Shown here piece by piece: positions 1-64,000 of a stretch of 64,000 nt of DNA. The DNA is from Candidatus Omnitrophota bacterium. Its GTDB lineage: Bacteria > Omnitrophota > Omnitrophia > Omnitrophales > Aquincolibacteriaceae. The notes below the pieces were generated by a model that saw nothing but the letters and a program-made list of their open reading frames with translations, made no database searches and was not told the DNA's origin. Made by a program: the position numbers and the translations under genes. Where the stretch lies: the NCBI GenBank assembly GCA_043732705.1, contig JAYTHE010000043.1, positions 9,067-73,066 of the forward strand. The letters run 5' to 3'. Each line of letters begins with the position of its first letter. Within the stretch, counting starts at the first letter, position 1.

Positions 1-591
1 ATTGTTTTCATGGGTATGGGCGAACCGCTTGATAATTTTGAAGCAACGATGAAGGCGATTGAAATTTTGACCGCAGAATGGGGCTTTGAACTGGGCGGCC
101 GGCGTGTGACGGTTTCAACGTCAGGCATTACTCCCAAAATTATTGAATTTGTCGAGCGCGTTGACGGCCGCGTACGGCTTTCGGTTTCCCTGCATTCTTC
201 CAAACCCGAGGTGCGTGATGTGCTGGTGCCGATTAATAAGCGTTACACCATTGATAATCTCGTTGCGACATTGACCGAAGTCCACCGCAAGCTCAAACGC
301 GAAATTACTTTCGAATATACTTTGATCGAAAACATCAATGACACTGAAGAAGAAGCTCGGGGAGTGGCGAAGATTGCCGCGCCGCTTAACGCAAAAGTAA
401 ATTTAATTCCCTATAATCCGATTCGTGAAATGGCGGCAGTTTACAGAACGCCTTCGAAAGACCGCATCGAAAAATTTCAAAAAATCCTTGTCGCGAAAGG
501 GCTACGAGTTACTCTTAGGCAAACGGCTGGCAGGGAAATAGACGCCGCCTGCGGACAGCTCAGATTGGACCGCGAGCAGGCCAAAGGTTAA
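1..591 (+). CDS. rlmN: 23S rRNA/tRNA m2A methyltransferase RlmN (radical SAM), C-terminal part; 5' end lies outside the window
   Basis: The ORF is open from the window edge. C-terminal RlmN/Cfr-like residues are visible (GMGEPLDNF..VSTSG..NLIPYNPI). The stop is TAA at 589-591. Confidence 0.8.
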   Translation: MVFMGMGEPLDNFEATMKAIEILTAEWGFELGGRRVTVSTSGITPKIIEFVERVDGRVRLSVSLHSSKPEVRDVLVPINKRYTIDNLVATLTEVHRKLKREITFEYTLIENINDTEEEARGVAKIAAPLNAKVNLIPYNPIREMAAVYRTPSKDRIEKFQKILVAKGLRVTLRQTAGREIDAACGQLRLDREQAKG

Positions 592-668
592 AGCTTAAAG
601 GGCAAAACTACGGCTCAAAGCCCAAAGCTGTTCGAACAGTTTTGAACTTTAAGTTTTCAGCTATAGAG
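592..668. repeat. family-2 AT-rich palindromic element, copy a
   Basis: The sequence agcttaaagggcaaaactacggctcaaagcccaaagctgttcgaacagttttgaactttaagttttcagctatagagct lies between the convergent genes rlmN and the IVS gene. Confidence 0.55.
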
Positions 669-1086
669 CTGTGCCGGGCTCTTTTTTTCCATGCAAGGTA
701 AGTAAGCTTGACCCCAGCATCCTGCACAAGCTGTGATTTTCCGCCAAGAGTTTTTCAACAGATTGAGAGTCGGCTTTTTTGGAGTCACGCAACAGACAAA
801 GCCAATACTCGCTTTCATTTGCAGACTTCAAAGCGTAAGTAAAAAAGTTAGCAAAATCCTTCCGTGACCCGCTGCCTTTAGCCTCGATTATATTTGCCCC
901 AATGGAAGTGGCAGAGCGTAGTAATTGTTTTGTAATGATTTGAGACAAGAAATCCTTTTGAAGGGCTTCTAAAAAACGGATAATTTGAATCGAAAAAGAA
1001 TAGCTCTTTTCTTGCATTAAGGTTTTGGGTCTTGGGCTGTAGTTTTGAGCTTGAAGATTTAAGTTTTGGGTTCTTTGAATGTCCAT
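661..1086 (-). CDS. four-helix-bundle protein of the 23S rRNA intervening-sequence family
   Basis: The translation (FSIQIIRFLEALQKD...ATSIGANIIEAKGSGSRKDFANFFTYALKSANESEYWL) matches the IVS four-helix-bundle family pattern. The true start may be the internal Met near 1017, because the upstream 69 nt overlap the neighbouring gene. Confidence 0.75.
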   Translation of the reverse strand: MDIQRTQNLNLQAQNYSPRPKTLMQEKSYSFSIQIIRFLEALQKDFLSQIITKQLLRSATSIGANIIEAKGSGSRKDFANFFTYALKSANESEYWLCLLRDSKKADSQSVEKLLAENHSLCRMLGSSLLTLHGKKEPGTAL

Positions 1087-2672
1087 AGATCCTCCAATTC
1101 TGGATTTTGCTTATAAATCGTTTCCAATCTTTCGGATAAATATCCGTCCGTTAAGGCGTCCAAAAGCGAAGTCAGCTCTTCAAGTCGCAGCAGCCGGTCA
1201 GCATGGATTTTTTGATCGGCCGCGGGGTTCTGAACCGTTTCGACCTGTAAACGCCGCCGCTCATAATAAAGCCGTGTGGCTTCAGCTAGCAGGTCATTTC
1301 TTAAATCCACCATGAGTTTGGCACGCGAATCAATCGAGGTTTGGCTCGTGTTGAAAAGAAAATTTCCGAGATCCCAGGAAACATCTGCGCTTGCCGTGCG
1401 GTGCTTGTCGGCCGGGCCCTCGATAAAAACATCTTTATCGGCTGTGCCGGCGCGATCCAAATCAATATTATTGGCGCGGTATAAATCTTTGCCGAAAGAA
1501 AGATTGGGCAGCAAAGCAGCCAAGCGTGATTCCGCGTGCCAGCGTTTTATTTTTGCATTACTCGTATCCGAATATTGAATGACCTGCTTGTGAATTTTTC
1601 GCACCGATGGTTCAAGGTAAATAAGCTTGTTAAAAAGGACCGCACATTCAGGTGAAATAGATTTTTTCAAAGCGGACGCTTTCCATTGCCAAAGGCCTTC
1701 CGAATTGGCGGCAAGCAAGCTTTCAGAATTTGGCAAAAGCAACAGAGCGGAAACATCCAGCTTGGCAAGCCCGTCATTTTGAAATTTCCAGCGCTGATTG
1801 ATTTCTTGCCAAATAAAAACGCCTTGCTTAGTAACCGCGTAAAGCGTGGAGCTTTTTTCATCCCAGAGAATTCTTGAAACGGCGGTGTTGCGTAATCCCG
1901 AATTCGAAAGCTGTGTCCAGGTCATGCCGTCCGCGCTTTTAAAGACGCCTTGCAGGGATGCAAGGTAATAATTTTTATCCGTTTTTAGATAATCGAAAAA
2001 AGACGCCAGCGGCAAAATCTTCTCGACCGCTTGTTCGGAATCAGACCAGGAGGTTGTCTCCGTCTGATCTTCGAAAGCAAACAAACGCAAGAGAGTTTGA
2101 GGGCTATTTTCTTTTGCCTTAAACCATGTGCCGTCCGCAGAAAAGAAAAAGTCAGAATTTGATTTTGCAATTAATCCTACAGGCTGGTGATCCGCCAGTG
2201 CGGAGATTTTTTGCCAGCTTTTTCCAGCGTCCTTTGAAGACCATAAGCCCGAAGCTGTGCCGGTCCAGAAACTTTCAGAGTCCATAAAAAATGAAAGCGG
2301 TTGTTTTTCGGGATCATTGGATTCATAAACTTTTTCCGCGGTGTGTGATTCAGAGTCCAGTTTAAAAATATTCCGGCGTGTTTGAATCCACAAAGAAGAG
2401 GAGTCTGGAAATATTCGGAGCCGTACAATGGAGTCAGCAGACGAAGGCAGATTGAATACGGGCTGCCAAATATTTTTTTCATTTTGAAAAACCTGATGCG
2501 ACGTCGCCGCGTAAAAACAATCGGCCTTTTCGGCGCAAAGCGCCAAATCGACCGGTGTTTCTGCTGCAGGCGGCTGACTTATTTTTTCCCAATTAGCGTG
2601 CGCCGTAGCGGAAAAAAGACTCAGCCAGCTTGTTGCAAATAATCCGAAAATAAACCCCTTGAATAATTTCAT
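1059..2672 (-). CDS. secreted BNR/Ycf48-like repeat protein with a helical C-terminal region
   Basis: The N-terminus has a signal peptide (MKLFKGFIFGLFATSWLSLFSATAHA). There are several S-x-D-x-G-x-(T/S)-W BNR-like motifs (SKDAGKSWQ, SADGTWF, SADGMTWTQ). The gene is divergent from the giant gene. Confidence 0.55.
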   Translation of the reverse strand: MKLFKGFIFGLFATSWLSLFSATAHANWEKISQPPAAETPVDLALCAEKADCFYAATSHQVFQNEKNIWQPVFNLPSSADSIVRLRIFPDSSSLWIQTRRNIFKLDSESHTAEKVYESNDPEKQPLSFFMDSESFWTGTASGLWSSKDAGKSWQKISALADHQPVGLIAKSNSDFFFSADGTWFKAKENSPQTLLRLFAFEDQTETTSWSDSEQAVEKILPLASFFDYLKTDKNYYLASLQGVFKSADGMTWTQLSNSGLRNTAVSRILWDEKSSTLYAVTKQGVFIWQEINQRWKFQNDGLAKLDVSALLLLPNSESLLAANSEGLWQWKASALKKSISPECAVLFNKLIYLEPSVRKIHKQVIQYSDTSNAKIKRWHAESRLAALLPNLSFGKDLYRANNIDLDRAGTADKDVFIEGPADKHRTASADVSWDLGNFLFNTSQTSIDSRAKLMVDLRNDLLAEATRLYYERRRLQVETVQNPAADQKIHADRLLRLEELTSLLDALTDGYLSERLETIYKQNPELEDLWTFKEPKT

Positions 2673-2962
2673 ACTGTCCTCGGCATTATTTTTCTTACCC
2701 TGCTTGATTCCTGGTGTTAGAAGAGACTCCCATCACCAAAAGATGTTGTTATCTGTTACGCCAAGCAAATTGCTTCGTATGCATAGAATATATGCATAAT
2801 ATTTATATTCGTCAATCAAAATATGCTTAATAATCAATTTTTTGATAAAATTAGGCTGTTTTGTTGAAGTTTTCTAATGTGCAGGGCATCTTTTATCTAA
2901 TACCCAAAAGGGTAATAATTTTTTTGTAACCGCTGGCTTCATCAAGAGTTGAATTCGATTTT

Positions 2963-3043
2963 GTGAAAAATAAATTGTTACTACATAAATATGTGGCTGC
3001 GCTTCTCATCGTGTGTCTACTTGTGCAAGACGCTGCATTTGCA
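2963..3043 (+). other. predicted signal peptide of the giant protein (cleavage after AFA)
   Basis: The sequence MKNKLLLHKYVAALLIVCLLVQDAAFA-HG has a basic n-region, a hydrophobic core and an AxA site. Confidence 0.6.
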
Positions 3044-6000
3044 CATGGCGGGCCACGAACTACGAGTCACGAGCCACGAAAAAAAACGTGGTCCGTGGAA
3101 CGTGGAGCGAATTTATTTAATATTTCATCTCAGCTTGGATCTATCGAGGAATCTTTCGAAGGCACCAACGGCAAAAAAATTATTTTCATTCAAGATGCGC
3201 ATGACTCGCTTGAGGCGCAGGAAAATATCACAAGGCTCGTCACGCGTTTTGTTAAGCAAGGCGTGCAAACAGTTTTTGAAGAAGGCTATGCGGGACCGGT
3301 TCCTACCGACGCTTATTTTGGCGATATCAAAGACTCAAAGATTAAACACAAGGTAAGTTTTTACTATCTGGATCACTTAAAGCTTGGCGGAGCTGAATAC
3401 GCGCATATTAACCGGCGAAGCCGGTTGGCCGGAGACCCGAGGCCCGAGGCCCGAGAGCATAAAGCAGCGAATGCTGACTGGCAGTTAATTGGAGCGGATG
3501 ATTTGCCGGCCTATCTTGAAAATGTGCGGGCTTTCGCGGATTCGGAGAAAACACGCGAAGAAATCGAAGAAAATCTGCGGGCAATATTCCGAGAGCTTGC
3601 AAATATAGCCAAAGCGAAGTTTTCAAGATCCGCACAAAGCTGGATCCGCGACCGGCTGCGTTATGAAAACAACCGTCTGACGGTTTCGGATTATATCCAG
3701 CGAACATTGGCGCCTTTTGATTTGAATGATCAGCGCAAATGGCCGCTGCTTTTTGCCGTTCAAGCAACAAGCGCTCAAAAGGAAAATGCCGAGGCGCTTT
3801 TAAGGGGTGCGAACCCGCGTGAAATTTTAAACGAGCTCGCCGCGGCGGAAACGAAGCTGGAAGCGCGCTATTTTCAAAGCGCGGAAGAAATACAGCTATG
3901 GCATTTTTTGCGGGCAGCACGAAGGCTGGCCAAGCTTTCGGAGTTACGGCTCAATCCTTCAGACCTGAATCAGCTTAAAACTGAGATGTCCGCCCTTGAT
4001 ACGGAAAAGCTCGCCGCATGGATCGCGAAAGAAAAAAGCTCGCCCGTTGTGCTTTCCAAAAAATGGGAAAGCCAAATTAAATCCGCACTGCGTTTTTATG
4101 AGCTTGCCGCGATTCGCGAGCAAGCCGTTGAGAAAACTTTGTTAGACTGGAGACGAGAGACCGGAGACAAAAGACCAACATCCGAGATGGGAGCGGGGTC
4201 TGTCCCAAGCGAAGCGCGTGGACTGACCCCTATGGTTTCTAGTCACGACCAAAACGGAACGGCCGTTTTGGTATTCGGCGGATTTCACAAAGAGGGAATT
4301 ACCGGCATGCTTCGCAAATATGGATTTTCGTATTGCGTTATCACGCCAAAGATCTCAGAGCCTTCGCTGAAACATCAAAAGCTTTATCGTGAGGCGATGC
4401 TTTCTAAGGGCCTTCGGCCTTCGGCCGCCGGGCTTGCGGCGCATGCCGCGCGCGCTCCCGATCTCTTTTTAACCATTCCGCTGTCCGCTGCCCGCACCGA
4501 AATCCGCGGACTTGCCGAATTTGCTACGCGCTCCGAAATTCGCGCGCTATCTCTCCCCGAATTTTCCTTTCAGGCCGAAAAGCGGCTTGAAGAAATTAAG
4601 CGCTCCGAAGCACGTGCAAGTGAAAAAATGGAAGATTGGATTCATAGCATTGAAAACGAATTGCGCAAGCCGAAGCCCGATTCAGCCGCGCTCGAGAAAA
4701 TAGAGGCGGCGGCGCATGCATGGGTTTTGCAGCTTAAAGGTTTAGACGGAGCAGATGAGCTGTTAAGTGACGAATATTTTGGAGCTGATTATAGAAAAGT
4801 TTCCACCGAAGAGCGCCAATGGATGCGTGTATTTTTAGCGGCGGCGGTGGTTATTTTGGCAATGGATGATCCCGATTTGAAGCAATTGCGGAAGCTGGAT
4901 GATTTAATTGGGCAATTTAATCAAAAATATAATCAAAGCAACTGGGGCTGGGCGCTGGTGCTTTTTATGAAGCTGGCGCTGAACCGGTTTGTGGTGGAAG
5001 GGCCCAAGCTTCGCACTTTGCTTAAATTGTACGGACGCGGCACGCGTCTTCCCGGTGAGTACAAATATAAAATGGCGGCCTTCACTTTACTTTTACTTGG
5101 CATGCATCTCGGGCATGACGCGGATCCGACCGACGGCCCCGATTTAAATCCGTCCAGTAGTTTAGGGCTTGCTGTTGAGACTTTAAAACATCCCGAAGTG
5201 TTAAATGAAATCCCCGAACCAATGCGCGAGGGAATTTTGGAAGCGTTGCGTGTTGGCTTGACGCATTACGTGGTTTCATCTTGGTTTTGGTGGAAAATAG
5301 GCGCACCCAAACTTAAAAAACAGCTTATTCAAAATCGTGATTTAATCCGAAGTGTGTTGGCTGAAATGAAAAGCCGTTCCGCGCAGCCGGCCGCGATTTT
5401 CGTTTTTGGACGGAAACGATGGATGAATAGGCGTTTTTTTGAAAGTGATTTAAGAAAACAACGGCCTGTCGCAGCATGGGATGAGATTTTGCTTCATCCG
5501 TTTAAGGCGGAGAATTGGAGCCCGTTTCTTCTTTTTGTTCAAGCAAGAACGTCATTTGGTTTACCTGCGCCGAACGAGACAAAGCAGCACGCAACGGACG
5601 CCGCTTATGCTCGAATTATGGATCAACTTGAGTCCTTATCAGATGAACCGGAACAACGCTCCGAAGCACGGGCACGTGAAAAACAGCCGTCGATTTTCTC
5701 AATTTTTCATCCTTGGCATGCGTGGTATTCGCTTGCATGGACAGTTGCCACAGGCAAGTGGATGTTTTATTTAGATGGTCTTCGAAAGGAGCTTGCGAAA
5801 AACAAATATGCCGCACCTGATTGGCTGGGATGGGTTCCAGACATTGCGATTACAGCTTTTGCGCTTAACTTTCTTGTTTTTTTTCTTACCGGGTTATTTG
5901 TTACAAAAGGAACAGAGCTTCGAAATGACCATCAGGAAAAAGTCGCGCTCTGTTTTGTGTTCGGAGCATTTATGTTCGTGGTTTTGGGAGAGTTTTTAAT

Positions 6001-9000
6001 TCCGCCGCCGTTAAATTATTTTGACTGGAAAGATATCGGCGCCTATTCAATTGGACTTGCTATGGCGATTACTGTTCGAGACATTGGACTGGCAAGGCTT
6101 GCGAAGAAGATCTTTTTTAAAGAAACAAAAAGTACGCGCTCCGAAATGCGGGAAGAAAAAAATGACCCACTACGAGCTGGGGAAGTTCTCCAGAAAATAT
6201 TTCGTGAAGGGACATGGCAGCCTCAAGAACTCGGAATGCTTTTCCCTGATCTCGATGATTCAGAAAAATTTCGTTTGCCCGCATTTATTTTTGAGGCGCA
6301 ACTATTCATCAAAACTCAAAACGCAAATCTCTGGGAATATCTTTCGCGTTTGCTCGTGGTTTACGTTGGTCCGGCTGGCCCCTGGCTTTATCTTTACGAC
6401 GCTGCAACCCTTTCGGTGGACCTTTTTATAATGAGCGGTGTTTTTCTCGTACTTGCCTGGAGAAGCTTCAGTCAAATCGCTTCGCTTGCGCAAACGCGCA
6501 TTCTTTTCCTCAAAGCGTTCAAGAGCGCGCATGACGCCATTATAAAAGAGCGGCAAGTCACAGCTGATTTAACTGATACAGGGGATTCGAGCGGACGCTC
6601 AGAGTTTCGGATGCCGCAGGAGCAAGGCCTTGCGAATTTAACGTTGGCGATTAATGTCATGGATTTGGGCGCGGAGATTCAGCCGGACGGGAAAATAATT
6701 TATAAAAACAGTTTTGAAAAACTGAAACAGCTGCTGCCAGTTTTGCAAGGCATGGGTATTCGAAAAATTTATCTCTATGGGCTGGCGGAAGTAAGTGAAA
6801 TTTCAAAAAAGATTCATACGGTTCCGGACGAAGGCTTGCATTTTATTTCGGGCGGTAAAGCAACTGTGATGGTTGAGACTTACACTGTGCGTCGCGAAGA
6901 AGCCGGAGAAAATGAAAAAATAAAATTAGATGATGCGCACGGCAATATTTTTTCAATTGCCGACTTGCGGAAAATAAACCCACAGTACGCGAGTAGTCCC
7001 AGTCGCGCTGAAAAAGAATTTAAAAGCCTAACAAGACTCGCGCATTCGTTGGATATCAAAATAACCGCGGATTTTATTTCTTGGCTTGCGCCCGATGCGA
7101 TCAATGAAAAGAATTATCGCCAAACATTTTATTACGAACTCTCCGAGGTGAAAAACCAGGAATTCCGTGATCAGCCGGATGAGGCAAAAAAACAAGCGTG
7201 GATTAATCAAGAGCTAGGAAGAAAAGAAGACGGCAAATTGGTTCACGGATCTTTTTTTGCGCTCCGCATTACAGAAAACGGGGCTGAGCGTGTGATCATG
7301 GTTAAACATTTGACTCCGTGGGGGGCAAATGCCGATCAAGTCATCCCTAATCCTTTTCACCCCGATTTAAAGACTTATTACAAAAATGCGCTCGAGAGAT
7401 TAATTGACCGCGGAGTGGATGAAGTGCGCGTGGATATCGGCCATATGCTGCTCAAACAAAATATGCGTGGATATTTCGAAGAATTGCGCTCCAAAGGCAT
7501 GAATCTTGAAGATTGGCTGAAGGCGAACAGCTTCGGCCTTCGCAAAAATGAAAAATTTGAAAGCTGGTTTGACCGGCAAGGCGATATGTGGCATGAGGTG
7601 GTTGATCATGCCAAGACTTATGCTATTGGTCATGGAAAGCGCATTCGTTTTACGATGGAAACGTATAGTCCGGGAGAGAAGCAAACACTTTTTGCGCAAG
7701 GTGTTAATGCAAGCTACAACAAATCCATTTTAGATACGTACGGAGAAATTGCGAAGGGGGATTTGCGCGCGTACAAGTTTGATGATCCCGTGAAACATGT
7801 TTTTCACGATCGCCCTTGGGCTCTTTCTTTTTTAACCAACTTTGACCAGCTCTCGTTGGCCAAGTTTGGCGGCCCATCCCAAGCCGGATTTATGTTGCTT
7901 GTTGCTCTTTCCCATTTGGGCGTTCCGTCTATGATCGACTTGCGGGATCTGATGCTGCATCACGGCCAAATCGCTAAAATTGTAGGGGGAACCTGGGACG
8001 CGAATGACTCGCATCATCATGCTTTTGCCGGCGAAAGCGATTTTAAAATGTATGGCGGCACTGAGGCTTTAATCTCCGAGGTTGGAAATGCCGCTCTCGG
8101 AAAAGTTCTCAAAGATTTCCAAAACATTCACCCCGGAAAAAAAGAACGCTATTTTGATATTTTGAACAATGAAAAACGCGAACGTTATTTTAGCTTGGGC
8201 TGGCTGAATGAAGATGGCGATTGGGTCATTGTCTTGTTGGATTTTTGGGCGCATGACGACAGATTGGGAGAAAAGAAAGAATTCGTCAAAGTAGGAATGC
8301 CCCCGAGCACTCCGGAAACCCATTTTAAATATCAAGATTATGATGCGGTTGATTCGGAAGGGAGAAGTCTCGCGTGGGGGCGATGGTTGGGAGAAGGCGG
8401 CGATCCGGAAGTCGTTTCCGTTCATTTTGACGAAGCCGAAAAAATGGCGCCTTATAAAATTATTAAGCTTAAACGAAAAAAAGAAGCGCCGCATTTGCCT
8501 GCGCCCGCAGCGGTTGAATTAACCCGCGAAACCATGCTTAGGCATCCTTTTCCGGAAGCGCGTTTGCGCGAGTTGGAAAAAATTCTCAGCGAGTCGGCTT
8601 ACGCGGACTTGCGCGAAGATGCGATTTTCTTCGCGCTGATGGATGAAGATTTTTTTGTGCGCGCCTATGCCGCGAATATTCTTGCGGACAAGGTAACAAA
8701 TTATAAATATGAATCGCAGCCCGAAGCCTGGATCAAACATTTTATAAATCCGCTTATGTCACTTGACGCGTTAAATGAAAAACGCATTCCCGGTCTGCTT
8801 CATTTTGACCCGCGCCGCGCCGCGCGCAATAAGCGCAATGCGCTGCTCTATGCTTTTGCCCGGCTGAGAGAAAAAAATGGAAGTGACCGGCCGGTATATC
8901 GCCGTACAGTTACCGCGCTTTTTCAAAACACACTCGAAACGCAGGCGCGCGAGTGGCAGTCGGAAAATGAATCCAAGGTTACCAAAATCTTAGCGGAGGA

Positions 9001-12000
9001 AGGCCTTAAAATGGGGGTTGGAACGGCTGAGCCGCTTAATTTAGCGGAATTGCTGCGCCTTATTTATCTGCGGCATTTACAAAAACTCAAAGTTTTGGAA
9101 AAAAATGAGAAGGACAAATTTCATTGGGTGACTACCGCTTTACAGAAAATGGTTCCCCCCAAGTCCGCGGCGGGCAAAGTTATTTTTTCTCCCGCCCGCT
9201 CCGAAATGCGCACGTTGCGCGAACAAATTTTAGAAAATGATTTTCTGAGAGAAAAATTTACCGATGAGCAGCTTGTTCTTTCTAAGCCTTTGTCTGATCA
9301 TAAAAATCATGGGCAAATTTATCCGGGAAGAAAACAAGCTGATGGAAGCCAGTTATTTATTAAAATTAACCCGCATGCGCCAGGCGATGACCAATATGAC
9401 AGTGCCAATAAGCATCTTTTGAGAGAAGCCAAGACGCTTGTTGAGTTAAACCAAAAAGGAGTCGCAGGAATTCCTAAGCTGATCCAAATCGGCATAACGG
9501 CAGGCGGACAGATTTGGCTTCGCATGGCAGGCATTCCTGATGCCCAGATGTTTATTACTGACGCCTGGGACAGTCTCGACATAGAAGACCAACTTGAACT
9601 TTTAGCACAAATGGCAGATATCATTGCAAGTGTCCACGTGCAAGGATTTTTGCATATGGATTTGAAGCCCAAAAACTTTCTATTTGCTCGGGGAAGCACC
9701 GGCAAACCACAGGCAATGTTGATTGATTTTGGATCAGCCGCAAAATTAGGTGAATATATTCGCCATCACGGGTCGGAGCTATTTGCTCCGCCCGAAATCA
9801 ATGAGTTTACGCCCGCCAAAACCCCTTTTGATGTTTTTAGTTTTGGAAGAACGTTAGAGTCTGTTTTTGGAATTTTTGCAAAACAGCACCTAACGGAATA
9901 TTTTAAAAAGAACGCGACAGAAAAAAATTTTTCTTACTTAGAAAAGTATGGGCTAGGTCTTTTAATTGAAGGCATGGTTTTAAAAGAGCCGAGCAAGCGC
10001 CTGCCAAAAACTTTTTTCGAAGTCGCGTTGATTTTGCGTGATATTCGCGGGCGTCTTTTGAATGAAAAGCCTTTGCCTTTCTGGTTTCGTAAAAAAATCG
10101 AAATCGATCAATGGCTAAAAGGTAAAGGGTATCGCGATTTTGACCGTGTCATTGCGTATCCGTTTGCGATTTCGCGCTCTGAAATGCGAACGCAAAATAA
10201 AAAAGACGAAGCCGTGCGACGCAGTGCGATATTGCGTGCGTTTAAAGAAGGTAAAATGGACGGCAGACAATGGCCTTCCGAAGCGCGATTAATTCTGGAT
10301 CTTTTTTTGCGAGGACGTTTTTCCGGGCGCGTCGCCAAAGAAATATTGGAAAAATTTTCGACTCGGACTCCGCGTCCCGAAGGCTTAACAACGCTTTTGC
10401 TTTCCGCCCAAGTTGCGTTAGAAAAAAATTTAGATGCAAAGTGGATTCCGGTGCTCGTGGCGATAAATCATTTTCCACGCAGCGGGAAAGACGTCCGGGC
10501 GCGGATAAAAGAGTACGAAAAAAATATTTATCCGAAAGCGGCACCTAAAAAGCTCAAAGAAGCCGCGGAAACGGTTTATGACCGGAGCCGGGCTCCAGAA
10601 TCAATTGCTGAAAAGGGCTTGATCGCCGGATTGAGCCATTCCACGGAAGGCTTGCATGCTGTTTTGGCGTTCGATGAAACAATGCGGCAACTCAGCGGGG
10701 AACCCAGACCGGCGATGGTAGATGTTCTCTTGGGCCTCGACCAACTAAAAAGCCGTCGGGGCGGATTGAGCGAAGAAGTCAAATTCCTTTCCGGCTGGCT
10801 GCTATTACCAAAAAATGAAATGCGGCAGCGGCTTGTACTTTGGAAAACGGCCGAGATGATGGAGGTCACAGGGCTTGAATATTTGTTGATCGATGATTTT
10901 TTACGGCGCGGCGCGAAGTCACAGCAAATCAAAGCTTATGTCTATTTATTCCAGGCGGTGACACCGGCAGCGGATGAAAGCCAAGCGCATGCGTATCGTG
11001 CGTGGATTACGGGCGTTTTGCATGAGGTTTCCACCGTCTACCATGATCGTTTCGCCAAACATTTTAAATTTAGAGAAACTACGGCAGCAACCTGGCCGGA
11101 AGCCGCGCGGAAAAAAATGCAGCGCGCCGCCGCTTATCTTTGGAATGAAATTGAAAGCCTGCCGCCGCTGCCGCCCAATGGGGAGTATCGACAGCAAATT
11201 GAGGATTTAAAACAGCTTTTAATTCTTGCGGCCAATCTGGGAGCCTCAAGCTATGTTTGGAGGATGATCGACGCGCTTTCGCCTTGGAAGCACTTTTCGG
11301 TTTTATCTGCTTTTGCCTATATGTTTGATGATGATGGTCTTCTGGATAAGGCTACCGCAAGGAAAGCAGTGCATGATTTTTTTGATGGATATGGCAAGCG
11401 CCGCGCTGAACAAGCGGATGCGTTTTTGGACCGCGTTAAAAAGTTAGATGTTTTGCAGGGCGGGTCGGTAAAAAGCATCGCGAACTATTTTAAGAAAAAC
11501 GATTCGCCTTTATTGGATGAAGGCGAAACGCGGCGCTGGCTGGAACTTATCAAGTTATTGTACGAAGGAGAAGGAAGTCTGTCGAAACAAAAAACTCCCG
11601 CGCGGTGGAAAGCAAAAGCGACAAAATTCACGCATGAAGTTACTCAAAAATTTAAAATAGATATGGCCCCCTATTATTCCGGACTGAGCGGTGTGATTAA
11701 ATACACCATTTATGAAGATGGAGAGCGCTTGGCGCTTACGATTAAAATAAAATTGCCGAACCATCCGGGACGCCCGCTCGTCCTGTTAATGGCTGCTAAC
11801 ACCGAAGTCATGTTTAATGAATGGTCCTTGCTGGCCGCGCTTTATCTTGATTTACAGAATAACCGGCGGCCGGACGCATTTGACGGCGATGATGGCGATT
11901 CTTTCGCCCGCTCCGAAATGCGGAAGGAAATGTATGGTCTTTCGCGTGAAGAAATTTCCCGCATTTTGGCTTCGCATAACCCGGCTGGAATTAAAAAAGT

Positions 12001-15000
12001 TGTGGATGACATGGAAATGGCGGTTCGTCAGCTCTCAGCTTTGGGTGCGCACCCGGCTGCGCGCGCATGGATAAAATATTTGCGCATGATGCGTGAAGGT
12101 AAAATCAATGCGGGCCATATTTTTATGCTAAAGCAGTCAGAATTATCGGAAAATGCTTTCCGACCGTTTGCGTCGAATTTCTGGAAAATAAAACTGCTGG
12201 ACGCTTTTTTTAATCAGCATCCGATTTTCTTTCCCCCTTTTCTTGGTGGAGCACAGCGCTTAATTGGGATTGCTGACTTTTGGCCCGGCCTTTTGCCAGC
12301 AGAAATGGGCGTGGAAGCGGCCAAAGAATTAAATGGCTTTATAGTTTGGTATTTATTTGAGCTTCATGACGGCCAGGCAATTCAATGGCCGGTCAATTTC
12401 CCTCTGCGGGAAATAATTCTGCAGTCTTATCTCCGGTTTTTGTCGGGGCTTTCGGGAGAAGTTATGCAAAACTTTACTCAAGAGCTGAACGAAGCTGAAT
12501 TCAGAGCGATCGTGACGCAAGCTTTGGGCGGTCTTATTGCCAGTCTCCAAGACATTGCCAAAGCGATAAAAACTGATTTGGACGAAAAGCAAAAACTGAC
12601 CGATTTGGATCGCGGAAAATTTGTGGAGTTGCTTGAAAGCGGCCACTATGGAAGCGCGCTTGCCCTGCTCCGCCAAAACGAGGCCCTTTGGAAATATTAT
12701 TTTAAATGGATGCGGCGGCTTGATTACGGCTATATGAATGCCCTGCGGTTGATGCAGCAGCTTTTGCGGGCAGGATGGGGCGAAGAGGAATATGTCCGCG
12801 AAACTGAAAGTTATTTGCATAAGTTTATTCATCTGATTGAGCCGCGCTTGATTCGCAGAATGCTGGCGCGCAATATTCTTTTTCAATTCGCGTTGTATCA
12901 ATCCATTCGCTTTAAGCTGTGGTTTGATGATGGTGTGGGCGGATATGGGGAGATTTATAATGACAACTTGCAGTTTCAATATAATTTCCTGCACTCGAGA
13001 GAAAAGACGATTCAAAAAATTATGACCCGCAAGGCTCTTAAAGAGCTGGAAGACATTGCCGCGCGTACTGCGAAGGGCCGCTATCTTCGGCTTGTTCAAG
13101 AGCTTATCCGAGCGAGATTTCTACAGCGCTCTGAAATGCGGGAACCGTTAAAAGCGTGGGTTGAGCAAGCGCTGGATGAACGGGCCGTTGTCGACCCCTC
13201 GAAAAGAGCGGAACTTTTGCGTATCTTTTCGATTATGGCCGCTGATTATGAAGAGGCAGTGCTTGATAAAAAATTTGGAATGGCACCAACAACAGTCGAA
13301 AGTTATTTACATGCTTTTGTGAAAGAAGCGCTCGGAAACCTTGATGCGGATGCGAAATGGATTGAAAAGCTTGCGCAGGGCGCACGGCTCATTTTAAAAA
13401 AGAAACTTTATCCGCATGGCTTTGTCGCCTATCCGCTGCCGGCAATTTTATCAGCTTTGCGGGAACTTAAAAAGCAGCCCGCGGAAGCGGATGCGTGGTT
13501 TCAAGCGGTTGATGAGACCCTGGCAATAAATCCAAGAATTAATCCGCAGGAAATTTTAGATGCCGCGATTGCCGCGGCAGGCGATATGGCTATATTCAAA
13601 CGCGAACTGCAAATGGTTCGTTCCGAAGCGCGAGAAATCAAATTAATTTTGCAGGGCTTCCGGCAAAACACGGAAGTTAGGGTGCTGTTCAAGCCGGAAG
13701 ATTCGGGCGATGTAAAAGCGATTCTGATCAAAGCAGGATTTGGACGTGAAAAGAAAGGCGCGCTGCGCTTGGCCGATATCGGCGAAGTTTTATTAGACGG
13801 GATTAATTTAGGAAAATTTTGGGACACAGCAGGAATTTTAAGAAACTCACAAAATATTATTGTGCGCCACAAAGATTACGAAGAGCCCCAGAAGTCCAAA
13901 CCTGTTTCAAGCGAATCTCCAAAAACAATTTTGGCGGCGGTAAAAACAGAGCAAAAAGGCCTGAGAATTTTTGCGAAGCCTTCATCGCGTCGACCAGAAA
14001 AAATAACATTTTCCTTGAAGCTTCCGCTGGATGATTTGATGACGCAGCGTTTGGAAAATTATGCCGAATGGTTCGCAACGCCAGAAGCGGAGCGTGCCGA
14101 GAAACCGCGCAACCAATTAAAATTCATTTCACTGGTAAAAGAAATAAAAACCGAGACTATTCGGATTGACGAACTTGCCACCGCTGCGGCAGAGGAAGAA
14201 AAGGGGCTGGAGGATGAACCGGGCAAGGAAACCAGCTATGTTGGATCAAATGCCAATGTTAGTGCGAAGGAAAAAGCGAAGCCCGTTGTTAAAGAATACC
14301 GGACTTTTGAAATTACATGGAATGCTCGCGAGGCAGGGGATGTTGATACCTTAAAAGGCATTCTCTATCAATTGGGTTATCAAAGCTCAATAATTCGGCT
14401 TCGATACCATTTGAATTTCGAAGTAAAGCCTGTCGCGGACACATTTGATCCGATCAATAACGGTGATGTCTTAACGGCTGTTTTGAATTCTGCCCGCAAC
14501 CGCGATGATGATCGTGAAGGTGATTTGGCTTTGGAGTCTTACACGCAGGAAATGCTTGCGAAACTAAAAATCAAAACCCCTGAAGAGCTGGCCGCTTTAC
14601 GCGCCGAGCGTGAAGAGGAGCTGATAGGCAAAATCGGCCTTAAGAGCGCTGAGATGGAAGCTTTTATTTCAGGAGATTTTCAGCCAGATAATCGGAATGC
14701 GAGTCTTTTGCACGAAGTTTGGAAAAAATATTTAGATGAGGGCATGCGCACCGCAATAATTACTTATTTTGGCTTGCAAGGAAATATCCCGGCGACCAAC
14801 AAAATTCATTTGGCCGCAGAGCTTAAAATGACAGCAACCGAATCCATCGGCAAACTAAGTATGGCAGCAGCTTATTTAAAAAATGCTTACCAGGATGGCA
14901 AATTGCCAAAAGCAAAGCCTGTCCCCAAAATAGTTGCGGTGAATCGGGAAGATGAAAAAAGCATTGTGCCACCGGAAAGTCCGATAACCACAAAAGAAGC

Positions 15001-18000
15001 GAAAGATATCAAGCCCGCGCCTGAAGTTCTTGCTCCGGCCGACCAAGTTTCTGTGTCGGAAGCCCTGACAGCTGTGCTAGAAACTAAACCTGCAGCCGAA
15101 GTCCCTGCGTCGGCGGGGGAGCAGGCAGAAGCATCAACGCGAGAACGGGAACCACGGCCCTATCTAACAATGTTTAAAACCGTTTGTCAAAAATTTCAGT
15201 TTCAAGCTTTTTCAAGACAGGAACTCTATGCAGAATTTTCCAATAAATCTAAATCTGTTATTGATGGGAGGCTTCAATCTTTTCTGACAGCGGGGTTAAT
15301 TGAAAAAGTTGAGCAAGTCAAAACTAAGCCCAGGATTTCGAGCTCAGAGAAAGCGTATAAACTAAAAGAATTTAGGGCGGATCAAACGGAGGCGCTTGAA
15401 TTCGCATTGGAAAGTTGGACTGATAAATATGACGAAAAGCTCGCTAAGTCGCTTATTGCGCGAGTGTTTTCTATTCAAAAAAAAGAACACGAAATTCTGC
15501 GCCCCGGAAAACCCAAGGAGGGAGATTTTTCACACACCGAAGGCTTTGTCGCTTTCGTTGAGTGGCTGTGGGAAGAATGGAAGCCATGGATTTCTTTGAA
15601 GCAGCCGGTTAAATTTGCGGCTCTAGGAGCGCGACTCATTAACAGCTCCAAATGGTTGCTTCCGCATCTTATGCAAAGGCTCGAAGCAAGCGGCTTGGCC
15701 GCCATAGTTTCATCTGCGGCGATTGGAATACACAATTGGATCACCATAACAAATTTTTCAGGCTGGAAGAAGGACCGTGTGAAGACAGCTCTTGAAGGAT
15801 ATCGCAAGCATCGCGATTTTCGGCGGCTGGCGGTAGAAATCAAAAATATTTTGATACAGGAAGAGCAGCCGTCCGTTGTGTCGCCACAAATGATTTTACC
15901 CGGATTCAAAGAAGTGTTTTCTCCCGCGCTCAGCGGACAGAAAAGCAAGCAGATGTCATTGCGAAAAGTAATGGAAGCGGCCGAAGTTGTTCGCCAAGAA
16001 AACGGGGATGGTTTTCTTGTAAGCACAAAAACCGTTGCAAAGCAATTGGGCGTTGCGCAAGGAGTGCTTGTCCGATTTGCAAACGATAATTCAATTCGAC
16101 TCAGCCGATTGCATATTTACACAAGGGAACCTGGCCTGAGGGGGCAACGCGAAAAAGTCCTACAAGAAATAAAGGCCGCGGCCGACCGCTTACGGGCGGA
16201 AAACCCACAGCATCAATATATGCCCTTTGCCGAAGAGGATTTAATTTTAGAAATGGGACGTTTTAAATCTATGAGTGGATTTGCATTCGAAATGAATTTT
16301 CTTAAAATTAAAGATCTCGCTTCTTATGGGGTTTTTAAAGCAAACACAAATTCGAATGACCTTCGGGAATGGTTAGATCGATATGCTGAGGTTTTGTTTG
16401 GCAAAAAAATATCAGCTGAGGCCATAAACGAAATTATGACTGTTTGGACTCCTCACAAAAATCACATAGGACAGAGCTGGAAAAAACGAATATCCCCCGA
16501 AACCGAAAAATATCTGGCGGCGCAGCAAAAATGGATACAGGAGAAACTGAAGCGCCGTGATAAGCAGCGCGCTGAATATATTCGCAGTTTAATAGATGAA
16601 GCGGTAAATGAGTATCATCTGGCGCAAAGCCAGCCTGGTTCTCCTCGTTTGAGGAAAGCAAAGTTTCGGCTTCTTGCTCTCGATCCTTTTCATCCCGCGT
16701 TGAGGGGAAAGAAAATTTCGGAAGTGGCGCCCAAAGCACCCAAGCGAGCAGATATGGGAAATAAAACGAAAAAGACAGCACCTATATTCAAACCTAATCC
16801 GATTTATGAAACGCAAGCGAAGCTGGGCGTGATCATTACGAGTCCAGCCGACATCGATTGGGAAAATCCAACGGAAGCATTACCGATTTTCAAGGAAGAC
16901 GAAGAGCTGGCTACGACAACGGAACGCGGGTATTTAAATTTAACTAAAATTCTTCCCGGTGCTTCGCTTGTGATCACCAACTTAGGGATTAAAGGAAAGC
17001 ACAAAGTATTTATTAAAAGCGGCGGCGCTGAAAACAAAAAATACAAGTTGGTGCTCCGCATTGAAGGTGTGAACGAAGAAAAAGCATTCTGGATTGGACG
17101 CTACCGGGGAAAGAGTTTGTTTGGTGTCGCTCTCGGTAAAAATCTGGACAAAGAAACTTTTGAGCTTTTAACTTTGGAAGAATGGAATGCGCGTTTTTTT
17201 GCTGAGCTTTTAACAAAGCCCGACGAGCTTTCATGGAGCCAAGCCATCGAGCCAAGCGGAAAATTTGAGGGTGTTGATCTTGGAGCGCTTAATAATTCCG
17301 GATACGGCAAAGTTTGGCTGGAGAAAAGTGTTGAGGCCGAAATTAAAATTGGCGGCAGACGGGGATATTCAGGCTATACTCCAAGACTTGTTTCGATTAC
17401 CGAACAAGACCAGCTATTAAAACTAGGAATTTTACTTACCAGCCCCGACAAAACAAAATCCGAAACCGTAGATCTGTATTTATCAGATTTGAAAGCAACG
17501 GCCCAGGGCAGTGGTTTAAAGGCGGCCACGACTGTTACCTATCGGAAACCTTCCGCGCGAGAAGAAGCTGTCGTTAATGAAATAAAGTCTGGTGAAACAA
17601 AAACCAAGCCACGCTCCGAAATGCGAGAAATCCAAAAAAATAATCCAGCGATTATGATTTGGCCAATGCAAAAAGTCGGAACAGTTTTAATTTCACGCGC
17701 CGAATTGCGGAATCTTCCCGAAGAAAATTTTCTGGCGCTTTATAAAACCGCCTACACACGTTCCGAGCTGCGTTTTTTAGTTTATGGCGAGGATTCATTA
17801 ACTGACTCCGAAGACCCCCGCGCTCAGATGCTCACCACGATTCCCAACGGGAGGGTACGCGTCAACTTTATCGGTGGTAACGAACCCAAAGCTTTGATGC
17901 GGGTTCCGGTTTCTGAACGAGCGGTGATCATAACGGGAAGAAGCGAGGCTCGCTTTTTAACTCTGCGCAAAGGAGTTTCGCGAGTAGCGGCTCAAGGCCA

Positions 18001-18148
18001 AGCCGCAATGTTGGCCTTAGGGCTTTTGTGGACAGTGAGCGATACTCCACTTAGTCAGAAGAATGGTTTTTTAAGCGATCCTTCCGGGCGTTTTACTGAA
18101 ATGACTCGAGCCTTTTTGTCCCAGCTTGTTTTTGCCTCAGCCGCTTAA
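2963..18148 (+). CDS. giant multidomain membrane-anchored protein (5061 aa) containing a Ser/Thr protein-kinase domain and recurrent RSE[MA]R motifs
   Basis: There is no stop codon for 15,186 nt. The start is GTG 2963, with in-frame alternatives TTG 2975 and GTG 2993. It lies downstream of a 290-bp AT-rich leader. A signal peptide, TM cluster, GH13-like motifs and kinase motifs are present. Codon usage matches the neighbouring genes. A perfect 15-bp hairpin follows the TAA stop. Confidence 0.85.
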   Translation: MKNKLLLHKYVAALLIVCLLVQDAAFAHGGPRTTSHEPRKKTWSVERGANLFNISSQLGSIEESFEGTNGKKIIFIQDAHDSLEAQENITRLVTRFVKQGVQTVFEEGYAGPVPTDAYFGDIKDSKIKHKVSFYYLDHLKLGGAEYAHINRRSRLAGDPRPEAREHKAANADWQLIGADDLPAYLENVRAFADSEKTREEIEENLRAIFRELANIAKAKFSRSAQSWIRDRLRYENNRLTVSDYIQRTLAPFDLNDQRKWPLLFAVQATSAQKENAEALLRGANPREILNELAAAETKLEARYFQSAEEIQLWHFLRAARRLAKLSELRLNPSDLNQLKTEMSALDTEKLAAWIAKEKSSPVVLSKKWESQIKSALRFYELAAIREQAVEKTLLDWRRETGDKRPTSEMGAGSVPSEARGLTPMVSSHDQNGTAVLVFGGFHKEGITGMLRKYGFSYCVITPKISEPSLKHQKLYREAMLSKGLRPSAAGLAAHAARAPDLFLTIPLSAARTEIRGLAEFATRSEIRALSLPEFSFQAEKRLEEIKRSEARASEKMEDWIHSIENELRKPKPDSAALEKIEAAAHAWVLQLKGLDGADELLSDEYFGADYRKVSTEERQWMRVFLAAAVVILAMDDPDLKQLRKLDDLIGQFNQKYNQSNWGWALVLFMKLALNRFVVEGPKLRTLLKLYGRGTRLPGEYKYKMAAFTLLLLGMHLGHDADPTDGPDLNPSSSLGLAVETLKHPEVLNEIPEPMREGILEALRVGLTHYVVSSWFWWKIGAPKLKKQLIQNRDLIRSVLAEMKSRSAQPAAIFVFGRKRWMNRRFFESDLRKQRPVAAWDEILLHPFKAENWSPFLLFVQARTSFGLPAPNETKQHATDAAYARIMDQLESLSDEPEQRSEARAREKQPSIFSIFHPWHAWYSLAWTVATGKWMFYLDGLRKELAKNKYAAPDWLGWVPDIAITAFALNFLVFFLTGLFVTKGTELRNDHQEKVALCFVFGAFMFVVLGEFLIPPPLNYFDWKDIGAYSIGLAMAITVRDIGLARLAKKIFFKETKSTRSEMREEKNDPLRAGEVLQKIFREGTWQPQELGMLFPDLDDSEKFRLPAFIFEAQLFIKTQNANLWEYLSRLLVVYVGPAGPWLYLYDAATLSVDLFIMSGVFLVLAWRSFSQIASLAQTRILFLKAFKSAHDAIIKERQVTADLTDTGDSSGRSEFRMPQEQGLANLTLAINVMDLGAEIQPDGKIIYKNSFEKLKQLLPVLQGMGIRKIYLYGLAEVSEISKKIHTVPDEGLHFISGGKATVMVETYTVRREEAGENEKIKLDDAHGNIFSIADLRKINPQYASSPSRAEKEFKSLTRLAHSLDIKITADFISWLAPDAINEKNYRQTFYYELSEVKNQEFRDQPDEAKKQAWINQELGRKEDGKLVHGSFFALRITENGAERVIMVKHLTPWGANADQVIPNPFHPDLKTYYKNALERLIDRGVDEVRVDIGHMLLKQNMRGYFEELRSKGMNLEDWLKANSFGLRKNEKFESWFDRQGDMWHEVVDHAKTYAIGHGKRIRFTMETYSPGEKQTLFAQGVNASYNKSILDTYGEIAKGDLRAYKFDDPVKHVFHDRPWALSFLTNFDQLSLAKFGGPSQAGFMLLVALSHLGVPSMIDLRDLMLHHGQIAKIVGGTWDANDSHHHAFAGESDFKMYGGTEALISEVGNAALGKVLKDFQNIHPGKKERYFDILNNEKRERYFSLGWLNEDGDWVIVLLDFWAHDDRLGEKKEFVKVGMPPSTPETHFKYQDYDAVDSEGRSLAWGRWLGEGGDPEVVSVHFDEAEKMAPYKIIKLKRKKEAPHLPAPAAVELTRETMLRHPFPEARLRELEKILSESAYADLREDAIFFALMDEDFFVRAYAANILADKVTNYKYESQPEAWIKHFINPLMSLDALNEKRIPGLLHFDPRRAARNKRNALLYAFARLREKNGSDRPVYRRTVTALFQNTLETQAREWQSENESKVTKILAEEGLKMGVGTAEPLNLAELLRLIYLRHLQKLKVLEKNEKDKFHWVTTALQKMVPPKSAAGKVIFSPARSEMRTLREQILENDFLREKFTDEQLVLSKPLSDHKNHGQIYPGRKQADGSQLFIKINPHAPGDDQYDSANKHLLREAKTLVELNQKGVAGIPKLIQIGITAGGQIWLRMAGIPDAQMFITDAWDSLDIEDQLELLAQMADIIASVHVQGFLHMDLKPKNFLFARGSTGKPQAMLIDFGSAAKLGEYIRHHGSELFAPPEINEFTPAKTPFDVFSFGRTLESVFGIFAKQHLTEYFKKNATEKNFSYLEKYGLGLLIEGMVLKEPSKRLPKTFFEVALILRDIRGRLLNEKPLPFWFRKKIEIDQWLKGKGYRDFDRVIAYPFAISRSEMRTQNKKDEAVRRSAILRAFKEGKMDGRQWPSEARLILDLFLRGRFSGRVAKEILEKFSTRTPRPEGLTTLLLSAQVALEKNLDAKWIPVLVAINHFPRSGKDVRARIKEYEKNIYPKAAPKKLKEAAETVYDRSRAPESIAEKGLIAGLSHSTEGLHAVLAFDETMRQLSGEPRPAMVDVLLGLDQLKSRRGGLSEEVKFLSGWLLLPKNEMRQRLVLWKTAEMMEVTGLEYLLIDDFLRRGAKSQQIKAYVYLFQAVTPAADESQAHAYRAWITGVLHEVSTVYHDRFAKHFKFRETTAATWPEAARKKMQRAAAYLWNEIESLPPLPPNGEYRQQIEDLKQLLILAANLGASSYVWRMIDALSPWKHFSVLSAFAYMFDDDGLLDKATARKAVHDFFDGYGKRRAEQADAFLDRVKKLDVLQGGSVKSIANYFKKNDSPLLDEGETRRWLELIKLLYEGEGSLSKQKTPARWKAKATKFTHEVTQKFKIDMAPYYSGLSGVIKYTIYEDGERLALTIKIKLPNHPGRPLVLLMAANTEVMFNEWSLLAALYLDLQNNRRPDAFDGDDGDSFARSEMRKEMYGLSREEISRILASHNPAGIKKVVDDMEMAVRQLSALGAHPAARAWIKYLRMMREGKINAGHIFMLKQSELSENAFRPFASNFWKIKLLDAFFNQHPIFFPPFLGGAQRLIGIADFWPGLLPAEMGVEAAKELNGFIVWYLFELHDGQAIQWPVNFPLREIILQSYLRFLSGLSGEVMQNFTQELNEAEFRAIVTQALGGLIASLQDIAKAIKTDLDEKQKLTDLDRGKFVELLESGHYGSALALLRQNEALWKYYFKWMRRLDYGYMNALRLMQQLLRAGWGEEEYVRETESYLHKFIHLIEPRLIRRMLARNILFQFALYQSIRFKLWFDDGVGGYGEIYNDNLQFQYNFLHSREKTIQKIMTRKALKELEDIAARTAKGRYLRLVQELIRARFLQRSEMREPLKAWVEQALDERAVVDPSKRAELLRIFSIMAADYEEAVLDKKFGMAPTTVESYLHAFVKEALGNLDADAKWIEKLAQGARLILKKKLYPHGFVAYPLPAILSALRELKKQPAEADAWFQAVDETLAINPRINPQEILDAAIAAAGDMAIFKRELQMVRSEAREIKLILQGFRQNTEVRVLFKPEDSGDVKAILIKAGFGREKKGALRLADIGEVLLDGINLGKFWDTAGILRNSQNIIVRHKDYEEPQKSKPVSSESPKTILAAVKTEQKGLRIFAKPSSRRPEKITFSLKLPLDDLMTQRLENYAEWFATPEAERAEKPRNQLKFISLVKEIKTETIRIDELATAAAEEEKGLEDEPGKETSYVGSNANVSAKEKAKPVVKEYRTFEITWNAREAGDVDTLKGILYQLGYQSSIIRLRYHLNFEVKPVADTFDPINNGDVLTAVLNSARNRDDDREGDLALESYTQEMLAKLKIKTPEELAALRAEREEELIGKIGLKSAEMEAFISGDFQPDNRNASLLHEVWKKYLDEGMRTAIITYFGLQGNIPATNKIHLAAELKMTATESIGKLSMAAAYLKNAYQDGKLPKAKPVPKIVAVNREDEKSIVPPESPITTKEAKDIKPAPEVLAPADQVSVSEALTAVLETKPAAEVPASAGEQAEASTREREPRPYLTMFKTVCQKFQFQAFSRQELYAEFSNKSKSVIDGRLQSFLTAGLIEKVEQVKTKPRISSSEKAYKLKEFRADQTEALEFALESWTDKYDEKLAKSLIARVFSIQKKEHEILRPGKPKEGDFSHTEGFVAFVEWLWEEWKPWISLKQPVKFAALGARLINSSKWLLPHLMQRLEASGLAAIVSSAAIGIHNWITITNFSGWKKDRVKTALEGYRKHRDFRRLAVEIKNILIQEEQPSVVSPQMILPGFKEVFSPALSGQKSKQMSLRKVMEAAEVVRQENGDGFLVSTKTVAKQLGVAQGVLVRFANDNSIRLSRLHIYTREPGLRGQREKVLQEIKAAADRLRAENPQHQYMPFAEEDLILEMGRFKSMSGFAFEMNFLKIKDLASYGVFKANTNSNDLREWLDRYAEVLFGKKISAEAINEIMTVWTPHKNHIGQSWKKRISPETEKYLAAQQKWIQEKLKRRDKQRAEYIRSLIDEAVNEYHLAQSQPGSPRLRKAKFRLLALDPFHPALRGKKISEVAPKAPKRADMGNKTKKTAPIFKPNPIYETQAKLGVIITSPADIDWENPTEALPIFKEDEELATTTERGYLNLTKILPGASLVITNLGIKGKHKVFIKSGGAENKKYKLVLRIEGVNEEKAFWIGRYRGKSLFGVALGKNLDKETFELLTLEEWNARFFAELLTKPDELSWSQAIEPSGKFEGVDLGALNNSGYGKVWLEKSVEAEIKIGGRRGYSGYTPRLVSITEQDQLLKLGILLTSPDKTKSETVDLYLSDLKATAQGSGLKAATTVTYRKPSAREEAVVNEIKSGETKTKPRSEMREIQKNNPAIMIWPMQKVGTVLISRAELRNLPEENFLALYKTAYTRSELRFLVYGEDSLTDSEDPRAQMLTTIPNGRVRVNFIGGNEPKALMRVPVSERAVIITGRSEARFLTLRKGVSRVAAQGQAAMLALGLLWTVSDTPLSQKNGFLSDPSGRFTEMTRAFLSQLVFASAA
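4819..6465 (+). other. transmembrane helix cluster of the giant protein (at least 4 strong TM segments)
   Basis: Hydrophobic stretches are IAITAFALNFLVFFLTGLFV, VALCFVFGAFMFVVLGEFLI, IGAYSIGLAMAITV, LLVVYVGPAGPWLYLY and LFIMSGVFLVLAW. There are also weaker ones such as VFLAAAVVILAM. Confidence 0.6.
6930..7990 (+). other. alpha-amylase superfamily (GH13/GH-H clan)-like TIM-barrel segment
   Basis: The pattern FSIADLRKINPQY..EFKSLTRLAHSLDIKITADFI resembles Y.xDY.IDP.YGT.EFK.LV.AH..GIKVILD. GVDEVRVDIGHML resembles GVDGFRxDxxxH (region II; R, D and H present). FTMETY carries a Glu. FLTNFDQ resembles FVxNHD (His replaced by Phe). Confidence 0.4.
8560..8700 (+). other. HEAT/PBS-lyase-like repeat
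   Basis: The sequence LRELEKILSESAYADLREDAIFFALMDEDFFVRAYAANILADK fits the HEAT-repeat pattern. Confidence 0.4.
9281..10060 (+). other. eukaryotic-like Ser/Thr protein kinase catalytic domain inside the giant protein
   Basis: There is a Gly-rich stretch HGQIYPGRK, a LFIKI (VAIK-like) Lys, a catalytic loop HMDLKPKNFLF, LIDFGSA (DFG) and ELFAPPE (APE). Confidence 0.8.
14905..15165 (+). other. low-complexity P/E/K/A-rich linker
   Basis: The sequence KLPKAKPVPKIVAV...PESPITTKEAKDIKPAPEVLAPADQVS...KPAAEVPASAGEQAEAS is low-complexity. Confidence 0.5.
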
Positions 18149-18164
18149 TGGTGCGTAGGGTATT

Positions 18165-18201
18165 TACTACCCTCCTAGCTCCCGGTGCTAGGAGGGTAGT
18201 A
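18165..18201 (+). terminator. perfect 15-bp stem hairpin 17 nt after the giant-gene stop
   Basis: The stems are TACTACCCTCCTAGC and GCTAGGAGGGTAGTA with loop tcccggt. There is no U-tract, so it may be a terminator or an RNA-stability hairpin. Confidence 0.5.
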
Positions 18202-18230
18202 AGAAAGGCTTGTTTAGTCGCACTGTCTGC

Positions 18231-18259
18231 TTGTTCCTTACGCTGACACCTTATATAAT
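18231..18259 (+). promoter_or_regulatory. sigma70-like promoter candidate for ychF
   Basis: The elements are TTGTTC, a 17-nt spacer and TATAAT. They are followed by a GGAGG RBS and ATG 18327. Confidence 0.45.
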
Positions 18260-18326
18260 GCGCGCTCTTCTATAGATCATTTCTCGGGTCTCGGGCCTCC
18301 GGCCCTGGGCCTTGCCGGAGGCAAAA

Positions 18327-19424
18327 ATGGGTTTTAAATGCGGAATTGTAGGGCTGCCGAATGTGGGCAAGTCCACGATTTTCAATGCGATTAATAAAGA
18401 GTCACGTGCACAGGCGGCAAATTATCCGTTTTGCACGATTGAACCGAACAAGGGCATTGTTCCTGTTCCCGATCATCGCCTTGAAACTCTTACCAAGCTG
18501 ATCAAGCCGCAATCCAAAGTTCCGACCACGGTTGAATTTTATGATATCGCGGGCCTTGTGAAAGGCGCGGCCGAAGGCGAAGGCCTGGGCAATAAATTCT
18601 TAACGCATATCCGTGAAGTCGAAGCCATCATGCATGTGGTGCGCTGTTTTGAAGACCCGAATATTTTGCATGTTTCGGGCAGCGTGAATCCCGCGCGCGA
18701 CATTGAAGTGATCGATACCGAACTTTGTTTAAAAGATCTCGAAACCATCGGCACGCGTTTTACAAAAAATGACAAGCTTGCGCGCTCAGGTGACAAAGAA
18801 GCGCTTGCGGTTCAGCCGACCTTAGAAAAAATTAAAAAAGCGCTCGAAGCCGGAACACCGCTTCGCAAACTTGAGCTTACCGCCGAAGAACAGCTCGCCG
18901 TCAAAGAATGCAGCTTTCTAACTTTAAAGCCCATTTTTTATTGCGCGAATGTGGCCGAGAGTGATTTGCCAAAGGGCGGGCCGCTTGTTGAAGAGGTTCG
19001 CAAAATTGCCGCGGCCGAAGGCGCGAAGGTCGTTGTGATTTCCGGAAAAGTAGAATCCGAAATTATTGAATTGTCCGAAGCCGAACAAAAAGATTTTTTG
19101 GAAAGCTTGGGATTGGAAGAACCCGGCATGCATAAGCTCATCCGCTGCGGATATGAAACCTTGAACTTAATCACTTATCTTACGGCCGGCGAAAAAGAAG
19201 TTCGCGCGTGGACCATTATCAGAGGCATGACCGCGCCCCAAGCGGCCGGCGTAATTCACAGTGATTTTGAACGTGGATTTATACGCGCTGAAGTCATGAG
19301 CTATGAAGACTTGGTTGCCTGCGGCTCGGAAAAAGCCGTCAAAGAGAAAGGTCTTTTGCGCGTCGAAGGTAAGGAATATATAGTGAAAGACGGCGACGTG
19401 ATGTTGTTTCGGTTCAGTGTTTAG
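18327..19424 (+). CDS. ychF: ribosome-binding ATPase YchF (Obg-family GTPase)
   Basis: The protein begins [21 protein letters not shown] and ends with a TGS domain ([11 protein letters not shown]). A GGAGG RBS lies 6 nt upstream. The ORF track extends to TTG 18312. Confidence 0.9.
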
Positions 19425-19440
19425 GTTATATTTCCACCCA

Positions 19441-19490
19441 GTCTCGTCCGATTTGTTTTTGAGACGAGACACAGCGCTGAGTGTTTTTTT
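19441..19490 (+). terminator. rho-independent terminator after ychF
   Basis: The hairpin is GTCTCGTCCgatttgtttttGAGACGAGAC, followed by acagcgctgagtgTTTTTTT. A near-identical module follows prfC at 50775-50826. Confidence 0.6.
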
Positions 19491-19509
19491 CAAACGGCAT
19501 AATCGCCGT

Positions 19510-19538
19510 TTGAAGTTAGCCGGAAGCGCTAGTATAAT
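19510..19538 (+). promoter_or_regulatory. consensus-like promoter placing the TSS at the cysE start codon (leaderless)
   Basis: The elements are TTGAAG, a 17-nt spacer and TATAAT (within AGTATAAT). ATG 19544 is only 5 nt downstream and there is no RBS. Confidence 0.45.
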
Positions 19539-19543
19539 CCCGC

Positions 19544-20221
19544 ATGTCAAATTTCATTTATAAAGTAAAAAGCGATTTTCGCGCTTGCATTGACCGTGAT
19601 CCCGCGGCACAAACCCCGTTCGGGTGGCTGGAAGTCGTGTTGCTCTATCCCGGCTTTCACGCTGTTTTGCTTTACCGTTTCGCGCATGTGATTCAATCCT
19701 GGAAAATCCCTTTTATTCCACGCCTGCTTTCGCAGCTGGGAAGGTTTTTTACCGGAGTCGAAATTCATTCCGGCGCTAAAATCGGCCCGGGGCTTTTTAT
19801 AGATCATGGCATGGGGGTTGTCATCGGAGAAACTTCCGAAATTGGGGAAAATGCGACGCTTTATCAAGGCGTGACTTTAGGCGGAACAGGGAATGAGCGC
19901 GGCAAGCGCCATCCGACTCTAGGAAATTGCGTTGTTGTGGGCGCCGGCGCGAAAGTGCTCGGGAATATTCGGATTGGTAATTGCGTGAAAGTGGGCGCCG
20001 GTTCCGTGGTTGTGCATTCGGTCCCGGATCATTGTACAGTGGTGGGCGTTCCCGCTGAAATTGTGCGCAAAGACGGCAAGAAAGTAAATCTAATCGATCT
20101 TGAACATGGCGATTTGCCTGATCCCGTACGCGAACTTAAAAACCGTATTCGCGCGCTTCAAAAAGAAGTTGAGACGCTTGAATCGCATCTCAAAGACCAA
20201 ACTGACAAATCCGCTTCTTAG
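19544..20221 (+). CDS. cysE: serine O-acetyltransferase with a C-terminal coiled-coil tail
   Basis: The N-terminus is SAT-like (GWLEVVLLYPGFHAVLLYRFAH). There are hexapeptide repeats (GAKIGPGLFIDHGMGVVIGE). Confidence 0.8.
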   Translation: MSNFIYKVKSDFRACIDRDPAAQTPFGWLEVVLLYPGFHAVLLYRFAHVIQSWKIPFIPRLLSQLGRFFTGVEIHSGAKIGPGLFIDHGMGVVIGETSEIGENATLYQGVTLGGTGNERGKRHPTLGNCVVVGAGAKVLGNIRIGNCVKVGAGSVVVHSVPDHCTVVGVPAEIVRKDGKKVNLIDLEHGDLPDPVRELKNRIRALQKEVETLESHLKDQTDKSAS

Positions 20222-20335
20222 CTTCATAAACAAGCAAAAGAGACAAAAATAGATTAATAAGAGCGCGCTTCCGGTTTGGTTTGAGTGTTAGGCTTGTAGC
20301 AAGACTTATAAAATAAGAATTAAGAGGGTGCGTGA

Positions 20336-20821
20336 ATGCCTGAATCGCAGCGGAGTCAAAAAGGTTTTACTTTGGTGGAAATAATGATTGTGGTCGCGAT
20401 TATCGGAATTGTTGTGACCGTTGCTATTCCGGCATTATTGCGCAGCCGCGTAAATGCGAATGAATCCGCCACTAAATCGAATCTGAGAACTTTTTCCAGC
20501 GCCATTGAAGCCTATCGTGCTGCGCAAACCGTTCCGTCCTATCCTGCGGATATCAGCAGCTTAACCGCGGCCACACCGGCCTATTTGGATACCACCTGGG
20601 GCGCGGGCATGACAACCACTAAGAGTGGATATAATTTTACTTATGTTTTTGGCGGCGCAGCTCAATATGCGATTTATGCCGAACCAGTGCAGGCCAATAT
20701 TACGGGCATCAGTTCTCTCTGTGTGGATGAAACAGGAGTTGTTTGGATTTCTGCCTCATCTGCAGGTGCTTTTTCCGGCTCACCCTGTTCGGGCGGTGCC
20801 GGCGCAACCGCGCTTCAATAA
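20336..20821 (+). CDS. prepilin-type N-terminal cleavage/methylation domain protein (type IV pilin-like)
   Basis: The N-terminus is KGFTLVEIMIVVAIIGIV, a class III signal. An AGAGGG RBS is upstream. Confidence 0.8.
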   Translation: MPESQRSQKGFTLVEIMIVVAIIGIVVTVAIPALLRSRVNANESATKSNLRTFSSAIEAYRAAQTVPSYPADISSLTAATPAYLDTTWGAGMTTTKSGYNFTYVFGGAAQYAIYAEPVQANITGISSLCVDETGVVWISASSAGAFSGSPCSGGAGATALQ

Positions 20822-20828
20822 AATAAAA

Positions 20829-21245
20829 ATGCACTCCAAAATATTTTCCTATTCTGACGGCGGCGCGCGCGGTAATCCCGGCCCCGCGGCAATCGGCGTT
20901 CTTATTTGCGATGAAAAGGGAATATCTCTTTTTGAGCAGGGCGAAGTTATCGGTGATACCACCAATAATGTTGCCGAATATGAAGCCGTCATTAAAGCTT
21001 TGACACTTGCCGGAGAATTTGGCGCGCATGATATTACCCATCATATGGATAGTGAGCTTGTCAAAAAGCAGCTGACGGGGGAATACCGCCTGAAAGCCGA
21101 GCATTTGCGCCCGCTTTTTCTTAAAGTGAAAGATCTCGAAAAGAAATTTAAGAAAATCTCTTATGTCCATGTGCCGCGCGAACATCCCCAAATGAGACGG
21201 GCTGATCGGCAAGTGAATCGTGCCCTCGACGAAGCCGGCTACTAA
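20829..21245 (+). CDS. rnhA: ribonuclease H
   Basis: The sequence SDGGARGNPGPAAIGV..NNVAEYEAVIKAL..HMDSELVVKQL shows the RNase H fold motifs DxxxxGN and EYxA. The start is 8 nt after the pilin stop. The ORF-track 5' extension overlaps the pilin gene and is rejected. Confidence 0.7.
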   Translation: MHSKIFSYSDGGARGNPGPAAIGVLICDEKGISLFEQGEVIGDTTNNVAEYEAVIKALTLAGEFGAHDITHHMDSELVKKQLTGEYRLKAEHLRPLFLKVKDLEKKFKKISYVHVPREHPQMRRADRQVNRALDEAGY

Positions 21246-21296
21246 CCTCTTTTTCTCTGCGAATTATGCCCGAGTTAGGTCATGAAAAAGTAAATG

Positions 21297-21570
21297 GCAC
21301 TGCTCAAACAACGGATGCTGCGCACCGAACTCGCATTTCCAATTACTTTTTCATAACTTTCGCGATAGGGGGGGGTGGGGCTTGGATCAGAGAAACAAGG
21401 TTGAGAAAGCCAAGTCTGTCGAAGATGCCGCTATTCAACCTTGCCACGCCATAGCTCATTCTTAGAAGAAGTTTCCGGCTTTATCTTCCCATGGCTCGGC
21501 CGAGCTGAGCCATGGGAACGTTTTTCCATTTCGGGTTTCCCGAGATGAAAAAAGGTATGACGGGAAACTA
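21297..21570 (+). repeat. family-1 modular intergenic element, copy F
   Basis: The blocks are gctcaaacaacggatgctgcgcaccgaactcg (H2), ggggtggggcttggatcagagaaacaagg (B) and agtttccggctttatcttc plus hairpin CCATGGCTCggccgagctGAGCCATGG (C). Confidence 0.6.
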
Positions 21571-21934
21571 TTTTGATGACCTTGATGCCTAAGTGTGGAA
21601 ACGGTGAGATTGCGTTTCCATTACCTTTGAATTTCAAGACTTGTTTCTCACCTTATAGCCTCTCTCCCCAACATTGCGAAGATACTCAAAAAAAGAAGGC
21701 CAATTTACGAGTTTTGTGCCAAAGGACACAACTGTCTGAGTAAATGGACTTCTCTTTTTGAGCGTAATCCAGCGTTTATTTAATACTTACTTCAAAGAGA
21801 AAAATCATTACATGCGTCCGATAATATTGACCCGATTTTGACCTATTTTAAGACCTGAGTTGTTACTTGTCCCGCGTGCCTTCTGGCCTGTAGAATACCC
21901 GCTCTTCATTCTTCAGAACGGACGAATAAAAGTC

Positions 21935-23788
21935 ATGAACTCAAAATCTACTGAAAAAATAGCGGGGCGCAGTCTTTTTTTTAACGGGGAAATCCCACGC
22001 CTCATTTTTAAATTTTTAGCCTCGCTGCAGCTTGCGGTCGGGACTTTAGTTACGCTCATGATTGTGCTTGCCGCCGGGACCATCGTTGAGTCGCGGTACA
22101 GCGCCGAAGCCGCAAAAATTTTGGTTTATAACACGCCCTGGTTCGGCCTTATTTTAATTGTACTTGTGATTAATTTAGCGTGTTCCGCGGCGGACCGCCT
22201 GCCTTGGCAGAAAAAACATATTGGTTTTGTTCTGACACATTTGGGAATTATTACGATTCTTGCCGGATCTCTCGCGACGCAAACATCCGCAGTCGACGGG
22301 CAAATTATGCTGGAAGAGGGCGGCACCGGGAAATGGGTGACGCTCAAGCAGCCCATGCTTTATCTTTATTCCCAAAATTTCAAAGACGAGCGCATGCTTG
22401 CTTTTAGAGAACACGCGTTTAAATGGAAAGGGCGCGAGCGGGTATATTCGGCCGTGCTCGATAAAACTCGCCCGGCGTCTGCTGAAAATAAATCCGTGGA
22501 AGTTAATATAACGCAGTTTTGGCCCAAAGTGAATTCGGAAACAAAGTGGGTTCCGGCGGCCGAGGGCCCGGCGGCAATCCAAGTCACTTTGCATAATCAG
22601 AGAATGAATGTGACGCAGTGGGTCGTGGATGCAGAGCTCAGCCGCGAAGTTCAAATGGGGCCTGCCACGTTAAGATTTGCTTCCGAATTACTGCAGCCCG
22701 TTGCCGACATGAGCGATAAGCCTTATCTGGAAATTCAACGCGGCGATGAAAAGCTGCAAATTCCTGTTCCCGAAAAGAAAGCGCTGCCTTATGAAAAAAC
22801 TTTTGATAACGGGGTCAGCGTCAAGGTTACTGAACTTTATGACCATGCTTATGTCGAAGAAAATGTTTTGAAAGAAGGGTCGGCGCCTGAACACGCCGAA
22901 AATCCCGCAGCGGTACTGCAAATATCTGCCTCTGTGCCTTCGGCACAACTTAATTCTAGCTCTGCGCTTTCAGCGCAACCGCTAACGGAACAGCATACGG
23001 TGTTCGCAAATTTTCCTGATTTTCCCACGGTGCATGGACGCCCTGACAGCGCGTTGGGCGTTGTTGTTCAATACCGCCGTCCGAATTCAGGTTCCAAAGG
23101 CGAAAGCCATGAGTTGCGTTTTGTCGCGATGCCGGGCGGAATTCAATATCAAATTCAAACCGGAACAAAATTGCAGCAGGGGCCGGTTGAGCTAGGACGC
23201 GAAATTGGGACAGGCTGGATGGATTTGCAATTCCGCGTGGAGCAGGTTTTACCGCATGCCGTCTCCGATTTAAACGTTATCCCGCTTGATGATGATGACA
23301 AAAGTGACTCTGCTGCCGGCGCGGCTGAGATTGAAATTAAATCTGCTACGGAATCAAAAAAGTTTTGGGTCGTGGAAGGCGTTCATAAAAGCGTGATGTT
23401 TGACGACGGGCTTTTTGAAATTATTTTTGGCCGGCGTCAGCTCGGCCTCGGTTTTGAACTCGCGTTAAAAGATTTTCGCGTGAAAAACGATCCGGGCACC
23501 AATAAACCGGCCTCTTTTGAAAGCGACGTTGTTTTAAAAGATTTTGCGCGCGGAACCTCGGTTGAAAAAACGATTTCGATGAATCAGCCCCTGGCGTACC
23601 GCGGATTTAAAATTTATCAGGCGGGCTATACGCCGAATCCCGGCGGTAAGGATGTTTCGGTTTTTGCTGTCGGCCGTGATCCCGGTGTTCCGGTGAAATA
23701 TGCCGGCGCAATAATTATGGTGGCAGGCATTTTATTGATGTTTTATACGCGGCCTTATTCGCTCCGCAATGAAAAAGGACTCAAATGA
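21935..23788 (+). CDS. resB: cytochrome c biogenesis protein ResB/Ccs1 (system II)
   Basis: The N-terminus FKFLASLQLAVGTLVTLMIVLAAGTIVES is ResB-like, there is a long periplasmic domain, and a C-terminal TM segment. The gene overlaps ccsA by 4 nt. Confidence 0.75.
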   Translation: MNSKSTEKIAGRSLFFNGEIPRLIFKFLASLQLAVGTLVTLMIVLAAGTIVESRYSAEAAKILVYNTPWFGLILIVLVINLACSAADRLPWQKKHIGFVLTHLGIITILAGSLATQTSAVDGQIMLEEGGTGKWVTLKQPMLYLYSQNFKDERMLAFREHAFKWKGRERVYSAVLDKTRPASAENKSVEVNITQFWPKVNSETKWVPAAEGPAAIQVTLHNQRMNVTQWVVDAELSREVQMGPATLRFASELLQPVADMSDKPYLEIQRGDEKLQIPVPEKKALPYEKTFDNGVSVKVTELYDHAYVEENVLKEGSAPEHAENPAAVLQISASVPSAQLNSSSALSAQPLTEQHTVFANFPDFPTVHGRPDSALGVVVQYRRPNSGSKGESHELRFVAMPGGIQYQIQTGTKLQQGPVELGREIGTGWMDLQFRVEQVLPHAVSDLNVIPLDDDDKSDSAAGAAEIEIKSATESKKFWVVEGVHKSVMFDDGLFEIIFGRRQLGLGFELALKDFRVKNDPGTNKPASFESDVVLKDFARGTSVEKTISMNQPLAYRGFKIYQAGYTPNPGGKDVSVFAVGRDPGVPVKYAGAIIMVAGILLMFYTRPYSLRNEKGLK

Positions 23789-25506
23789 CAGTTCAAATCA
23801 GTATAAATAAAAAAATTATTTCCGGATTTCGTTTGTTAGCAGTTGGCTTTTTGCTAACGACCGTTTGCATGGGACAAGCCTGGGCTGCCGAAAAAAGCTG
23901 GCAAGAAACACTGTCCTCTATTCCCGTCCAGCAGGGCGGACGCGTTAAACCGTTTGAGTCTTTCGCGCGTGAAGCGATTTTATACGTTACGAGCCGAACC
24001 GCCTGGCATAAACAGCCTGCCACGCAAACAGTTTGGGAATGGATTGTGACTCCCGAAAAATGGATTTCCGAGCCGTTGATTTATGTGGCTGCGCCGCAGG
24101 TGCGGAGTGAATTCGGTTTAAAACTGATCGGAAAACGCGTTTCGGCTGAAGTTGTTATGGGCGAGAAAGCTTTTGTCCAAAAAGTGGAAGATGCTATCCA
24201 GCGCCGCGAGAAACACGGATCACTTTCTTTTACCGATAAAAAACGCATTGAAGTTTATGAGCGTGCGGTATTTTTATCCCAGCTGGGCGACGGCGAGTTT
24301 CCCGGCTGGATTCCTCAGCCGCAAACTCCGCAGGGCGCCTGGCTCAAGTTTGCTGATTTTGCCGCCGCGCCTGCGGAATGGATGCGCGACTTGCCGCAGA
24401 CAGAATTACAGAATTTTAAAAAATCCGCGGAAGAATTTGCCGCGCCCTTTAAAGCCGAAAAAACCGACGATGCCGCAAAGGCGATTGCCGCGCAGAACTT
24501 CAGAAAAACACTCGAGGCTGTTTGGTCGCGCGCGGGCATGGTCATGGACCAAAGTATTGTCGATAAAGAAATTTTTTATAACCGCCTGCATGCTTTTGGC
24601 CGCGGCTCTAAACTTTATTTGCTTGCGGCGCTTTTCTTTCTTCTTAATTTATTTTCGCGCCGCAGCCGGAAGCGTGACCGCAGTTATTCTTTGATTTTGG
24701 GCTTGGCGGCTTATGCCGGCGCGCTTTTACTGCATGCGCTTGGATTTTATTTACGCTGTACGATTTCCGGCCGCGCGCCTGTGACGAACATGTACGAATC
24801 GCTGGTTTGGGTTTCGCTCGCCGTCGCGGTTTTTTCGCTGCCGATTTATTATCATTCGCGGCATCTGACCGTGCTTGTGATTTCCTCTTTCGTTGCGGCT
24901 TTGGGTTTATTGCTTGCCGAATCTTTTCCGGCCGTGCTTGATCCGGCGCTTTCGCCGCTTGTGCCTGTATTGCGCAGCAATTTATGGCTGACCATTCACG
25001 TGTTGACGATTACGATGAGTTACGGTGCTTTCGCGCTGGGCTGGGGCTTGGGTCATGCGGTTGTTTTTGGTTATGCTTTTAGAAATACCGCCGCCAAAGC
25101 GGAAAGTTTAAACACGCTTGCGAACGCGGTTTACCGCGCGCTTCAAATCGGCGTAGTCCTGCTTGCTGCCGGAACTATTCTCGGCGGAGTTTGGGCAAAT
25201 TATTCGTGGGGCCGTTTTTGGGGCTGGGATCCGAAAGAGACTTGGGCTTTGATTGCCTTGCTCGGCTATCTGGTTGTTTTGCACGGAAGATTTATCGGCT
25301 GGTATGGCCCCTTTGGAATTGCGATGGGCGCGGTGCTCGCTTTTATGGGGATTGTGATGGCGTGGTATGGCGTCAACTTTGTGCTTGCGGCCGGACTGCA
25401 TAGTTATGGATTTGGCGGCGGCGGATATCCTTACGTTGCGTCGTTTGTTTTGGCGGACTTATTGTTGGTTGGTTTTGCGGCATGGAAACATAAAAGAAAA
25501 AGTTGA
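23785..25506 (+). CDS. ccsA: cytochrome c-type biogenesis protein CcsA/ResC with a long N-terminal extension
   Basis: The WWD motif WGRFWGWDPKETWALI is present, with multiple TM segments and conserved His. Confidence 0.8.
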   Translation: MTVQISINKKIISGFRLLAVGFLLTTVCMGQAWAAEKSWQETLSSIPVQQGGRVKPFESFAREAILYVTSRTAWHKQPATQTVWEWIVTPEKWISEPLIYVAAPQVRSEFGLKLIGKRVSAEVVMGEKAFVQKVEDAIQRREKHGSLSFTDKKRIEVYERAVFLSQLGDGEFPGWIPQPQTPQGAWLKFADFAAAPAEWMRDLPQTELQNFKKSAEEFAAPFKAEKTDDAAKAIAAQNFRKTLEAVWSRAGMVMDQSIVDKEIFYNRLHAFGRGSKLYLLAALFFLLNLFSRRSRKRDRSYSLILGLAAYAGALLLHALGFYLRCTISGRAPVTNMYESLVWVSLAVAVFSLPIYYHSRHLTVLVISSFVAALGLLLAESFPAVLDPALSPLVPVLRSNLWLTIHVLTITMSYGAFALGWGLGHAVVFGYAFRNTAAKAESLNTLANAVYRALQIGVVLLAAGTILGGVWANYSWGRFWGWDPKETWALIALLGYLVVLHGRFIGWYGPFGIAMGAVLAFMGIVMAWYGVNFVLAAGLHSYGFGGGGYPYVASFVLADLLLVGFAAWKHKRKS

Positions 25507-25675
25507 TTCAAAATAATTTTTTGTCCTGCTCGAACGCAAAACATTTTTGTGCTTGGGATTTATTCGTTGTCATTGCGAGAGAGCGTAGCGACCGAAGCAA
25601 TCTCGAGATTGCCACGTCGGCTTTCAGCCTCCTCGCAATGACGCGGTGTTAGAATTTAGAGTTTAAGAAAAGAGT

Positions 25676-26563
25676 ATGAAAAAATTACACAATCTTAGTT
25701 TGTTCGCGGCATTTTCGGGAATGGTGCTGATTGTTGCCGGTGGTCTTGTAACGAGTCATCAGGCGGGGCTTTCCGTCCCTGATTGGCCGCTGTCTTACGG
25801 CAAGCTGATGCCGCCGATGATCGGAAAAATTTTCTGGGAACATGGGCATCGCATGATCGCGAGCTTTGTCGGGTTTCTCACGCTTGTGATGTGTATCTGG
25901 ACGCATTGCCAAAGCGGTGCGAGCGCGAAACTGAAAAGCTTTTCACGGGTATTGGTTGAGCTTGTAATTTTGCAGGGCGTTTTCGGCGGCCTCACCGTGC
26001 TTTACAATTTGCCGCACGCAGTTTCAATCTTGCACGCTTCGCTCGGCCAGATTTTTTTTAGTTCGCTGGTTTGTTTTGCTTATGCCGTTAAATGCGAAGC
26101 CGAGCCGTTATTGTTTCAGATTTCCGATGAGAAGAAGCCTCTTCTTGTTAAAGCTTTCCGGATCGCTCGTGTCACCGCTTTTATTTTTCTCTTTCAACTT
26201 TTTTTAGGTGCCGCGACTCGGCATATGAAACACATGCATGTGGCCTGGACGCACGCGGGCTTCGCCTTAATCGTTGCAACGCATGTTGTTTTGGTTTTCT
26301 TGCGGGTTTCCGGACTGCATCTGGAAGATCAAGCGCCTTTGCGCGCGTCGGTATTTTTACTCGGCGCGGTTATGCTGCAACTCGTGCTCGGCGCAGGGAG
26401 CCTTGGTTTTACGCAATTTATGGAACGCGGCCTTCAGCCTTCCACCATGCAAATTTGGTTTACGACTTTCCATCAAAGTTTGGGCGCTGCACTTCTGGCA
26501 ACCATCGCACTTTTAACTTTGATGCTGGCGAAACGGGTCAAGATTTCTTCAGGCGCGCGTTAA
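25676..26563 (+). CDS. ctaA: heme A synthase (CtaA/COX15 family)
   Basis: It is a polytopic membrane protein with HQAGLSVPDWPLSYGKL..EHGHRM motifs. The stop overlaps the ctaB ATG (TAATG). Confidence 0.7.
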   Translation: MKKLHNLSLFAAFSGMVLIVAGGLVTSHQAGLSVPDWPLSYGKLMPPMIGKIFWEHGHRMIASFVGFLTLVMCIWTHCQSGASAKLKSFSRVLVELVILQGVFGGLTVLYNLPHAVSILHASLGQIFFSSLVCFAYAVKCEAEPLLFQISDEKKPLLVKAFRIARVTAFIFLFQLFLGAATRHMKHMHVAWTHAGFALIVATHVVLVFLRVSGLHLEDQAPLRASVFLLGAVMLQLVLGAGSLGFTQFMERGLQPSTMQIWFTTFHQSLGAALLATIALLTLMLAKRVKISSGAR

Positions 26564-27435
26564 TGCTGAAAACCCTCGCGGAATTGACGAAAATCCGGCT
26601 GGTTTTTTTAACGCTTTTAAGTGCAATGGCCGGGTTTTATCTGGCGCCCGGAAAATTTAATTTTTTTGCTTTTCTTTGCATGGCTTTCGGAACAGGAATC
26701 GCCGCAGCCGGCGCGATGGCCCTGAATGAGTGGATGGAAATCGAAGAAGACCGGAAAATGAAGCGCACTGAAAAGCGTCCGCTGCCTTCCGGCAAGGTGA
26801 AGCCCGCCCACGCTTTTTGGATCGGATTTATTCTTTGTATTTTGGGTTTCGCGATTTTGATTTTAACTTTGCCCGGGCTTTGCGCGCTGGTGACAATCAG
26901 TATTGTAGGTTCTTATCTTTTTGCTTATACGCCCGCAAAGAAAAAATCATCGCTGAATACGATCATTGGGGCAGTCCCGGGCGCTTTGCCGCCGGTTGCC
27001 GGCTGGGCCGCAAGTACGGGGCATTTGTCTTTTGAAGCGTGGATTTTAGCGAGCATTATTTTTTTATGGCAGCTGCCGCACTTTTTGTCTTTGGCGTGGG
27101 TATACCGCGCGGATTATGAAAAAGCCGGCTTCGTGATGCTGACCGTGGAAGAAAAAAATCCGGCGCGTATCCGTGAAAAAGTCATGCTGTATACTTTTGC
27201 TTTAGTGCCCGTAAGCCTTCTGCCGTCGCTTACGGGATTAACCGGAAAGATTTATTTTTTTGGCGCGCTGGGACTTGGAATCGGTTTTTGCTGGAAAGCG
27301 CTGAAAGATTTGCGCGATTTGGATAAAGGCGCAAAGCCTTTTTTCTTTTATTCGATTTTTTATTTATTTTTGCTTCAGCTCTTAATGGTTTTTGACAAAC
27401 AACATGAAGTCAGTCTTCAGGCGGTAACTCAGTGA
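26563..27435 (+). CDS. ctaB: protoheme IX farnesyltransferase (heme O synthase)
   Basis: UbiA-family motifs NEWMEIEEDRKMKRTEKRPLPSG and YRADY are present. The start is ATG 26563, not the ORF-track 26455. Confidence 0.85.
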   Translation: MLKTLAELTKIRLVFLTLLSAMAGFYLAPGKFNFFAFLCMAFGTGIAAAGAMALNEWMEIEEDRKMKRTEKRPLPSGKVKPAHAFWIGFILCILGFAILILTLPGLCALVTISIVGSYLFAYTPAKKKSSLNTIIGAVPGALPPVAGWAASTGHLSFEAWILASIIFLWQLPHFLSLAWVYRADYEKAGFVMLTVEEKNPARIREKVMLYTFALVPVSLLPSLTGLTGKIYFFGALGLGIGFCWKALKDLRDLDKGAKPFFFYSIFYLFLLQLLMVFDKQHEVSLQAVTQ

Positions 27436-28370
27436 TTCGTATCGAAAATCTCGAATTCAGTTATAAAACAAAAAAAGTTTTAAACGGTCTCAGCCTGGAA
27501 ATTCCGGACGGAACTGTTTTTGGCATGCTTGGACCGAACGGCTCCGGCAAGACAACTTTATTTCGAATTTTAAGCACCATGCTTGCTCCGCAAAAAGGCA
27601 GTGTGACTTGGCTCGGCTATGACCTGGCGCGTGAGGCCGCCGCAGTCCGTGCAACTTTAGGCGTGGTTTTTCAATATCCGAGTTTGGACCCGCAGCTTAC
27701 TATCGAAGAAAACTTAAAATGCCAGGGCGCTTTATACGGTCTCGGAGGAAAAGAGCTGCAGGCTAAAATCGAAGACCGCTTAAAAAAGCTAGGGGTTTGG
27801 GATCGCCGTACTTCAAAAGCACGGGAACTTTCGGGTGGCTTGAAACGCCGTGTTGAGCTTGCGAAAGCCTTAATCCATGAGCCGCAGGTTTTGCTTTTAG
27901 ACGAACCTTCCACTGGTTTGGACCCGCGCGCGCGCGCCGAACTTTGGAATTTCCTTTTGGAGTTAAACCGTGAAAAGAAAACGACCATGCTTGTGACGAC
28001 GCATTTGATGGAAGAAGCCGAAAAATGCTCACGCCTTGTGATTATGGACGAGGGCCGTGTTATCGCGCAGGGAACGCCGTCCGAATTAAAATCGGGACTT
28101 GGCGTGGGATCAATTTGGATTGAAACCGAAGAGCTTGCCGATCTGGATTCGGCGATTCAAAAAAGATTTCAAATTAAACCTGTACGCGTTCCGACGGGGC
28201 TGAAATTGAATCATGCCGAACCGCACCGCTTGATCGCCGATTTGATCGAGGCTTTTCCCGGCAAGATGGACTCGGTCGCTTTTCACAAGCCCAGCTTGGA
28301 AGATGTATTTTTACAAAAAACCGGGCGCATTTTTGAAGCCGGAGAGGTTGTGGTCCATGGAAAAAAATAA
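27432..28370 (+). CDS. ABC transporter ATP-binding protein
   Basis: Walker A GPNGSGKTT, the signature LSGGLKRRV and Walker B LLLDEPSTGLD are present. The GTG start overlaps the ctaB stop. Confidence 0.85.
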   Translation: MIRIENLEFSYKTKKVLNGLSLEIPDGTVFGMLGPNGSGKTTLFRILSTMLAPQKGSVTWLGYDLAREAAAVRATLGVVFQYPSLDPQLTIEENLKCQGALYGLGGKELQAKIEDRLKKLGVWDRRTSKARELSGGLKRRVELAKALIHEPQVLLLDEPSTGLDPRARAELWNFLLELNREKKTTMLVTTHLMEEAEKCSRLVIMDEGRVIAQGTPSELKSGLGVGSIWIETEELADLDSAIQKRFQIKPVRVPTGLKLNHAEPHRLIADLIEAFPGKMDSVAFHKPSLEDVFLQKTGRIFEAGEVVVHGKK

Positions 28371-29148
28371 AACCGTATCGAATAACTGGGGCGCGGCCAC
28401 AATGTTATGGTGGCGCGAGATCATCCGTTTTTACCGCCAGCCGAGCCGCGTGGCGGCCGCGATTTTATCGCCGTTTCTTTTTTGGTTTTTGATCGGCTCC
28501 GGCGTGGGGCGCACTTTTTCATCGGGCGGCGGGAGCAGCCATTACCTGGAATATTTTTTCCCCGGAGCGATTTTGCTCGTGATTTTATTTGCCGCTGTTT
28601 TTTCAACCATTTCAATCATTGAAGACCGGCGCGAAGGCTTTTTGCAATCGGTGATGGTAGCGCCCGTTTCACGCGCTTCCATTCCGCTTGGAAAAATTTT
28701 AGGCAGCACGAGTCTGGCTTTTTTTCAGTCCGTGCTTTTTATGGGGTTGGCAGTGGTGATGGGCATGCGACTGCACGGAACCCAGCTTGCGGCGACCGTA
28801 TTTGCGGTTTTACTCAGCTCCTTTTTGCTTTCAACTCTCGGGTTTTTAATGGCCTGGCAATTCCGTTCGATTCAGGGTTTTCATGCTGTCATGAATATGC
28901 TGCTCATGCCGATGTGGTTTTTGTCGGGCGCCATTTTTCCTGATACCGGCGCAGCGGTCTGGATTCGTATTTTGATGCATCTCAATCCGTTGTTTTACGG
29001 ACACAAATTGCTTTGTTCTGCGCTGGCTATTCCGGGCACGCCCGCTCAAACCGGCTGGACTTCAAGCGCGGTTATGATTGCTTCCGTTATTGTGCTTTGG
29101 ATTATTGCTGCTATTCAGGTATCAAAGAAAACTGGCATGGAATCCTAA
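28357..29148 (+). CDS. ABC-2 type transporter permease
   Basis: There are 6 predicted TM helices. The start MEKNKTV overlaps the ATPase stop. Confidence 0.65.
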   Translation: MEKNKTVSNNWGAATMLWWREIIRFYRQPSRVAAAILSPFLFWFLIGSGVGRTFSSGGGSSHYLEYFFPGAILLVILFAAVFSTISIIEDRREGFLQSVMVAPVSRASIPLGKILGSTSLAFFQSVLFMGLAVVMGMRLHGTQLAATVFAVLLSSFLLSTLGFLMAWQFRSIQGFHAVMNMLLMPMWFLSGAIFPDTGAAVWIRILMHLNPLFYGHKLLCSALAIPGTPAQTGWTSSAVMIASVIVLWIIAAIQVSKKTGMES

Positions 29149-29738
29149 TGCGTAATTGGCAATTATGGCTTGTCGCGGTGTTATTGGTGGTCGCTGGATT
29201 TTTTGCGGCGGTTAAAAAAGTTCATCAGGATTTACCGGTTTACACGCAAGTCCCCGCGTTTGAATTTCAAGATCAGAACGGAAAGCCTTTTTCAAGCGTA
29301 ATGCTTTCTAATCGTGTCTGGGTTGCCGGTTTTATTTTTACGCGCTGTATGGGGCCATGCCCTTTGATTTCGGCCAAAATGGCCGAATTAAAAAAACGTC
29401 TCCATTACTCCGACCGCTTTTCGCTGGTTTCTTTTACCGTGGACCCAGATTACGATACGCCCGAAAAACTGAAAGAATATTCCGTAAAATTTGAAAGAGA
29501 AGGCAGGCCGTCCTGGTATTTTCTGACAGGCGCGAAAGAAAAGATTTATGAAATTGCGGTTAAAACTTTCATGCAAACCGCTTCGCAGGATCCGTCGCAA
29601 AAAGACATCCAGGCGCGTTTCATGCATGGTACCCGGCTTTCGCTTGTGGATGACAAAGGACGTGTCCGCGGATTTTATAGTATTTCAGATGCTGATGCCG
29701 CAGAGCGGCTCGAGCGCGACATTCGCGCGATCCTCTAA
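29148..29738 (+). CDS. sco1: Sco1/SenC copper chaperone for cytochrome oxidase assembly
   Basis: There is an N-terminal TM segment, the CxxxC motif in FIFTRCMGPCPL, and a conserved His in RFMHGTRLSLVD. The ATG overlaps the permease stop (TAATG). Confidence 0.8.
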   Translation: MRNWQLWLVAVLLVVAGFFAAVKKVHQDLPVYTQVPAFEFQDQNGKPFSSVMLSNRVWVAGFIFTRCMGPCPLISAKMAELKKRLHYSDRFSLVSFTVDPDYDTPEKLKEYSVKFEREGRPSWYFLTGAKEKIYEIAVKTFMQTASQDPSQKDIQARFMHGTRLSLVDDKGRVRGFYSISDADAAERLERDIRAIL

Positions 29739-29741
29739 AAA

Positions 29742-30155
29742 ATGCAGATCAGCGATTTTCCCGTAATCAATGCGACGCTCAACGGCAGTAGCGCTGTTTT
29801 TTTATTGCTGGGGTTTTATTTTATAAAAAATAAAAATGTTCCCGCGCATCGCTTTTCGATGGTTTGTGCCGCAGTTGTATCGGCGGTTTTTCTCGGCTGT
29901 TATCTTTATTATCACGCGCATCACGGCGCCACAAAATATCCTCATCACGATTGGACAAGGCCGGTTTATTTCACGATTTTGATCACGCATACGATTTTGG
30001 CCGTGGCCAATCTTCCGCTAATTATCAGAACGTTGTGGTTTGCGCTGACAGGAAACTTTGATAAGCACAGAAAAATCGCGCAGATTACTTTTCCGATTTG
30101 GCTCTATATCTCCGTGACGGGAGTAATCATTTATTGGATGCTTTACCAGCGCTAA
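29742..30155 (+). CDS. DUF420-family membrane protein, a frequent neighbour of heme-copper oxidase genes
   Basis: The protein has 4 TM helices and starts 3 nt after sco1. Confidence 0.55.
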   Translation: MQISDFPVINATLNGSSAVFLLLGFYFIKNKNVPAHRFSMVCAAVVSAVFLGCYLYYHAHHGATKYPHHDWTRPVYFTILITHTILAVANLPLIIRTLWFALTGNFDKHRKIAQITFPIWLYISVTGVIIYWMLYQR

Positions 30156-30185
30156 AACGCCAAAGTTAGACTCGAATGTGTGATT

Positions 30186-30440
30186 TATCTCAAAAGATAA
30201 ATTCAGATCTGTTCAGACAGCGCCGTTTTGGCGCGGCGAACTCACATCTCTGAATTTACTTTTGAGATACGGCGCAATATAGGGGTGGAGAGGCAATAAG
30301 CGGAAAAACAACGCCGTCCTACTTTATTACTCGAAGATTCCATATTTTCAAGCTGCTCTAGGCGTCGAAGAGATAAATAGTTTTCTGTTATATCCTTTTC
30401 TTGGCCCAGCCGCAGCCGGGCCAAGAAAAGAGAAAGAAGG
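30186..30440 (+). repeat. family-1 modular intergenic element, copy A
   Basis: The outer stem atctcaaaagataaattcagatctg / catctctgaatttacttttgagat encloses H2 (cagacagcgccgttttggcgcggcgaactc). Block B is ggggtggagaggcaataagcgg. Block C is agttttctgttatatcc plus hairpin CTTGGCCCagccgcagccGGGCCAAG. Confidence 0.6.
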
Positions 30441-30562
30441 CTTCAAAAATACGCTGTTTTTGCCGATACAGTTTCTTCAGAGATTCGCTATTATTTTTAA
30501 AGTTTACGAGGCCGCTGCCTGAAAGACAGAGCCTTAATTAATACAGCGCAAGGAGACAGAAC

Positions 30563-32077
30563 ATGAATTTTCAGCTCAGCTCGCTTTCGAGTTTAAAGGA
30601 CAAAGCGGATTTATTTGTTATCGGAGTTTTTGAAGGCGAAGCCTATGAAAAACAGGCCGCTAAAATCGAGCCCGCGTTTTCCGAAATGCTTTCGGATGCG
30701 AAAGCCAGCAAGCGTTTTATCGGTTCTTTTGCCTCCACCATGGAAATTTACGGCAAATCAAAGCTTGCTACGGAAGTCATGGTATTCGGCCTCGGGCAAA
30801 AAAAGAATTATAAAAAAATGTGCATGCGCAAAGCTCTCGCGGGCATTGCACAGATCGCGAGCGCCAGAAAAGCTAGAAAAATCCGTGTCGTGCTCGAAAG
30901 CTTCACCGGCGGAGAAGTCAAAGCCGAGGATGTGGTTTACAGCGCGGTGGAAGTGCCGAATCTCGCGCTTTATAAGTTTGATACTTATATGCAGAAAAAA
31001 GACGGAGTCAAAAAAAGCTGGCTTGATAATTTGCCGCAGAAAATCGAAATTGTTTGCACGGCAAAACAAAATACGCGTCTTTTGACGCAGGTTGCCGAAC
31101 GGTCCGAAAAAATAACCGAGGCGGTTATCCGCGCGCGCGACATTAACAACCAGCCCGCAAATATTATGACGCCTGAAGCTCTGGCCAAAATCGCGGTGAA
31201 GCTCGCCAAAGAAAAAAAATTGGGCTGTGAAGTTTTTGCGGTGCCTGAACTCAAGAAACATAAAATGGGCGGAATTCTCGGCGTGGGCATGGGTAGTGAA
31301 AATCCGCCGCGGCTTGTGATTCTTGAATACGGAAAAGAATATAAATCAAAAGGTACAATTTGCCTTGTCGGCAAGGGCGTGACTTTTGATACAGGCGGAA
31401 TTTCGATTAAACCGGCCGGACGCATGGAAGAAATGAAATATGATAAATCCGGCGCGGTTGCGGTGATTTCCACTTTGGCCCTGCTTGCGGATTTGAAACC
31501 TGCCGTGCATGTGGTCGGACTGACGCCGCTCGCGGAAAACAACGTTTCGGAAGATCCGCAGCGTCCCGGCGACATCATCACCTTGCATAACGGAAAAACG
31601 GTGGAAGTTATTAACACCGACGCGGAAGGCCGCTTGATTTTGGGCGACGCGTTGAGCTATGCCGCCAAATATGAACCGGATGCGATTATCGATATCGCGA
31701 CATTAACGGGCGCGGTGGTGGCGACGCTGGGTGACAAAGCATCGGGATTGCTCGGCAATAATGACAAGCTCAAAGACCAGCTTAAAAAAGCGGGTGAAAT
31801 TTCAGGCGAACGCGTTTGGGAGCTGCCGCTTTGGGATGAATACGGCGAGACAATCAAAGGCCATCACTCCGACCTTTATAATGTGGGCGGTCCTTACGGC
31901 GGTACCATCACGGCTGCGATGTTTCTGAAAGAATTCGTGCCTGAAAAGACAGCCTGGGCGCATTTGGATGTGGCCGGCACGGCTTGGACGGGAAGCGCAC
32001 GCTTCGACTGTCAAAAAGGTGCGACAGGCCTAGGCGTGCGTCTTTTTGCAGAGTTGATTACCGCCTGGCGGCGATAA
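30563..32077 (+). CDS. pepA: leucyl aminopeptidase (M17)
   Basis: The M17 motifs NTDAEGRLILGDAL and GKGVTFDTGG are present. Confidence 0.9.
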   Translation: MNFQLSSLSSLKDKADLFVIGVFEGEAYEKQAAKIEPAFSEMLSDAKASKRFIGSFASTMEIYGKSKLATEVMVFGLGQKKNYKKMCMRKALAGIAQIASARKARKIRVVLESFTGGEVKAEDVVYSAVEVPNLALYKFDTYMQKKDGVKKSWLDNLPQKIEIVCTAKQNTRLLTQVAERSEKITEAVIRARDINNQPANIMTPEALAKIAVKLAKEKKLGCEVFAVPELKKHKMGGILGVGMGSENPPRLVILEYGKEYKSKGTICLVGKGVTFDTGGISIKPAGRMEEMKYDKSGAVAVISTLALLADLKPAVHVVGLTPLAENNVSEDPQRPGDIITLHNGKTVEVINTDAEGRLILGDALSYAAKYEPDAIIDIATLTGAVVATLGDKASGLLGNNDKLKDQLKKAGEISGERVWELPLWDEYGETIKGHHSDLYNVGGPYGGTITAAMFLKEFVPEKTAWAHLDVAGTAWTGSARFDCQKGATGLGVRLFAELITAWRR

Positions 32078-32190
32078 TCTTGCTCTGTTCGCTGATGCGA
32101 ACAACCGCATGCAAACAAGGGGCTCATTCAGTTTTAGGCTAAAAGGCCGTTAATGAAATGATAGCTAAAAGGTCAATTGAAGGAGGATTT

Positions 32191-32664
32191 ATGAAAAAAA
32201 CGGTTTCATATTTTGTTTTATTTTTAATGCTGTTGTCCGCGTTTCAAAGCACATCACGCGCGGACGGCGCTAAGCAAGGCGCGGCTTCTTTTGTTTTGCC
32301 GACAACCGGTCAGTACATGAATGGCGAATTCAACGAAGGTAAAACCAAGCTCATGGCCGGCATGGAAGTTGCCGCTATCACAACCACAGTTATTCTTGCA
32401 ACCGTTGTGGGCGGACCCATTGTTTGGGCCGGTATTGGGCCGCTGATTGCAAATCATACTTGGAGCGGTTACGATGCTTACAAAACAGCCAAAGAAAAAA
32501 ATGAAGACCCTAATGCCAACTACCCAACAGACGGCGGACAAGTTTATGATGCGCGCCGTGATCTCGATTTGGCGCGCCAGCAGCGTTACGATGCCGTGAA
32601 TAATCAGAATTTAAGTTTGCGCGAAAGAATGCGTCTCGCGGCCGAACAAGCCAACAACGGCTAA
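32191..32664 (+). CDS. hypothetical secreted protein
   Basis: There is a GGAGG RBS and then MKKTVSYFVLFLMLLSAFQSTSRA. I see no recognisable domain. Confidence 0.45.
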   Translation: MKKTVSYFVLFLMLLSAFQSTSRADGAKQGAASFVLPTTGQYMNGEFNEGKTKLMAGMEVAAITTTVILATVVGGPIVWAGIGPLIANHTWSGYDAYKTAKEKNEDPNANYPTDGGQVYDARRDLDLARQQRYDAVNNQNLSLRERMRLAAEQANNG

Positions 32665-32792
32665 TTTTTTTGGCTCTGAGCAAAGCTCAACCGCAAACGC
32701 GCTACTTTTTTTGAAGTCGTTCTAATTTACCGGCGAAGCTTTCCTCTGTAGTTAGGCCCCGGTTGCGCGAAGCGCAGAGGAAAATTAAATCA

Positions 32793-34124
32793 ATGGAACC
32801 TTTTTCTCCCACAATCGCAACTCAGGTTCAACGCCTGCTTTCACAGTTAAAATTTGCGGCCAAAGCCTGGCGCGAATGGAACCGTGATAAGTCGCTGCCC
32901 GCGGACCGTTGGCTTGCGCGGATTTTTGCCGAGAACCGGAAAGTAATCGGTTCCCGCGACCGCCGTTTTATTTCCGGCTGTGTTCATCAGGTTTTCAGAA
33001 ATCAAAGTTTTTATGATTATTGGATTCAAAAATTCGCGCAAAGCGATGTTCGCGATCCTGTTAAATACGCAAAATTTTTATGCTTGCTGGGCGCGGTGGA
33101 AGACAGCTCCATTGAAGAACCGGTTTTTACGGCGGCCTGGAATGAAATCAAAGACCAGGCAGAATTAGAAAAGCCAGGCGATCTTTTTAAAATTATCAAA
33201 GAGCATACTATTTCCGAAGCGGAGGCCTCCGTTTCGCGTACCGGCTGGCTTGCGCTGCGTTATTCCTTTCCGGGTTGGCTTGTTGAGCGCTGGACCAAAG
33301 CTTTTGGCGATGCTGAATGTGAAGCGCTGCTCAAAGCCACGCATGACCGGCCGCCGCTTGTAATTCGTGCCAACACTTTGAAGATGTCCCGCGAGGAATT
33401 AATCCAACAGTTGGATCCTGCGTCCGGGCCCGAAGCAATTGCGGGTACCGTCGGCGCGATTCGTTTTCGTGAACATGCCCAGGTTAAGAATTCACCGCTT
33501 TTTACGGAAGGTTATTTTGAGATTCAGTCCGAAGCCAGCCAGCAGGTTGTTGAATTAATCGCGCCGAAGCCGGGAGAAAAGGTTTGGGATGTTTGTGCGG
33601 GCGGCGGCGGCAAAACATTGTTTCTCGCGGCGCTGATGCAAAACGAAGGCCAGGTGATGGCGACGGATTTGCGCTCGCTTGCAATTAAAGAGTTAAAATT
33701 ACGCGCGGAACGCGCGGGCGCGGTGAACATTAAAGCCGCAGATATTCAGCGTTTTTATAACGGGGAAGTGACCGAGCGATTTGATAAAATAATGGTCGAT
33801 GCGCCTTGCTCGGGCTCCGGAACGCTCGGACGTGCGCCTGATTTAAAATGGCGGCTTGAAGAAAAGAGCTTTGATGATTATGCTGTCAAGCAAATGGAGA
33901 TTCTCGAGATGGCGCTGCCTTATTTAAAGCCATCGGGGAAAATGTACTATATTACCTGTTCGATTGACCGCACTGAAAATGAAGGCGTGACGGAAAGTTT
34001 TTTAAAGCGGCATTCGGAACTAGTTTTGGATGATTTGGGCGGCTGTGCGGCCCAAGGGCTTAGAATTTGGCCCCATCGCAAAAATACGGATGGTTTTTTT
34101 ATGGCTTGTTTTAAATTCCGGTGA
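32793..34124 (+). CDS. rsmB: 16S rRNA m5C methyltransferase, RsmB/Sun family
   Basis: The motifs VWDVCAGGGGKT (SAM binding) and MVDAPCSGSGT are present, with a C-terminal Cys in ITCSI. An alternative start is at 32763. Confidence 0.8.
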   Translation: MEPFSPTIATQVQRLLSQLKFAAKAWREWNRDKSLPADRWLARIFAENRKVIGSRDRRFISGCVHQVFRNQSFYDYWIQKFAQSDVRDPVKYAKFLCLLGAVEDSSIEEPVFTAAWNEIKDQAELEKPGDLFKIIKEHTISEAEASVSRTGWLALRYSFPGWLVERWTKAFGDAECEALLKATHDRPPLVIRANTLKMSREELIQQLDPASGPEAIAGTVGAIRFREHAQVKNSPLFTEGYFEIQSEASQQVVELIAPKPGEKVWDVCAGGGGKTLFLAALMQNEGQVMATDLRSLAIKELKLRAERAGAVNIKAADIQRFYNGEVTERFDKIMVDAPCSGSGTLGRAPDLKWRLEEKSFDDYAVKQMEILEMALPYLKPSGKMYYITCSIDRTENEGVTESFLKRHSELVLDDLGGCAAQGLRIWPHRKNTDGFFMACFKFR

Positions 34125-34150
34125 GATTTTTTAAAAAAAAAGGAGATAAG

Positions 34151-34504
34151 ATGAAAAAGATTTGGATCGTTTTTTTTATGCTTTGCTTAGCGCCGGCTTT
34201 ATTCGCATCTGAGCAAAAAACATCAGACCGAAGTGTCCTTGCCGCAATCGGACATTTGGAGGGCCGCGGGTTTTCGAATGTTTTTTTATTTCCCGCTGAG
34301 TGGGGACATTTACCCAAACCCGAATACGGCGGCGTTCTCGGTTATCCGCTTGTGGGGCTGACACATTTAGGCGGACGTCTTTTTTCGGGTTTAACAGATA
34401 TTGCTTTTCTTCCCGTGGCGTATCCTTTTACGAAGTATGACGATTCTATCCCAGTCGGCCTGGGCTGGGGCGAATTCCCCTGGCAGAAACCAAGCAACAG
34501 CTGA
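34151..34504 (+). CDS. small secreted protein, GRGF-motif family (possibly the exosortase-associated TIGR04073-like family)
   Basis: There is a signal peptide, and then AAIGHLEGRGFSNVFLFPAEW..G..G..TDIAFLPVAYPF. It is paralogous to 36827-37402 and 51442-51798. Confidence 0.5.
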   Translation: MKKIWIVFFMLCLAPALFASEQKTSDRSVLAAIGHLEGRGFSNVFLFPAEWGHLPKPEYGGVLGYPLVGLTHLGGRLFSGLTDIAFLPVAYPFTKYDDSIPVGLGWGEFPWQKPSNS

Positions 34505-34631
34505 AAAAGGCCATTCGCGTCGTTGAGGCCTTCGCTTCCTTCCGCGATGTATTATCGATACACCTTGGTCGGGCGCTTGCCCTCGCCTAGCGACTGATCC
34601 TTTTTGAGCCGTTGCCACAATTTTTACATTT

Positions 34632-35372
34632 ATGAAGCCTTCCAATTTTTACATCATTCTTTGTCATCCGTTTACAGCAGATAATATCGGTGCCGCGGCG
34701 CGTGCGATGAAGAACATGGGTTTTTCAAATTTGCGTTTGGTGGCGCCGCGCCGTAACTGGAAGAAACGCGCTTATGTTTTGGCGCGCAACGCGTCCGAAG
34801 TTGTTGAGCATGCACGTGTTTTTGCAACGCTGGGCGAAGCAACTGCTGATTTAAATTGGACTTGTGGAACCACGCGCCGCGTCCGCGGTAAAGCCGCTAA
34901 ATTTTTGGCGTTCGAATCTTTTATCGATGTTGCCGGTAAAAAAAGCCGCGGTCTGAAAGTGGGGCTTGTTTTCGGTCGTGAATCCAAAGGCCTGAACGCG
35001 GAAGAGCTGGAACACTGTGATCAGCTGGTCAGTCTGCCTGCCGATGAGGCATATCCCTCGCTTAATTTAGCGCAAGCCGTTATGGTTACGCTTTTTTCTC
35101 TTTCACGAAAGCGTTTGTCGGGGGCAAAGACCGTTGTATCGATGCATGCGGAAAAGCCCCTTTTGGATAAATCCGGCGTTCAAAGCGCTATGCAGTCTTT
35201 CGCGAAGGCCTTAGAATGTATCGGTTTTTACGGCGGCAAAGACGGGCGCTTGGATAAAATTATGAAAGTGACAGAAGCTATTTTTAAACGCGCCGGCATG
35301 TTTGACTATGAAGCGCAAATGTTAAAAGGTGTTTCGGCGCGCATCATTGAGCGCACAGCACAAAAGAAATAA
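34632..35372 (+). CDS. SpoU/TrmH-family RNA 2'-O-methyltransferase (TrmJ-like)
   Basis: The N-terminus FYIILCHPFTADNIGAAARAMKNMGFSNLRLVAP matches the TrmJ pattern. Confidence 0.7.
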   Translation: MKPSNFYIILCHPFTADNIGAAARAMKNMGFSNLRLVAPRRNWKKRAYVLARNASEVVEHARVFATLGEATADLNWTCGTTRRVRGKAAKFLAFESFIDVAGKKSRGLKVGLVFGRESKGLNAEELEHCDQLVSLPADEAYPSLNLAQAVMVTLFSLSRKRLSGAKTVVSMHAEKPLLDKSGVQSAMQSFAKALECIGFYGGKDGRLDKIMKVTEAIFKRAGMFDYEAQMLKGVSARIIERTAQKK

Positions 35373-35398
35373 TAAATCAAAGAGGCACAAGAAATTTT

Positions 35399-35947
35399 AT
35401 GGACGAAACAGAATTACGCAGCGCACTTTTAAAATTAATTCAGGAAAAAGCCCTGCGCCGCGGCGATTTCACGCTTGCTTCAGGTAAAAAAGCAAAATTC
35501 TATCTGGACGGCAAGCAAATTACCTTGGACCCTCAGGGATTGATGCTGACGGGGAAAATCATGCTCGCGATGCTGCATGGCGTCAAAGTGGATGCGGTTG
35601 GCGGCCCGACATTGGGCGCGGATCCGATCGCTGCGGCGCTTGCGCTTTTAAGTTCACAGAGCGGCAAGCCGCTGCGCGCGTTTATTGTGCGCAAAGAAGC
35701 AAAATTGCATGGAACGCAAAAAATGATCGAAGGACCCGCGCTGCAAAAAGGCGATCATGTCGTGATGCTGGAAGATGTAATTACAACCGGCGGCTCAGTA
35801 TTGAAAGCGATCAAAGAAGTTGAAGCGCTTGGCGCAAAAGTTGTGAAGACACTTTGCCTTGTGGATCGTAACGAAGGCGCGAAAGAAACTTTAGATGCTT
35901 ATGGGTATTCGCCGATTTTTACTCTTGAGGATCTCGGGGTTAGTTAA
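35399..35947 (+). CDS. pyrE: orotate phosphoribosyltransferase
   Basis: The PRPP-binding motif VVMLEDVITTGGS is present, together with an N-terminal FTLASGKKAKFYLD. Confidence 0.8.
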   Translation: MDETELRSALLKLIQEKALRRGDFTLASGKKAKFYLDGKQITLDPQGLMLTGKIMLAMLHGVKVDAVGGPTLGADPIAAALALLSSQSGKPLRAFIVRKEAKLHGTQKMIEGPALQKGDHVVMLEDVITTGGSVLKAIKEVEALGAKVVKTLCLVDRNEGAKETLDAYGYSPIFTLEDLGVS

Positions 35948-36039
35948 TATTTAAATAGAATTGATTTAAGAAAGCCTGAACAGAAATGTTCGAGCTTTCT
36001 TAATTTAAGATCGTACTCAAAAGGGTAAGAGTCTTTAAA

Positions 36040-36350
36040 GAAAAATTCATCCGCTCAGACAGCGCCGTCTTAACGCGGCGAACTCGCGGACTGAATTTTT
36101 CTTCCAAAGCCTTCTGCGCATAGCTGGGGTGTTGGGTTGTGATCAGAGAAGCAAAGTGCGCTGCTAAATGATGAGAGGCGCAACCGCATTTGTCGCCGCA
36201 TAAAGTCTTAAGGTTCTTCAAATAGCTTCCCACCATACCTTCTTTTTGGCTCTGCAAAGCAGGGCCAAAAGAAAGATGAACAAGGCTGTCAAAGTAGCTT
36301 CCCGTCTTGTTTTTCACAGTTTCGGAAAATCAGAAACTGTGAAACGAATG
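36040..36350 (+). repeat. family-1 modular intergenic element, copy B (with a duplicated C-like module)
   Basis: The outer stem gaaaaattcatccgc/gcggactgaatttttc encloses H2. Block B is ggtgttgggttgtgatcagagaagcaaag. Block C is atagcttcccaccataccttc plus hairpin TTTTGGCtctgcaaagcaggGCCAAAA. A second agtagcttccc module carries a CACAGTTTC/GAAACTGTG hairpin. Confidence 0.6.
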
Positions 36351-36785
36351 CTTACCTTTTTTTGAGAGCGAAAAAAGGTAAGGAAGGACCTTGGCTGGTT
36401 AAAGGGGAGACATTGAATTGCGTTCATAAATCGTTTTATGGGCGCAGTTTTGACGAGCCACTGTTTTATTTTCCTCTGCGCTAAGCGCAACCGTTTTACC
36501 GGCATCGCTTTGCTAAGCCGGTAAAAGATAAAATGGGAAACTAGTTTGCTGAGGTTGAGGGGTATCGTTGCAAAATAATCATAGAGCTTTCGAGAAATTC
36601 AGAATTCACTAGCTTGTTTCTCTGCTAATTGCTTCCACCGACCCTTATGCAGCAGTACTTTTAAATTAGGATTTAGATTGCGAGTTCTGCGCCGTAGGAC
36701 GCAGTTGTTTGAGCAGGATAAATCTTAATTTAAAAATAAACACGAAAAGAATAAATCAAAAAGCGCAGAGCATAGACATAAAAAA

Positions 36786-36816
36786 AGCCGCACCTTTTTC
36801 AGATGCGGCTTTTTAA
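36786..36816. terminator. bidirectional hairpin terminator (AGCCGCA..TGCGGCT flanked by A/T runs)
   Basis: The sequence aaaaAGCCGCAcctttttcagaTGCGGCTtttt lies immediately 3' of the minus-strand gene 36827-37402. Confidence 0.5.
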
Positions 36817-36826
36817 AAAAGAAGTC

Positions 36827-37402
36827 TTACTTGCTTACGTATTTATTCGTACCGTTGCTTGCGTAAGGAGAACCATTCTTATCAACATAACGGTTTACAC
36901 CGTTCTTGTCGACATAGCGGTTGGCGCCGTCATTCGGAGCGGCCCAAGTTGTTGCGCCTGATGGAGTCGTTGATGCGGCCCAAGTTGCGGCGGCAGCGGG
37001 TGCGGCATATTGAGAGCCTTCCCAGTTTTTGTTGGTATCGCTGCTTGATTCAAGACAGTTGCTGTATGAACGCGCAACGGGAATACCGTTGAAACTTGGA
37101 ACCCAGAAAGTAACGATATCAACAGCGCCTGAACCAATACGGAGAACAGCGCAACCCAACCCGCTGCCAAGTCCGGCTAAAGTTCCGATGATTGGAGGGC
37201 CGCTTTTTGTTTTGTCTACAGTCTGAACAATAATGTCTACCGGGCTGGTGATAACATTCACAAAACCGCGGCCAAGCATACCAACCGCTTTGCGGCCATA
37301 AGAAGGTGATTCAGCCATGGTCCAAATATCAGCGGCGTGAGCGTTTGAGGTGGTCATGGCAAGGATAAGAGCAAGACATCCAAGCTGTTTGAGTGATTTC
37401 AT
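36827..37402 (-). CDS. secreted Gly/Ala-rich protein of the GRGF-motif family with a C-terminal NRYVDKNG tandem repeat
   Basis: The signal peptide is MKSLKQLGCLALILAMTTSNAHA. The family motif is KAVGMLGRGFVNVITSPVDII...DIVTFWVP. The C-terminus reads NRYVDKNGVNRYVDKNGSPYASNGTNKYVSK. Confidence 0.5.
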   Translation of the reverse strand: MKSLKQLGCLALILAMTTSNAHAADIWTMAESPSYGRKAVGMLGRGFVNVITSPVDIIVQTVDKTKSGPPIIGTLAGLGSGLGCAVLRIGSGAVDIVTFWVPSFNGIPVARSYSNCLESSSDTNKNWEGSQYAAPAAAATWAASTTPSGATTWAAPNDGANRYVDKNGVNRYVDKNGSPYASNGTNKYVSK

Positions 37403-37668
37403 AGATTCCTCCTAGATTCAGTTTCAAAATAAGTTCAGGTAAAAAAGATTGCGACAGTTCGAAATAATACATGTAAGAAGGGCTTCAGGCAATATTTTTA
37501 TTCAAAGTCGCCATTAACTTAACCCTTTTTATAATAATACCTTACAAAAAGTAGCGTATATAACATTTATATCAAGTCTTGACAATTTATAGTATCTAAA
37601 GTACTTTAAGGAGTGAGAACTAGCATAATAGAGCATCAAACTAGCAATTTAAAACAAGGAGTAGAGTT

Positions 37669-37881
37669 ATGGATCAAAAGCCTGAAGAACAGGGTCAATT
37701 CCCACGCCGGGAAAGAACCCAGATTATGACACCTAAGGAAGCTGCTAAGTATCTTGGCTTCCATCTCGTAACAATTTATCGTTTGCTGAAAAAGTCAGAA
37801 ATTCCAGCAACGAAAATTGGCGGGCAATGGCGTTTTAAGAAAGACATTCTTGATGAATGGCTTATGAGCCGTATGAAATAA
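37669..37881 (+). CDS. excisionase-family helix-turn-helix DNA-binding protein
   Basis: The sequence MTPKEAAKYLGFHLVTIYRLLKKSEIPATKIGGQWRFKKDILDEWL is a classic excisionase-type HTH. It is preceded by 230 bp of AT-rich DNA carrying TTGACA at 37579. Confidence 0.65.
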   Translation: MDQKPEEQGQFPRRERTQIMTPKEAAKYLGFHLVTIYRLLKKSEIPATKIGGQWRFKKDILDEWLMSRMK

Positions 37882-37918
37882 AAATTGAGGAGGTGATTGG
37901 ATGGAACCTGTCACAGTT

Positions 37919-38857
37919 TCAATTTTTAAAGAGCGTGGTTTGGGCCGGTATTGCAGTTTCGGCTTTGATGGAAACTTCTATTGGCTGCTCAAAAAATCCG
38001 CGTTTTAACCAGCCGAGTCCAACCGTTTTTTTGTGGAACGGTGAATAGGCTCGGCTGGTCAAGCGCCCGATTTCTTCTCCGCTTTTCGGATCAATAATCG
38101 CAGACCCCGCCGCCGGTTGAGCCGAAGGCTCAGAGGCAGAATTATCAACCGCAGAGGATAAATTAAACATCAGTCCCACAAAGCTTCGGTTTAATCTTTT
38201 ATAAGTTTCGATTTTCGCGACAACTTCCTGCCCCGGATAACAGCCTTTTGTTTCGCTCGCGGATTTTTTTTCAAGCCGCGTTTCAGAAAGCATAATTGTC
38301 TCGTTAAAATCTTTTCCGAATTCTAAAATTCCGTTTTCAATCCGCAGAGTTTCACGTAGCGCTTCATCGCCACAGTTTTCACTTTTAAAAGTTACCGATG
38401 TTGATGGTGTGAGAGCCACGGCGCGCGGGCCGCGGTTTCCTTCGGGTTTATAAGTCATGGCTTGCGGCGCATTTACTCGGATCATTTTTTCTGCCGCAGG
38501 GCCCCAGATTTCGAATAAATTCCAATCTTTGCCTGCATCACGGATTTGAACGTCTTCGGTGATCAAGAATTTTTCAAGCAGCCCACAAATTTTGGAATTT
38601 GTCTCGGGTACGCTGAGAAGTAAAACCGAATCTGCAAGTTTCACGGCAAACATATAGGCCAGCACATGGCTTGTGGCGGAGAGCAGGGCCGTTTCGCGCC
38701 ATTCACCGGGGCGCATTGCCAGAATATCCTGTGACAAAATGTTGTGCAGGAAAACGGCATGGTCCGCGCCTGAGACTTGGATTTTAGCGCAGTCAGTACG
38801 GTCAAAAATTACAGCGCTTGTCCGCGCTTTTTCATAGAGCTCTAAATCAAGGTTCAT
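37919..38857 (-). CDS. GcvT-like folate-binding protein (YgfZ family)
   Basis: The N-terminus is aminomethyltransferase-like (AVIFDRTDCAKIQVSGADHAVFLHNILSQDI). There is a 4-nt overlap with mutY. Confidence 0.65.
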   Translation of the reverse strand: MNLDLELYEKARTSAVIFDRTDCAKIQVSGADHAVFLHNILSQDILAMRPGEWRETALLSATSHVLAYMFAVKLADSVLLLSVPETNSKICGLLEKFLITEDVQIRDAGKDWNLFEIWGPAAEKMIRVNAPQAMTYKPEGNRGPRAVALTPSTSVTFKSENCGDEALRETLRIENGILEFGKDFNETIMLSETRLEKKSASETKGCYPGQEVVAKIETYKRLNRSFVGLMFNLSSAVDNSASEPSAQPAAGSAIIDPKSGEEIGRLTSRAYSPFHKKTVGLGWLKRGFFEQPIEVSIKAETAIPAQTTLFKN

Positions 38858-39882
38858 AATATTTCATCCAGAATTTTCTGATAAACAGCGGGAAAAGTTG
38901 ATTTTTTAATTTCCGCGTGTGTCATCCATTGATAGCCCGGCTCTTTCACGGTATTTTCAAACGGGCTTTGGAAAGCAAATGTGCTCAAAGTAATTTGATA
39001 GCGTGTAAAACCGTGTTTGTCTGTGCGCAATTTTTTCAAATCAGTTTTTTTAATTTCAAAGTTTTTAAGGCCGGAGTTGAGGTTTTCAAAGTGCGGCAAG
39101 GTCCACAGGTCGGCCCAGCGTTCGCCGGCTTTTTGCTTTCTGACTAGCAGGCGTTTCTTTTTATCGCGCAGCACAAAAGCAAAATGTTTCAGTTTGGTTG
39201 TTTTGACGGCTTGTGACTTCACGGGAAAACTTTCCTGTTTCCCCAAGCGGAAGGCTTCGCATAAATTGGAGACGGGGCATTTTTCGCAATCTGGACTGCG
39301 CGGAAAACAAACTGTTGCGCCCAGCTCCATGAGCGCCTGATTAAAATCGCCAGTTTGTTTTTCGGGAAGAATTTTTTCAGCGATTTCCCAAAGGCGGGCG
39401 ATTGTTTTTTTATCGGAAACATTTTCTGAAATTGCAAACAAGCGCGTTAAGATTCGGATGACATTGCCGTCGAGCAGCGGAACTTTTCGATTGAAGGCAA
39501 TGCTGCCTACCGCGCCGGCGGTGTAACGGCCGATGCCGGGAAGCGCGAGGAGCTCTTCGGCGCTTTCAGGAAGTTTTCCATTATGCTGCGCGCAAACAGC
39601 CTGAGCGTTACGGTGCAGCATTTTCGCGCGGCGGTAATACCCCAGGCCTTGCCAGAATTTTAAAACCTCCGGCTCTTTCGCGGCGGCCAGCGTTTTAAAA
39701 TCGGGAAAGCGTTTAAGCCAGCGTTCATAATAGGGAATGACCGTATCAACCCGGGTTTGCTGCAGCATGATTTCAGAAACCAGGATTTTGTAAGAGTCGG
39801 AGGTTCTGCGCCAAGGCAAATCGCGTTTGGATATTTGATACCAGGCGGAAAGCTGCTTTTGAAATTTTGCGATGCTCTTCAT
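38854..39882 (-). CDS. mutY: A/G-specific adenine DNA glycosylase
   Basis: The HhH-GPD region EIMLQQTRVDTVIPYYERWLKRFP is present, with a four-Cys cluster CFPRSPDCEKCPVSNLC and a C-terminal Nudix-like domain. Confidence 0.9.
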   Translation of the reverse strand: MKSIAKFQKQLSAWYQISKRDLPWRRTSDSYKILVSEIMLQQTRVDTVIPYYERWLKRFPDFKTLAAAKEPEVLKFWQGLGYYRRAKMLHRNAQAVCAQHNGKLPESAEELLALPGIGRYTAGAVGSIAFNRKVPLLDGNVIRILTRLFAISENVSDKKTIARLWEIAEKILPEKQTGDFNQALMELGATVCFPRSPDCEKCPVSNLCEAFRLGKQESFPVKSQAVKTTKLKHFAFVLRDKKKRLLVRKQKAGERWADLWTLPHFENLNSGLKNFEIKKTDLKKLRTDKHGFTRYQITLSTFAFQSPFENTVKEPGYQWMTHAEIKKSTFPAVYQKILDEIL

Positions 39883-39948
39883 GATTTGTCATTATAATAC
39901 GGGATCAGCGTCGCACAGCAGCAAATGGATTAATTTTTAAAGGGCAAT

Positions 39949-40371
39949 ATGCCGGCCGAATCTGTAAAAAAGAAATTTAAGCTTTCCGGCGCGGCCCTCG
40001 CCGTGGCCGCTGTCGTGCTTTTTATTGTCTTCGAACTGTTTTCCGGAATTTCGCCTTCCGCGGTCAGAGTATTGGACGCGCGCGTTACTTTCAAGTTCAC
40101 GGCTTATCACGATAAAGACCAGTATTTTATTTCCTACTCGCTTGAAAACACCAAAAAAACGAAGGCTAAGGCGGTTGTCCGCGTCCAGCTGGGAGAAACT
40201 AGTTTGGGTGGACGGGTTTTTCATGGGGTTCAGGCCCAGAACGACAATGCGGTGCTGGAACCGCTTGAAACCAAAGCTTTTGTTTTGCAAATGGATGTTC
40301 CTAAGAAAGCGCATGACAAGGAACGGGAGCTGGATGTGCGCGCCAAAGTGAAACGCGTCAGCCGATTTTAA
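39949..40371 (+). CDS. hypothetical membrane-anchored protein
   Basis: There is an N-terminal TM segment (AALAVAAVVLFIVFELF). I see no recognisable domain. Confidence 0.4.
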   Translation: MPAESVKKKFKLSGAALAVAAVVLFIVFELFSGISPSAVRVLDARVTFKFTAYHDKDQYFISYSLENTKKTKAKAVVRVQLGETSLGGRVFHGVQAQNDNAVLEPLETKAFVLQMDVPKKAHDKERELDVRAKVKRVSRF

Positions 40372-40376
40372 AATGC

Positions 40377-40510
40377 CGATAAAAGCTCATCTGCTGCGTT
40401 GCAGATTTCCGCGAGTTGATTTATCAAATCGCCAAACGATTTCGCTTGTGCGGCGTATTACCGTATACGCCTCCGCGGGCGCTCATCTGCGTCTTGCAGC
40501 TAAACTTTTC
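40377..40510 (+). repeat. family-3 conserved leader element, copy 1
   Basis: The sequence is tcatctgctgcgtt..cttgtgcggcgtattaccgtatacgcctccgcgggcgct..cttgcagctaaac. It is about 85% identical to 42653-42750. Confidence 0.55.
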
Positions 40511-40529
40511 TCGGCATTTTATGCAGGCA

Positions 40530-41086
40530 GCATGTTGGTCATTTTATCAAGCTGCACGGCGATTTATGGCTGGAATATTCACGCGCCCGGAATTCTTTCC
40601 GCCGAATTCGCGCAGGATGTGCCGCAATCGCCGCATCGTGTTGCGCTTTATGTTCCCGAAGGCCAAAAGGAAATTGTTTCAAAAGACAAAGGGACGCGCC
40701 TTTCTGATCCGCAGGCCTATTATCTCGGTGAAGCTTTTGTGCCGATGCTGATCGAATCTTTTCAAAGCGGCTTCAAAGAGTTTGTACTTATGGAAGCCGT
40801 CCCCACGCCTGAAATCATGCGGCAATATGGAATCGAGACTCTCGCGGTTTGTGAAATCAAAGATTTTAAAAACCGTAAAACCATGAAAAGCCAGGGGCTG
40901 GACATTTACACCGACACGACTTTGTTTAATCCCGATTTAAAACTTGTACGCCGGTTTGAAGCGCGCGGTACAAGCGAAGCACCCGGAACTTTCGCCAAAA
41001 AGGGCGGCTTGGAAGTGAATTTGAATGCCGCGATGGAAGGCAACCTCAGGGAAATTGTGATGCAAGTTCAGGAAGCTTTGAAATGA
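40530..41086 (+). CDS. hypothetical lipoprotein
   Basis: The lipobox is MLVILSSC. The ORF-track start at 40373 would translate the upstream repeat, so I prefer ATG about 40530. Confidence 0.45.
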
Positions 41087-41718
41087 CCATGGACTATAGA
41101 CTATGGACAATCGACAAATGGAAGGTCTGTTGTCTATGGTCGATAGTCTATTGTCTCAGCGGCGGTTTATCGCTGAGCGCGAATGAAGTTTTGAATTCGC
41201 GGGAAATTAAAATGCCGGAACGCGGCGCGCAAGTGATGGTGCGCGAAAATTCAAAAACGGGTACGCCTTATATTGTGCTGAGCGACCCGCTGAATCCGCG
41301 TAAAGATTTGGCGTTGCTTGATTCCAATAAGTATCGCCGTCCGGATTACCGCATGCTACAAAAAGGTGTGAATGCCAAAGACGTGAATTATGACGGGCCG
41401 TACAGCTCCAAGAAAAAAATTTATATTCTTGCCGCAACCCTTGCAACTGCCGGAGCCACGGCGGCCGTGGTCGGGCCGGCGTTATTTCCGGCTGCCGCGG
41501 CAACGGGAGCTGTGGGCAGCGCGGCCGGCCCCGCGATTGCGGCGGGCGTGGGCGGCAGTGCTTTAGCGGCAGCGGCGAATGCTTATCAAGAGCATTACAA
41601 GAATCTGCCTGATGATTACAATCGTGAGTCTGAATCAAAGATTATTGAGACCGAAACCGATTTTTACAAAATGCATGTTGCAAAGGTGAAGAGCACACCT
41701 TTGCAAGGCCAAAACTAA
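41083..41718 (+). CDS. hypothetical protein with an Ala/Gly-rich central region
   Basis: It overlaps the previous stop by 4 nt. I see no recognisable domain. Confidence 0.35.
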   Translation: MTMDYRLWTIDKWKVCCLWSIVYCLSGGLSLSANEVLNSREIKMPERGAQVMVRENSKTGTPYIVLSDPLNPRKDLALLDSNKYRRPDYRMLQKGVNAKDVNYDGPYSSKKKIYILAATLATAGATAAVVGPALFPAAAATGAVGSAAGPAIAAGVGGSALAAAANAYQEHYKNLPDDYNRESESKIIETETDFYKMHVAKVKSTPLQGQN

Positions 41719-41800
41719 AATCTTAAAGCTTAAAACTATAACTTAAAGCCCAAAGCTGTTCGGTCAGTTTTGAGCTTTGACCTTTAACCTTTGAGTTCGC
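41719..41800. repeat. family-2 AT-rich palindromic element, copy b
   Basis: The sequence is aagcttaaaactataacttaaagcccaaagctgttcggtcagttttgagctttgacctttaacc. Confidence 0.55.
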
Positions 41801-41810
41801 CGGAGTCGTG

Positions 41811-42641
41811 ATGCCCGAACTGCCTGAAGTTGAAACTGTCAGAAAAGATTTGATCCGCTTGGGTTTGCCGGGACACGTGATTCAAAGCGCGGATTTATTT
41901 TGGCATCGCACGCTTGCGGTCCCGTCCTTGAAAGAGTTTCAGGAAAAAATTGCCGGGGCAAAAATCAAAGACCTCGCAAGGCGCGGCAAGTATCTCATTT
42001 TCAATTTAGACAAAGGATGCCTCATTATGCATTTGCGGATGAGCGGGCGTATTGATTTTAAAACCAAACCTTTTGATCCGCGCGTGCATGACCGGGCACG
42101 GCTGGTATTCTCGGATGGCGCGCAATTGCTTTTTCACGATACGCGCAAATTCGGCCGCTGGTATTTTACGGATGATGCCGAGAAGATTGTCGGCAAGCTC
42201 GGTATTGAGCCGATGGATAAAAAATTTACCGCGGCTTGGCTGGCGGGAAAATTGAAAAATAAAAAGCGCACGTTAAAGCCGCTGCTTTTGGACCAAACTT
42301 TGGTGGCGGGTATCGGTAATATTTATGCTGACGAAGCGCTGTGGTACGCGAAGCTCAATCCCACGATTAATTCTTCGCGGCTAAATGACGCGGAAATTCA
42401 AGCTTTGCACGCGGGGATTGTCAAAGCGATTTCAGCTGGAATAAAAAATGCAGGAACTTCCATGGGCGAGGGCAAAGCGAACTTCTACAGCGTCGGCGGC
42501 AAACGCGGCAGCAACCAGGAAGCCCTCAAAGTTTTCCGCAGAACAGGCGAGCCATGCCCGGCCTGTCGTGTTAGAATCGAGCGCATCATTGTTGGCCAAC
42601 GCAGTACGCATTTCTGTCCATCATGTCAGAAAAACCGATAA
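41811..42641 (+). CDS. mutM: formamidopyrimidine-DNA glycosylase
   Basis: The N-terminus is MPELPEVETV and the zinc finger is CPACRVRIERIIVGQRSTHFCPSCQ. Confidence 0.9.
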   Translation: MPELPEVETVRKDLIRLGLPGHVIQSADLFWHRTLAVPSLKEFQEKIAGAKIKDLARRGKYLIFNLDKGCLIMHLRMSGRIDFKTKPFDPRVHDRARLVFSDGAQLLFHDTRKFGRWYFTDDAEKIVGKLGIEPMDKKFTAAWLAGKLKNKKRTLKPLLLDQTLVAGIGNIYADEALWYAKLNPTINSSRLNDAEIQALHAGIVKAISAGIKNAGTSMGEGKANFYSVGGKRGSNQEALKVFRRTGEPCPACRVRIERIIVGQRSTHFCPSCQKNR

Positions 42642-42652
42642 AAAAATTCATC

Positions 42653-42750
42653 TGCTGCGTTATGCGCTGCGCTTTCTTGTGCGGCGTATTACCGCATACG
42701 CCTCCGCGGGCGCTTGCGCAAGCCTTGCAGCTGAAGCTTTTTTAGCGGTT
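42653..42750 (+). repeat. family-3 conserved leader element, copy 2
   Basis: The sequence is tcatctgctgcgtt..cttgtgcggcgtattaccgcatacgcctccgcgggcgcttgcgcaagccttgcagctgaagc. It contains the palindrome GCTTGCGCAAGC. Confidence 0.55.
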
Positions 42751-42769
42751 TTTAAATACAAGGATCAAA

Positions 42770-43189
42770 ATGGAAGCTCAATATAAAACCGCAAGAACGC
42801 TGACAATCGCTATGATTGCCGCTGTTTTTCTTTACGGCGCAATTGCTTTTGTATTGAAAGGCCAGGGTTATGGGGCGACTTCCGAAGGTAAAATGAATTT
42901 TATGCGGATGATCGTCGCTTTCGTGGTGATTGTTCAAATTATGCTGGCTTTTGCGATGCATAAAATGATGGGCGCCTTAACGGACAAAAAGCGCTTGGTT
43001 ACGTTTCAAATCATGATTAATGCTTTTTGCGAGGCGGTCGCTTTATTTGGGCTTGTTCTTTTTTTTATCAGCAAAAATTTTATGGATTACGCGGTTTTTG
43101 CCGTAATTTCACTCGGCGCCTTTGCTTGTTTCTTTCCGCGTCGTGAAAAATGGATTACAGATTCTGTCAATCCGAACAGGGGAATTTAA
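42770..43189 (+). CDS. hypothetical membrane protein (4 TM)
   Basis: There are hydrophobic helices. It lies directly downstream of family-3 copy 2. Confidence 0.4.
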   Translation: MEAQYKTARTLTIAMIAAVFLYGAIAFVLKGQGYGATSEGKMNFMRMIVAFVVIVQIMLAFAMHKMMGALTDKKRLVTFQIMINAFCEAVALFGLVLFFISKNFMDYAVFAVISLGAFACFFPRREKWITDSVNPNRGI

Positions 43190-43507
43190 ATGACTGAAAT
43201 TATTGTCTTGGCCCATGCGCGTTCGAAAAACGGCAGGGAAGTTGAACTTGAAAAAACAGTGCGCGCGGCGATTAAGCCGACGCATGCCGAAGCAGGCTGT
43301 TTGAAATATGCTTTTCATCAATCCGTTGCTGACAAGCAGACATTCGTGATGATTGAAAAATGGGCTTCTCAGGAAGCGCTTGACCAGCATTTAAAGGCGT
43401 CGCATATTGTGGAGCTATTTAAAAAATTGCCTGATTTGCTACAGAGGCCCATGCAAATTCAAATTTATAAAGCTCTCCTCGACGGCTCTCCCGAAAAACT
43501 ACTTTAG
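43190..43507 (+). CDS. ABM-domain (antibiotic biosynthesis monooxygenase-like) protein
   Basis: The sequence is IIVLAHARSKNGREVELEKTV..FVMIEKWASQEALDQHLKASH. It is about 105 aa with a ferredoxin-like ABM pattern. Confidence 0.7.
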   Translation: MTEIIVLAHARSKNGREVELEKTVRAAIKPTHAEAGCLKYAFHQSVADKQTFVMIEKWASQEALDQHLKASHIVELFKKLPDLLQRPMQIQIYKALLDGSPEKLL

Positions 43508-43625
43508 TAACTAAAAATTTAAATCTAAAAGCTCAAAGCTATAACGCAGAATATAAAATGTTCGAAACGATTTTAAGTCTTGCGCCATAGTTTTGGCCTT
43601 TTAGCTATTAGCTTTAACCTAGGAA
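43508..43625. repeat. family-2 AT-rich palindromic element, copy c
   Basis: The sequence is aaaagctcaaagctataacgcagaatataaaatgttcgaaacgattttaagtcttgcgccatagttttggccttttagctattagctttaacc. Confidence 0.5.
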
Positions 43626-43628
43626 TAT

Positions 43629-45557
43629 ATGGCTCTCATTAGTCTGCAAGGTGTCTCGCTCGCATTTGGAGGCCCCAAACTTTTCGATGAAATGACGCTT
43701 CAAATCGAGCTCGGCGAGCGCGTCGCATTACTCGGCCGCAACGGCACGGGCAAAACCACTTTGATGCGCGTGATCGCGAAAGAAATTTCTCTGAATGAAG
43801 GTAATATCATTTATCAAAAGGGAATTAGTGTTGCTTATTTGCCGCAAGAAGTGCCGGTGGATTTGAAAGGGACTGTCTTTGATGTCGTGCTGTCCGGTTT
43901 GGGCGAGCAGGTGAAACTTGTAAAAGATTATCATCATGTCGCGCATGCGCTTGAAACTGAATACACTGAGCAGCTGATGAAGCGCCTAGATACCTTACAG
44001 TCCGAAATGGACCGCACCAACGGCTGGGAAATTAATCAACAGGTTGAACAGGTTGTGGCCCAGCTCCGGCTTGACCCCGAAAGCGATTTTGGAACTTTGT
44101 CCGGAGGTCAAAAGCGTCGAGCTCTTTTAGCAAGAGCGTTAGTCTTAAAGCCCGATTGTTTACTTTTGGATGAGCCGACCAACCACTTAGATATTGAGTC
44201 TATCGATTGGCTTGAAGCCTTTCTTAAGGAGTTTAAGGGGACGATTATTTTTGTGACCCATGACCGTATGTTTATGAATCGGCTCGCGACCACGATCGTG
44301 GAGCTTGATCGCGGCAAGCTTTTCAGCTGGTCTTGCGATTATCAAACATTTTTAGAGCGCAAACAAATGGCGCTTGATGCCGAAGCGGCCGAGGGCGCAC
44401 GCTTTGACAAGAAACTAGCGCAGGAAGAAGTTTGGATTCGTCAGGGGATTAAAGCCCGTCGAACTCGCAATGAAGGCCGCGTGCGCGAACTTGAAAAGCT
44501 GCGGCTGCAAAAAAAAGCTCAACGTAAGCACATTGGCAAAGTCAAAATGCAGGCGCAGGAAGCGGACGTTTCGGGCCAGGCTGTGACCAAGGCCGACCAT
44601 ATTTATCAGGCCTATGGCGATAAAAATTTGATCGAAAATTTTTCAACGCGGATTATGCGCGGCGACAAAATCGGAATCATTGGCGCGAACGGCAGCGGCA
44701 AGACGACTTTGCTTAAAATTTTATTGGGACAGCTTCAGCCGCAAAAAGGCACCGTGCATTTGGGAACGAATTTGCAAATCGCCTATTACGATCAGCTGCG
44801 CGAAGAACTTGACGGCGAAAAAACCGTAATGCAGAACGTCGCAGACGAAGGCGATTTTGTGACGATTAACGGCAAGCCGCGCCATGCGATGGGCTATTTG
44901 ATGGATTTTTTATTTTCGCCCGACCGCGCGCGCACCCCCGCGAAAGTTTTATCAGGTGGTGAACGCAACCGTCTTTTCCTGGCCCGTCTTTTTACCAAAC
45001 CCTGCAATGTGCTTGTGATGGATGAACCAACCAATGACCTTGATATTGAAACGTTGGAATTGCTCGAAGAGCTGATCATTGAATATTCCGGGACTGTGAT
45101 TGTTGTGAGCCATGACCGCGAATTTTTAAATAAAGTCGTGACGTCAACGATTGTGCTCGACGGCAAAGGCAAAATCGAAGAATACATCGGCGGTTATGAC
45201 GACTGGGTTGTGCAGCACAATGCGAAAAAGGCTACGGTTCAGGAAGAGCTGGAAAGAGAAGAAGAAAAAGAGCCTCCGAAAAAAGAAGCCGAACAGAAGC
45301 CCGTAAAAGAAGCTCCCGCGAAAAAGAAGCTGACTATGGCGGAAAAGCTGGAGCTCGAAAAACTTCCGGCACAAATCGAAAAGCTCGAAGCCGAGCAAAA
45401 AGAAATTTATTTAAAAATGGCTTATCCTATTTTCCGCCATGGGAAACCCGAAGAGATTAAAGAAACTACGGACCGGCTTAAGAAAATTGAAAAAGAATTG
45501 CTGCCGGAGGCCTATGCTCGCTGGGAAGCGTTAGAAGCGCTGAAGAAGTCTCTCTAA
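43629..45557 (+). CDS. ABC-F family ATPase (Uup/EttA-like; two ABC domains and a charged C-terminal tail)
   Basis: There are two Walker A sites (GRNGTGKTT, GANGSGKTT) and two signatures (LSGGQKRR, LSGGERNRL). There is no TM segment. Confidence 0.85.
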   Translation: MALISLQGVSLAFGGPKLFDEMTLQIELGERVALLGRNGTGKTTLMRVIAKEISLNEGNIIYQKGISVAYLPQEVPVDLKGTVFDVVLSGLGEQVKLVKDYHHVAHALETEYTEQLMKRLDTLQSEMDRTNGWEINQQVEQVVAQLRLDPESDFGTLSGGQKRRALLARALVLKPDCLLLDEPTNHLDIESIDWLEAFLKEFKGTIIFVTHDRMFMNRLATTIVELDRGKLFSWSCDYQTFLERKQMALDAEAAEGARFDKKLAQEEVWIRQGIKARRTRNEGRVRELEKLRLQKKAQRKHIGKVKMQAQEADVSGQAVTKADHIYQAYGDKNLIENFSTRIMRGDKIGIIGANGSGKTTLLKILLGQLQPQKGTVHLGTNLQIAYYDQLREELDGEKTVMQNVADEGDFVTINGKPRHAMGYLMDFLFSPDRARTPAKVLSGGERNRLFLARLFTKPCNVLVMDEPTNDLDIETLELLEELIIEYSGTVIVVSHDREFLNKVVTSTIVLDGKGKIEEYIGGYDDWVVQHNAKKATVQEELEREEEKEPPKKEAEQKPVKEAPAKKKLTMAEKLELEKLPAQIEKLEAEQKEIYLKMAYPIFRHGKPEEIKETTDRLKKIEKELLPEAYARWEALEALKKSL

Positions 45558-45595
45558 ACTCGCAAGCTGCGGCAGAAGCAAAAAGAAACAATCAG

Positions 45596-45815
45596 AGGGC
45601 TCAAACAGTCCTCGGCTTCGCCTGCGGAACTCGCCCTCTTATTATTTCTTTTTACTTTTCAGCCAAAGTGGGGTGGAGGCAAGAAGCAGAGAAGCAAAGT
45701 GCGCTGCTAAGTAATTTGAAATGCTGCCTGCGTTATGCCTGCCGTAGGTCTCAAGGCTTTCTAAGTAGCTTCCTGTCATATCTTCTTTTGGTTCTGCAAA
45801 GCAGTGCCAAAAGAA
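45596..45815 (+). repeat. family-1 modular intergenic element, copy C
   Basis: The blocks are gctcaaacagtcctcggcttcgcctgcggaactcg (H2), gtggggtggaggcaagaagcagagaagcaaag (B) and agtagcttcctgtcatatcttc plus hairpin TTTTGGttctgcaaagcagtgCCAAAA (C). Confidence 0.6.
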
Positions 45816-45875
45816 AAGTTGTAGAAATATTGCAGCTTATGCGGTTGAGCGAAGCTCAGAGCGTAAATATTACAG

Positions 45876-46619
45876 TCACAGTGAGCGCAGGTATTTTTCG
45901 TAAGCGGTGCCGATCATATTTGAAGTAACCGCGTAAGTTTCTTCGCCGACGACCTGCCCGGCGCTGATCATGCCGAGTAAATTGCCGTTGCCGTCGAGGA
46001 TGGGCGAGCCGCTGTCTCCGTGATAGGCCTTGAAGTTAATTTGCAGCGATGTGACACGCATGGCTCCGTCAATCTTTTCAAAACCAAGCGCGCTGATTTT
46101 TCCGCCTGTGAGCGTTCCTTTAATCCACTGCGCGCGTCCCATCGCGTAAACATCCATGCCCACCGGCGCGGCGTCAGAATTTGCGAATCGAATGGTGTCG
46201 AGCGCGAACGGCGGAGTGACCGAAATAAAAGCCGTATCTTGTCCGGCTACTTGATGCAGAATTTTTGCAGGCAATTTGGTTCCGTCAAAAAGTGTGACGG
46301 TGATATTTTTTTTGTTCTTGAGTGTATGGGCTGCAGTGACAATGACTCCGTTTGAGCTGAGAACAATTCCTCCGCCGATTTGAACGGCCGCAACGCGGTG
46401 CATTCTCTGAATGACTAAAATTCTGCCGGTGGCGGGATCCCGCACGGCCTGTGGTTTGCCGTCCTTATAAATCGCGGCGTCAATAGCTTCAATGCTGACG
46501 ACGGCTTTGCCTTTTTGAATGACTTGATGCAGGGGAGATTCCTGCGACTCCTCCGCAAATGAAGAAGCTGCAAAAAACACGCATAAAAGAAAGACGGATA
46601 CAAACCTGTTTATTTTCAT
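45876..46619 (-). CDS. secreted trypsin-like serine protease (S1 family, no PDZ)
   Basis: There is a signal peptide. The catalytic motifs are TAAHTL (His), an Asp, and GDSGSPIL (Ser). Confidence 0.8.
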
Positions 46620-46670
46620 CGGCCTATTCTATACTTTTACCGCATCAAAAAACATTCACCTATAGCCAAT

Positions 46671-46898
46671 ATGCCCAATCAATCTGAAAAAGATCCATTA
46701 CACGGCGTAACGCTTGAGCAAATTCTGGAAAAGCTCGTCGCGCATTACGGCTGGGAAGAACTGGGTAAGTTTGTGAAGATTAATAGTTTTCGCTTTGACC
46801 CGAGCATCACTTCAAGCCTGCGTTTTCTGCGTAAGACGCCTTGGGCCCGCAAACAGGTCGAAGAGCTTTATATCGTGTCCCTACCGGACATGGTTTGA
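46671..46898 (+). CDS. DUF2132 (VF530-like) small protein
   Basis: The sequence is [33 protein letters not shown]. Confidence 0.55.
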
Positions 46899-46920
46899 TT
46901 TATTTTTGGAAAAATTGAAG

Positions 46921-49077
46921 ATGATTAATGCTGTATTAAGATGGAGCGGCCAAAACCCGAAGAAAGCAGCCGGGCTGACAATTCTTGTTTGCTTTGGGCT
47001 GACCTTTTTTTCCGGTATGATTTTTCTGCGTGTTGTCGATCTCCGGCCGAAGGTCGAAGGCAGTTTCTTTTTTTCCGAAAAAGACCCTCAATATCGCGCG
47101 GATCTTCTCATCTCAAAAATTTTTCCTCAGCCCCTGCAGGTTATTATTGGTGTGAAGGGCGACCTGCACGCTCCGGAATATCTCGAAAAAATCAAAGCTA
47201 TTTCAAATGAACTTGAAAGCCTTCCGGAAGTTTCCGGAGTTCAGTCTTTAACCAAAGGCCCCAAGAATCTGCAGGATGCCGAAACCAGCCCGCTCTGGAG
47301 GCGGATTCTTTTCGCGACCGACGGCCAATCTTCTTTTATTTCCATTTTTATAAAAAACGGTGAAACCCAAACAGCCGTCGAAAAAATCGAAAAAATTAAA
47401 GAAAAATTTCAGCGACAGGGAACAAAAATAATGATTGCCGGCGGGCCTTACGCAACTGAATTGATTGCCCGCAATCTTCTGCGGGATTTAGAATTATTCA
47501 GCGGCGCGGCGCTGGTTATTTTTGGCATTGTGCTGCTGATTATTTTCCGCAGTTTCACGGTTCTTCTCGGAACTTTAATCGCATGTTTGAACTCCAGCGC
47601 GCTGACATTGATCGCGGCGCATTTTATGCATATTCCGATCGGACCGTTAACCGCTAATCTCTCAACCATGGTTTTTGTTTTAACTTTATCGCCGATTGTT
47701 TTTTTAACGTTTAACTGGAAGAAAATTTTATTAAAAAAAGCAAACACGGGACTGGCCGCGGTGTGGGAAGCGGTGAAGGTCACGGCGTTCCCGTCTTTTT
47801 GGAGTATGTCGACAACCTTCATCGGTTTTGGCAGCCTGCTATTTGTTAAGGCCGAGCCGATGCGGCAGTTGGGGTTATCTGGCGCGGTCGGGGCGATTAT
47901 TGCTTTTCTCTCGGCCTATATTTTTTATCCCTGGTTTTTGCCGCTAGCTGAAAAAACCGCAGGCGTGACCCATTCAAAAGGGGACTTGGATTTAAAATTT
48001 AAAGCTTTTTTCAGCCACAAACACGGACGGCTTGCCGCCGGCATGATCCTGCTGACATTGCTTGCTTCGATTGGAATGCGGCATATCAATACCGATCCTG
48101 ATTTGGTTTCCTACTTTAAAAAGGGCAGCGAGCTTCGCAGTGGTTTGGAATATGTCGATACGCATGGCGGTAGCAGTCCTATCAAAATGGTTGTGTCCGA
48201 CTGCGGCAAAGAACCGTTTAATACCGAAAAAGCCTACCAAAGACTTCAAGCGCTGAACGAGGCCCTTGAAAAAGCGCCAGCGGTTGGGAATGTCGTTTCT
48301 CTGCCCGTGGTTCTGGCCGAAGGCCGGCGTTCGCCGATGAGTTTTTTGATTTCCACAAAATGGCTGCTGAAAATTATGGAAAGCCCCAAGTTCGGGCAAA
48401 TTGCGAAATATTTTGTTTCGGAAGACCGAAGCCAGGCCTTTTTTGTTTTGATGATGCAGGAAAGCGGGCGTCTGATGCCGCGCGAAAAAATCATTGAGAG
48501 CGTGCGCGAAATTTTAAGCAATCAAGGATTTAACGCCGACATCATCGGGGGAGCTTATGTTCTGCAGTCCAAACTTTCCGAGCTGGTCGGCTCCAGCCTG
48601 ATAGAAGGGATTATCCTGCTGCTGATTTTATTTGTAGCGATGGTTTGGATGCTTTCAAAATCAATTCAGGTCGCGGCCGCGCTGCTGGTCAGTTTGGTTG
48701 TTATTCCCGTAAGTATTTTAGGGCTGGTCGGCTTTTTAAAAATTCCGATTGATGTGATTTCCGCCCCGGCGGTGAATTTGGCAATCGGCATCGGCGTGGA
48801 CGCCATGATTTATATGTCGGTTTTCGCGCGCCGCTCCAACGCGGGGAAAATTAATTCATGGAAAGTATGGGCGCAGGTTTGCGGCGAGCTTTGGCGGCCG
48901 ATCGGCACCTCGCTGCTGGTGGTTTGCTCGGGCTTCGGAATTTTTATGCTGTCGCAATTTCCGCCTACCCAGAGATTTGGTTTTTTCGTGATCTGCGGAT
49001 CTTTGGCCGCAGCGTCGTCGGCGATATTGATTTTCCCCTGGCTTGCCAGCCTTTCCCGGACCAAAGCGGAAGCTTGA
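46921..49077 (+). CDS. MMPL/RND-superfamily membrane exporter
   Basis: There are 12 TM segments in two bundles with periplasmic loops. The start is ATG 46921; the ORF-track 46795 start overlaps the previous gene. Confidence 0.7.
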   Translation: MINAVLRWSGQNPKKAAGLTILVCFGLTFFSGMIFLRVVDLRPKVEGSFFFSEKDPQYRADLLISKIFPQPLQVIIGVKGDLHAPEYLEKIKAISNELESLPEVSGVQSLTKGPKNLQDAETSPLWRRILFATDGQSSFISIFIKNGETQTAVEKIEKIKEKFQRQGTKIMIAGGPYATELIARNLLRDLELFSGAALVIFGIVLLIIFRSFTVLLGTLIACLNSSALTLIAAHFMHIPIGPLTANLSTMVFVLTLSPIVFLTFNWKKILLKKANTGLAAVWEAVKVTAFPSFWSMSTTFIGFGSLLFVKAEPMRQLGLSGAVGAIIAFLSAYIFYPWFLPLAEKTAGVTHSKGDLDLKFKAFFSHKHGRLAAGMILLTLLASIGMRHINTDPDLVSYFKKGSELRSGLEYVDTHGGSSPIKMVVSDCGKEPFNTEKAYQRLQALNEALEKAPAVGNVVSLPVVLAEGRRSPMSFLISTKWLLKIMESPKFGQIAKYFVSEDRSQAFFVLMMQESGRLMPREKIIESVREILSNQGFNADIIGGAYVLQSKLSELVGSSLIEGIILLLILFVAMVWMLSKSIQVAAALLVSLVVIPVSILGLVGFLKIPIDVISAPAVNLAIGIGVDAMIYMSVFARRSNAGKINSWKVWAQVCGELWRPIGTSLLVVCSGFGIFMLSQFPPTQRFGFFVICGSLAAASSAILIFPWLASLSRTKAEA

Positions 49078-49161
49078 TTTCTCCTCCTATATAGGGTAGT
49101 TTCACGCGCTCAAATTTAAGAAAAAGGATACGGTTGCGCCTTTGGCGCAGAGTCAAAACAA

Positions 49162-50757
49162 ATGGAAAACGAAATCTCAAAACGGCGTACGCTCGCGATT
49201 ATCGCGCATCCTGATGCGGGTAAAACTACGCTCACCGAAAAGTTTTTGCTTTACGGTGGTGCGGTGCAGCTCGCAGGCTCTGTTACGGCGCGCAAGCAGC
49301 AGCGCGATACAGCCTCCGACTGGATGGAGCTTGAAAAGCAGCGCGGCATTTCAATCAGCTCGACTTTGCTGCAATTTGATTATGGCCCGTGGCGCATTAA
49401 CCTGCTCGATACCCCGGGGCATAAAGATTTCTCCGAAGACACTTACCGGGTTTTGATGGCGGTTGACGCGGTTATCATGGTGATGGACGGGAGCAAAGGC
49501 ATTGAAAGCCAAACGCGTAAACTTTTTGAAATCTGCCATCGCCGCAAAATTCCGATTTTTACTTTCGTCAACAAAATGGACCGCCCGAGTTTGTCACCGC
49601 TTGAGCTCATTGACCAGCTTGAAACCGTTTTAAAAATCAATGCCTATCCGATTAATTGGCCGCTTGGAAACGGTAAAGATTTTAAAGGTATTTATGACCG
49701 CGTGAACAAAGAAGCGCATTTGTTTGAACGTGTGCCGGGCGGATCTTATCGCGCGCCGGTTTCAGTCGGCGGATTTTCCGACCCCTTCGTCAAAAGCAAA
49801 ATGGATGAACAAAGCTACGCGAATGCGGCCGAAGAGTTGGAGATTTTAGAGCAGGCGCATGTTGATTTTGATACCGACGCGGTCATTAGCGGGGAAACCA
49901 CGCCGGTTTTCTTCGGCAGCGCGGCCAATAACTTTGGCGTGGAGCTTTTGTTAAAAGGTTTTCTTAAATACTCTCCGGGGCCGACTGCCCGCAAAAGTGG
50001 TGGCGTGATTGTTCCGGTGGATGATAAAAAGTTTTCGGGCTTTGTTTTTAAAATGCAAACCAATATGGATCCGATGCATCGCGATCGCATTGCTTTCATC
50101 CGTGTTTGCGGAGGAAAATTTACACGTGATCTGCAGGTGATTAATGTGCGGACAGGCGATAAAGTGCGGCTCGGTAGCACGCATAAACTTTTTGGGCAAA
50201 ACCGTGAAGTGGTGGAAGACGCATATGCCGGCGATATTTTGGGCGTGGTTGTGAAAACCGATTTTCGTGTTGGTGATACGGTGACGGAAGATACAAGCAT
50301 TGTTTATCGCGAAATTCCGAAATTCGCGCCGGAATGTTTCGGATATTTGACAAATCCCGAGCCGGGAAAATATAAGGCTTATCGCAAAGGCATTGAACAA
50401 TTGCTCGCGGAAGATATCGTGCAGGTTTTTGAACAAAAAGAACCCTGGAAAAGCGATGCGCTGCTCGGGGCGGTGGGGCCGTTACAATTTGAAGTTTTGC
50501 AGTTTCGTTTGGAAAGTGAATATGGCGCGAAGTCCACGCTCACACGCGCGCCCTGGCAATTTTTGCGCTGGCTGGATACGCAGCTTGACGATCAGGCTTT
50601 GAAGCTTAAAATTCCGGCGGGCGGAGCCATGGCGCTAGATGAGCAGGGCCGGCGCGTGATTATTTTTTCGAATGAATGGTCATTGAATTATTACCGCGAA
50701 AAAAATACAGACATTGCTCTGTACGATTCGCCGGATTTGATTCCAATCAATCATTAA
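49162..50757 (+). CDS. prfC: peptide chain release factor 3
   Basis: The motifs RRTLAIIAHPDAGKTTLTE and DTPGHKDF (GTPase) and NKMDR are present. Confidence 0.9.
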   Translation: MENEISKRRTLAIIAHPDAGKTTLTEKFLLYGGAVQLAGSVTARKQQRDTASDWMELEKQRGISISSTLLQFDYGPWRINLLDTPGHKDFSEDTYRVLMAVDAVIMVMDGSKGIESQTRKLFEICHRRKIPIFTFVNKMDRPSLSPLELIDQLETVLKINAYPINWPLGNGKDFKGIYDRVNKEAHLFERVPGGSYRAPVSVGGFSDPFVKSKMDEQSYANAAEELEILEQAHVDFDTDAVISGETTPVFFGSAANNFGVELLLKGFLKYSPGPTARKSGGVIVPVDDKKFSGFVFKMQTNMDPMHRDRIAFIRVCGGKFTRDLQVINVRTGDKVRLGSTHKLFGQNREVVEDAYAGDILGVVVKTDFRVGDTVTEDTSIVYREIPKFAPECFGYLTNPEPGKYKAYRKGIEQLLAEDIVQVFEQKEPWKSDALLGAVGPLQFEVLQFRLESEYGAKSTLTRAPWQFLRWLDTQLDDQALKLKIPAGGAMALDEQGRRVIIFSNEWSLNYYREKNTDIALYDSPDLIPINH

Positions 50758-50760
50758 TAC

Positions 50761-51085
50761 TGCTCAAACAGTCAGTCTCATCCTATTTGTTTTGAGATGA
50801 GACACAGCGCTGAGTATTTTTTAATGGCTAAGCCATTTACTTAAACGAAGCGCTAGTCGGCTTCGCCTGCGGAACTCGTAAATTCAATCTTTTTAACCTG
50901 AGCTTTTTCGCGGTATGGTTGGGTGGCAATTAGCAGAGAAACAAGCTGCTCTGCAAATTCTATCGAAACGCATACATGCTTTTTCCTAAATAAATTCCTC
51001 AAGGTGTGCAGGCATAGTTTCCTCTCATATCCCTTCCTCTGGCTCGGAACGAGCTAGAGGAAGTAAGCAAGAATTTAATTTTGGC
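50761..51085 (+). repeat. family-1 modular intergenic element, copy D (with a 5' terminator module)
   Basis: The terminator module is GTCTCATCC..GAGATGAGAC plus a T-run. H2 is ggcttcgcctgcggaactcg. Block B is ggttgggtggcaattagcagagaaacaag. Block C is atagtttcctctcatatcc plus hairpin CCTCTGGCTCGgaacCGAGCTAGAGG. Confidence 0.6.
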
Positions 51086-51139
51086 AAACGCTAGCAGTTT
51101 TATCTTGCGCGCGAAACAGCGGGCTTTATTTTAAGTGGT

Positions 51140-51340
51140 TTAAAAGAAGAGGGCGGCGGTGAGGACGGTTCCGACCGCGTAGTTTGCGATTGTATTCGGA
51201 ATGAAATAGGAATAGACCATTAATAAAACGCCAAGCATCATGGCTTTGACATTGACCTGCTTTTTGCCATAGATAAACGCGCTGAAACCGATGGTGCCGA
51301 ATAGAATTCCCGCGAATATATTAGCAAAAGACATATTCAT
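51140..51340 (-). CDS. small membrane protein (2 TM)
   Basis: It is 66 aa and hydrophobic (FAGILFGTIGFSAFIYG..LGVLLMVYSYFIP). Confidence 0.4.
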   Translation of the reverse strand: MNMSFANIFAGILFGTIGFSAFIYGKKQVNVKAMMLGVLLMVYSYFIPNTIANYAVGTVLTAALFF

Positions 51341-51441
51341 AAAAGCTCCTTGTGCCTCTTAAAACATAGCTTATTTATCGGCATAAAGCGAATCGGGTAA
51401 ACCGCCGATAATTTCTCAAACAGCATTCAATGGGGGCATTT

Positions 51442-51798
51442 ATGAAAAGATCCGGTTTTAGAAATTCAATGGCTTGTTTCGTTTTTATTCTTTTTCTTAT
51501 TCCGAAAATTAGTTTTGCTTTGCCGATGAGCGACTTTCCCGCGAGCCCCTGGACAAAAAAGGACGGCTATGTCGCGAAAACCGTGAGCAAGCTGGGGTTT
51601 GGCCTGATGAATGTCGCCGGCGGCTGGACTGCGGTGGTCAGCGAATTTTATGAACCGCCGCAGGATAATATTGCTGCCTTAGGCCTGCGCGCGATTGCGC
51701 GTGTTGTGACGAACACGGTCGGCGGCGCTTTGCATGTTGTGACTTTTCCGGTTCCGGTTGATATTCGTCTGCCCGGCGGAGGAACTACCTTCGAATAA
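51442..51798 (+). CDS. small secreted protein, GRGF-motif family paralog
   Basis: There is a signal peptide. The family motif is KTVSKLGFGLMNVAGGWTAVVSEFYEPP...HVVTFPVPVD. Confidence 0.5.
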   Translation: MKRSGFRNSMACFVFILFLIPKISFALPMSDFPASPWTKKDGYVAKTVSKLGFGLMNVAGGWTAVVSEFYEPPQDNIAALGLRAIARVVTNTVGGALHVVTFPVPVDIRLPGGGTTFE

Positions 51799-51854
51799 AA
51801 ACGGCTGACGAAACAACGCAAGCGGCTTCAAGCAAAACTTAGTTAGATTGTCTT

Positions 51855-52095
51855 CAAAAACATATCCCGAATTACTCAGGCAGCCGATGCTGCGCTCGGA
51901 ACTCGTAATTCGGGATATTTTTTTGAAAGCTTATTCGCAATGGTGGGCAAGAAACAATTAGCAGAGAAACAAGGCTTCGTAATCTAAGTTAGCGGAGACG
52001 CAATCTCAATTTTCTCCCCTTCTGCCTCGAACATCAAAGTAGTTTCCTGTTGTATCTTTTTTTTGCTCTGCTGAGCCGAGCAAAAAAACGCATGA
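51855..52095 (+). repeat. family-1 modular intergenic element, copy E
   Basis: The outer stem aaaaacatatcccgaattac/gtaattcgggatattttt encloses H2 (gatgctgcgctcggaactc). Block B is aatggtgggcaagaaacaattagcagagaaacaagg. Block C is agtagtttcctgttgtatctt plus hairpin TTTTTGCTCtgctgagccGAGCAAAAA. Confidence 0.6.
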
Positions 52096-52142
52096 CGGGA
52101 AGCTTTATTTTAAATGCCGATCCATGAAATATTTTTTGAAGA

Positions 52143-52946
52143 TTATTTAAGCGGTGCGGCACTGATATGGGTGTAAGGCGCCAATTCTTTGAGCATGGCT
52201 TCGTGAATCAAACCATTTGAGGCAAGGTTTTGCCGGCCTTTCAATGTCATGGGGCCCCCTGAATAATCCGAAACTTTTCCGCCTGCTTCCGTAACCAGCA
52301 GCATGCCCGCGGCTTTATCCCAGGCTTCGATGTTCGCTTCCCAATATCCGTCAAATCTTCCGCAGGCGACATAACACATGTCGAGAGCGGCGGCGCCTAC
52401 ACGCCGGATATCATGTGTTTTAAGTAAGAAGGTTTTGATGATGGCGAGATAAAGATCAATTTTTTCTTTGCGGTCATAAGGGAAGCCGGTGGCGAGCAAA
52501 GAATGCGAAAGTGTTTTAACTTTCGAAACATAAATGCGTTCACCGTTTAAATAAGCGCCCTGGCCTTTTTCGGCAAAGAACATTTCAGCGCGGAAAGGGT
52601 CGTAAACCGCGCCCATGACCATTTGGCCTTCTTCTTCATAGCCGATGGAAACGCAGGAGGCGGGAAAGGTATGCGCGAAGTTGGTCGTGCCGTCAATCGG
52701 ATCGATAACCCAGCGGTGATGTGAGCCTTCCTTGGCATCAGACTCTTCAGAAAGGATCGAATGGTCGGGAAAAGCGCCCAAAATCTTGCCGATCACGATT
52801 TTTTCGCAAGCCAGGTCTGTTTCGGTGACAATGCTGATCTCGGATTTTTCTGAAAATCCGCCGCGTCCCGCGATTTTAGACTTCATCAGCGCGCCGGCTT
52901 CAAGCGCTGCGTCCATCAGCACGCTTTTAATTTTGTCTCTGTTCAT
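52143..52946 (-). CDS. suhB: inositol monophosphatase family protein
   Basis: The IMPase motifs WVIDPIDGTTNF and DPxDGT are present, with an LVTEAGG-like C-terminus. Confidence 0.85.
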   Translation of the reverse strand: MNRDKIKSVLMDAALEAGALMKSKIAGRGGFSEKSEISIVTETDLACEKIVIGKILGAFPDHSILSEESDAKEGSHHRWVIDPIDGTTNFAHTFPASCVSIGYEEEGQMVMGAVYDPFRAEMFFAEKGQGAYLNGERIYVSKVKTLSHSLLATGFPYDRKEKIDLYLAIIKTFLLKTHDIRRVGAAALDMCYVACGRFDGYWEANIEAWDKAAGMLLVTEAGGKVSDYSGGPMTLKGRQNLASNGLIHEAMLKELAPYTHISAAPLK

Positions 52947-53021
52947 GTAGAATTCGATCTCCTTTGAGCCCTAAAGGCCGCCATTGTAAGGGCTTATTGA
53001 GCTTGAAGCAACAATGAGGAA

Positions 53022-53140
53022 TAAGCTTAAAAGTCAAAGCTCAAAAGTAAAAACCATAGCTTAAAGCCCAAAACTGTCCGGGCAGTTTGAAGTTTTGGAC
53101 TATAGTTTTTGCCTTTTACTTTTAACCTTTAACTTTGTAC
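53022..53140. repeat. family-2 AT-rich palindromic element, copy d
   Basis: The sequence aagcttaaaagtcaaagctcaaaagtaaaaaccatagcttaaagcccaaaactgtccgggcagtttgaagttttggactatagtttttgccttttacttttaacctttaac forms a long imperfect palindrome around tccggg. Confidence 0.55.
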
Positions 53141-53174
53141 TAAATCATTTTTTAATAAGCACGGGAGATTTTTC

Positions 53175-54260
53175 ATGTCATACAAAATTACATTAATTCC
53201 GGGCGACGGAGTTGGGCCGGAAATCGCGGACGCGGCTAAAATCGCGATTGAGTCCACTGGCGTTAAAATCGAATGGGACATTCAAACCGCCGGCATTGAT
53301 ATTATGGAAAAAGAAGGCACGCCGCTTCCGCAGCGCGTGATTGATTCTATCCGCAAAAATAAAATCGCGCTGAAGTCGCCGATCACGACTCCGGTCGGAA
53401 AAGGTTTTCGTTCCGTGAATGTCGCGCTGCGCAAAGAACTTGATCTTTACGCGTGTGTGCGCCCGTGCAAAAGCTACGAGGGCGTGCGTTCGCGCTACCG
53501 CAATATTGATCTCGTGATTGTGCGCGAAAATACGGAAGATCTTTACGCGGGCATTGAATTTCAAAAGGGAACCGACGAAGCGAAGCAGATTTTAGATTTG
53601 TCTTCGAAACTTTCCGGCAAAGCGATCCGCCCTGACTCCGGCGTAAGTATTAAGCCGATTTCGGTTTTCGGTTCCGAACGCATTGTGAAATATGCTTTTG
53701 AATACGCGCGCAAATACGGCCGCAAAAAAGTCACAGCCGTTCACAAAGCTAACATTATGAAATTTTCCGACGGACTTTTTCTTGAAGTCGCGCGTGAAGT
53801 CGCAAAAAAATATAACGATATTCAATTTGAAGACCGCATTGTTGACAATATGTGTATGCAGCTCGTTCAAAAGCCGGAAGATTACGACGTGCTTGTGTTG
53901 CCGAATTTGTACGGTGATATCGTTTCTGATTTATGCGCGGGGTTAATCGGCGGGTTGGGCGTAGCTCCCGGAGCCAACATAGGTGAAGGCGGAATGCTTT
54001 TTGAAGCGACGCACGGTTCCGCGCCGAAGTACAAAGGCCAGAACAAAGTTAATCCGACCGCGGTTATTCTTTCCGGAATGTTAATGCTGCGTTATATCGG
54101 CGAAACTGCCGCGGCCGACAAGCTTGAAAAAGCCGTTGCCGCGATTATCAAAGAAGGCAAAGATGTTACTTATGATATGAAGCCGGAACGCAATGATCCG
54201 AGCGCGGTTGGTACCAAGCAAATGGCCGAAGCAATTGCAAGAAAAGTCAAAAGCTTTTGA
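53175..54260 (+). CDS. icd: isocitrate dehydrogenase (isocitrate/isopropylmalate dehydrogenase family; NAD-type by size and context)
   Basis: The N-terminus [13 protein letters not shown] is typical. It is 361 aa and sits in a TCA-cycle gene cluster. Confidence 0.7.
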
Positions 54261-54341
54261 TTTTTCTAGGCCGAAGTAGTTTTTAAGTCTCGAGCCTCGG
54301 GGCTTCGGCCTCCGGGCTTAAATTTCTGAAAGGAATTTATT

Positions 54342-55271
54342 ATGAGTTATCCGAAAGTAACGGTTGTGGGCGCGGGTTTCGTAGGGGCCACAACAGCGCA
54401 GCGCATTTTAGAAAAAGAAATTGCCGACGTGGTTTTGATTGACGTTGTTGACGGCCTGCCGCAGGGCAAAGCGCTTGATATGATGGAATCCGCGCCGACC
54501 GAAAAATTTAAAACTAAAATCACGGGTACAAATAATTACGCTGATACCGCGAACTCTGATGTTGTTGTGATTACCGCCGGTCTCGCGCGCAAACCCGGAA
54601 TGACACGTGATGATTTGCTTTTCAAGAACGCTGAAATCGTTGGCGGCATTGTTGAAAACATCGTGAAGCATTCGCCGAAATGTATTTTGATTATCGTGAC
54701 GAATCCGCTCGACGTTATGGTTTACCTGGCCTGGAAAAAATCCGGCTTTGATCCGAAACGCGTGATCGGTATGGCAGGCGAGCTTGACTCTGCGCGTATG
54801 GCTTATTTTATTGCTGAAAAGACAGGCGCATCCGCGGCCGAAGTTGACGCGGTTGTGCTCGGCGGCCACGGCGACCAAATGGTTCCCGTTCCCGCGCATA
54901 CAAAAGTTAAGGGTAAGCCCGTGGCGCAAGTCCTTGATAAAGACACGATTGAAAAAATTAATCAGCGTACACGCGACGGCGGGGCCGAAATTGTTGCCCT
55001 TCTCAAAACCGGCTCAGCTTATTACGCGCCTTCCGCTTCGACGACCCGCATGGTGCGCTCGATTCTTCAGGACAAAAAAGAAACGATTGCGAGCTGTGTT
55101 TTGCTGAAAGGCGAATACGGCATCAAAGATGTTTTTGTCGGCGTTCCGGTCGTGCTCGGCAGAAACGGCGTTGAAAAAGTTGTTGAACTTTCTCTGACAC
55201 CCGAAGAACAAACGGCTTTAAACGTGTCAGCCGCGCACGTCAAAGAAAACTGCAGCAAATTGAAATTTTAA
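54342..55271 (+). CDS. mdh: malate dehydrogenase (LDH-like MDH)
   Basis: The Rossmann motif [13 protein letters not shown] is present, with IVTNPLD and a catalytic His in GGHGD. Confidence 0.9.
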
Positions 55272-55336
55272 TCAACCAGAAGCAACCTTGCACACATCCG
55301 ATGTGTACAAGGTTGTACACATCGGATGTGTGCAAG

Positions 55337-58078
55337 GTGGGAAATGTGGATTCCTTTAAAAGCAAATCTGTTTTGAATGTTGGCGGAAAAACTTTCGCCA
55401 TTTTTAAATTAGCGGCGGTGAAAAATCTTCCGGGCCTACCGCTCGAGCAATTACCTTATTCGGTGCGTATTCTTCTCGAAAATCTTTTGCGCCGCGAAGA
55501 CGGCAAAGCCGTTACCAAAGCCGATATTGAAGCGCTGCGCAATTGGAGCCCGAAAGAAAAATCCCTGAAGGAGATTGCTTTCACGCCCGCGCGCGTGATC
55601 TTGCAGGATTTTACCGGCGTGCCTTGCGTTGTCGATCTCGCCGCGATGCGCGACAAAATGCAAGAACTCGGCAAAGATCCGAAAAAAATTAATCCGCTTG
55701 AGCCCGTTGACCTCGTTATTGACCATTCGATCCAGGTTGATATGTTCGGCAACGCCAACGCGCTTGCCGATAACACGCGCATTGAGTTTGAGCGCAATCA
55801 GGAGCGTTACGAATTTTTAAAGTGGGGCCAAAAAGCGCTCTCTGATTTTCGTGCCGTGCCGCCGGGCATGGGCATTGTGCATCAGGTGAATCTTGAATAT
55901 CTTGCGTCAGTCGTCATCACCAAGCGACTTTCCAAGCCCTCACCCTCGCCCTCTCCCGAAGGGAGAGGGGAAAGTGAAGAGGTGCTTGCTTATCCCGACA
56001 CCTTGGTCGGCACCGACTCGCACACTGTGATGATCAACGGCCTCGGCGTTCTCGGTTGGGGCGTGGGCGGCATCGAAGCCGAAGCTGCGATGCTCGGCCA
56101 GCCTTCATCCATGCTTATTCCCGAAGTGGTCGGATTTAAACTCACCGGCAAGCTTCCCGAAGGCGCAACCGCCACTGATTTGGTTTTGACCGTTACGCAA
56201 ATGCTGCGCAAAAAAGGCGTCGTCGAAAAATTTGTTGAATTTTACGGCGCGGGCCTCGATGCCTTGTCACTTGCCGACCGCGCGACGGTTGCGAATATGG
56301 CACCCGAGTACGGCGCGACTATGGGATTTTTTCCGGTCGACAATGAAACGCTTAATTATTTACGCGTCACCGGCCGCAGCGAAGCACAAGTCAGCCTCAT
56401 TGAAACTTATTTGAAAGAGCAGGGGCTTTTCCGCACCGCAAATTCGCCCGACCCTGTTTTCAATGATACGCTCGAACTTGATCTTGGAACTGTCGTGCCT
56501 TGCCTTGCCGGCCCGAAACGCCCGCAGGATCGCGTCGCATTGCCCGATGTTAAAAGTAATTTCAAGACGGCCTTGCCCGGTTTGCAAAATCAAAAAGCTG
56601 GCGCAACCGCCGTGGTTGACCGCGCGCTGGTTAAATACGCGGGCCAAGAATTTATACTCGAAGACGGCTTTGTCGCGATCGCCGCAATCACAAGCTGCAC
56701 GAATACATCGAACCCGAGCGTTCTGATGGCCGCGGGCCTGCTCGCGAAAAAAGCCGCTGCGCTCGGGCTCAAATCCAAACCGTGGGTTAAAACATCGCTC
56801 GCGCCCGGATCCAAAGTCGTCACCGAATATTTACGCGCGTCCGGCCTTTTGCCCGAACTTGAAAAAATCGGTTTCTATCTCGTGGGTTATGGCTGCACCA
56901 CCTGCATCGGAAATTCCGGGCCGCTGCCGCCTGAAATCGGCAAAGCCGTGAAAGAACACAGCCTCGTTGCTTCCGCTGTTATTTCCGGCAATCGCAATTT
57001 TGAAGGCCGTGTGAATCCGCTTGTGAAAGCAAACTATCTCGCATCGCCGCCGCTGGTTGTGGCGTATGCGTTAGCAGGAACAGTCGAACGCGATCTCACT
57101 AAAGAATCGCTCGGCACTGACCACACCGGCAAGCCGGTTTATCTCAAAGATATTTGGCCGAGCAATCAGGAAGTTGCCGCCGCCGTTCAGCAGGTGACGC
57201 GCAAAATGTTTGAAAAAGAATATGCCGTTGTTTTTGACGGTGATAAAAATTGGCAGTCGATCCAGGTTGCGTTGGGCGACACATTCAAATGGAATCCGAA
57301 ATCGACTTACATCAAAAAAGCCCCGTACTTTGACGGCATGGCCGCGGTTCCCGCGCCACTCACGGATATTAAAGACGCGCGCGTGCTCGTGATGGTGGGC
57401 GATTCCGTGACCACCGACCATATTTCTCCCGCGGGCAATATTGCAAAAGACGGCCCGGCCGCGAAGTATTTAATGGAAAACGGCGTAAGTGAAAAAGATT
57501 TCAATTCCTACGGTGCGCGCCGCGGCAATCATGAAGTCATGGTTCGCGGAACTTTCGCCAATATCCGTTTAAAAAATTTACTCGCGCCCGGCACCGAAGG
57601 CGGGGTGACGCGCCTGCTTCCTGAAGGCAAGCCCATGTCCATTTTTGATGCCGCGCAGGAATATAAGAAAAACAAAGCTCCGCTGATTGTCATTGCCGGC
57701 AAAGAATATGGTTCCGGCTCTTCGCGCGATTGGGCCGCGAAAGGTCCGATGCTGCTTGGTATTAAAGCCGTGATCGCGGAAAGCTTTGAACGCATTCACC
57801 GCAGTAATTTAATCGGCATGGGAATTTTGCCGCTTATCTTTACTGCCGGACAAACGCCTGCTTCGCTTGGCTTAACCGGCGAAGAAGCTTTCACGATCGA
57901 AGGTATTCCAAGCATTACGCCCGGGCAAATGTTACATATCCGCGCCCGCTCTGGAAATTCAACCGCGGGCGCAGAGAAAACATTCACCGTCAAATGCCGC
58001 ATTGATACGCCCGTGGAATTAGACTATTACAAACACGGCGGAATTCTTCAATACGTTCTGCGCCAACTTCTCAAATGA
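55337..58078 (+). CDS. acnA: aconitate hydratase A
   Basis: Aconitase motifs are present throughout, including the Fe-S ligand Cys triad ([16 protein letters not shown]) and the SR motif. The start is taken as GTG about 55337; the ORF-track ATG 55301 lies inside a palindrome. Confidence 0.85.
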
Positions 58079-58611
58079 GCGCAGATAAGAAAATCTACAA
58101 ACCAAAAATCGGGCGACACGTTTTTGTGCACCCGTCTGCGGTGGTTGAAGGCCGTGTCACGATCGGTGATTACTCTTCCGTTTGGCCCAACTGTGTTTTG
58201 CGCGGTGATATTAATGCCATCAAAATTGGAAAACGCACAAATATTCAGGATCTTTCAGTTTTGCATGTTGAAAACAACCGCGCCTGCATTTTGGGTGATG
58301 ATGTGACGATCGGCCATCAAGTGACTTTGCACAGCTGCACGGTTAAACGTTACGCCTTAGTCGGTATTCAAGCCATTGTTCTGGACGGCGCGGTGGTGGG
58401 GGAATGCTGCCTGGTGGGCGCTGGCGCGCTTGTCACGCATAATCAAAAACTGAAACCCTGTTCGCTTTATATGGGCCGTCCCGCCAAATACATCCGCCCG
58501 CTGAAACCCGATGAAATCAAAAAACTCAAAGCCTGGGGCAAACGCTACGTTAAATATTCTGCTGATTACATGACCGGTAAATTCAAAAGCGTTCATCTGC
58601 TGCGTTCATGA
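58075..58611 (+). CDS. gamma-carbonic anhydrase / hexapeptide-repeat family protein
   Basis: There is a left-handed beta-helix hexapeptide pattern with a metal-binding His (LHSCTV..). It overlaps acnA by 4 nt. Confidence 0.75.
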
Positions 58612-58949
58612 ATCAACCGTCTTTCATGGAAAAACAGGAAGATAATATTGCGCCGCATATTTTTTCCGTGTCGGCAGGCATGATCGGCGTTTGCCTAACG
58701 GTCATCAGCCTTATTAATATCAGCAGCGCCATCCGGAAAAGCAACACGCTCGGCGATGATTTAACCGCGATCGATGCGGTGGTATTTATCTTCTCCTGCT
58801 ATCTGGCTTATATGGCTATGAAAACCAAAGACAAAAAGAGACGGCTATTTCTTGAAAAACTGGCCGACCGTGTATTTTTGTCCGGCCTTTTTCTGATGGT
58901 TTTGGTTTGCGTCTTCGTGGTTTATACCTTTTCCTTCAGAGCCGCCTGA
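58608..58949 (+). CDS. small membrane protein (3 TM)
   Basis: It has hydrophobic helices and overlaps the previous stop by 4 nt. Confidence 0.4.
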   Translation: MNQPSFMEKQEDNIAPHIFSVSAGMIGVCLTVISLINISSAIRKSNTLGDDLTAIDAVVFIFSCYLAYMAMKTKDKKRRLFLEKLADRVFLSGLFLMVLVCVFVVYTFSFRAA

Positions 58950-59029
58950 CATATTTTTATTCTGGGCTCTGCCCAACCACGGCGTAATTTTTAGTTCTGT
59001 TCGCTGGCGCGAACAACCACCGGGCCCCA

Positions 59030-59295
59030 CCGCATTTCAAATCCTTTCTCTTGGTGCGGCTTTGCCGAACCAAGAGAAGGTAAAACAGGAAACTTGTTTG
59101 CTGGGTTTGAAGCACAGTGTGGCAATATTAATAGACGAACCTTCGAAAAATTCTGATTTTTCCACCTTGTTTCTCCTTTTATCGCCTCTCCTCCTACATT
59201 GCGCTTATGTCTTTAGAATGAAGGCGCATAATGCGAGTTCGCCGCCTCGGGACGGCGCTGTTTGAGCAGTATGAATCTCTCGTCAAAGGCTAAGG
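59030..59295 (-). repeat. family-1 modular intergenic element, copy G (reverse orientation)
   Basis: The reverse complement reads tgctcaaacagcgccgtcccgaggcggcgaactcg (H2), ggaggagaggcgataaaaggagaaacaag (B) and caagtttcctgttttaccttc plus hairpin TCTCTTGGTtcggcaaagccgcACCAAGAGA (C). Confidence 0.55.
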
Positions 59296-59458
59296 GCATT
59301 CATAATTTTTGAATAAGATTTTCAAAATGTTCCGGCGACGTAGTAATTTTGTTGCCATTTGGTTCCTGGCTCCTGCGGAATTCAACTTCTTGAACTGGTA
59401 TAAAGAAAATGCGGTTGCGCGTATGCGCGCAGAGCAAAAATTTACGGATAAAAATACT

Positions 59459-59498
59459 TAAATTCCTCTCTCGCAAGAGAGGGGAATTTGAGTATAAT
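59459..59498 (+). promoter_or_regulatory. 30-bp palindrome overlapping the -35 region, with a TATAAT box 8 nt upstream of the gltA ATG
   Basis: The palindrome is AAATTCCTCTCTcgcaAGAGAGGgGAATTT, followed by gAGTATAATgtccgcctATG. Confidence 0.45.
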
Positions 59499-59506
59499 GT
59501 CCGCCT

Positions 59507-60655
59507 ATGACACCAGTTACAGCAAACGACAAAGCGGAATTCGCCAAAGGCCTCGAAGGCATTATTGCTGGCGAAACATCCCTTTCACTCGTTGACGGCA
59601 AGAATAGCCAGCTCTATTACCGCGGCATCTCAATCGAACAATTCGTCGGTAAATCCTCTTTTGAAGAAGTTGTTTTTTTACTTTGGAATCTGCGCCTGCC
59701 GCGCAAAGATGAACTCGAAAAATTTAAAGCCGAACTTGCAGTTCACCGCGAAATTCCGGCCGCTATGTATGATTGGCTCGCGAATGTCCCCAAAAAAGCG
59801 CATCCGATGGGTGTTTTGCGCAGTGCCGTTTCACAGCTGGGCCTGCTCGACGTTAATGCCGACAAAATCGACAACACCAATTTACGCCGCATTGCCCTCG
59901 AATTAACCGCGCAAATCCCGACAATCGTTGCGGCCTTCAGCCGTTTACGCGACGGCAAAGCGCCAATCCATCCCGACTTAAAACTTTCGCATGCCGGAAA
60001 TTTTCTCTATATGTTGAACGGCGTTAAACCCGCGCCCCAAATGGAAAATGCGCTCGACACTTATCTTGTGCTGCTCGCGGATCACGGCTTCAATGCTTCG
60101 ACATTTGCCGCGCGCGTTACCGTCGCGACTTTGTCCGATATGTATTCCGGAATCGTGGCCGGCGTCGGCTGCTTGAAAGGCGATTTGCATGGCTCCGCGG
60201 TTCAAAACGTGATGGAAATGTTTCTTGAAATCGGTACGCCTGAAAAAGCGGAAGACTATGTCAAAGAAGCTTTCGCGCATAAAAAGAAAATTATGGGTTT
60301 CGGCCATCGTGTTTATAAAGACGTTGATCCGCGCGCGACCGCTTTCCGCAGCGTTGCCGAGGCAATTTCGAATGTGAAGGGCGGCGAAAAGAAGTGGGTG
60401 CAAATGGCGGCCAATATTGAAAAAGCCGTACACGCGATTAAAAAAATTCCGTGCAACGTCGATTTCTTTTCTTCTTACGTTTTATACACCGTCGGCTTTC
60501 CGATTGATTTTTTTACGACCGTTTTCGCCGCGAGCCGCGTCTCCGGATGGACCGCGCATGTTATCGAACAACTTTCGAATAATCGTTTGATTCGCCCCGA
60601 AGCCATTTATACCGGCCCGACGAACGAAACCTATATACCCATAGAGCGGCGTTAA
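59507..60655 (+). CDS. gltA: citrate synthase
   Basis: The active-site motif is GFGHRVYKDVDPRA, with catalytic His/Asp. Confidence 0.85.
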   Translation: MTPVTANDKAEFAKGLEGIIAGETSLSLVDGKNSQLYYRGISIEQFVGKSSFEEVVFLLWNLRLPRKDELEKFKAELAVHREIPAAMYDWLANVPKKAHPMGVLRSAVSQLGLLDVNADKIDNTNLRRIALELTAQIPTIVAAFSRLRDGKAPIHPDLKLSHAGNFLYMLNGVKPAPQMENALDTYLVLLADHGFNASTFAARVTVATLSDMYSGIVAGVGCLKGDLHGSAVQNVMEMFLEIGTPEKAEDYVKEAFAHKKKIMGFGHRVYKDVDPRATAFRSVAEAISNVKGGEKKWVQMAANIEKAVHAIKKIPCNVDFFSSYVLYTVGFPIDFFTTVFAASRVSGWTAHVIEQLSNNRLIRPEAIYTGPTNETYIPIERR

Positions 60656-60700
60656 AATGTGGTGCTCGATAAAGCTCTCACCACGAAACGATAATAAATA

Positions 60701-61891
60701 ATGAATATTCACGAGTACCAAGCCAAAGGGATTTTTAAAAAGTACGGCATTCCCACGAATCCCGGCCGTTTCGCAACCACTCCTGACGAAGTTTACGAAG
60801 CGGCTAAAGCGCTTTATAAGCCCGGCGAAATTATTGCGACCAAAGCCCAGGTCCATGCGGGCGCGCGCGGTAAAGGCGGCGGTATCAAGATCGCGAAAAA
60901 TCCCGAAGAGTCCAAAGCTTTCGCTCAAAAAATTCTCGGTACGAATTTAGTGACGCCGCAAACCGGTCCCGAAGGCAAACCGGTCAACTCCATTTGGCTT
61001 GAATCCTCCGTCGGCATCAAAAAAGAATTTTATGTCGGTATCGTTCTCGACCGCGGCGCCTGCAAGCCAAGCATGATCGTTTCAAACGCGGGCGGCATGG
61101 ACATTGAAGAAGTTGCCGAAAAACATCCTGAAAAAATGATCCGCCAGCTTTTCTCGGTTGAGAAAGGCATGACACCGGCCGAAGCCGCCGAGCTCGCTGC
61201 GAAAGTTGAAACCGATGACAATATTAAGACGCAGCTTGCCAGTGTTTTTTCTAAGCTTTCGATGATCTTTATCGAAAACGACGTATCTTTGATCGAAATC
61301 AATCCGCTGGCTGTTATGGACGACGGGCTTTTGATTGCAATCGACGCTAAAATCAATTTTGACGACAACGCTCTTTTCCGTCATCCGGAAATCGCCGCGA
61401 TGTATGACCCGAGCCAGGACGATGCCCGCGAAGTTGAAGCGAAAAAATTTGATCTGAGTTATGTCGGCCTCGACGGCGAAATCGGCTGTGTTGTGAACGG
61501 CGCTGGCCTCGCGATGGCGACGATGGATATCATAAAATATGAAGGCGCGGAACCCGCGAATTTTCTCGATGTGGGCGGCGGAGCTAGTCAGGAAAAAGTT
61601 GCCGCGGCGTTTAATATTCTTTTGAGCGATAAGCGCGTGAAAGCGATTTTGATTAATATTTTTGGCGGAATCATGCGCTGCGATGTGCTTGCGAACGGAA
61701 TTTTACAAGCCGTGCAAAGTTTATCGCCCGAACGTCGCAAACAGCTCGATAATACGCCGATTGTGGTGCGTCTCGAAGGCACCAATGCCAAAGAAGGCCG
61801 TGAAATTTTAGCCAAATCAAACATCAAACTTTTTTCTGTTTCTGATTTTAAAGAAGCAGCTGAAAAAGTAGTCGCCGAATTAAAGAAGTAA
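60701..61891 (+). CDS. sucC: succinyl-CoA synthetase beta subunit
   Basis: The N-terminus is MNIHEYQAKGIFKKYGIP (ATP-grasp). Confidence 0.9.
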   Translation: MNIHEYQAKGIFKKYGIPTNPGRFATTPDEVYEAAKALYKPGEIIATKAQVHAGARGKGGGIKIAKNPEESKAFAQKILGTNLVTPQTGPEGKPVNSIWLESSVGIKKEFYVGIVLDRGACKPSMIVSNAGGMDIEEVAEKHPEKMIRQLFSVEKGMTPAEAAELAAKVETDDNIKTQLASVFSKLSMIFIENDVSLIEINPLAVMDDGLLIAIDAKINFDDNALFRHPEIAAMYDPSQDDAREVEAKKFDLSYVGLDGEIGCVVNGAGLAMATMDIIKYEGAEPANFLDVGGGASQEKVAAAFNILLSDKRVKAILINIFGGIMRCDVLANGILQAVQSLSPERRKQLDNTPIVVRLEGTNAKEGREILAKSNIKLFSVSDFKEAAEKVVAELKK

Positions 61892-61939
61892 CCGCGGTTG
61901 CGCTAAGAAAAAAATAAAGCGGCGCAGAGCAAAAAAAAT

Positions 61940-62842
61940 ATGAGCATATTAGTTAACAAAAATACAAAAGTTTTGGTTCAGGGCATCACCGGCACGCACG
62001 GCGCTTTTCATGCCGAAAAAATGATCGAATACGGCACCAAGATTGTCGGCGGGGTGACTCCGGGCAAGGGCGGACAAACCGCGGTGGGCGGTGTTCCGGT
62101 TTTTAATACCGTGAAAGAAGGCCGTGAAAAAACCGGTGCTAACGCGACTATCATTTATGTTCCCGCTAAATTCGCGGTCGCCGCGATTCAAGAAGCGGCA
62201 GACGCTGGCATTGAACTTGTGATTTGTATTACTGAAGGTATTCCCGCGCTCGATATGGCGAAAATCAAACCGACGCTTGCCGCAAAAGGCGTGCGGTTAA
62301 TCGGGCCGAATTGCCCGGGGCTCATTACACCTGGTGAATGCAAGGTCGGAATCATGCCCGGCTACATTCATAAAAAAGGCCCTGTTGGCGTGGTTTCACG
62401 CAGCGGTACTTTAACTTATGAAGCGGTTTGGCAGCTCACAGGTCTCGGTATTGGACAATCCACTTGCGTTGGTATCGGTGGCGACCCGATTATCGGAACG
62501 AACTTTGTGGATGTGCTCGATCTTTTCAACAAAGACCCTGAAACCGAAGCCATTGTTATGATTGGTGAAATCGGCGGTAGTGCGGAAGAAGAAGCCGCTG
62601 CCTTCATCAAAAAAAATGTTAAAAAACCCGTGATCAGTTTTATTGCCGGTGCTACCGCGCCGAAGGGTAAACGCATGGGTCATGCCGGAGCGATTATTTC
62701 CGGCGGTTCGGGCAAAGCCGAAGACAAAATCGCATGCCTTAAAGCCGCAGGAGTTTTTATCGCGCCGTCGCCCGCATTGATTGGAAAAACGGTCCAAGAG
62801 GCGATGGCAAGATCGAAGAGTTTTGCGCCTCATGCAAAATAA
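61940..62842 (+). CDS. sucD: succinyl-CoA synthetase alpha subunit
   Basis: The motifs are [11 protein letters not shown] and the phospho-His loop GHAGAII. Confidence 0.9.
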
Positions 62843-62873
62843 ATTCAGCGCGAGAGATTTTGGTTCGAGCCCG

Positions 62874-62893
62874 AGCCTGCCTGCCGGCAGGCA
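62874..62893 (+). terminator. perfect 20-bp palindrome downstream of sucD
   Basis: The palindrome is CCTGCCTGCCGGCAGGCAGG. It is followed by a second hairpin CGCGTAtcgcggaaaaaTACGCG. There is no U-tract. Confidence 0.35.
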
Positions 62894-62970
62894 GGGAACG
62901 AGGAGCGACGCGTATCGCGGAAAAATACGCGAGCGACGAGAGACGAAGGATTCGGGGCAAAAGCTCCGTG

Positions 62971-64000
62971 ATGAACATGAGTGAAAACTTTGATCATGCT
63001 TATGATGAGTATTTGAAAGTAAAACCCGCCGAAGCCCAAAAATCGCTCAATTCTTTCCAGAAAAAAATCGCCGCCTCCGAACTCAAATACGGCAAAAATA
63101 CGATCCCGACATTTTTCAAACCTGTTTTTCTGACCGCGCGCCAAACGCATCTCGTGAAACGCGTCACCGCCGCGATGCAGCAGGTAGTAAACACCGCCAT
63201 CCGCATTTATTTTGAAGACAACCGCTTCGCGCGTTATTTCCGTTTTACGCCCGAAGTCGAAGAGCTGATTAAAATCGATCCCGGATATTCACCCGCGGTA
63301 ATTTTCGCGCGCTTTGACGGCATTCTCGAGGGCGGCCGTTTGAAATTTACCGAATTCAACTGCGATTCGCCGGTGGGCGCGGCTTATTCCACTTTGCTTT
63401 CCGACACCTTGCTTTCTGAACCCTTCTTTAAAACCTTCACCGAAGAAAACACGCTCGAGTCCTTTCGCCCGGCCGATGATATTTTGAACGCGCTTCTCGG
63501 AGTTTATGAAGATTTCGGCGGTTTTGAAACGCCGACGATCGCGATCATGGACTGGAAAAATGTGCGCACGCGCTCCGAATTTGTCATGCTGCAAAAACGT
63601 TTTGAAGAACGCGGCTATCGCACTTTGATTGTCGATCCCCGCGAACTTTCTTTTAAAGGCGGCAAACTTTATTCCAAAGATACGCGCATTCATTTGATTT
63701 ACCGCCGCGCGCTGGTGGAAGAGCTCGCTTTGCATCGTGATGAAATTCAGGATTTTTTGAACGCTTATAAAGAACGCGCGGTATGCGTGGTTAATCCGCT
63801 GCGTTCCGCCATCGGCAGCCACAAAGGCATGCTTTCGATTTTGACGCACCCTTATTTCGATTCTTTTTTTACGCAGTCCGAAAATCAAATCAAGCATGAG
63901 CATTTACCCTGGACGCGCCAGGTTCTCGACGCCGAAGATTTTTTTGGCCATCAGAAAATGTATCTTGTGGACTTTTTAAAAGACGAAAAAGATTCGCTGG
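62971..64000 (+). CDS. conserved hypothetical protein, 3' end outside the window
   Basis: It is open from ATG 62971 (MNMSENFDHAYDEYLKV...FNCDSPVGAAYS...) to the window end. The minus-strand ORF 63289-63903 is antisense to it and is rejected. Confidence 0.4.
   Translation, partial: MNMSENFDHAYDEYLKVKPAEAQKSLNSFQKKIAASELKYGKNTIPTFFKPVFLTARQTHLVKRVTAAMQQVVNTAIRIYFEDNRFARYFRFTPEVEELIKIDPGYSPAVIFARFDGILEGGRLKFTEFNCDSPVGAAYSTLLSDTLLSEPFFKTFTEENTLESFRPADDILNALLGVYEDFGGFETPTIAIMDWKNVRTRSEFVMLQKRFEERGYRTLIVDPRELSFKGGKLYSKDTRIHLIYRRALVEELALHRDEIQDFLNAYKERAVCVVNPLRSAIGSHKGMLSILTHPYFDSFFTQSENQIKHEHLPWTRQVLDAEDFFGHQKMYLVDFLKDEKDSL

Follow-up and report, generated by a model that had tools for sequence, protein, structure and literature searches.

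A strict Arg-Ser-Glu-x-Arg motif at module junctions is a strong candidate for the cutting sites of giant Omnitrophota proteins

The motif R[SA]ExR punctuates a 5,061-aa protein of a Candidatus Omnitrophota bacterium 13 to 14 times, recurs throughout a large family of giant proteins of the same phylum, and is a strong candidate for the sites at which these giants are cut. The gene lies within the window, the 64,000-nucleotide stretch analyzed here, and its product is identical (100%) to the public NCBI protein P0001. RSE.R occurs 13 times in this protein versus 0.10 expected from its own composition. The other five frames of the window contain only two RSE.R, both out of frame or outside ORFs, where about 2.5 are expected by chance (a rough estimate from the composition-based frequency). 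An earlier note on this DNA had described three RSE-x-R copies near the C terminus. The copies at 17612, 17759, and 17939 (RSEMR, RSELR, and RSEAR) are real and in frame with the ORF 2963..18148, the three inter-motif peptides quoted are correct, and so is the spacing of 60 residues, while the first spacing is 49 residues, not 48. The triplet is no peculiarity of the C terminus, however, as ten further copies upstream (aa 523-3553) and a RAELR at aa 4912 had been overlooked. The features upstream of the tail are as follows.

2963..18148, + strand: giant ORF of 5,061 aa with a GTG start and the stop codon at 18146-18148, carrying all motif copies
2993..3049, + strand: hydrophobic N-terminal helix, aa 11-29, either a signal peptide or an anchor in the membrane (hydropathy peak 1.89; AF2 helix 2-27)
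3125..4402, + strand: conserved head domain, aa ~55-480, probably TIKI/ChaN/erythromycin-esterase-like (31 homologues; AF2 pLDDT 75; 158 Omnitrophota loci)
4529..4543, + strand: RSEIR, aa 523, first junction motif, directly past the head domain (pLDDT <50 at 524-527)
4601..4615, + strand: RSEAR, aa 547 (pLDDT <50 at 546-552)
5657..5671, + strand: RSEAR, aa 899, opening a module of 160 aa that has transmembrane helices at aa 961-979 and aa 995-1013
6137..6151, + strand: RSEMR, aa 1059, opening a module of 153 aa with one transmembrane helix (aa 1147-1165)
6596..6610, + strand: RSEFR, aa 1212, opening an 867-aa alpha-amylase-like module (6596-9196)
9197..9211, + strand: RSEMR, aa 2079, N-terminal border of a 326-aa kinase module
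9308..9868, + strand: Ser/Thr protein kinase domain, aa 2116-2302, entirely within segment 2079-2404 (Pfam PF00069, E 5.5e-14)
10175..10189, + strand: RSEMR, aa 2405, C-terminal border of the kinase module
11909..11923, + strand: RSEMR, aa 2983
13127..13141, + strand: RSEMR, aa 3389
13619..13633, + strand: RSEAR, aa 3553, opening a 1,331-aa stretch without motif or known domain

Scanning the entire protein with Pfam and NCBIfam gave kinase-type matches only. The alpha-amylase-like module is common to nine other giants, with weak matches to alpha-amylases, and its homologue alignments mostly begin at aa 1223-1227. Two begin earlier (P0007 at 1204 and P0004 at 1169), and P0007 carries RSEMR at the position aligned to the RSEFR of aa 1212. 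Neighboring genes encode a radical-SAM fragment, a beta-propeller-like ORF, YchF, a hexapeptide transferase, a pilin-like protein, and cytochrome c biogenesis; none of the neighbors is a maturation or export gene.

Across 80 related giant ORFs from GTDB Omnitrophota genomes (220,532 aa; the loci listed out of 158 confirmed), RSE.R was counted 399 times versus 6.5 expected. Chance or low complexity as the origin of the motif is ruled out by these counts and those of the 5,061-aa protein (13 versus 0.10). In the ordinary ORFs next door, RSE.R was at chance level, and the surplus was confined to pieces of other giant ORFs. Alternatives such as Lys in place of Arg or Asp in place of Glu occurred 4 to 11 times each versus the 399 RSE.R, and Ala was the sole appreciable replacement of Ser (72 RAE.R). 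The consensus is R-[S/A]-E-[L/V/M/A]-R, with the Arg, Glu, and Arg practically invariant. All named homologues, and all named records among the 80 loci listed of the 158 confirmed, were Omnitrophota/Omnitrophica metagenome-assembled genomes, one record being labeled Planctomycetales. The family members observed are roughly 1,600 to over 6,600 aa long, and relatives contain GlgA, UDPGDH, phosphorylase, ROK, RelA/SpoT, PALP, DAO, and Cmk among other domains; most relatives are without a kinase. The turnover of module content between giants is extremely fast, and the closest relative, L004, is 52% identical in the head domain (BLASTP) with nothing common downstream. Literature searches for the motif and for Omnitrophota polyproteins yielded, in the papers covered, no mention of the motif and nothing relevant.

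The motif sits at module junctions. Pfam envelopes in eight giants, covering 10% of their length, contained 0 of 93 motifs (P ~5e-5). Of the BLAST homology blocks, 28% started between -10 and +20 aa from a motif versus 5% at random (about 5-fold), and 23% ended there versus 7% (about 3-fold). In P0007, a GlgA-like GT5 domain begins 12 aa past a motif and UDP-glucose dehydrogenase 16 aa past another, and an aldose epimerase and a receiver domain make up one inter-motif segment each. Complete enzymes are bracketed by the motif, with native-like N termini 7 to 20 aa downstream. Hydrophobic residues are underrepresented in the flanks, where S, P, A, E, and D are overrepresented, and AF2 pLDDT was below 50 at aa 523, 547, and 4884; sites 4912, 4933, and perhaps 4993 lie inside the C-terminal fold. 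Among 443 family sites, the residue following the motif (+1) was S, T, A, or G in 53% versus 26% expected (P 7e-33), and L, F, W, or Y in 24 versus 85 expected; proline was found 5 times at +1 and 42 times at -1, versus 20 expected at each.

Selection acts on the motif at the amino-acid level, and the residue x is specific to the genome. In one genome x was Leu at 27 of 27 sites over five paralogues, and in another at 35 of 36 sites over four paralogues, with all six Leu codons in use. The heterogeneity of x among genomes gave a chi-square of 506 (P 1e-48). The head domains of the all-Leu paralogues are only 42 to 49% identical and no closer to each other than to genes of genomes with Met or Ala at x. 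That x is shared within a genome across such anciently diverged paralogues implies that each genome has a single reader acting on the protein. Internal translation starts at x were considered and rejected, as x is often encoded by a codon other than a start codon (GCN, ACN, TTT, CTT, CTC, and TTA) and no Shine-Dalgarno-like sequence precedes them.

These patterns suggest that R[SA]ExR marks where a membrane-anchored polyprotein is processed, with the cut falling after the second Arg, a reading that is probably correct, though by no means certainly so. In a family member, a membrane-anchored TIKI-like head would be followed by enzyme modules that vary strongly, and a Rossmann-like C-terminal domain would close the chain. 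We infer that recognition leads to proteolysis and where the scissile bond lies; as for the protease itself, the head domain is no more than a candidate. A single sequence-specific factor in each genome, most likely an endoprotease, would act on the protein and cut ahead of the small residue at +1. Cleavage would free the kinase, amylase-like, membrane, and other modules. The proposal that RSE-x-R copies are processing sites, advanced in the earlier note for the tail, fits all indirect evidence when taken as a junction mark of the whole protein and family, with tail copies 2 and 3 being atypical. Against the polyprotein stands the recurrence of the motif inside the folded C-terminal module, which a pure linker-site model does not predict. 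Motif-free junctions are also numerous; P0010, for instance, has three enzymes in 2,850 aa and not a single site. It is quite possible, and here we are more tentative, that Omnitrophota make some of their enzymes in the form of membrane-anchored polyproteins, with giant ORFs as operon equivalents, freely shuffled modules framed by the shared head and tail, and a dedicated endoprotease whose specificity co-evolves with each genome.

The strict residues, the genome-specific x, and the placement in linkers would fit binding equally with cutting. R[SA]ExR would then stay uncleaved as a binding or modification site for a genome-specific partner, in the form of a scaffold or assembly tag or of an arginine or serine modification, and the giant would remain whole as a membrane-tethered multi-enzyme chain. 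Two fixed motif spots in the C-terminal fold, one of them at the start of the last helix, look more like a structural or binding element than like a place of cutting, no protease was found by Pfam or among the neighbors, and the 5,061-aa protein itself contains a kinase module. We nevertheless regard such docking as somewhat unlikely. The preference for a small +1 residue, with Pro and bulky N-degron-type residues excluded, is typical of P1' and is not predicted by docking, nor is the bracketing of complete enzymes with native-like N termini shortly downstream. Phosphorylation of the Ser by the embedded kinase was rejected as a general function, since Ser is replaced by Ala in the 72 RAE.R copies and most relatives lack a kinase.

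Codon usage in the motif raises a further alternative and also counts against cleavage as the full account, as the bias toward CGY and TCN is not explained by protein-level recognition alone. The first Arg was encoded by CGY in 81% of sites versus 42% in control R-S dipeptides, and the Ser by TCN in 93% versus 64% (TCC in 48% versus 23%). A 15-nt element, CGY TCC GAR NTG CGG, might act in DNA or RNA, either as an in-frame recombination joint shuffling modules among giant genes or as an mRNA processing site, with the peptide a by-product. This synonymous bias is specific to the motif, homology blocks terminate at motifs, and the very fast module turnover, with L004 alike in the head domain only, would suit it. 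Such an element is, however, very improbable. Third codon positions and the x codon are free to vary, with six Leu codons in the all-Leu genomes, AGR codons at the second Arg are as frequent as in the background, and the 15-mers within a genome are hardly ever identical. All copies share a single reading frame and strand of coding sequence, and conservation tracks the amino acid (R not K, E not D).

The C-terminal tail, from which the earlier note had tentatively derived three short peptides, carries the following features.

17612..17626, + strand: RSEMR, aa 4884, tail copy 1, a typical junction site within the disordered linker that precedes the C-terminal module (pLDDT <50, aa 4870-4902, model residues 1-33)
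17669..18145, + strand: C-terminal module, aa 4903-5061, a compact Rossmann-like alpha/beta domain ending in ...ASAA (pTM 0.72)
17696..17710, + strand: RAELR, aa 4912, a variant in a helix of the C-terminal module, in this protein only (helix 43-48 of the model, pLDDT ~92)
17759..17773, + strand: RSELR, aa 4933, tail copy 2, at a helix-to-strand junction in the core, followed by Phe (model residues 64-68, pLDDT ~91)
17939..17953, + strand: RSEAR, aa 4993, tail copy 3, in a loop connecting two strands within the fold, followed by Phe (model residues 124-128, block pLDDT 66)

The C-terminal module is present in nearly all complete family members and at the C terminus of dozens of relatives. A profile search of the indexed protein database with the tail alignment returned P0049 only, and the tail protein had no relative in a metagenome scan. 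As L004, the closest relative, is alike in the head only, the conservation of the triplet proposed as a check could be followed solely on module homologues. The place of copy 1 is occupied by R[SA]ExR in about half of the relatives (P0043, P0046, P0048, L006, L021, L032, L048, L061, L065, L066, and L081), the copy-2 column holds RSE.R in four (P0048, L006, L048, and L066), and copy 3 is specific to the 5,061-aa protein in the tail alignment. Within the C-terminal fold, the motif recurs at the alpha2-beta2 junction (RSE.R in 5 of 30 tails) and at the start of the last helix (R[SA]E.R in five tails).

Cutting at all three tail sites would yield putative bioactive peptides of 44, 55, and 64 aa. 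Three exact copies do lie within 178 aa, the first in a disordered linker, and short inter-motif segments of 21, 24, 43, and 51 aa occur elsewhere in the family. A peptide precursor is nonetheless extremely improbable. The residues 4903-5061 form a single conserved module, predicted as one compact alpha/beta fold with Rossmann-like matches, in which copy 2 lies partly within a core beta-strand of the model, and the three tail segments are mutually dissimilar and together parts of that one fold. Copies 2 and 3 are both followed by Phe, a residue found at +1 in only 5 of the 443 family sites, copy 3 has no counterpart in relatives, and the neighborhood offers no maturation or export genes. Under the polyprotein reading, aa 4884 would be the only true site of the tail, and a C-terminal domain of about 170 aa would be freed whole; the copies at 4933 and 4993, buried or atypical, would not be expected to release small peptides.

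The earlier note had also proposed looking for a dedicated protease within or near the giant protein. No protease domain was found by Pfam in the 5,061-aa protein and no protease gene adjoins the giant gene, which weighs against the polyprotein reading; the candidates are confined to the head domain and a secreted trypsin-like peptidase gene about 28 kb from the end of the giant gene, with no link to the motif seen for either. Invariant residues of the head domain in 20 sequences were D78-A79-H80, E106-E107-G108, G143-A144-E145-x-x-H148-x-x-R151, and H442, the last within a GGFH motif (439-442) of which G439, G440, and F441 were at least 90% conserved. Among the five top Foldseek matches in the PDB, three were TIKI-superfamily members (3b55, EreC, and HopBA1), each individually nonsignificant (E 0.3 or worse). 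PF04187 (ChaN/Tiki family) was matched by 1 of 20 head-domain members (8.5e-5), the window protein itself having no match, and PDB sequence and profile searches and NCBIfam searches with the head domain gave none.

The head domain might itself do the processing, as an endopeptidase of the TIKI superfamily working in cis or in trans, which we consider unlikely. Members of that superfamily, such as Bcr135, Ere, ChaN, and HopBA1, have an alpha/beta fold around a core of parallel beta-sheet. The idea draws on the co-occurrence of head and motif, the first RSE.R lying 400 to 650 aa past the head-domain start in 62 of 80 related ORFs and RAE.R lying there in several others, and on the TIKI matches above. 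The superfamily includes sequence-specific endopeptidases such as RRSP and Tiki, and a set of two His and two Glu has a His-to-Glu spacing of 28 in Bcr135 and RRSP (PMC6254334). The invariant D-x-H, E-E, and H of the head resemble this set, with a spacing of 26 to 27, the residue correspondence being inferred without superposition. The TIKI assignment is weak, however, for the polyprotein reading as for this protease candidate, with fold matches at E of at least 0.3, 1 of 20 members matched by Pfam, and no PDB or NCBIfam sequence match. No head-domain column covaried with the x of the genome, the only column to do so being that of the motif itself, and anciently diverged paralogous heads would all have to converge on one x preference. 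Moreover, the domain may be periplasmic and most junctions cytoplasmic, in which case it would be unable to reach them.

The literature explicitly leaves open whether a giant bacterial protein works as a single chain or is split into many products (West-Roberts et al.). Two papers describe the cleavage motifs or cleavage points of such giants as unknown, and a 2024 survey of huge proteins names unknown protease motifs as the obstacle. A strict, phylum-wide, and genome-tuned junction motif makes the question directly testable, as it predicts exactly where the products of hundreds of proteins would begin and end and supplies peptide substrates for a protease hunt. It also provides a rule for splitting giant ORFs into units that can be modeled and annotated. 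If the proposal is true, the motif would be the missing cleavage map of giant bacterial proteins, allowing their computational cutting into real products, and cleavage would amount to a cellular counterpart of viral polyprotein expression serving ordinary metabolism.

Viral polyproteins resemble the giants in having a short strict motif at the junctions of functional units and a small residue after the presumed cut. Flavivirus NS2B-NS3 sites are dibasic and followed by a small residue, picornavirus 3C sites have Q followed by G, and the site preference in viral polyproteins co-evolves with the genome's own protease. The giants differ in their cellular host, in the many paralogous putative polyproteins per genome, and in their shuffling modules. 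In Porphyromonas gingivalis, RgpA, Kgp, and HagA are multi-domain precursors cut at Arg or Lys by Arg- and Lys-specific proteases; these are secreted virulence factors with a recognizable C25 protease domain and loosely defined sites, whereas no C25-type domain was found in the giant and its site is a five-residue motif. Prohormone and neuropeptide precursors likewise have basic residues flanking several putative cut sites per chain, but the units of the giant are folded enzymes of 150 to 1,300 aa and its tail is one domain.

MARTX toxins (multifunctional autoprocessing repeats-in-toxin) are chains of effector modules of 3,500 to 5,300 aa in which an internal protease cuts the inter-module linkers, and their effector RRSP is a TIKI-family endopeptidase (PMC6254334). 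The giant is likewise a long bacterial chain of discrete modules, with their release by cuts in linkers being a proposal here. Unlike MARTX, no RTX repeats and no cysteine protease domain (Peptidase_C80) were detected in it, its modules are metabolic or regulatory and not toxins, and its site is a strict Arg-Ser-Glu-x-Arg. Closest in kind are the multi-enzyme giants of the Omnitrophota, described as the "multi-enzyme metabolic cluster" class (bioRxiv 10.64898/2026.06.07.730766) and as Archaeovorin and Dockerin-type giants (bioRxiv 10.1101/2023.11.21.568195). A term search of these two texts turned up neither a junction motif nor a conserved head or tail domain nor cleavage sites, and their survey thresholds are at least 10 kAA (10.64898/2026.06.07.730766) and above 30 kAA (10.1101/2023.11.21.568195). 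At 5,061 aa, the protein studied here falls below the survey threshold of 10,000 aa. It shares with those giants the phylum, the tiling of unrelated enzymes (sugar metabolism, kinases, and receivers) in one ORF, the N-terminal signal peptide and transmembrane helices, and the extreme sequence uniqueness between genomes.

The positions and stop codon reported in an earlier note for three RSE-x-R copies (x, the fourth motif residue) in the C-terminal tail of the giant protein were confirmed, as were its three quoted inter-motif peptides; of the two spacings, that of 60 residues was borne out and that given as 48 measured 49. The motif copies and modules of the giant ORF are as follows.

2963-18148, + strand: giant ORF, 5,061 aa, stop codon 18146-18148
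start 17612, aa 4884, + strand: RSEMR, tail copy 1, in frame of the giant ORF
start 17759, aa 4933, + strand: RSELR, tail copy 2, 49 residues past copy 1
start 17939, aa 4993, + strand: RSEAR, tail copy 3, 60 residues past copy 2
aa 523, 547, 899, 1059, 1212, 2079, 2405, 2983, 3389, and 3553, + strand: further RSE.R copies
aa 4912, + strand: RAELR variant
N-terminus, + strand: hydrophobic helix
aa 961-979, 995-1013, and 1147-1165, + strand: further transmembrane helices
aa 1212-2078, + strand: weakly alpha-amylase-like module, common to the giant protein and nine other giants
aa 2116-2302, + strand: Ser/Thr kinase domain

The protein contains 13 RSE.R copies compared to 0.10 expected from its composition, so that the tail triplet closes, at the C-terminus, a pattern running along the whole protein. 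In the remaining five frames of the whole window only two RSE.R were present, out of frame or outside ORFs, which corresponds to chance level. The kinase domain, the sole module recognized by Pfam or NCBIfam, is bracketed exactly by motifs 2079 and 2405. Homologue alignments to the amylase-like module mostly start at aa 1223-1227, the exceptions being P0007 (1204) and P0004 (1169), both upstream, and P0007 carries RSEMR aligned to the motif opening this module. A near-motif, ARTEIRG (RTEIR, aa 509-513, window 4487-4501), was observed at the end of the N-terminal head domain, where it aligns with true RSELR or RSEVR in the homologues P0020 and P0024.

Homologues of the giant protein were Omnitrophota proteins of 3,479 to 6,664 aa with glycogen synthase, phosphorylase, UDP-glucose dehydrogenase, ROK, RelA/SpoT, hydrolase, and receiver domains; P0007, P0009, and P0010 contain 10, 12, and 9 RSE.R copies, respectively, versus 0.13-0.16 expected. 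A total of 31 database proteins have the conserved head domain (first ~480 residues); most are fragments from contig ends, and RSE.R follows the domain closely in every fragment longer than ~600 aa. When one genome of each GTDB species was scanned, the head domain appeared at 158 loci, all named records being Omnitrophota, with at least five paralogues in some single genomes. In the ORFs continuing from the head domain at the 80 loci kept for motif statistics (220,532 aa), RSE.R occurred 399 times versus 6.5 expected, and the first copy lay 400-650 aa past the head-domain start in 62 of them. Flanking ordinary ORFs showed chance levels, surplus copies being confined to pieces of other giant ORFs, often tandem. 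Motif-bearing giant genes often adjoin in tandem on one contig (L012 2-7793, L007 13354-18526, and L035 2-2789), and those of L014 and L061 (contig CAYSSX010000010.1) are neighbors on opposite strands. Directly past the head domain, many members have the motif two or three times at intervals of 20-60 aa. The closest relative, L004 (JAYSWD010000065.1), has a head domain 52% identical by BLASTP, and its similarity to the giant protein is undetectable beyond aa ~580; close relatives differ by complete replacement of module content.

The motif was located between modules. P0007 has a GlgA-like enzyme whose GT5 domain begins 12 aa past a motif, with the complete GT5+GT1 enzyme occupying the 516-aa segment; UDP-glucose dehydrogenase of this protein begins 16 aa past another, and aldose epimerase and a receiver domain occupy one inter-motif segment each. 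PALP, alpha/beta-hydrolase, DAO, and GT2 domains behaved likewise in other members, and cytidylate kinase of P0026 begins ~20 aa past a motif. None of 93 motifs in eight giants fell inside Pfam envelopes, which cover 10.2% of the sequence (calculated P about 5e-5). Homology blocks, defined by all-against-all BLAST with the head domain left out, had 28% of their starts (5% at random placement) and 23% of their ends (7% at random) within -10 to +20 aa of a motif. Motif-free junctions exist as well, since a 2,850-aa stretch of P0010 spans three enzymes and lacks any site. In P0009 (locus L002), the unit ERSSGTHPIEA-RSEMR occurs three times (aa 1233-1252, 2061-2080, and 2171-2185), so that some junctions there were duplicated with ~11 extra residues, and the L042 ORF has overlapping tandem copies, RSELRSEVRSELR, at four-residue spacing (aa 3598-3610).

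At the fixed motif positions, each substitute residue occurred only 4-11 times versus 399 RSE.R, with the exception of Ser to Ala (72 RAE.R), a variant used by most loci lacking RSE.R. Residue x was L, V, M, or A in 85% of RSE.R copies and differed strongly among genomes (chi-square 506, P 1e-48): Leu at 27/27 sites in one MAG (five paralogues) and at 35/36 in a second (four paralogues), while a third has chiefly Ala and "Ca. Taenariivivens baikalensis" chiefly Val. Every one of the six Leu codons is used at x in the all-Leu genomes, which indicates that selection targets the residue itself. Among same-x paralogues, head domains are only 42-49% identical and often nearer to genes from different-x genomes. 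Uniform x across such anciently diverged paralogues argues that the motif co-evolved, in each genome, with a single shared reader, a factor recognizing it; the pattern in the sequences implies that this reader would act on the protein and be genome-specific. A passive linker or helix cap would not give a genome-uniform x across diverged paralogues. Across a large Omnitrophota family, the motif is a genuine junction mark that is under selection and acts at the protein level. Its codon bias exceeds amino-acid needs and is motif-specific and synonymous: over all RSE.R sites of the window ORF and loci L001-L083, compared to non-motif R-S dipeptides, the first Arg was CGY in 81% versus 42%, and Ser was TCN in 93% versus 64% (TCC, 48% versus 23%), the second Arg matching background. 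In the window, 8 of the 13 copies read CGCTCCGAA.

Motif surroundings appeared exposed in part, with pLDDT below 50 at motifs 523, 547, and 4884 in AF2 models, and flanks (391-443 sites) poor in hydrophobic residues and rich in S, P, A, E, and D. Position +1, directly past the second Arg, was S, T, A, or G in 53% versus 26% expected (P 7e-33), L, F, W, or Y 24 times versus 85 expected, and Pro 5 times versus 20; Pro at -1 was found 42 times versus 20, and +2 and +3 showed no Pro depletion. Because small residues are favored and bulky residues and Pro depleted at +1, we infer a P1' signature, with a cut predicted after the second Arg. The motif is most likely a polyprotein processing site, a role we favor with some caution. 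For the earlier proposal of processing sites, the placement relative to Pfam domains and homology blocks supports a protein-wide and family-wide junction mark, and its restriction to a tail triplet proved too narrow.

The reading of the tail as a precursor cut into three short peptides was not supported. In the AF2 model of aa 4870-5061 (pLDDT 76.6, pTM 0.72), aa 4870-4902 are disordered and aa 4903-5061 form one compact alpha/beta domain with weak Rossmann-like structural matches. Copy 1 lies within the disordered linker, where R[SA]ExR also occurs in roughly half of the relatives, typically 190-215 aa before the C-terminus. Copies 2 and 3 are inside the fold and followed by Phe, which occupies +1 in only 5/443 sites. 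Copy 2 sits at a helix-to-strand junction (pLDDT about 91), its column showing RSE.R in four relatives, partial matches in many, and a hydrophobic strand next in all. Copy 3, in an internal loop, was found in the giant protein only, and RAELR at 4912 lies within a helix; motif-like sequences recur within the module, including the last-helix start. The tail is predicted to yield one ~170-aa product, three peptides not being expected. An exhaustive HMMER search (query aa 4860-5061) placed the last ~160 residues also C-terminally in motif-bearing P0043, P0045, P0046 (9 RSELR), P0048, and P0049, and 30 aligned C-termini showed the module to be common to nearly all complete family members, which leaves a small-peptide precursor unsupported. 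Nearly all complete members end in [S/A]-A, and in five of them R[SA]E.R opens the last helix, 17-22 aa before the C-terminus; this ending or late motif might serve as a C-terminal signal, degron, or last cut site. The pattern hydrophobic-x-x-[S/A]-A (ASAA, AWAA, ARSA, ISTAA, and the like) was seen in the last 20 aa (window 18086-18145) and in complete ORFs among L006-L081. The exhaustive search also matched P0042, a T9SS-type repeat protein of 2,513 aa, in 16 weak stretches against aa 4952-5013 (E 9e-41 in total, 24% identity), probably the additive weak similarity of beta-rich repeats.

The search for a dedicated protease nearby or within the giant protein, suggested in the earlier note, gave candidates, and no peptidase of the window could be linked to the motif. 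The neighborhood includes the following genes.

18312-19424, + strand: YchF GTPase, directly downstream of the giant gene
30563-32077, + strand: M17 leucyl aminopeptidase, near the giant gene
45876-46619, - strand: secreted trypsin-like serine peptidase, 247 aa (Trypsin_2, GDSGSP), separated by about 28 kb from the end of the giant gene
within 20336-29738 and 53175-62842: pilin-like protein, cytochrome c biogenesis (ResB, CcsA), CtaA, UbiA-family prenyltransferase, and SCO1
within 20336-29738 and 53175-62842: TCA-cycle cluster (isocitrate/malate dehydrogenase, aconitase, citrate synthase, and succinyl-CoA ligase)

The latter two intervals hold ordinary housekeeping genes. YchF is directly upstream of the giant gene in the P0010 locus (L003 6356-7450), and an M17 gene is also near that of P0009 (L002 19404-20915). 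The M17 enzyme, an exopeptidase, could trim new N-termini. It and the trypsin-like enzyme, which has Lys six residues ahead of the catalytic Ser by a rough count and is only a candidate for the reader, are the sole other peptidases in the window. The head domain (aa about 55-480) has invariant D78-A-H80, E106-E107, E145/H148/R151, and H442, with G439, G440, and F441 of its GGFH motif at least 90% conserved. Three of the five best PDB matches to its AF2 model (pLDDT 75) were 3b55 (Bcr135), EreC, and HopBA1, at E 0.3 or worse, all listed as members of the TIKI superfamily, which has a 2His/2Glu catalytic set and includes sequence-specific endopeptidases such as RRSP (PMC6254334). PF04187 ("Tiki superfamily, ChaN") matched 1 of 20 family members (8.5e-5). 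From these matches the head domain is a plausible but weak TIKI-superfamily protease candidate, and its columns showed no covariation with x.

The motif appears undescribed in the literature searched: motif strings retrieved nothing relevant, and a term search of two Omnitrophota papers (bioRxiv 10.64898/2026.06.07.730766 and 10.1101/2023.11.21.568195) found no junction motif, head or tail domain, or cleavage sites. Unknown cleavage points are the obstacle named by West-Roberts et al. and the 2024 huge-protein survey. MARTX membership was excluded since neither RTX repeats nor a cysteine protease domain was found by Pfam in the giant protein. The closest functional analogues of the motif-bearing giants are MARTX toxins and viral polyproteins, and the giant protein matches in architecture the long Omnitrophota proteins classed as "multi-enzyme metabolic cluster."

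Follow-up and report, generated by a model that had tools for sequence, protein, structure and literature searches.

The closest described counterparts of the repeat analysed here are the REP, BIME and REPIN elements, which are extragenic and hairpin-forming, favour gene 3′ ends and the space between convergent genes, and are depleted between divergent genes. Their main unit is an inverted doublet, singlets being decayed doublets, and BIMEs contain units of two alternating types, Y and Z. A second point of comparison is provided by ERIC of enterobacteria and BOX of the pneumococcus, which are 100–300 nt long, fold stably and are found in intergenic regions that are transcribed. To our knowledge, gene regulation is essentially unknown in the uncultured Omnitrophota, a phylum of ultra-small, possibly host-dependent bacteria. 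We analysed a 64-kb stretch of an Omnitrophota genome (the window) in which a sequence-only reading had noticed a structured, modular intergenic repeat of about 250 nt.

Our analysis confirmed that this repeat is real. All seven copies listed by that reading were recovered at their places, with the three blocks in order and hairpin stems as given there. Its count of "at least 7" thus stands, but the list was incomplete: two minus-strand copies, Ar and Cr, have to be added, both of them tail to tail with a plus-strand copy (Table 1). The window contains nine full copies at seven loci, plus fragments. Moreover, the unit of ~250 nt turned out to be usually one arm of a two-armed, hairpin-rich element of ~490 bp, an inverted doublet with two arm types (alpha and beta), a feature that the earlier reading did not include. 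Ar and A form such a convergent doublet, in which Ar has its own P4, and Cr is convergent with C. Copy E has an insertion of ~80 nt (50772–50852) between CTCAAACAG and P2, and its P1 reaches with the 5′ arm into the end of the RF3 gene. The partner arm of D is missing in the window and present in the sister species JAYSWD (L062 7043–7312).

Table 1. Copies of the element and associated fragments in the window
Feature	Position	Strand	Parts and remarks
Copy A (alpha)	21269..21520	+	P1 21269-21370; core and P2 21303-21332; block B ~21372-21401; block C 21467-21489; P4 21488-21517
Copy Ar (beta1)	21521..21773	-	P4 21521-21552; P1 21676-21773; absent from the earlier list
Copy B	30177..30431	+	P1 30177-30276; block C ~30376-30397; P4 30395-30431
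Block C remnant of B's lost partner arm	30432..30447	-	intact in JAYSWD ortholog L054
Copy C (beta2)	36023..36278	+	P1 36023-36119; P4 36234-36278
Extra partial unit	36281..36351	+	second block C, then P4-like hairpin
Copy Cr (alpha)	36494..36749	-	P4 36494-36526; P1 36643-36749; absent from the earlier list
Copy D (beta2)	45563..45824	+	P1 45563-45672; P4 ~45781-45815
Copy E	50735..51063	+	P4 51034-51063
Copy F (beta1)	51852..52088	+	P1 51852-51928; P4 52056-52088
Block C remnant of F's lost partner arm	52089..52126	-	full length in JAYSWD (L062 2117-2392)
Copy G (alpha)	59044..59288	-	P4 59044-59079; P1 ~59211-59288

The motif CTCARACAR-N14-22-RAACTCR-N45-75-GARAARCAA occurs six times in the window and not once in 100 shuffles. 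Overall, at least ~125 copies were recovered from two MAGs and two or three metagenomes, the carriers being the Omnitrophota-type MAGs JAYSWD01 and CAZSVD01 and the metagenomes Ga0163150/Ga0163151 and JACCDZ01. Among the matches listed, the element is confined to a small group of uncultured Omnitrophota, and a scan of a viral collection returned no matches. At nine arms per 64 kb, a genome would be expected to have from some tens to a hundred loci or more. The earlier reader did not recognise the sequence family, and neither did Rfam: the whole window gave no matches to Rfam 15 at the gathering score, and the E-value mode applied to one doublet (35950–36850) yielded weak matches alone, all from terminator hairpins outside the element. 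A search of the literature on intergenic or palindromic repeats of Omnitrophota (Omnitrophica) found no relevant description. A large, multi-copy non-coding element with very good covariation support is therefore absent both from Rfam and from the literature searched. We consider it best read as a non-coding element that is old and specific to one group within the Omnitrophota.

Each arm is a unit of ~245 nt with four helices, P1–P4. P1, at the outer end of the arm, is a hairpin of ~25 bp whose sequence is copy-specific and which has an A-run/T-run polarity. It encloses a near-invariant asymmetric loop (UCAAACAG / AACUC) and the GC hairpin P2. The next helix, P3, is a long-range pairing of 5 bp between block B and block C, which had gone unnoticed in the earlier reading; it closes the middle part of the arm, which is mostly unstructured and subfamily-specific. 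P4 is the terminal hairpin, and some 18 nt ahead of it block C contains a loosely matched [GAC]TAG. P2 and P4 are unrelated in both sequence and form, and the stem sequences of P1 and P4 vary from copy to copy.

The helices are strongly supported by covariation. Across 62 copies and 37 pairs, 90.2% of cells are paired, compared with 66.1% after shuffling and 38.5–49.4% after sliding, and double changes are seen at 35 of the 37 pairs (577 double-change cells versus 167). None of 500 shuffles reached any of the five measures. The compensatory changes originally proposed for the terminal hairpin are indeed there, but they are not limited to it, as all helices covary; the signal persists under proper alignment and lies far above both controls. 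In P3 the changes are repeated and independent (GAAAC/GUUUC, GAAGC/GCUUC, AAAAC/GUUUU), and they are also seen between positional orthologs. Folding z-scores are about -5 for P1–P2 as well as for P4; the P3 domain, in contrast, is no more structured than chance predicts (z about -0.2), and its copies do not share a fold.

We also asked on which strand, and in which nucleic acid, the structure might form. G-U pairs are rare, with 51 one-sided-change cells against the 577 double-change cells. Counts of G-U versus A-C on the originally described strand are mixed: P2 has a fixed U-G, but P1 has more A-C. The raw folding energy of the reverse strand is lower in 51 of 62 copies for P1–P2 and in 53 of 62 for the P3 domain. 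This advantage is compositional, because z-scores, in which composition is controlled, are equal on the two strands (-5.65 vs -5.33 and -0.17 vs -0.32). The rarity of G-U pairs and the lack of strand preference fit a DNA-level palindrome as well as an RNA.

The element usually occurs as a convergent doublet, whose median length is 493 bp. There were 46 convergent pairs versus 34 other matches; six of the latter were P1–P2-only modules, and several more were short C/P4 fragments or mirror matches. The centre of a doublet is formed by P4, either as one hairpin common to both arms or as two hairpins, one from each arm, side by side. Doublets tend to be heterodimeric: among those that could be typed, 28 of 34 combine alpha with beta, where 17 would be expected. 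Singlets arise by loss of one arm; the partners that copies B, D and F lack in the window are present in JAYSWD.

How old are the copies? Each of the seven loci of the window is matched by a positional ortholog in JAYSWD, at a distance where the 4-fold sites of the flanking genes are only 0.516 identical (n=1132). The element itself retains an identity of 0.59–0.86 depending on the region, and even the copy-specific regions are conserved between orthologs (P1 stem 0.68, variable part 0.68, P4 0.81). The ortholog comparison (n=259 pairs) revealed 31 double compensatory changes, 12 one-sided changes with pairing kept and 33 breaks. Purifying selection has thus preserved the position and the form of the element locus by locus. 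Within a genome, copies have a mean identity of 0.52 and a maximum of 0.77, so none is recent: beyond what the first reading had described, the copies are old and positionally conserved, and they have not spread recently. Copy D shares P1–P2 with its ortholog and differs from it in the interior. The loci recovered from CAZSVD and the metagenomes contained no genes orthologous to those of the window.

With respect to genes, doublets are found between convergent (18), tandem (16) and divergent (3) neighbours. Of 25 single copies, 19 have their P1 end directly next to the point where a co-oriented ORF ends (p=0.015). All five scorable P1–P2-only modules lie 0–52 nt past the stop of a co-oriented ORF, within a same-strand gene pair. 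A gene start is adjoined by ~30% of arms. The neighbours are ordinary housekeeping genes. For the window, the earlier count of five copies opposite a convergent gene was imprecise: C, D and F do precede a minus-strand gene, but A, B, E and G lie between plus-strand genes, G being antisense to both of its neighbours, with P1 on the side where the citrate synthase gene starts. The only other sequence found with this same citrate synthase was a Logan contig of 3.8 kb (SRR23617244).

These features bring the element close to REPs, BIMEs and REPINs in its extragenic location, hairpins, bias to gene 3′ ends and convergent pairs, scarcity between divergent genes, prevalence of inverted doublets with singlets as their decay products, and two alternating unit types (alpha and beta). 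However, its unit of ~245 nt compares with 20–40 nt there, it has no conserved GTAG/CGTC-tagged palindrome, its hairpin sequences being copy-specific, and its copies are ~50% identical, none of them recent, at loci common to species. We also know of no RAYT that goes with this family. Locus-level purifying selection and the alpha/beta pairing rule set it apart from REPs as well as from MITEs. They therefore make it a good test case for whether interspersed palindromic repeats are kept by host use or by mobility. The BOX- or ERIC-like layout suggested earlier is supported as well, in that the element shares with these repeats modular, ordered blocks and stable folds. In contrast, copies of ERIC and BOX are generally known to be far more alike within a genome, and both lack a heterodimeric doublet and a long-range B–C helix. 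We know of no sequence relationship to either, and the comparison is one of descriptions.

P1 also resembles bidirectional intrinsic terminators, as it has an A-run in its 5′ arm and a T-run in its 3′ arm, readable on both strands, and is found 0–50 nt past stops. Unlike intrinsic terminators, in which a U-run comes directly after a GC-rich stem, it is ~25 bp long with an AT-rich base, continues for ~5 further pairs past the T-run, encloses a conserved insert of 45 nt, whose loop separates the GC-rich P2 from P1, and is followed by another 150 nt of the element. A simple terminator scan did not report the P1 hairpins; near copy F, all that it picked up on either strand was a sub-hairpin of 6 pairs within the P1 region. 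Matches in the promoter and terminator scans were at chance level, and no conserved promoter-like motif was found. Classical terminators of some neighbouring genes are present before the element at 35965–36005 and 36782–36814. Another possible likeness is to the RNase III hairpins of phage T7, which lie between genes and, as generally described, have two stems, a lower and an upper one, with an asymmetric internal loop between them; the sequences are not similar, however, and the Omnitrophota lower stem is much longer. Long, nearly perfect duplexes are what an RNase specific for double strands naturally cleaves, and after one such cut a hairpin would protect the 3′ end.

Our preferred, though tentative, reading (probability roughly 0.45) is that of a host-maintained BIME/REPIN-like inverted doublet acting in cis where transcription units end. 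We infer that the element is transcribed, contributes to termination or stabilisation and binds a protein. P1–P2 would be transcribed as the first 3′-UTR structure of the adjoining gene, where it might stop or attenuate read-through and shield the 3′ end from exonucleases. The invariant loop would be a putative docking site for a protein, and the doublet, in which three strong hairpins follow one another, could insulate convergent or tandem neighbours. A role as 3′-UTR terminator and stabiliser, which a preprint gives to E. coli REP elements (bioRxiv 10.64898/2026.03.23.713779), is plausible here too. If the element marks transcript ends, it would aid operon annotation in Omnitrophota MAGs. 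Several observations speak against the 3′-end model: P1 departs from a textbook intrinsic terminator, some neighbours have classical terminators of their own, ~30% of arms adjoin a gene start, and the pairing suits DNA as well as RNA. Nor does the model explain what the conserved unstructured middle and the alpha/beta rule are specifically for. A bolder proposal, which we consider improbable, would give them a role: the element might be a host-maintained, non-selfish two-armed device of a new class, made of RNA or folded ssDNA, in which a dedicated protein reads the UCAAACAG/AACUC loop, the alpha and beta middles have locus-specific roles, and transcript ends are defined and insulated, with ordinary terminators partly replaced.

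Among the other explanations, a relic of a non-autonomous, ssDNA-mobile element (REPIN/RAYT-like or derived from IS200/IS605) deserves the most attention, even if we regard it as rather unlikely. According to it, the doublet was a replicative unit whose P1–P2 and P4 hairpins were read by an HUH/Y1 enzyme in trans, and the present copies are immobile and partly decaying. Such an origin is compatible with the 3′-end model, because REPs are thought to be both. It would account for inverted doublets as the main form, with singlets produced by arm loss, as PMC3116915 has it for REPINs, and for two arm types that recall the Y and Z units of BIMEs. Nearly all-Watson–Crick pairing without strand preference is expected of a DNA palindrome or folded ssDNA; modules stand alone and recombine, as seen in the P1–P2-only copies and in the interior of D; and, judged by eye, the asymmetric conserved loop beside a hairpin with a fixed U-G resembles a protein recognition site. 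On the other hand, there are no recent copies, and partner arms are no closer to each other than random arms (0.485 vs 0.490). All seven loci are common to species whose synonymous sites are near saturation, and every region evolves more slowly than 4-fold sites, unlike what is expected of an inert relic. The termini are not conserved, since the outermost sequence, the P1 stem, is copy-specific. A tblastn search of ~430 kb of carrier genomes with an approximate query found no Y1 transposase or Y1-like ORF, which is a weak result. The more specific suggestion of IS or MITE fragments can be dismissed. Although the arms of a doublet are inverted homologs, every copy has different sequence in its outermost 25 bp, so that conserved terminal repeats are lacking, and there are no near-identical copies, with all window loci occupied in JAYSWD too. 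The longest k-mers shared between the 12-nt outer flanks of 30 doublets equal those of a random-pairing control, and therefore there is no target-site duplication. Old copies could have lost such duplications. An IS200/IS605-derived element (PATE), which would have similar subterminal hairpins at its left and right ends on one strand, was rejected as well: P2 and P4 are unrelated, and no copy encloses a TnpA/TnpB-like ORF.

Alternatively, each arm might be a small RNA gene, possibly read outward from the centre with P1 as its terminator; its middle, C/U-rich with CCUCC on the reverse strand, would then provide the seed for contacts with other RNAs. In line with sRNA design, an unstructured conserved middle is combined with a terminal hairpin that is strong and has a T-run, the middle is under purifying selection in discrete subfamilies, and the reverse strand has the lower folding energy. 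Yet this last advantage is compositional, promoters were not detected above chance, and so high a copy density with a different middle at each locus is unlike known trans-acting sRNA families. The bias of P1 ends to the ends of co-oriented genes, moreover, points to read-in from the gene and not to an autonomous gene, and we find an sRNA quite improbable. Even less can be said for the idea that the alpha arm encodes a small peptide, with GGAG of block B and GTG 7 nt later, and that the doublet resembles a type I toxin–antitoxin locus. Copy G has an ORF of 42 codons behind GGAG-N7-GTG, and several alpha copies give similar-looking translations. However, the start codon is not conserved, only ~5 of 27 alpha copies are open in one frame (by eye), most being frameshifted between two similar segments or interrupted by stops, and indel lengths are not multiples of three. 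The putative ORF crosses P3, block C and P4, where the covariation is that of helices. Most of the changes that separate orthologs are non-synonymous, and the predicted product is not hydrophobic. We therefore rejected a small-protein or toxin–antitoxin locus as extremely improbable.

Integron attC sites have R′′ and R′ boxes (RYYYAAC ... GTTRRRY) at the base of a hairpin of 57–141 nt and belong to arrays of co-oriented cassettes. In the Omnitrophota element, P1 has a variable base with many A and T runs, the conserved motifs are near the top, the neighbours are housekeeping genes and the sites form convergent pairs, so this candidate was also rejected. No ORF-bearing master copy was found, the genes between or beside arms being ordinary; the one located between the two arms in L084, for example, appears by eye from its translation to be an ordinary SPFH-like gene.

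The repeat picked out by the sequence-only reading is real, and its interpretation there was essentially right. All seven copies, A–G, were recovered in place, with the three ordered blocks (H2, B and C) and the quoted hairpin stems. However, the tally of at least seven was too low: nine full arms lie in the window, from 21 to 59 kb. With motif searches and an nhmmer profile, two further full copies were identified on the minus strand, Ar and Cr, each tail to tail with a plus-strand copy (A and C), along with fragments of the element. A pattern joining blocks H2 and B (CTCARACAR-N14-22-RAACTCR-N45-75-GARAARCAA) had six matches in the window and none in 100 dinucleotide shuffles. Rfam 15 gave no match to the element, either for the whole window at gathering score or for one doublet in E-value mode, where the sole weak matches were classical terminators outside the element.

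An alignment of 62 full-length arms yielded a consensus structure of 37 pairs (RNAalifold). The outer stem P1 measures ~25 bp when arms are folded singly and is copy-specific in sequence; its 5′ arm has an A-run and its 3′ arm a T-run. Most of the alignment's invariant columns lie in an internal loop whose 5′ side reads UCAAACAG and whose 3′ side reads AACUC. P2 is a GC-rich hairpin in which, by eye, most variants have a fixed U-G beside the loop-closing pair. The sequence-only reading had overlooked P3, a long-range helix of 5 bp that joins GAAAC in block B to GUUUC in block C, ~85 nt away. P4, the terminal hairpin of 11–16 bp, has a T-rich 5′ arm and an A-rich 3′ arm.

The covariation claimed earlier stands well above controls: in this alignment 577 cells had changed on both sides of a pair, compared with 167 in shuffled and 105–158 in slid controls. 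Standard pairs filled 90.2% of cells (66.1% shuffled, 38.5–49.4% slid), and the covariation score was 0.642 (0.200 and 0.11–0.16, respectively). Double changes affected 35 of the 37 pairs, and none of 500 shuffles equalled the observed value in any of five measures. P3 occurs as GAAAC/GUUUC, GAAGC/GCUUC or AAAAC/GUUUU; since switches are seen in several subfamilies and between positional orthologs, they represent repeated independent events. Folding z-scores were about −5.5 for P1–P2 and −5 for P4, and the interior of the P3 domain showed no structure beyond chance (z about −0.2).

At least 126 nhmmer matches were gathered overall, and 92 of 126 form 46 convergent pairs (plus, then minus) whose arms abut or overlap at P4. 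The centre of such a doublet is either one shared palindromic P4 between inverted block Cs or, as in A/Ar, two P4s side by side; measured between the two outer P1 bases, the median length is 493 bp (range 458–560). Clear subfamilies can be told apart by the segment between blocks B and C, and a doublet nearly always combines one alpha arm (cluster 16 in the window and in the carrier genome JAYSWD01; clusters 1, 2 and 15 in more distant genomes) with one beta arm (clusters 12, 13, 9, 11, 14, 3 and 6, among others). Among 34 typed doublets, 28 were alpha+beta, three alpha+alpha and three beta+beta, whereas random pairing predicts 17 alpha+beta, the exact statistic being soft as the alpha set was defined after the clusters had been seen. 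Identity between partner arms does not exceed that between random arms (0.485 versus 0.490); therefore, doublets are not recent inverted duplications and cannot fold arm on arm. The 34 unpaired matches comprise six P1–P2-only modules, several short C/P4 fragments or mirror hits, and about 20 longer arms, of which several are truncated where the locus ends or escaped the pairing rule.

A pattern scan covering 185,579 species, each represented by a single genome, matched at least 100 stretches. Among the matches listed, the nhmmer profile placed the family in two genomes only, 'Candidatus Omnitrophota bacterium GFS_12873' (JAYSWD01, 31 loci) and 'uncultured bacterium SRP135725_co2_92' (CAZSVD01, 6 loci), the remaining stretches being single chance matches. 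A stricter pattern applied to metagenome sequence recovered further real copies, on contigs of Ga0163150/Ga0163151 and JACCDZ01; the viral contigs scanned contained none. Coding DNA of the window and JAYSWD01 is syntenic and 81–87% identical, so the window stems from a sister species. The family is not described in Rfam or in the searched literature. It is an interspersed structured intergenic repeat whose structure is unusually large and well supported and whose doublets follow an unexpected alpha/beta rule. A doublet located after two tandem paralogs of one window gene occurs both in CAZSVD01 and on a Ga0163150 contig; this shared setting may reflect positional conservation at greater evolutionary depth, though the arm types differ.

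Arms within one genome have a mean identity of 0.52 and a maximum of 0.77, so no copy is recent. Each of the seven loci in the window (A/Ar, B, C/Cr, D, E, F and G) is matched by an occupied syntenic site in JAYSWD01, and the differences are losses: in the window, the partners of B and F have been deleted, leaving a block C remnant, and that of D is absent. At 4-fold degenerate sites of seven flanking orthologous genes, the two species are 0.516 identical (n=1132). Orthologous arms exceed this value in every region: 0.86 in the core loop and P2, 0.81 in P4, 0.80 in block C, 0.71 in block B, 0.68 in both the P1 stem and the variable part, and 0.59 in the first linker. These values are conservative, since gaps were scored as mismatches. 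Judged from such comparisons, the elements are constrained. Among 259 stem pairs compared between orthologs, 31 were double-changed and still paired, 12 had one-sided changes and still paired, and 33 were broken in one species. Copy D, of beta2 type, is 0.81 and 0.94 identical to its alpha-type JAYSWD01 ortholog in P1–P2, versus 0.48 in the interior and P4, which suggests module exchange or gene conversion between copies.

In copy E, an ~80-nt insertion made up of three small hairpins lies between CTCAAACAG and P2; the JAYSWD01 ortholog of this copy is without the insertion and has decayed to P1–P2 plus part of block B. Between C and Cr lie an additional block C with a P4-like hairpin and a terminator-like hairpin. 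The orthologous pair in JAYSWD01 is a compact doublet.

Positions of the arms, related loci and other features discussed in the text
Feature	Sequence	Position	Strand
Copy Ar	window	~21521-21773	-
Copy Cr	window	36494-36749	-
Additional block C with P4-like hairpin	window	36281-36351	
Terminator-like hairpin	window	36351-36382	
Ortholog of C/Cr	JAYSWD, L054	1475-1997	
Copy D	window	45563-45824	
Ortholog of copy D	JAYSWD, L062	7284-7572	
Insertion in copy E	window	50772-50852	
Ortholog of copy E	JAYSWD, L062	3264-3372	
Gene with tandem paralogs elsewhere	window	27432-28370	
Locus with doublet after tandem paralogs	CAZSVD01, L065	5524-7491	
Locus with doublet after tandem paralogs	Ga0163150 contig, L116	6300-8401	
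~85-nt repeat	window	578-662, 41706-41790, 53024-53108	
~85-nt repeat, also	window	1041-1073, 43589-43620	
Overlapping palindromes	window	55283-55337	
First ATG of aconitase ORF	window	55301	
Giant ORF	window	2963-18148	

Housekeeping genes surround the copies (RNase H, cytochrome c biogenesis, leucyl aminopeptidase, ABC-F, RF3, inositol monophosphatase, isocitrate dehydrogenase, aconitase and citrate synthase). With simple long ORFs as gene calls, doublets lie between convergent (18), tandem (16) or divergent (3) genes. Of 25 single copies, 19 have their P1 end next to the 3′ end of a co-oriented ORF (binomial p=0.015), and all five scorable P1–P2-only modules lie 0–52 nt past the stop of a co-oriented ORF, in a same-strand gene pair. 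P1 often starts 0–40 nt from a stop codon, and that of copy E overlaps the RF3 gene at its end. Because the P1 end adjoins co-oriented gene ends, P1–P2 is expected to be transcribed, in the orientation of the original motifs, as the first 3′ UTR structure. One-sided changes, mostly G-U, are rare (51 cells versus 577 double changes). G-U and A-C are equally frequent in P4; on the strand of the original motifs, A-C outnumbers G-U in P1, and P2 has its fixed U-G. The lower folding energy of the reverse strand vanishes once composition is controlled. Such symmetry is compatible with a DNA palindrome or with folded ssDNA, and also with RNA from both doublet strands. P3, a covarying 5-bp helix spanning 85 nt, therefore needs some single-stranded state.

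The evidence best supports an old, host-constrained cis-element that is inherited vertically and has the organisation of BIMEs or REPINs. Like these, it forms inverted doublets of two unit types, its singlets are decayed doublets, and it is extragenic with a 3′-end bias; unlike them, it has arms of ~245 nt, copy-specific stems, no recent copy and loci shared between species. According to bioRxiv 10.64898/2026.03.23.713779, REPs in 3′ UTRs serve as terminators that depend in part on Rho, and they stabilise mRNA. By analogy, and given position and architecture, P1–P2 may attenuate read-through and protect the upstream mRNA, the invariant loop would be a putative protein docking site, and the doublet could insulate neighbouring transcription units. 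P1 does not match the textbook form of a terminator, and terminators of their own are present at some neighbouring genes.

The main rival is a relic of an ssDNA-mobilised element of the REPIN/RAYT type as outlined in PMC3116915, which would account for the doublets and for pairing that is strictly Watson-Crick. Against it, recent copies and polymorphism are absent, and purifying selection acts at every locus. The hallmarks of an IS or MITE, raised in the sequence-only reading as a possible refutation, were likewise absent, conserved termini included: outer flanks (12 nt, 30 doublets) shared no more k-mers than randomly paired flanks, and thus there is no target-site duplication; no transposase-like ORF was enclosed by or adjoined any arm; and tblastn with an approximate IS200 TnpA query found no match in ~430 kb of carrier sequence. 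The cis-element and mobile-relic readings are compatible with each other. There is little support for the arm as an sRNA gene, or for a small ORF. Copy G does have a 42-codon ORF behind GGAG-N7-GTG, and several alpha arms translate into similar-looking peptides, but conservation does not extend to the start codon, the frame of most copies contains stops or requires a frameshift, and it would cross covarying helices. The element is treated as non-coding.

The window also contains a second, unrelated repeat family of ~85 nt, with AAAG every 9–10 nt in the left half, CTTT/AGTTTT in the right half and a central palindrome, GCTGTTCGAACAG. Elsewhere, two overlapping ~24-nt palindromes (CAACCTTGCACACATCCGATGTGTACAAGGTTG / TACACATCGGATGTGTGCAAGG; potential 20-bp stem) cover the first ATG of the aconitase ORF; since the true start is probably further downstream, they may be an operator or a translational hairpin. 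Very large proteins have been reported in Omnitrophota, and the giant ORF of 5061 aa is consistent with the phylum.
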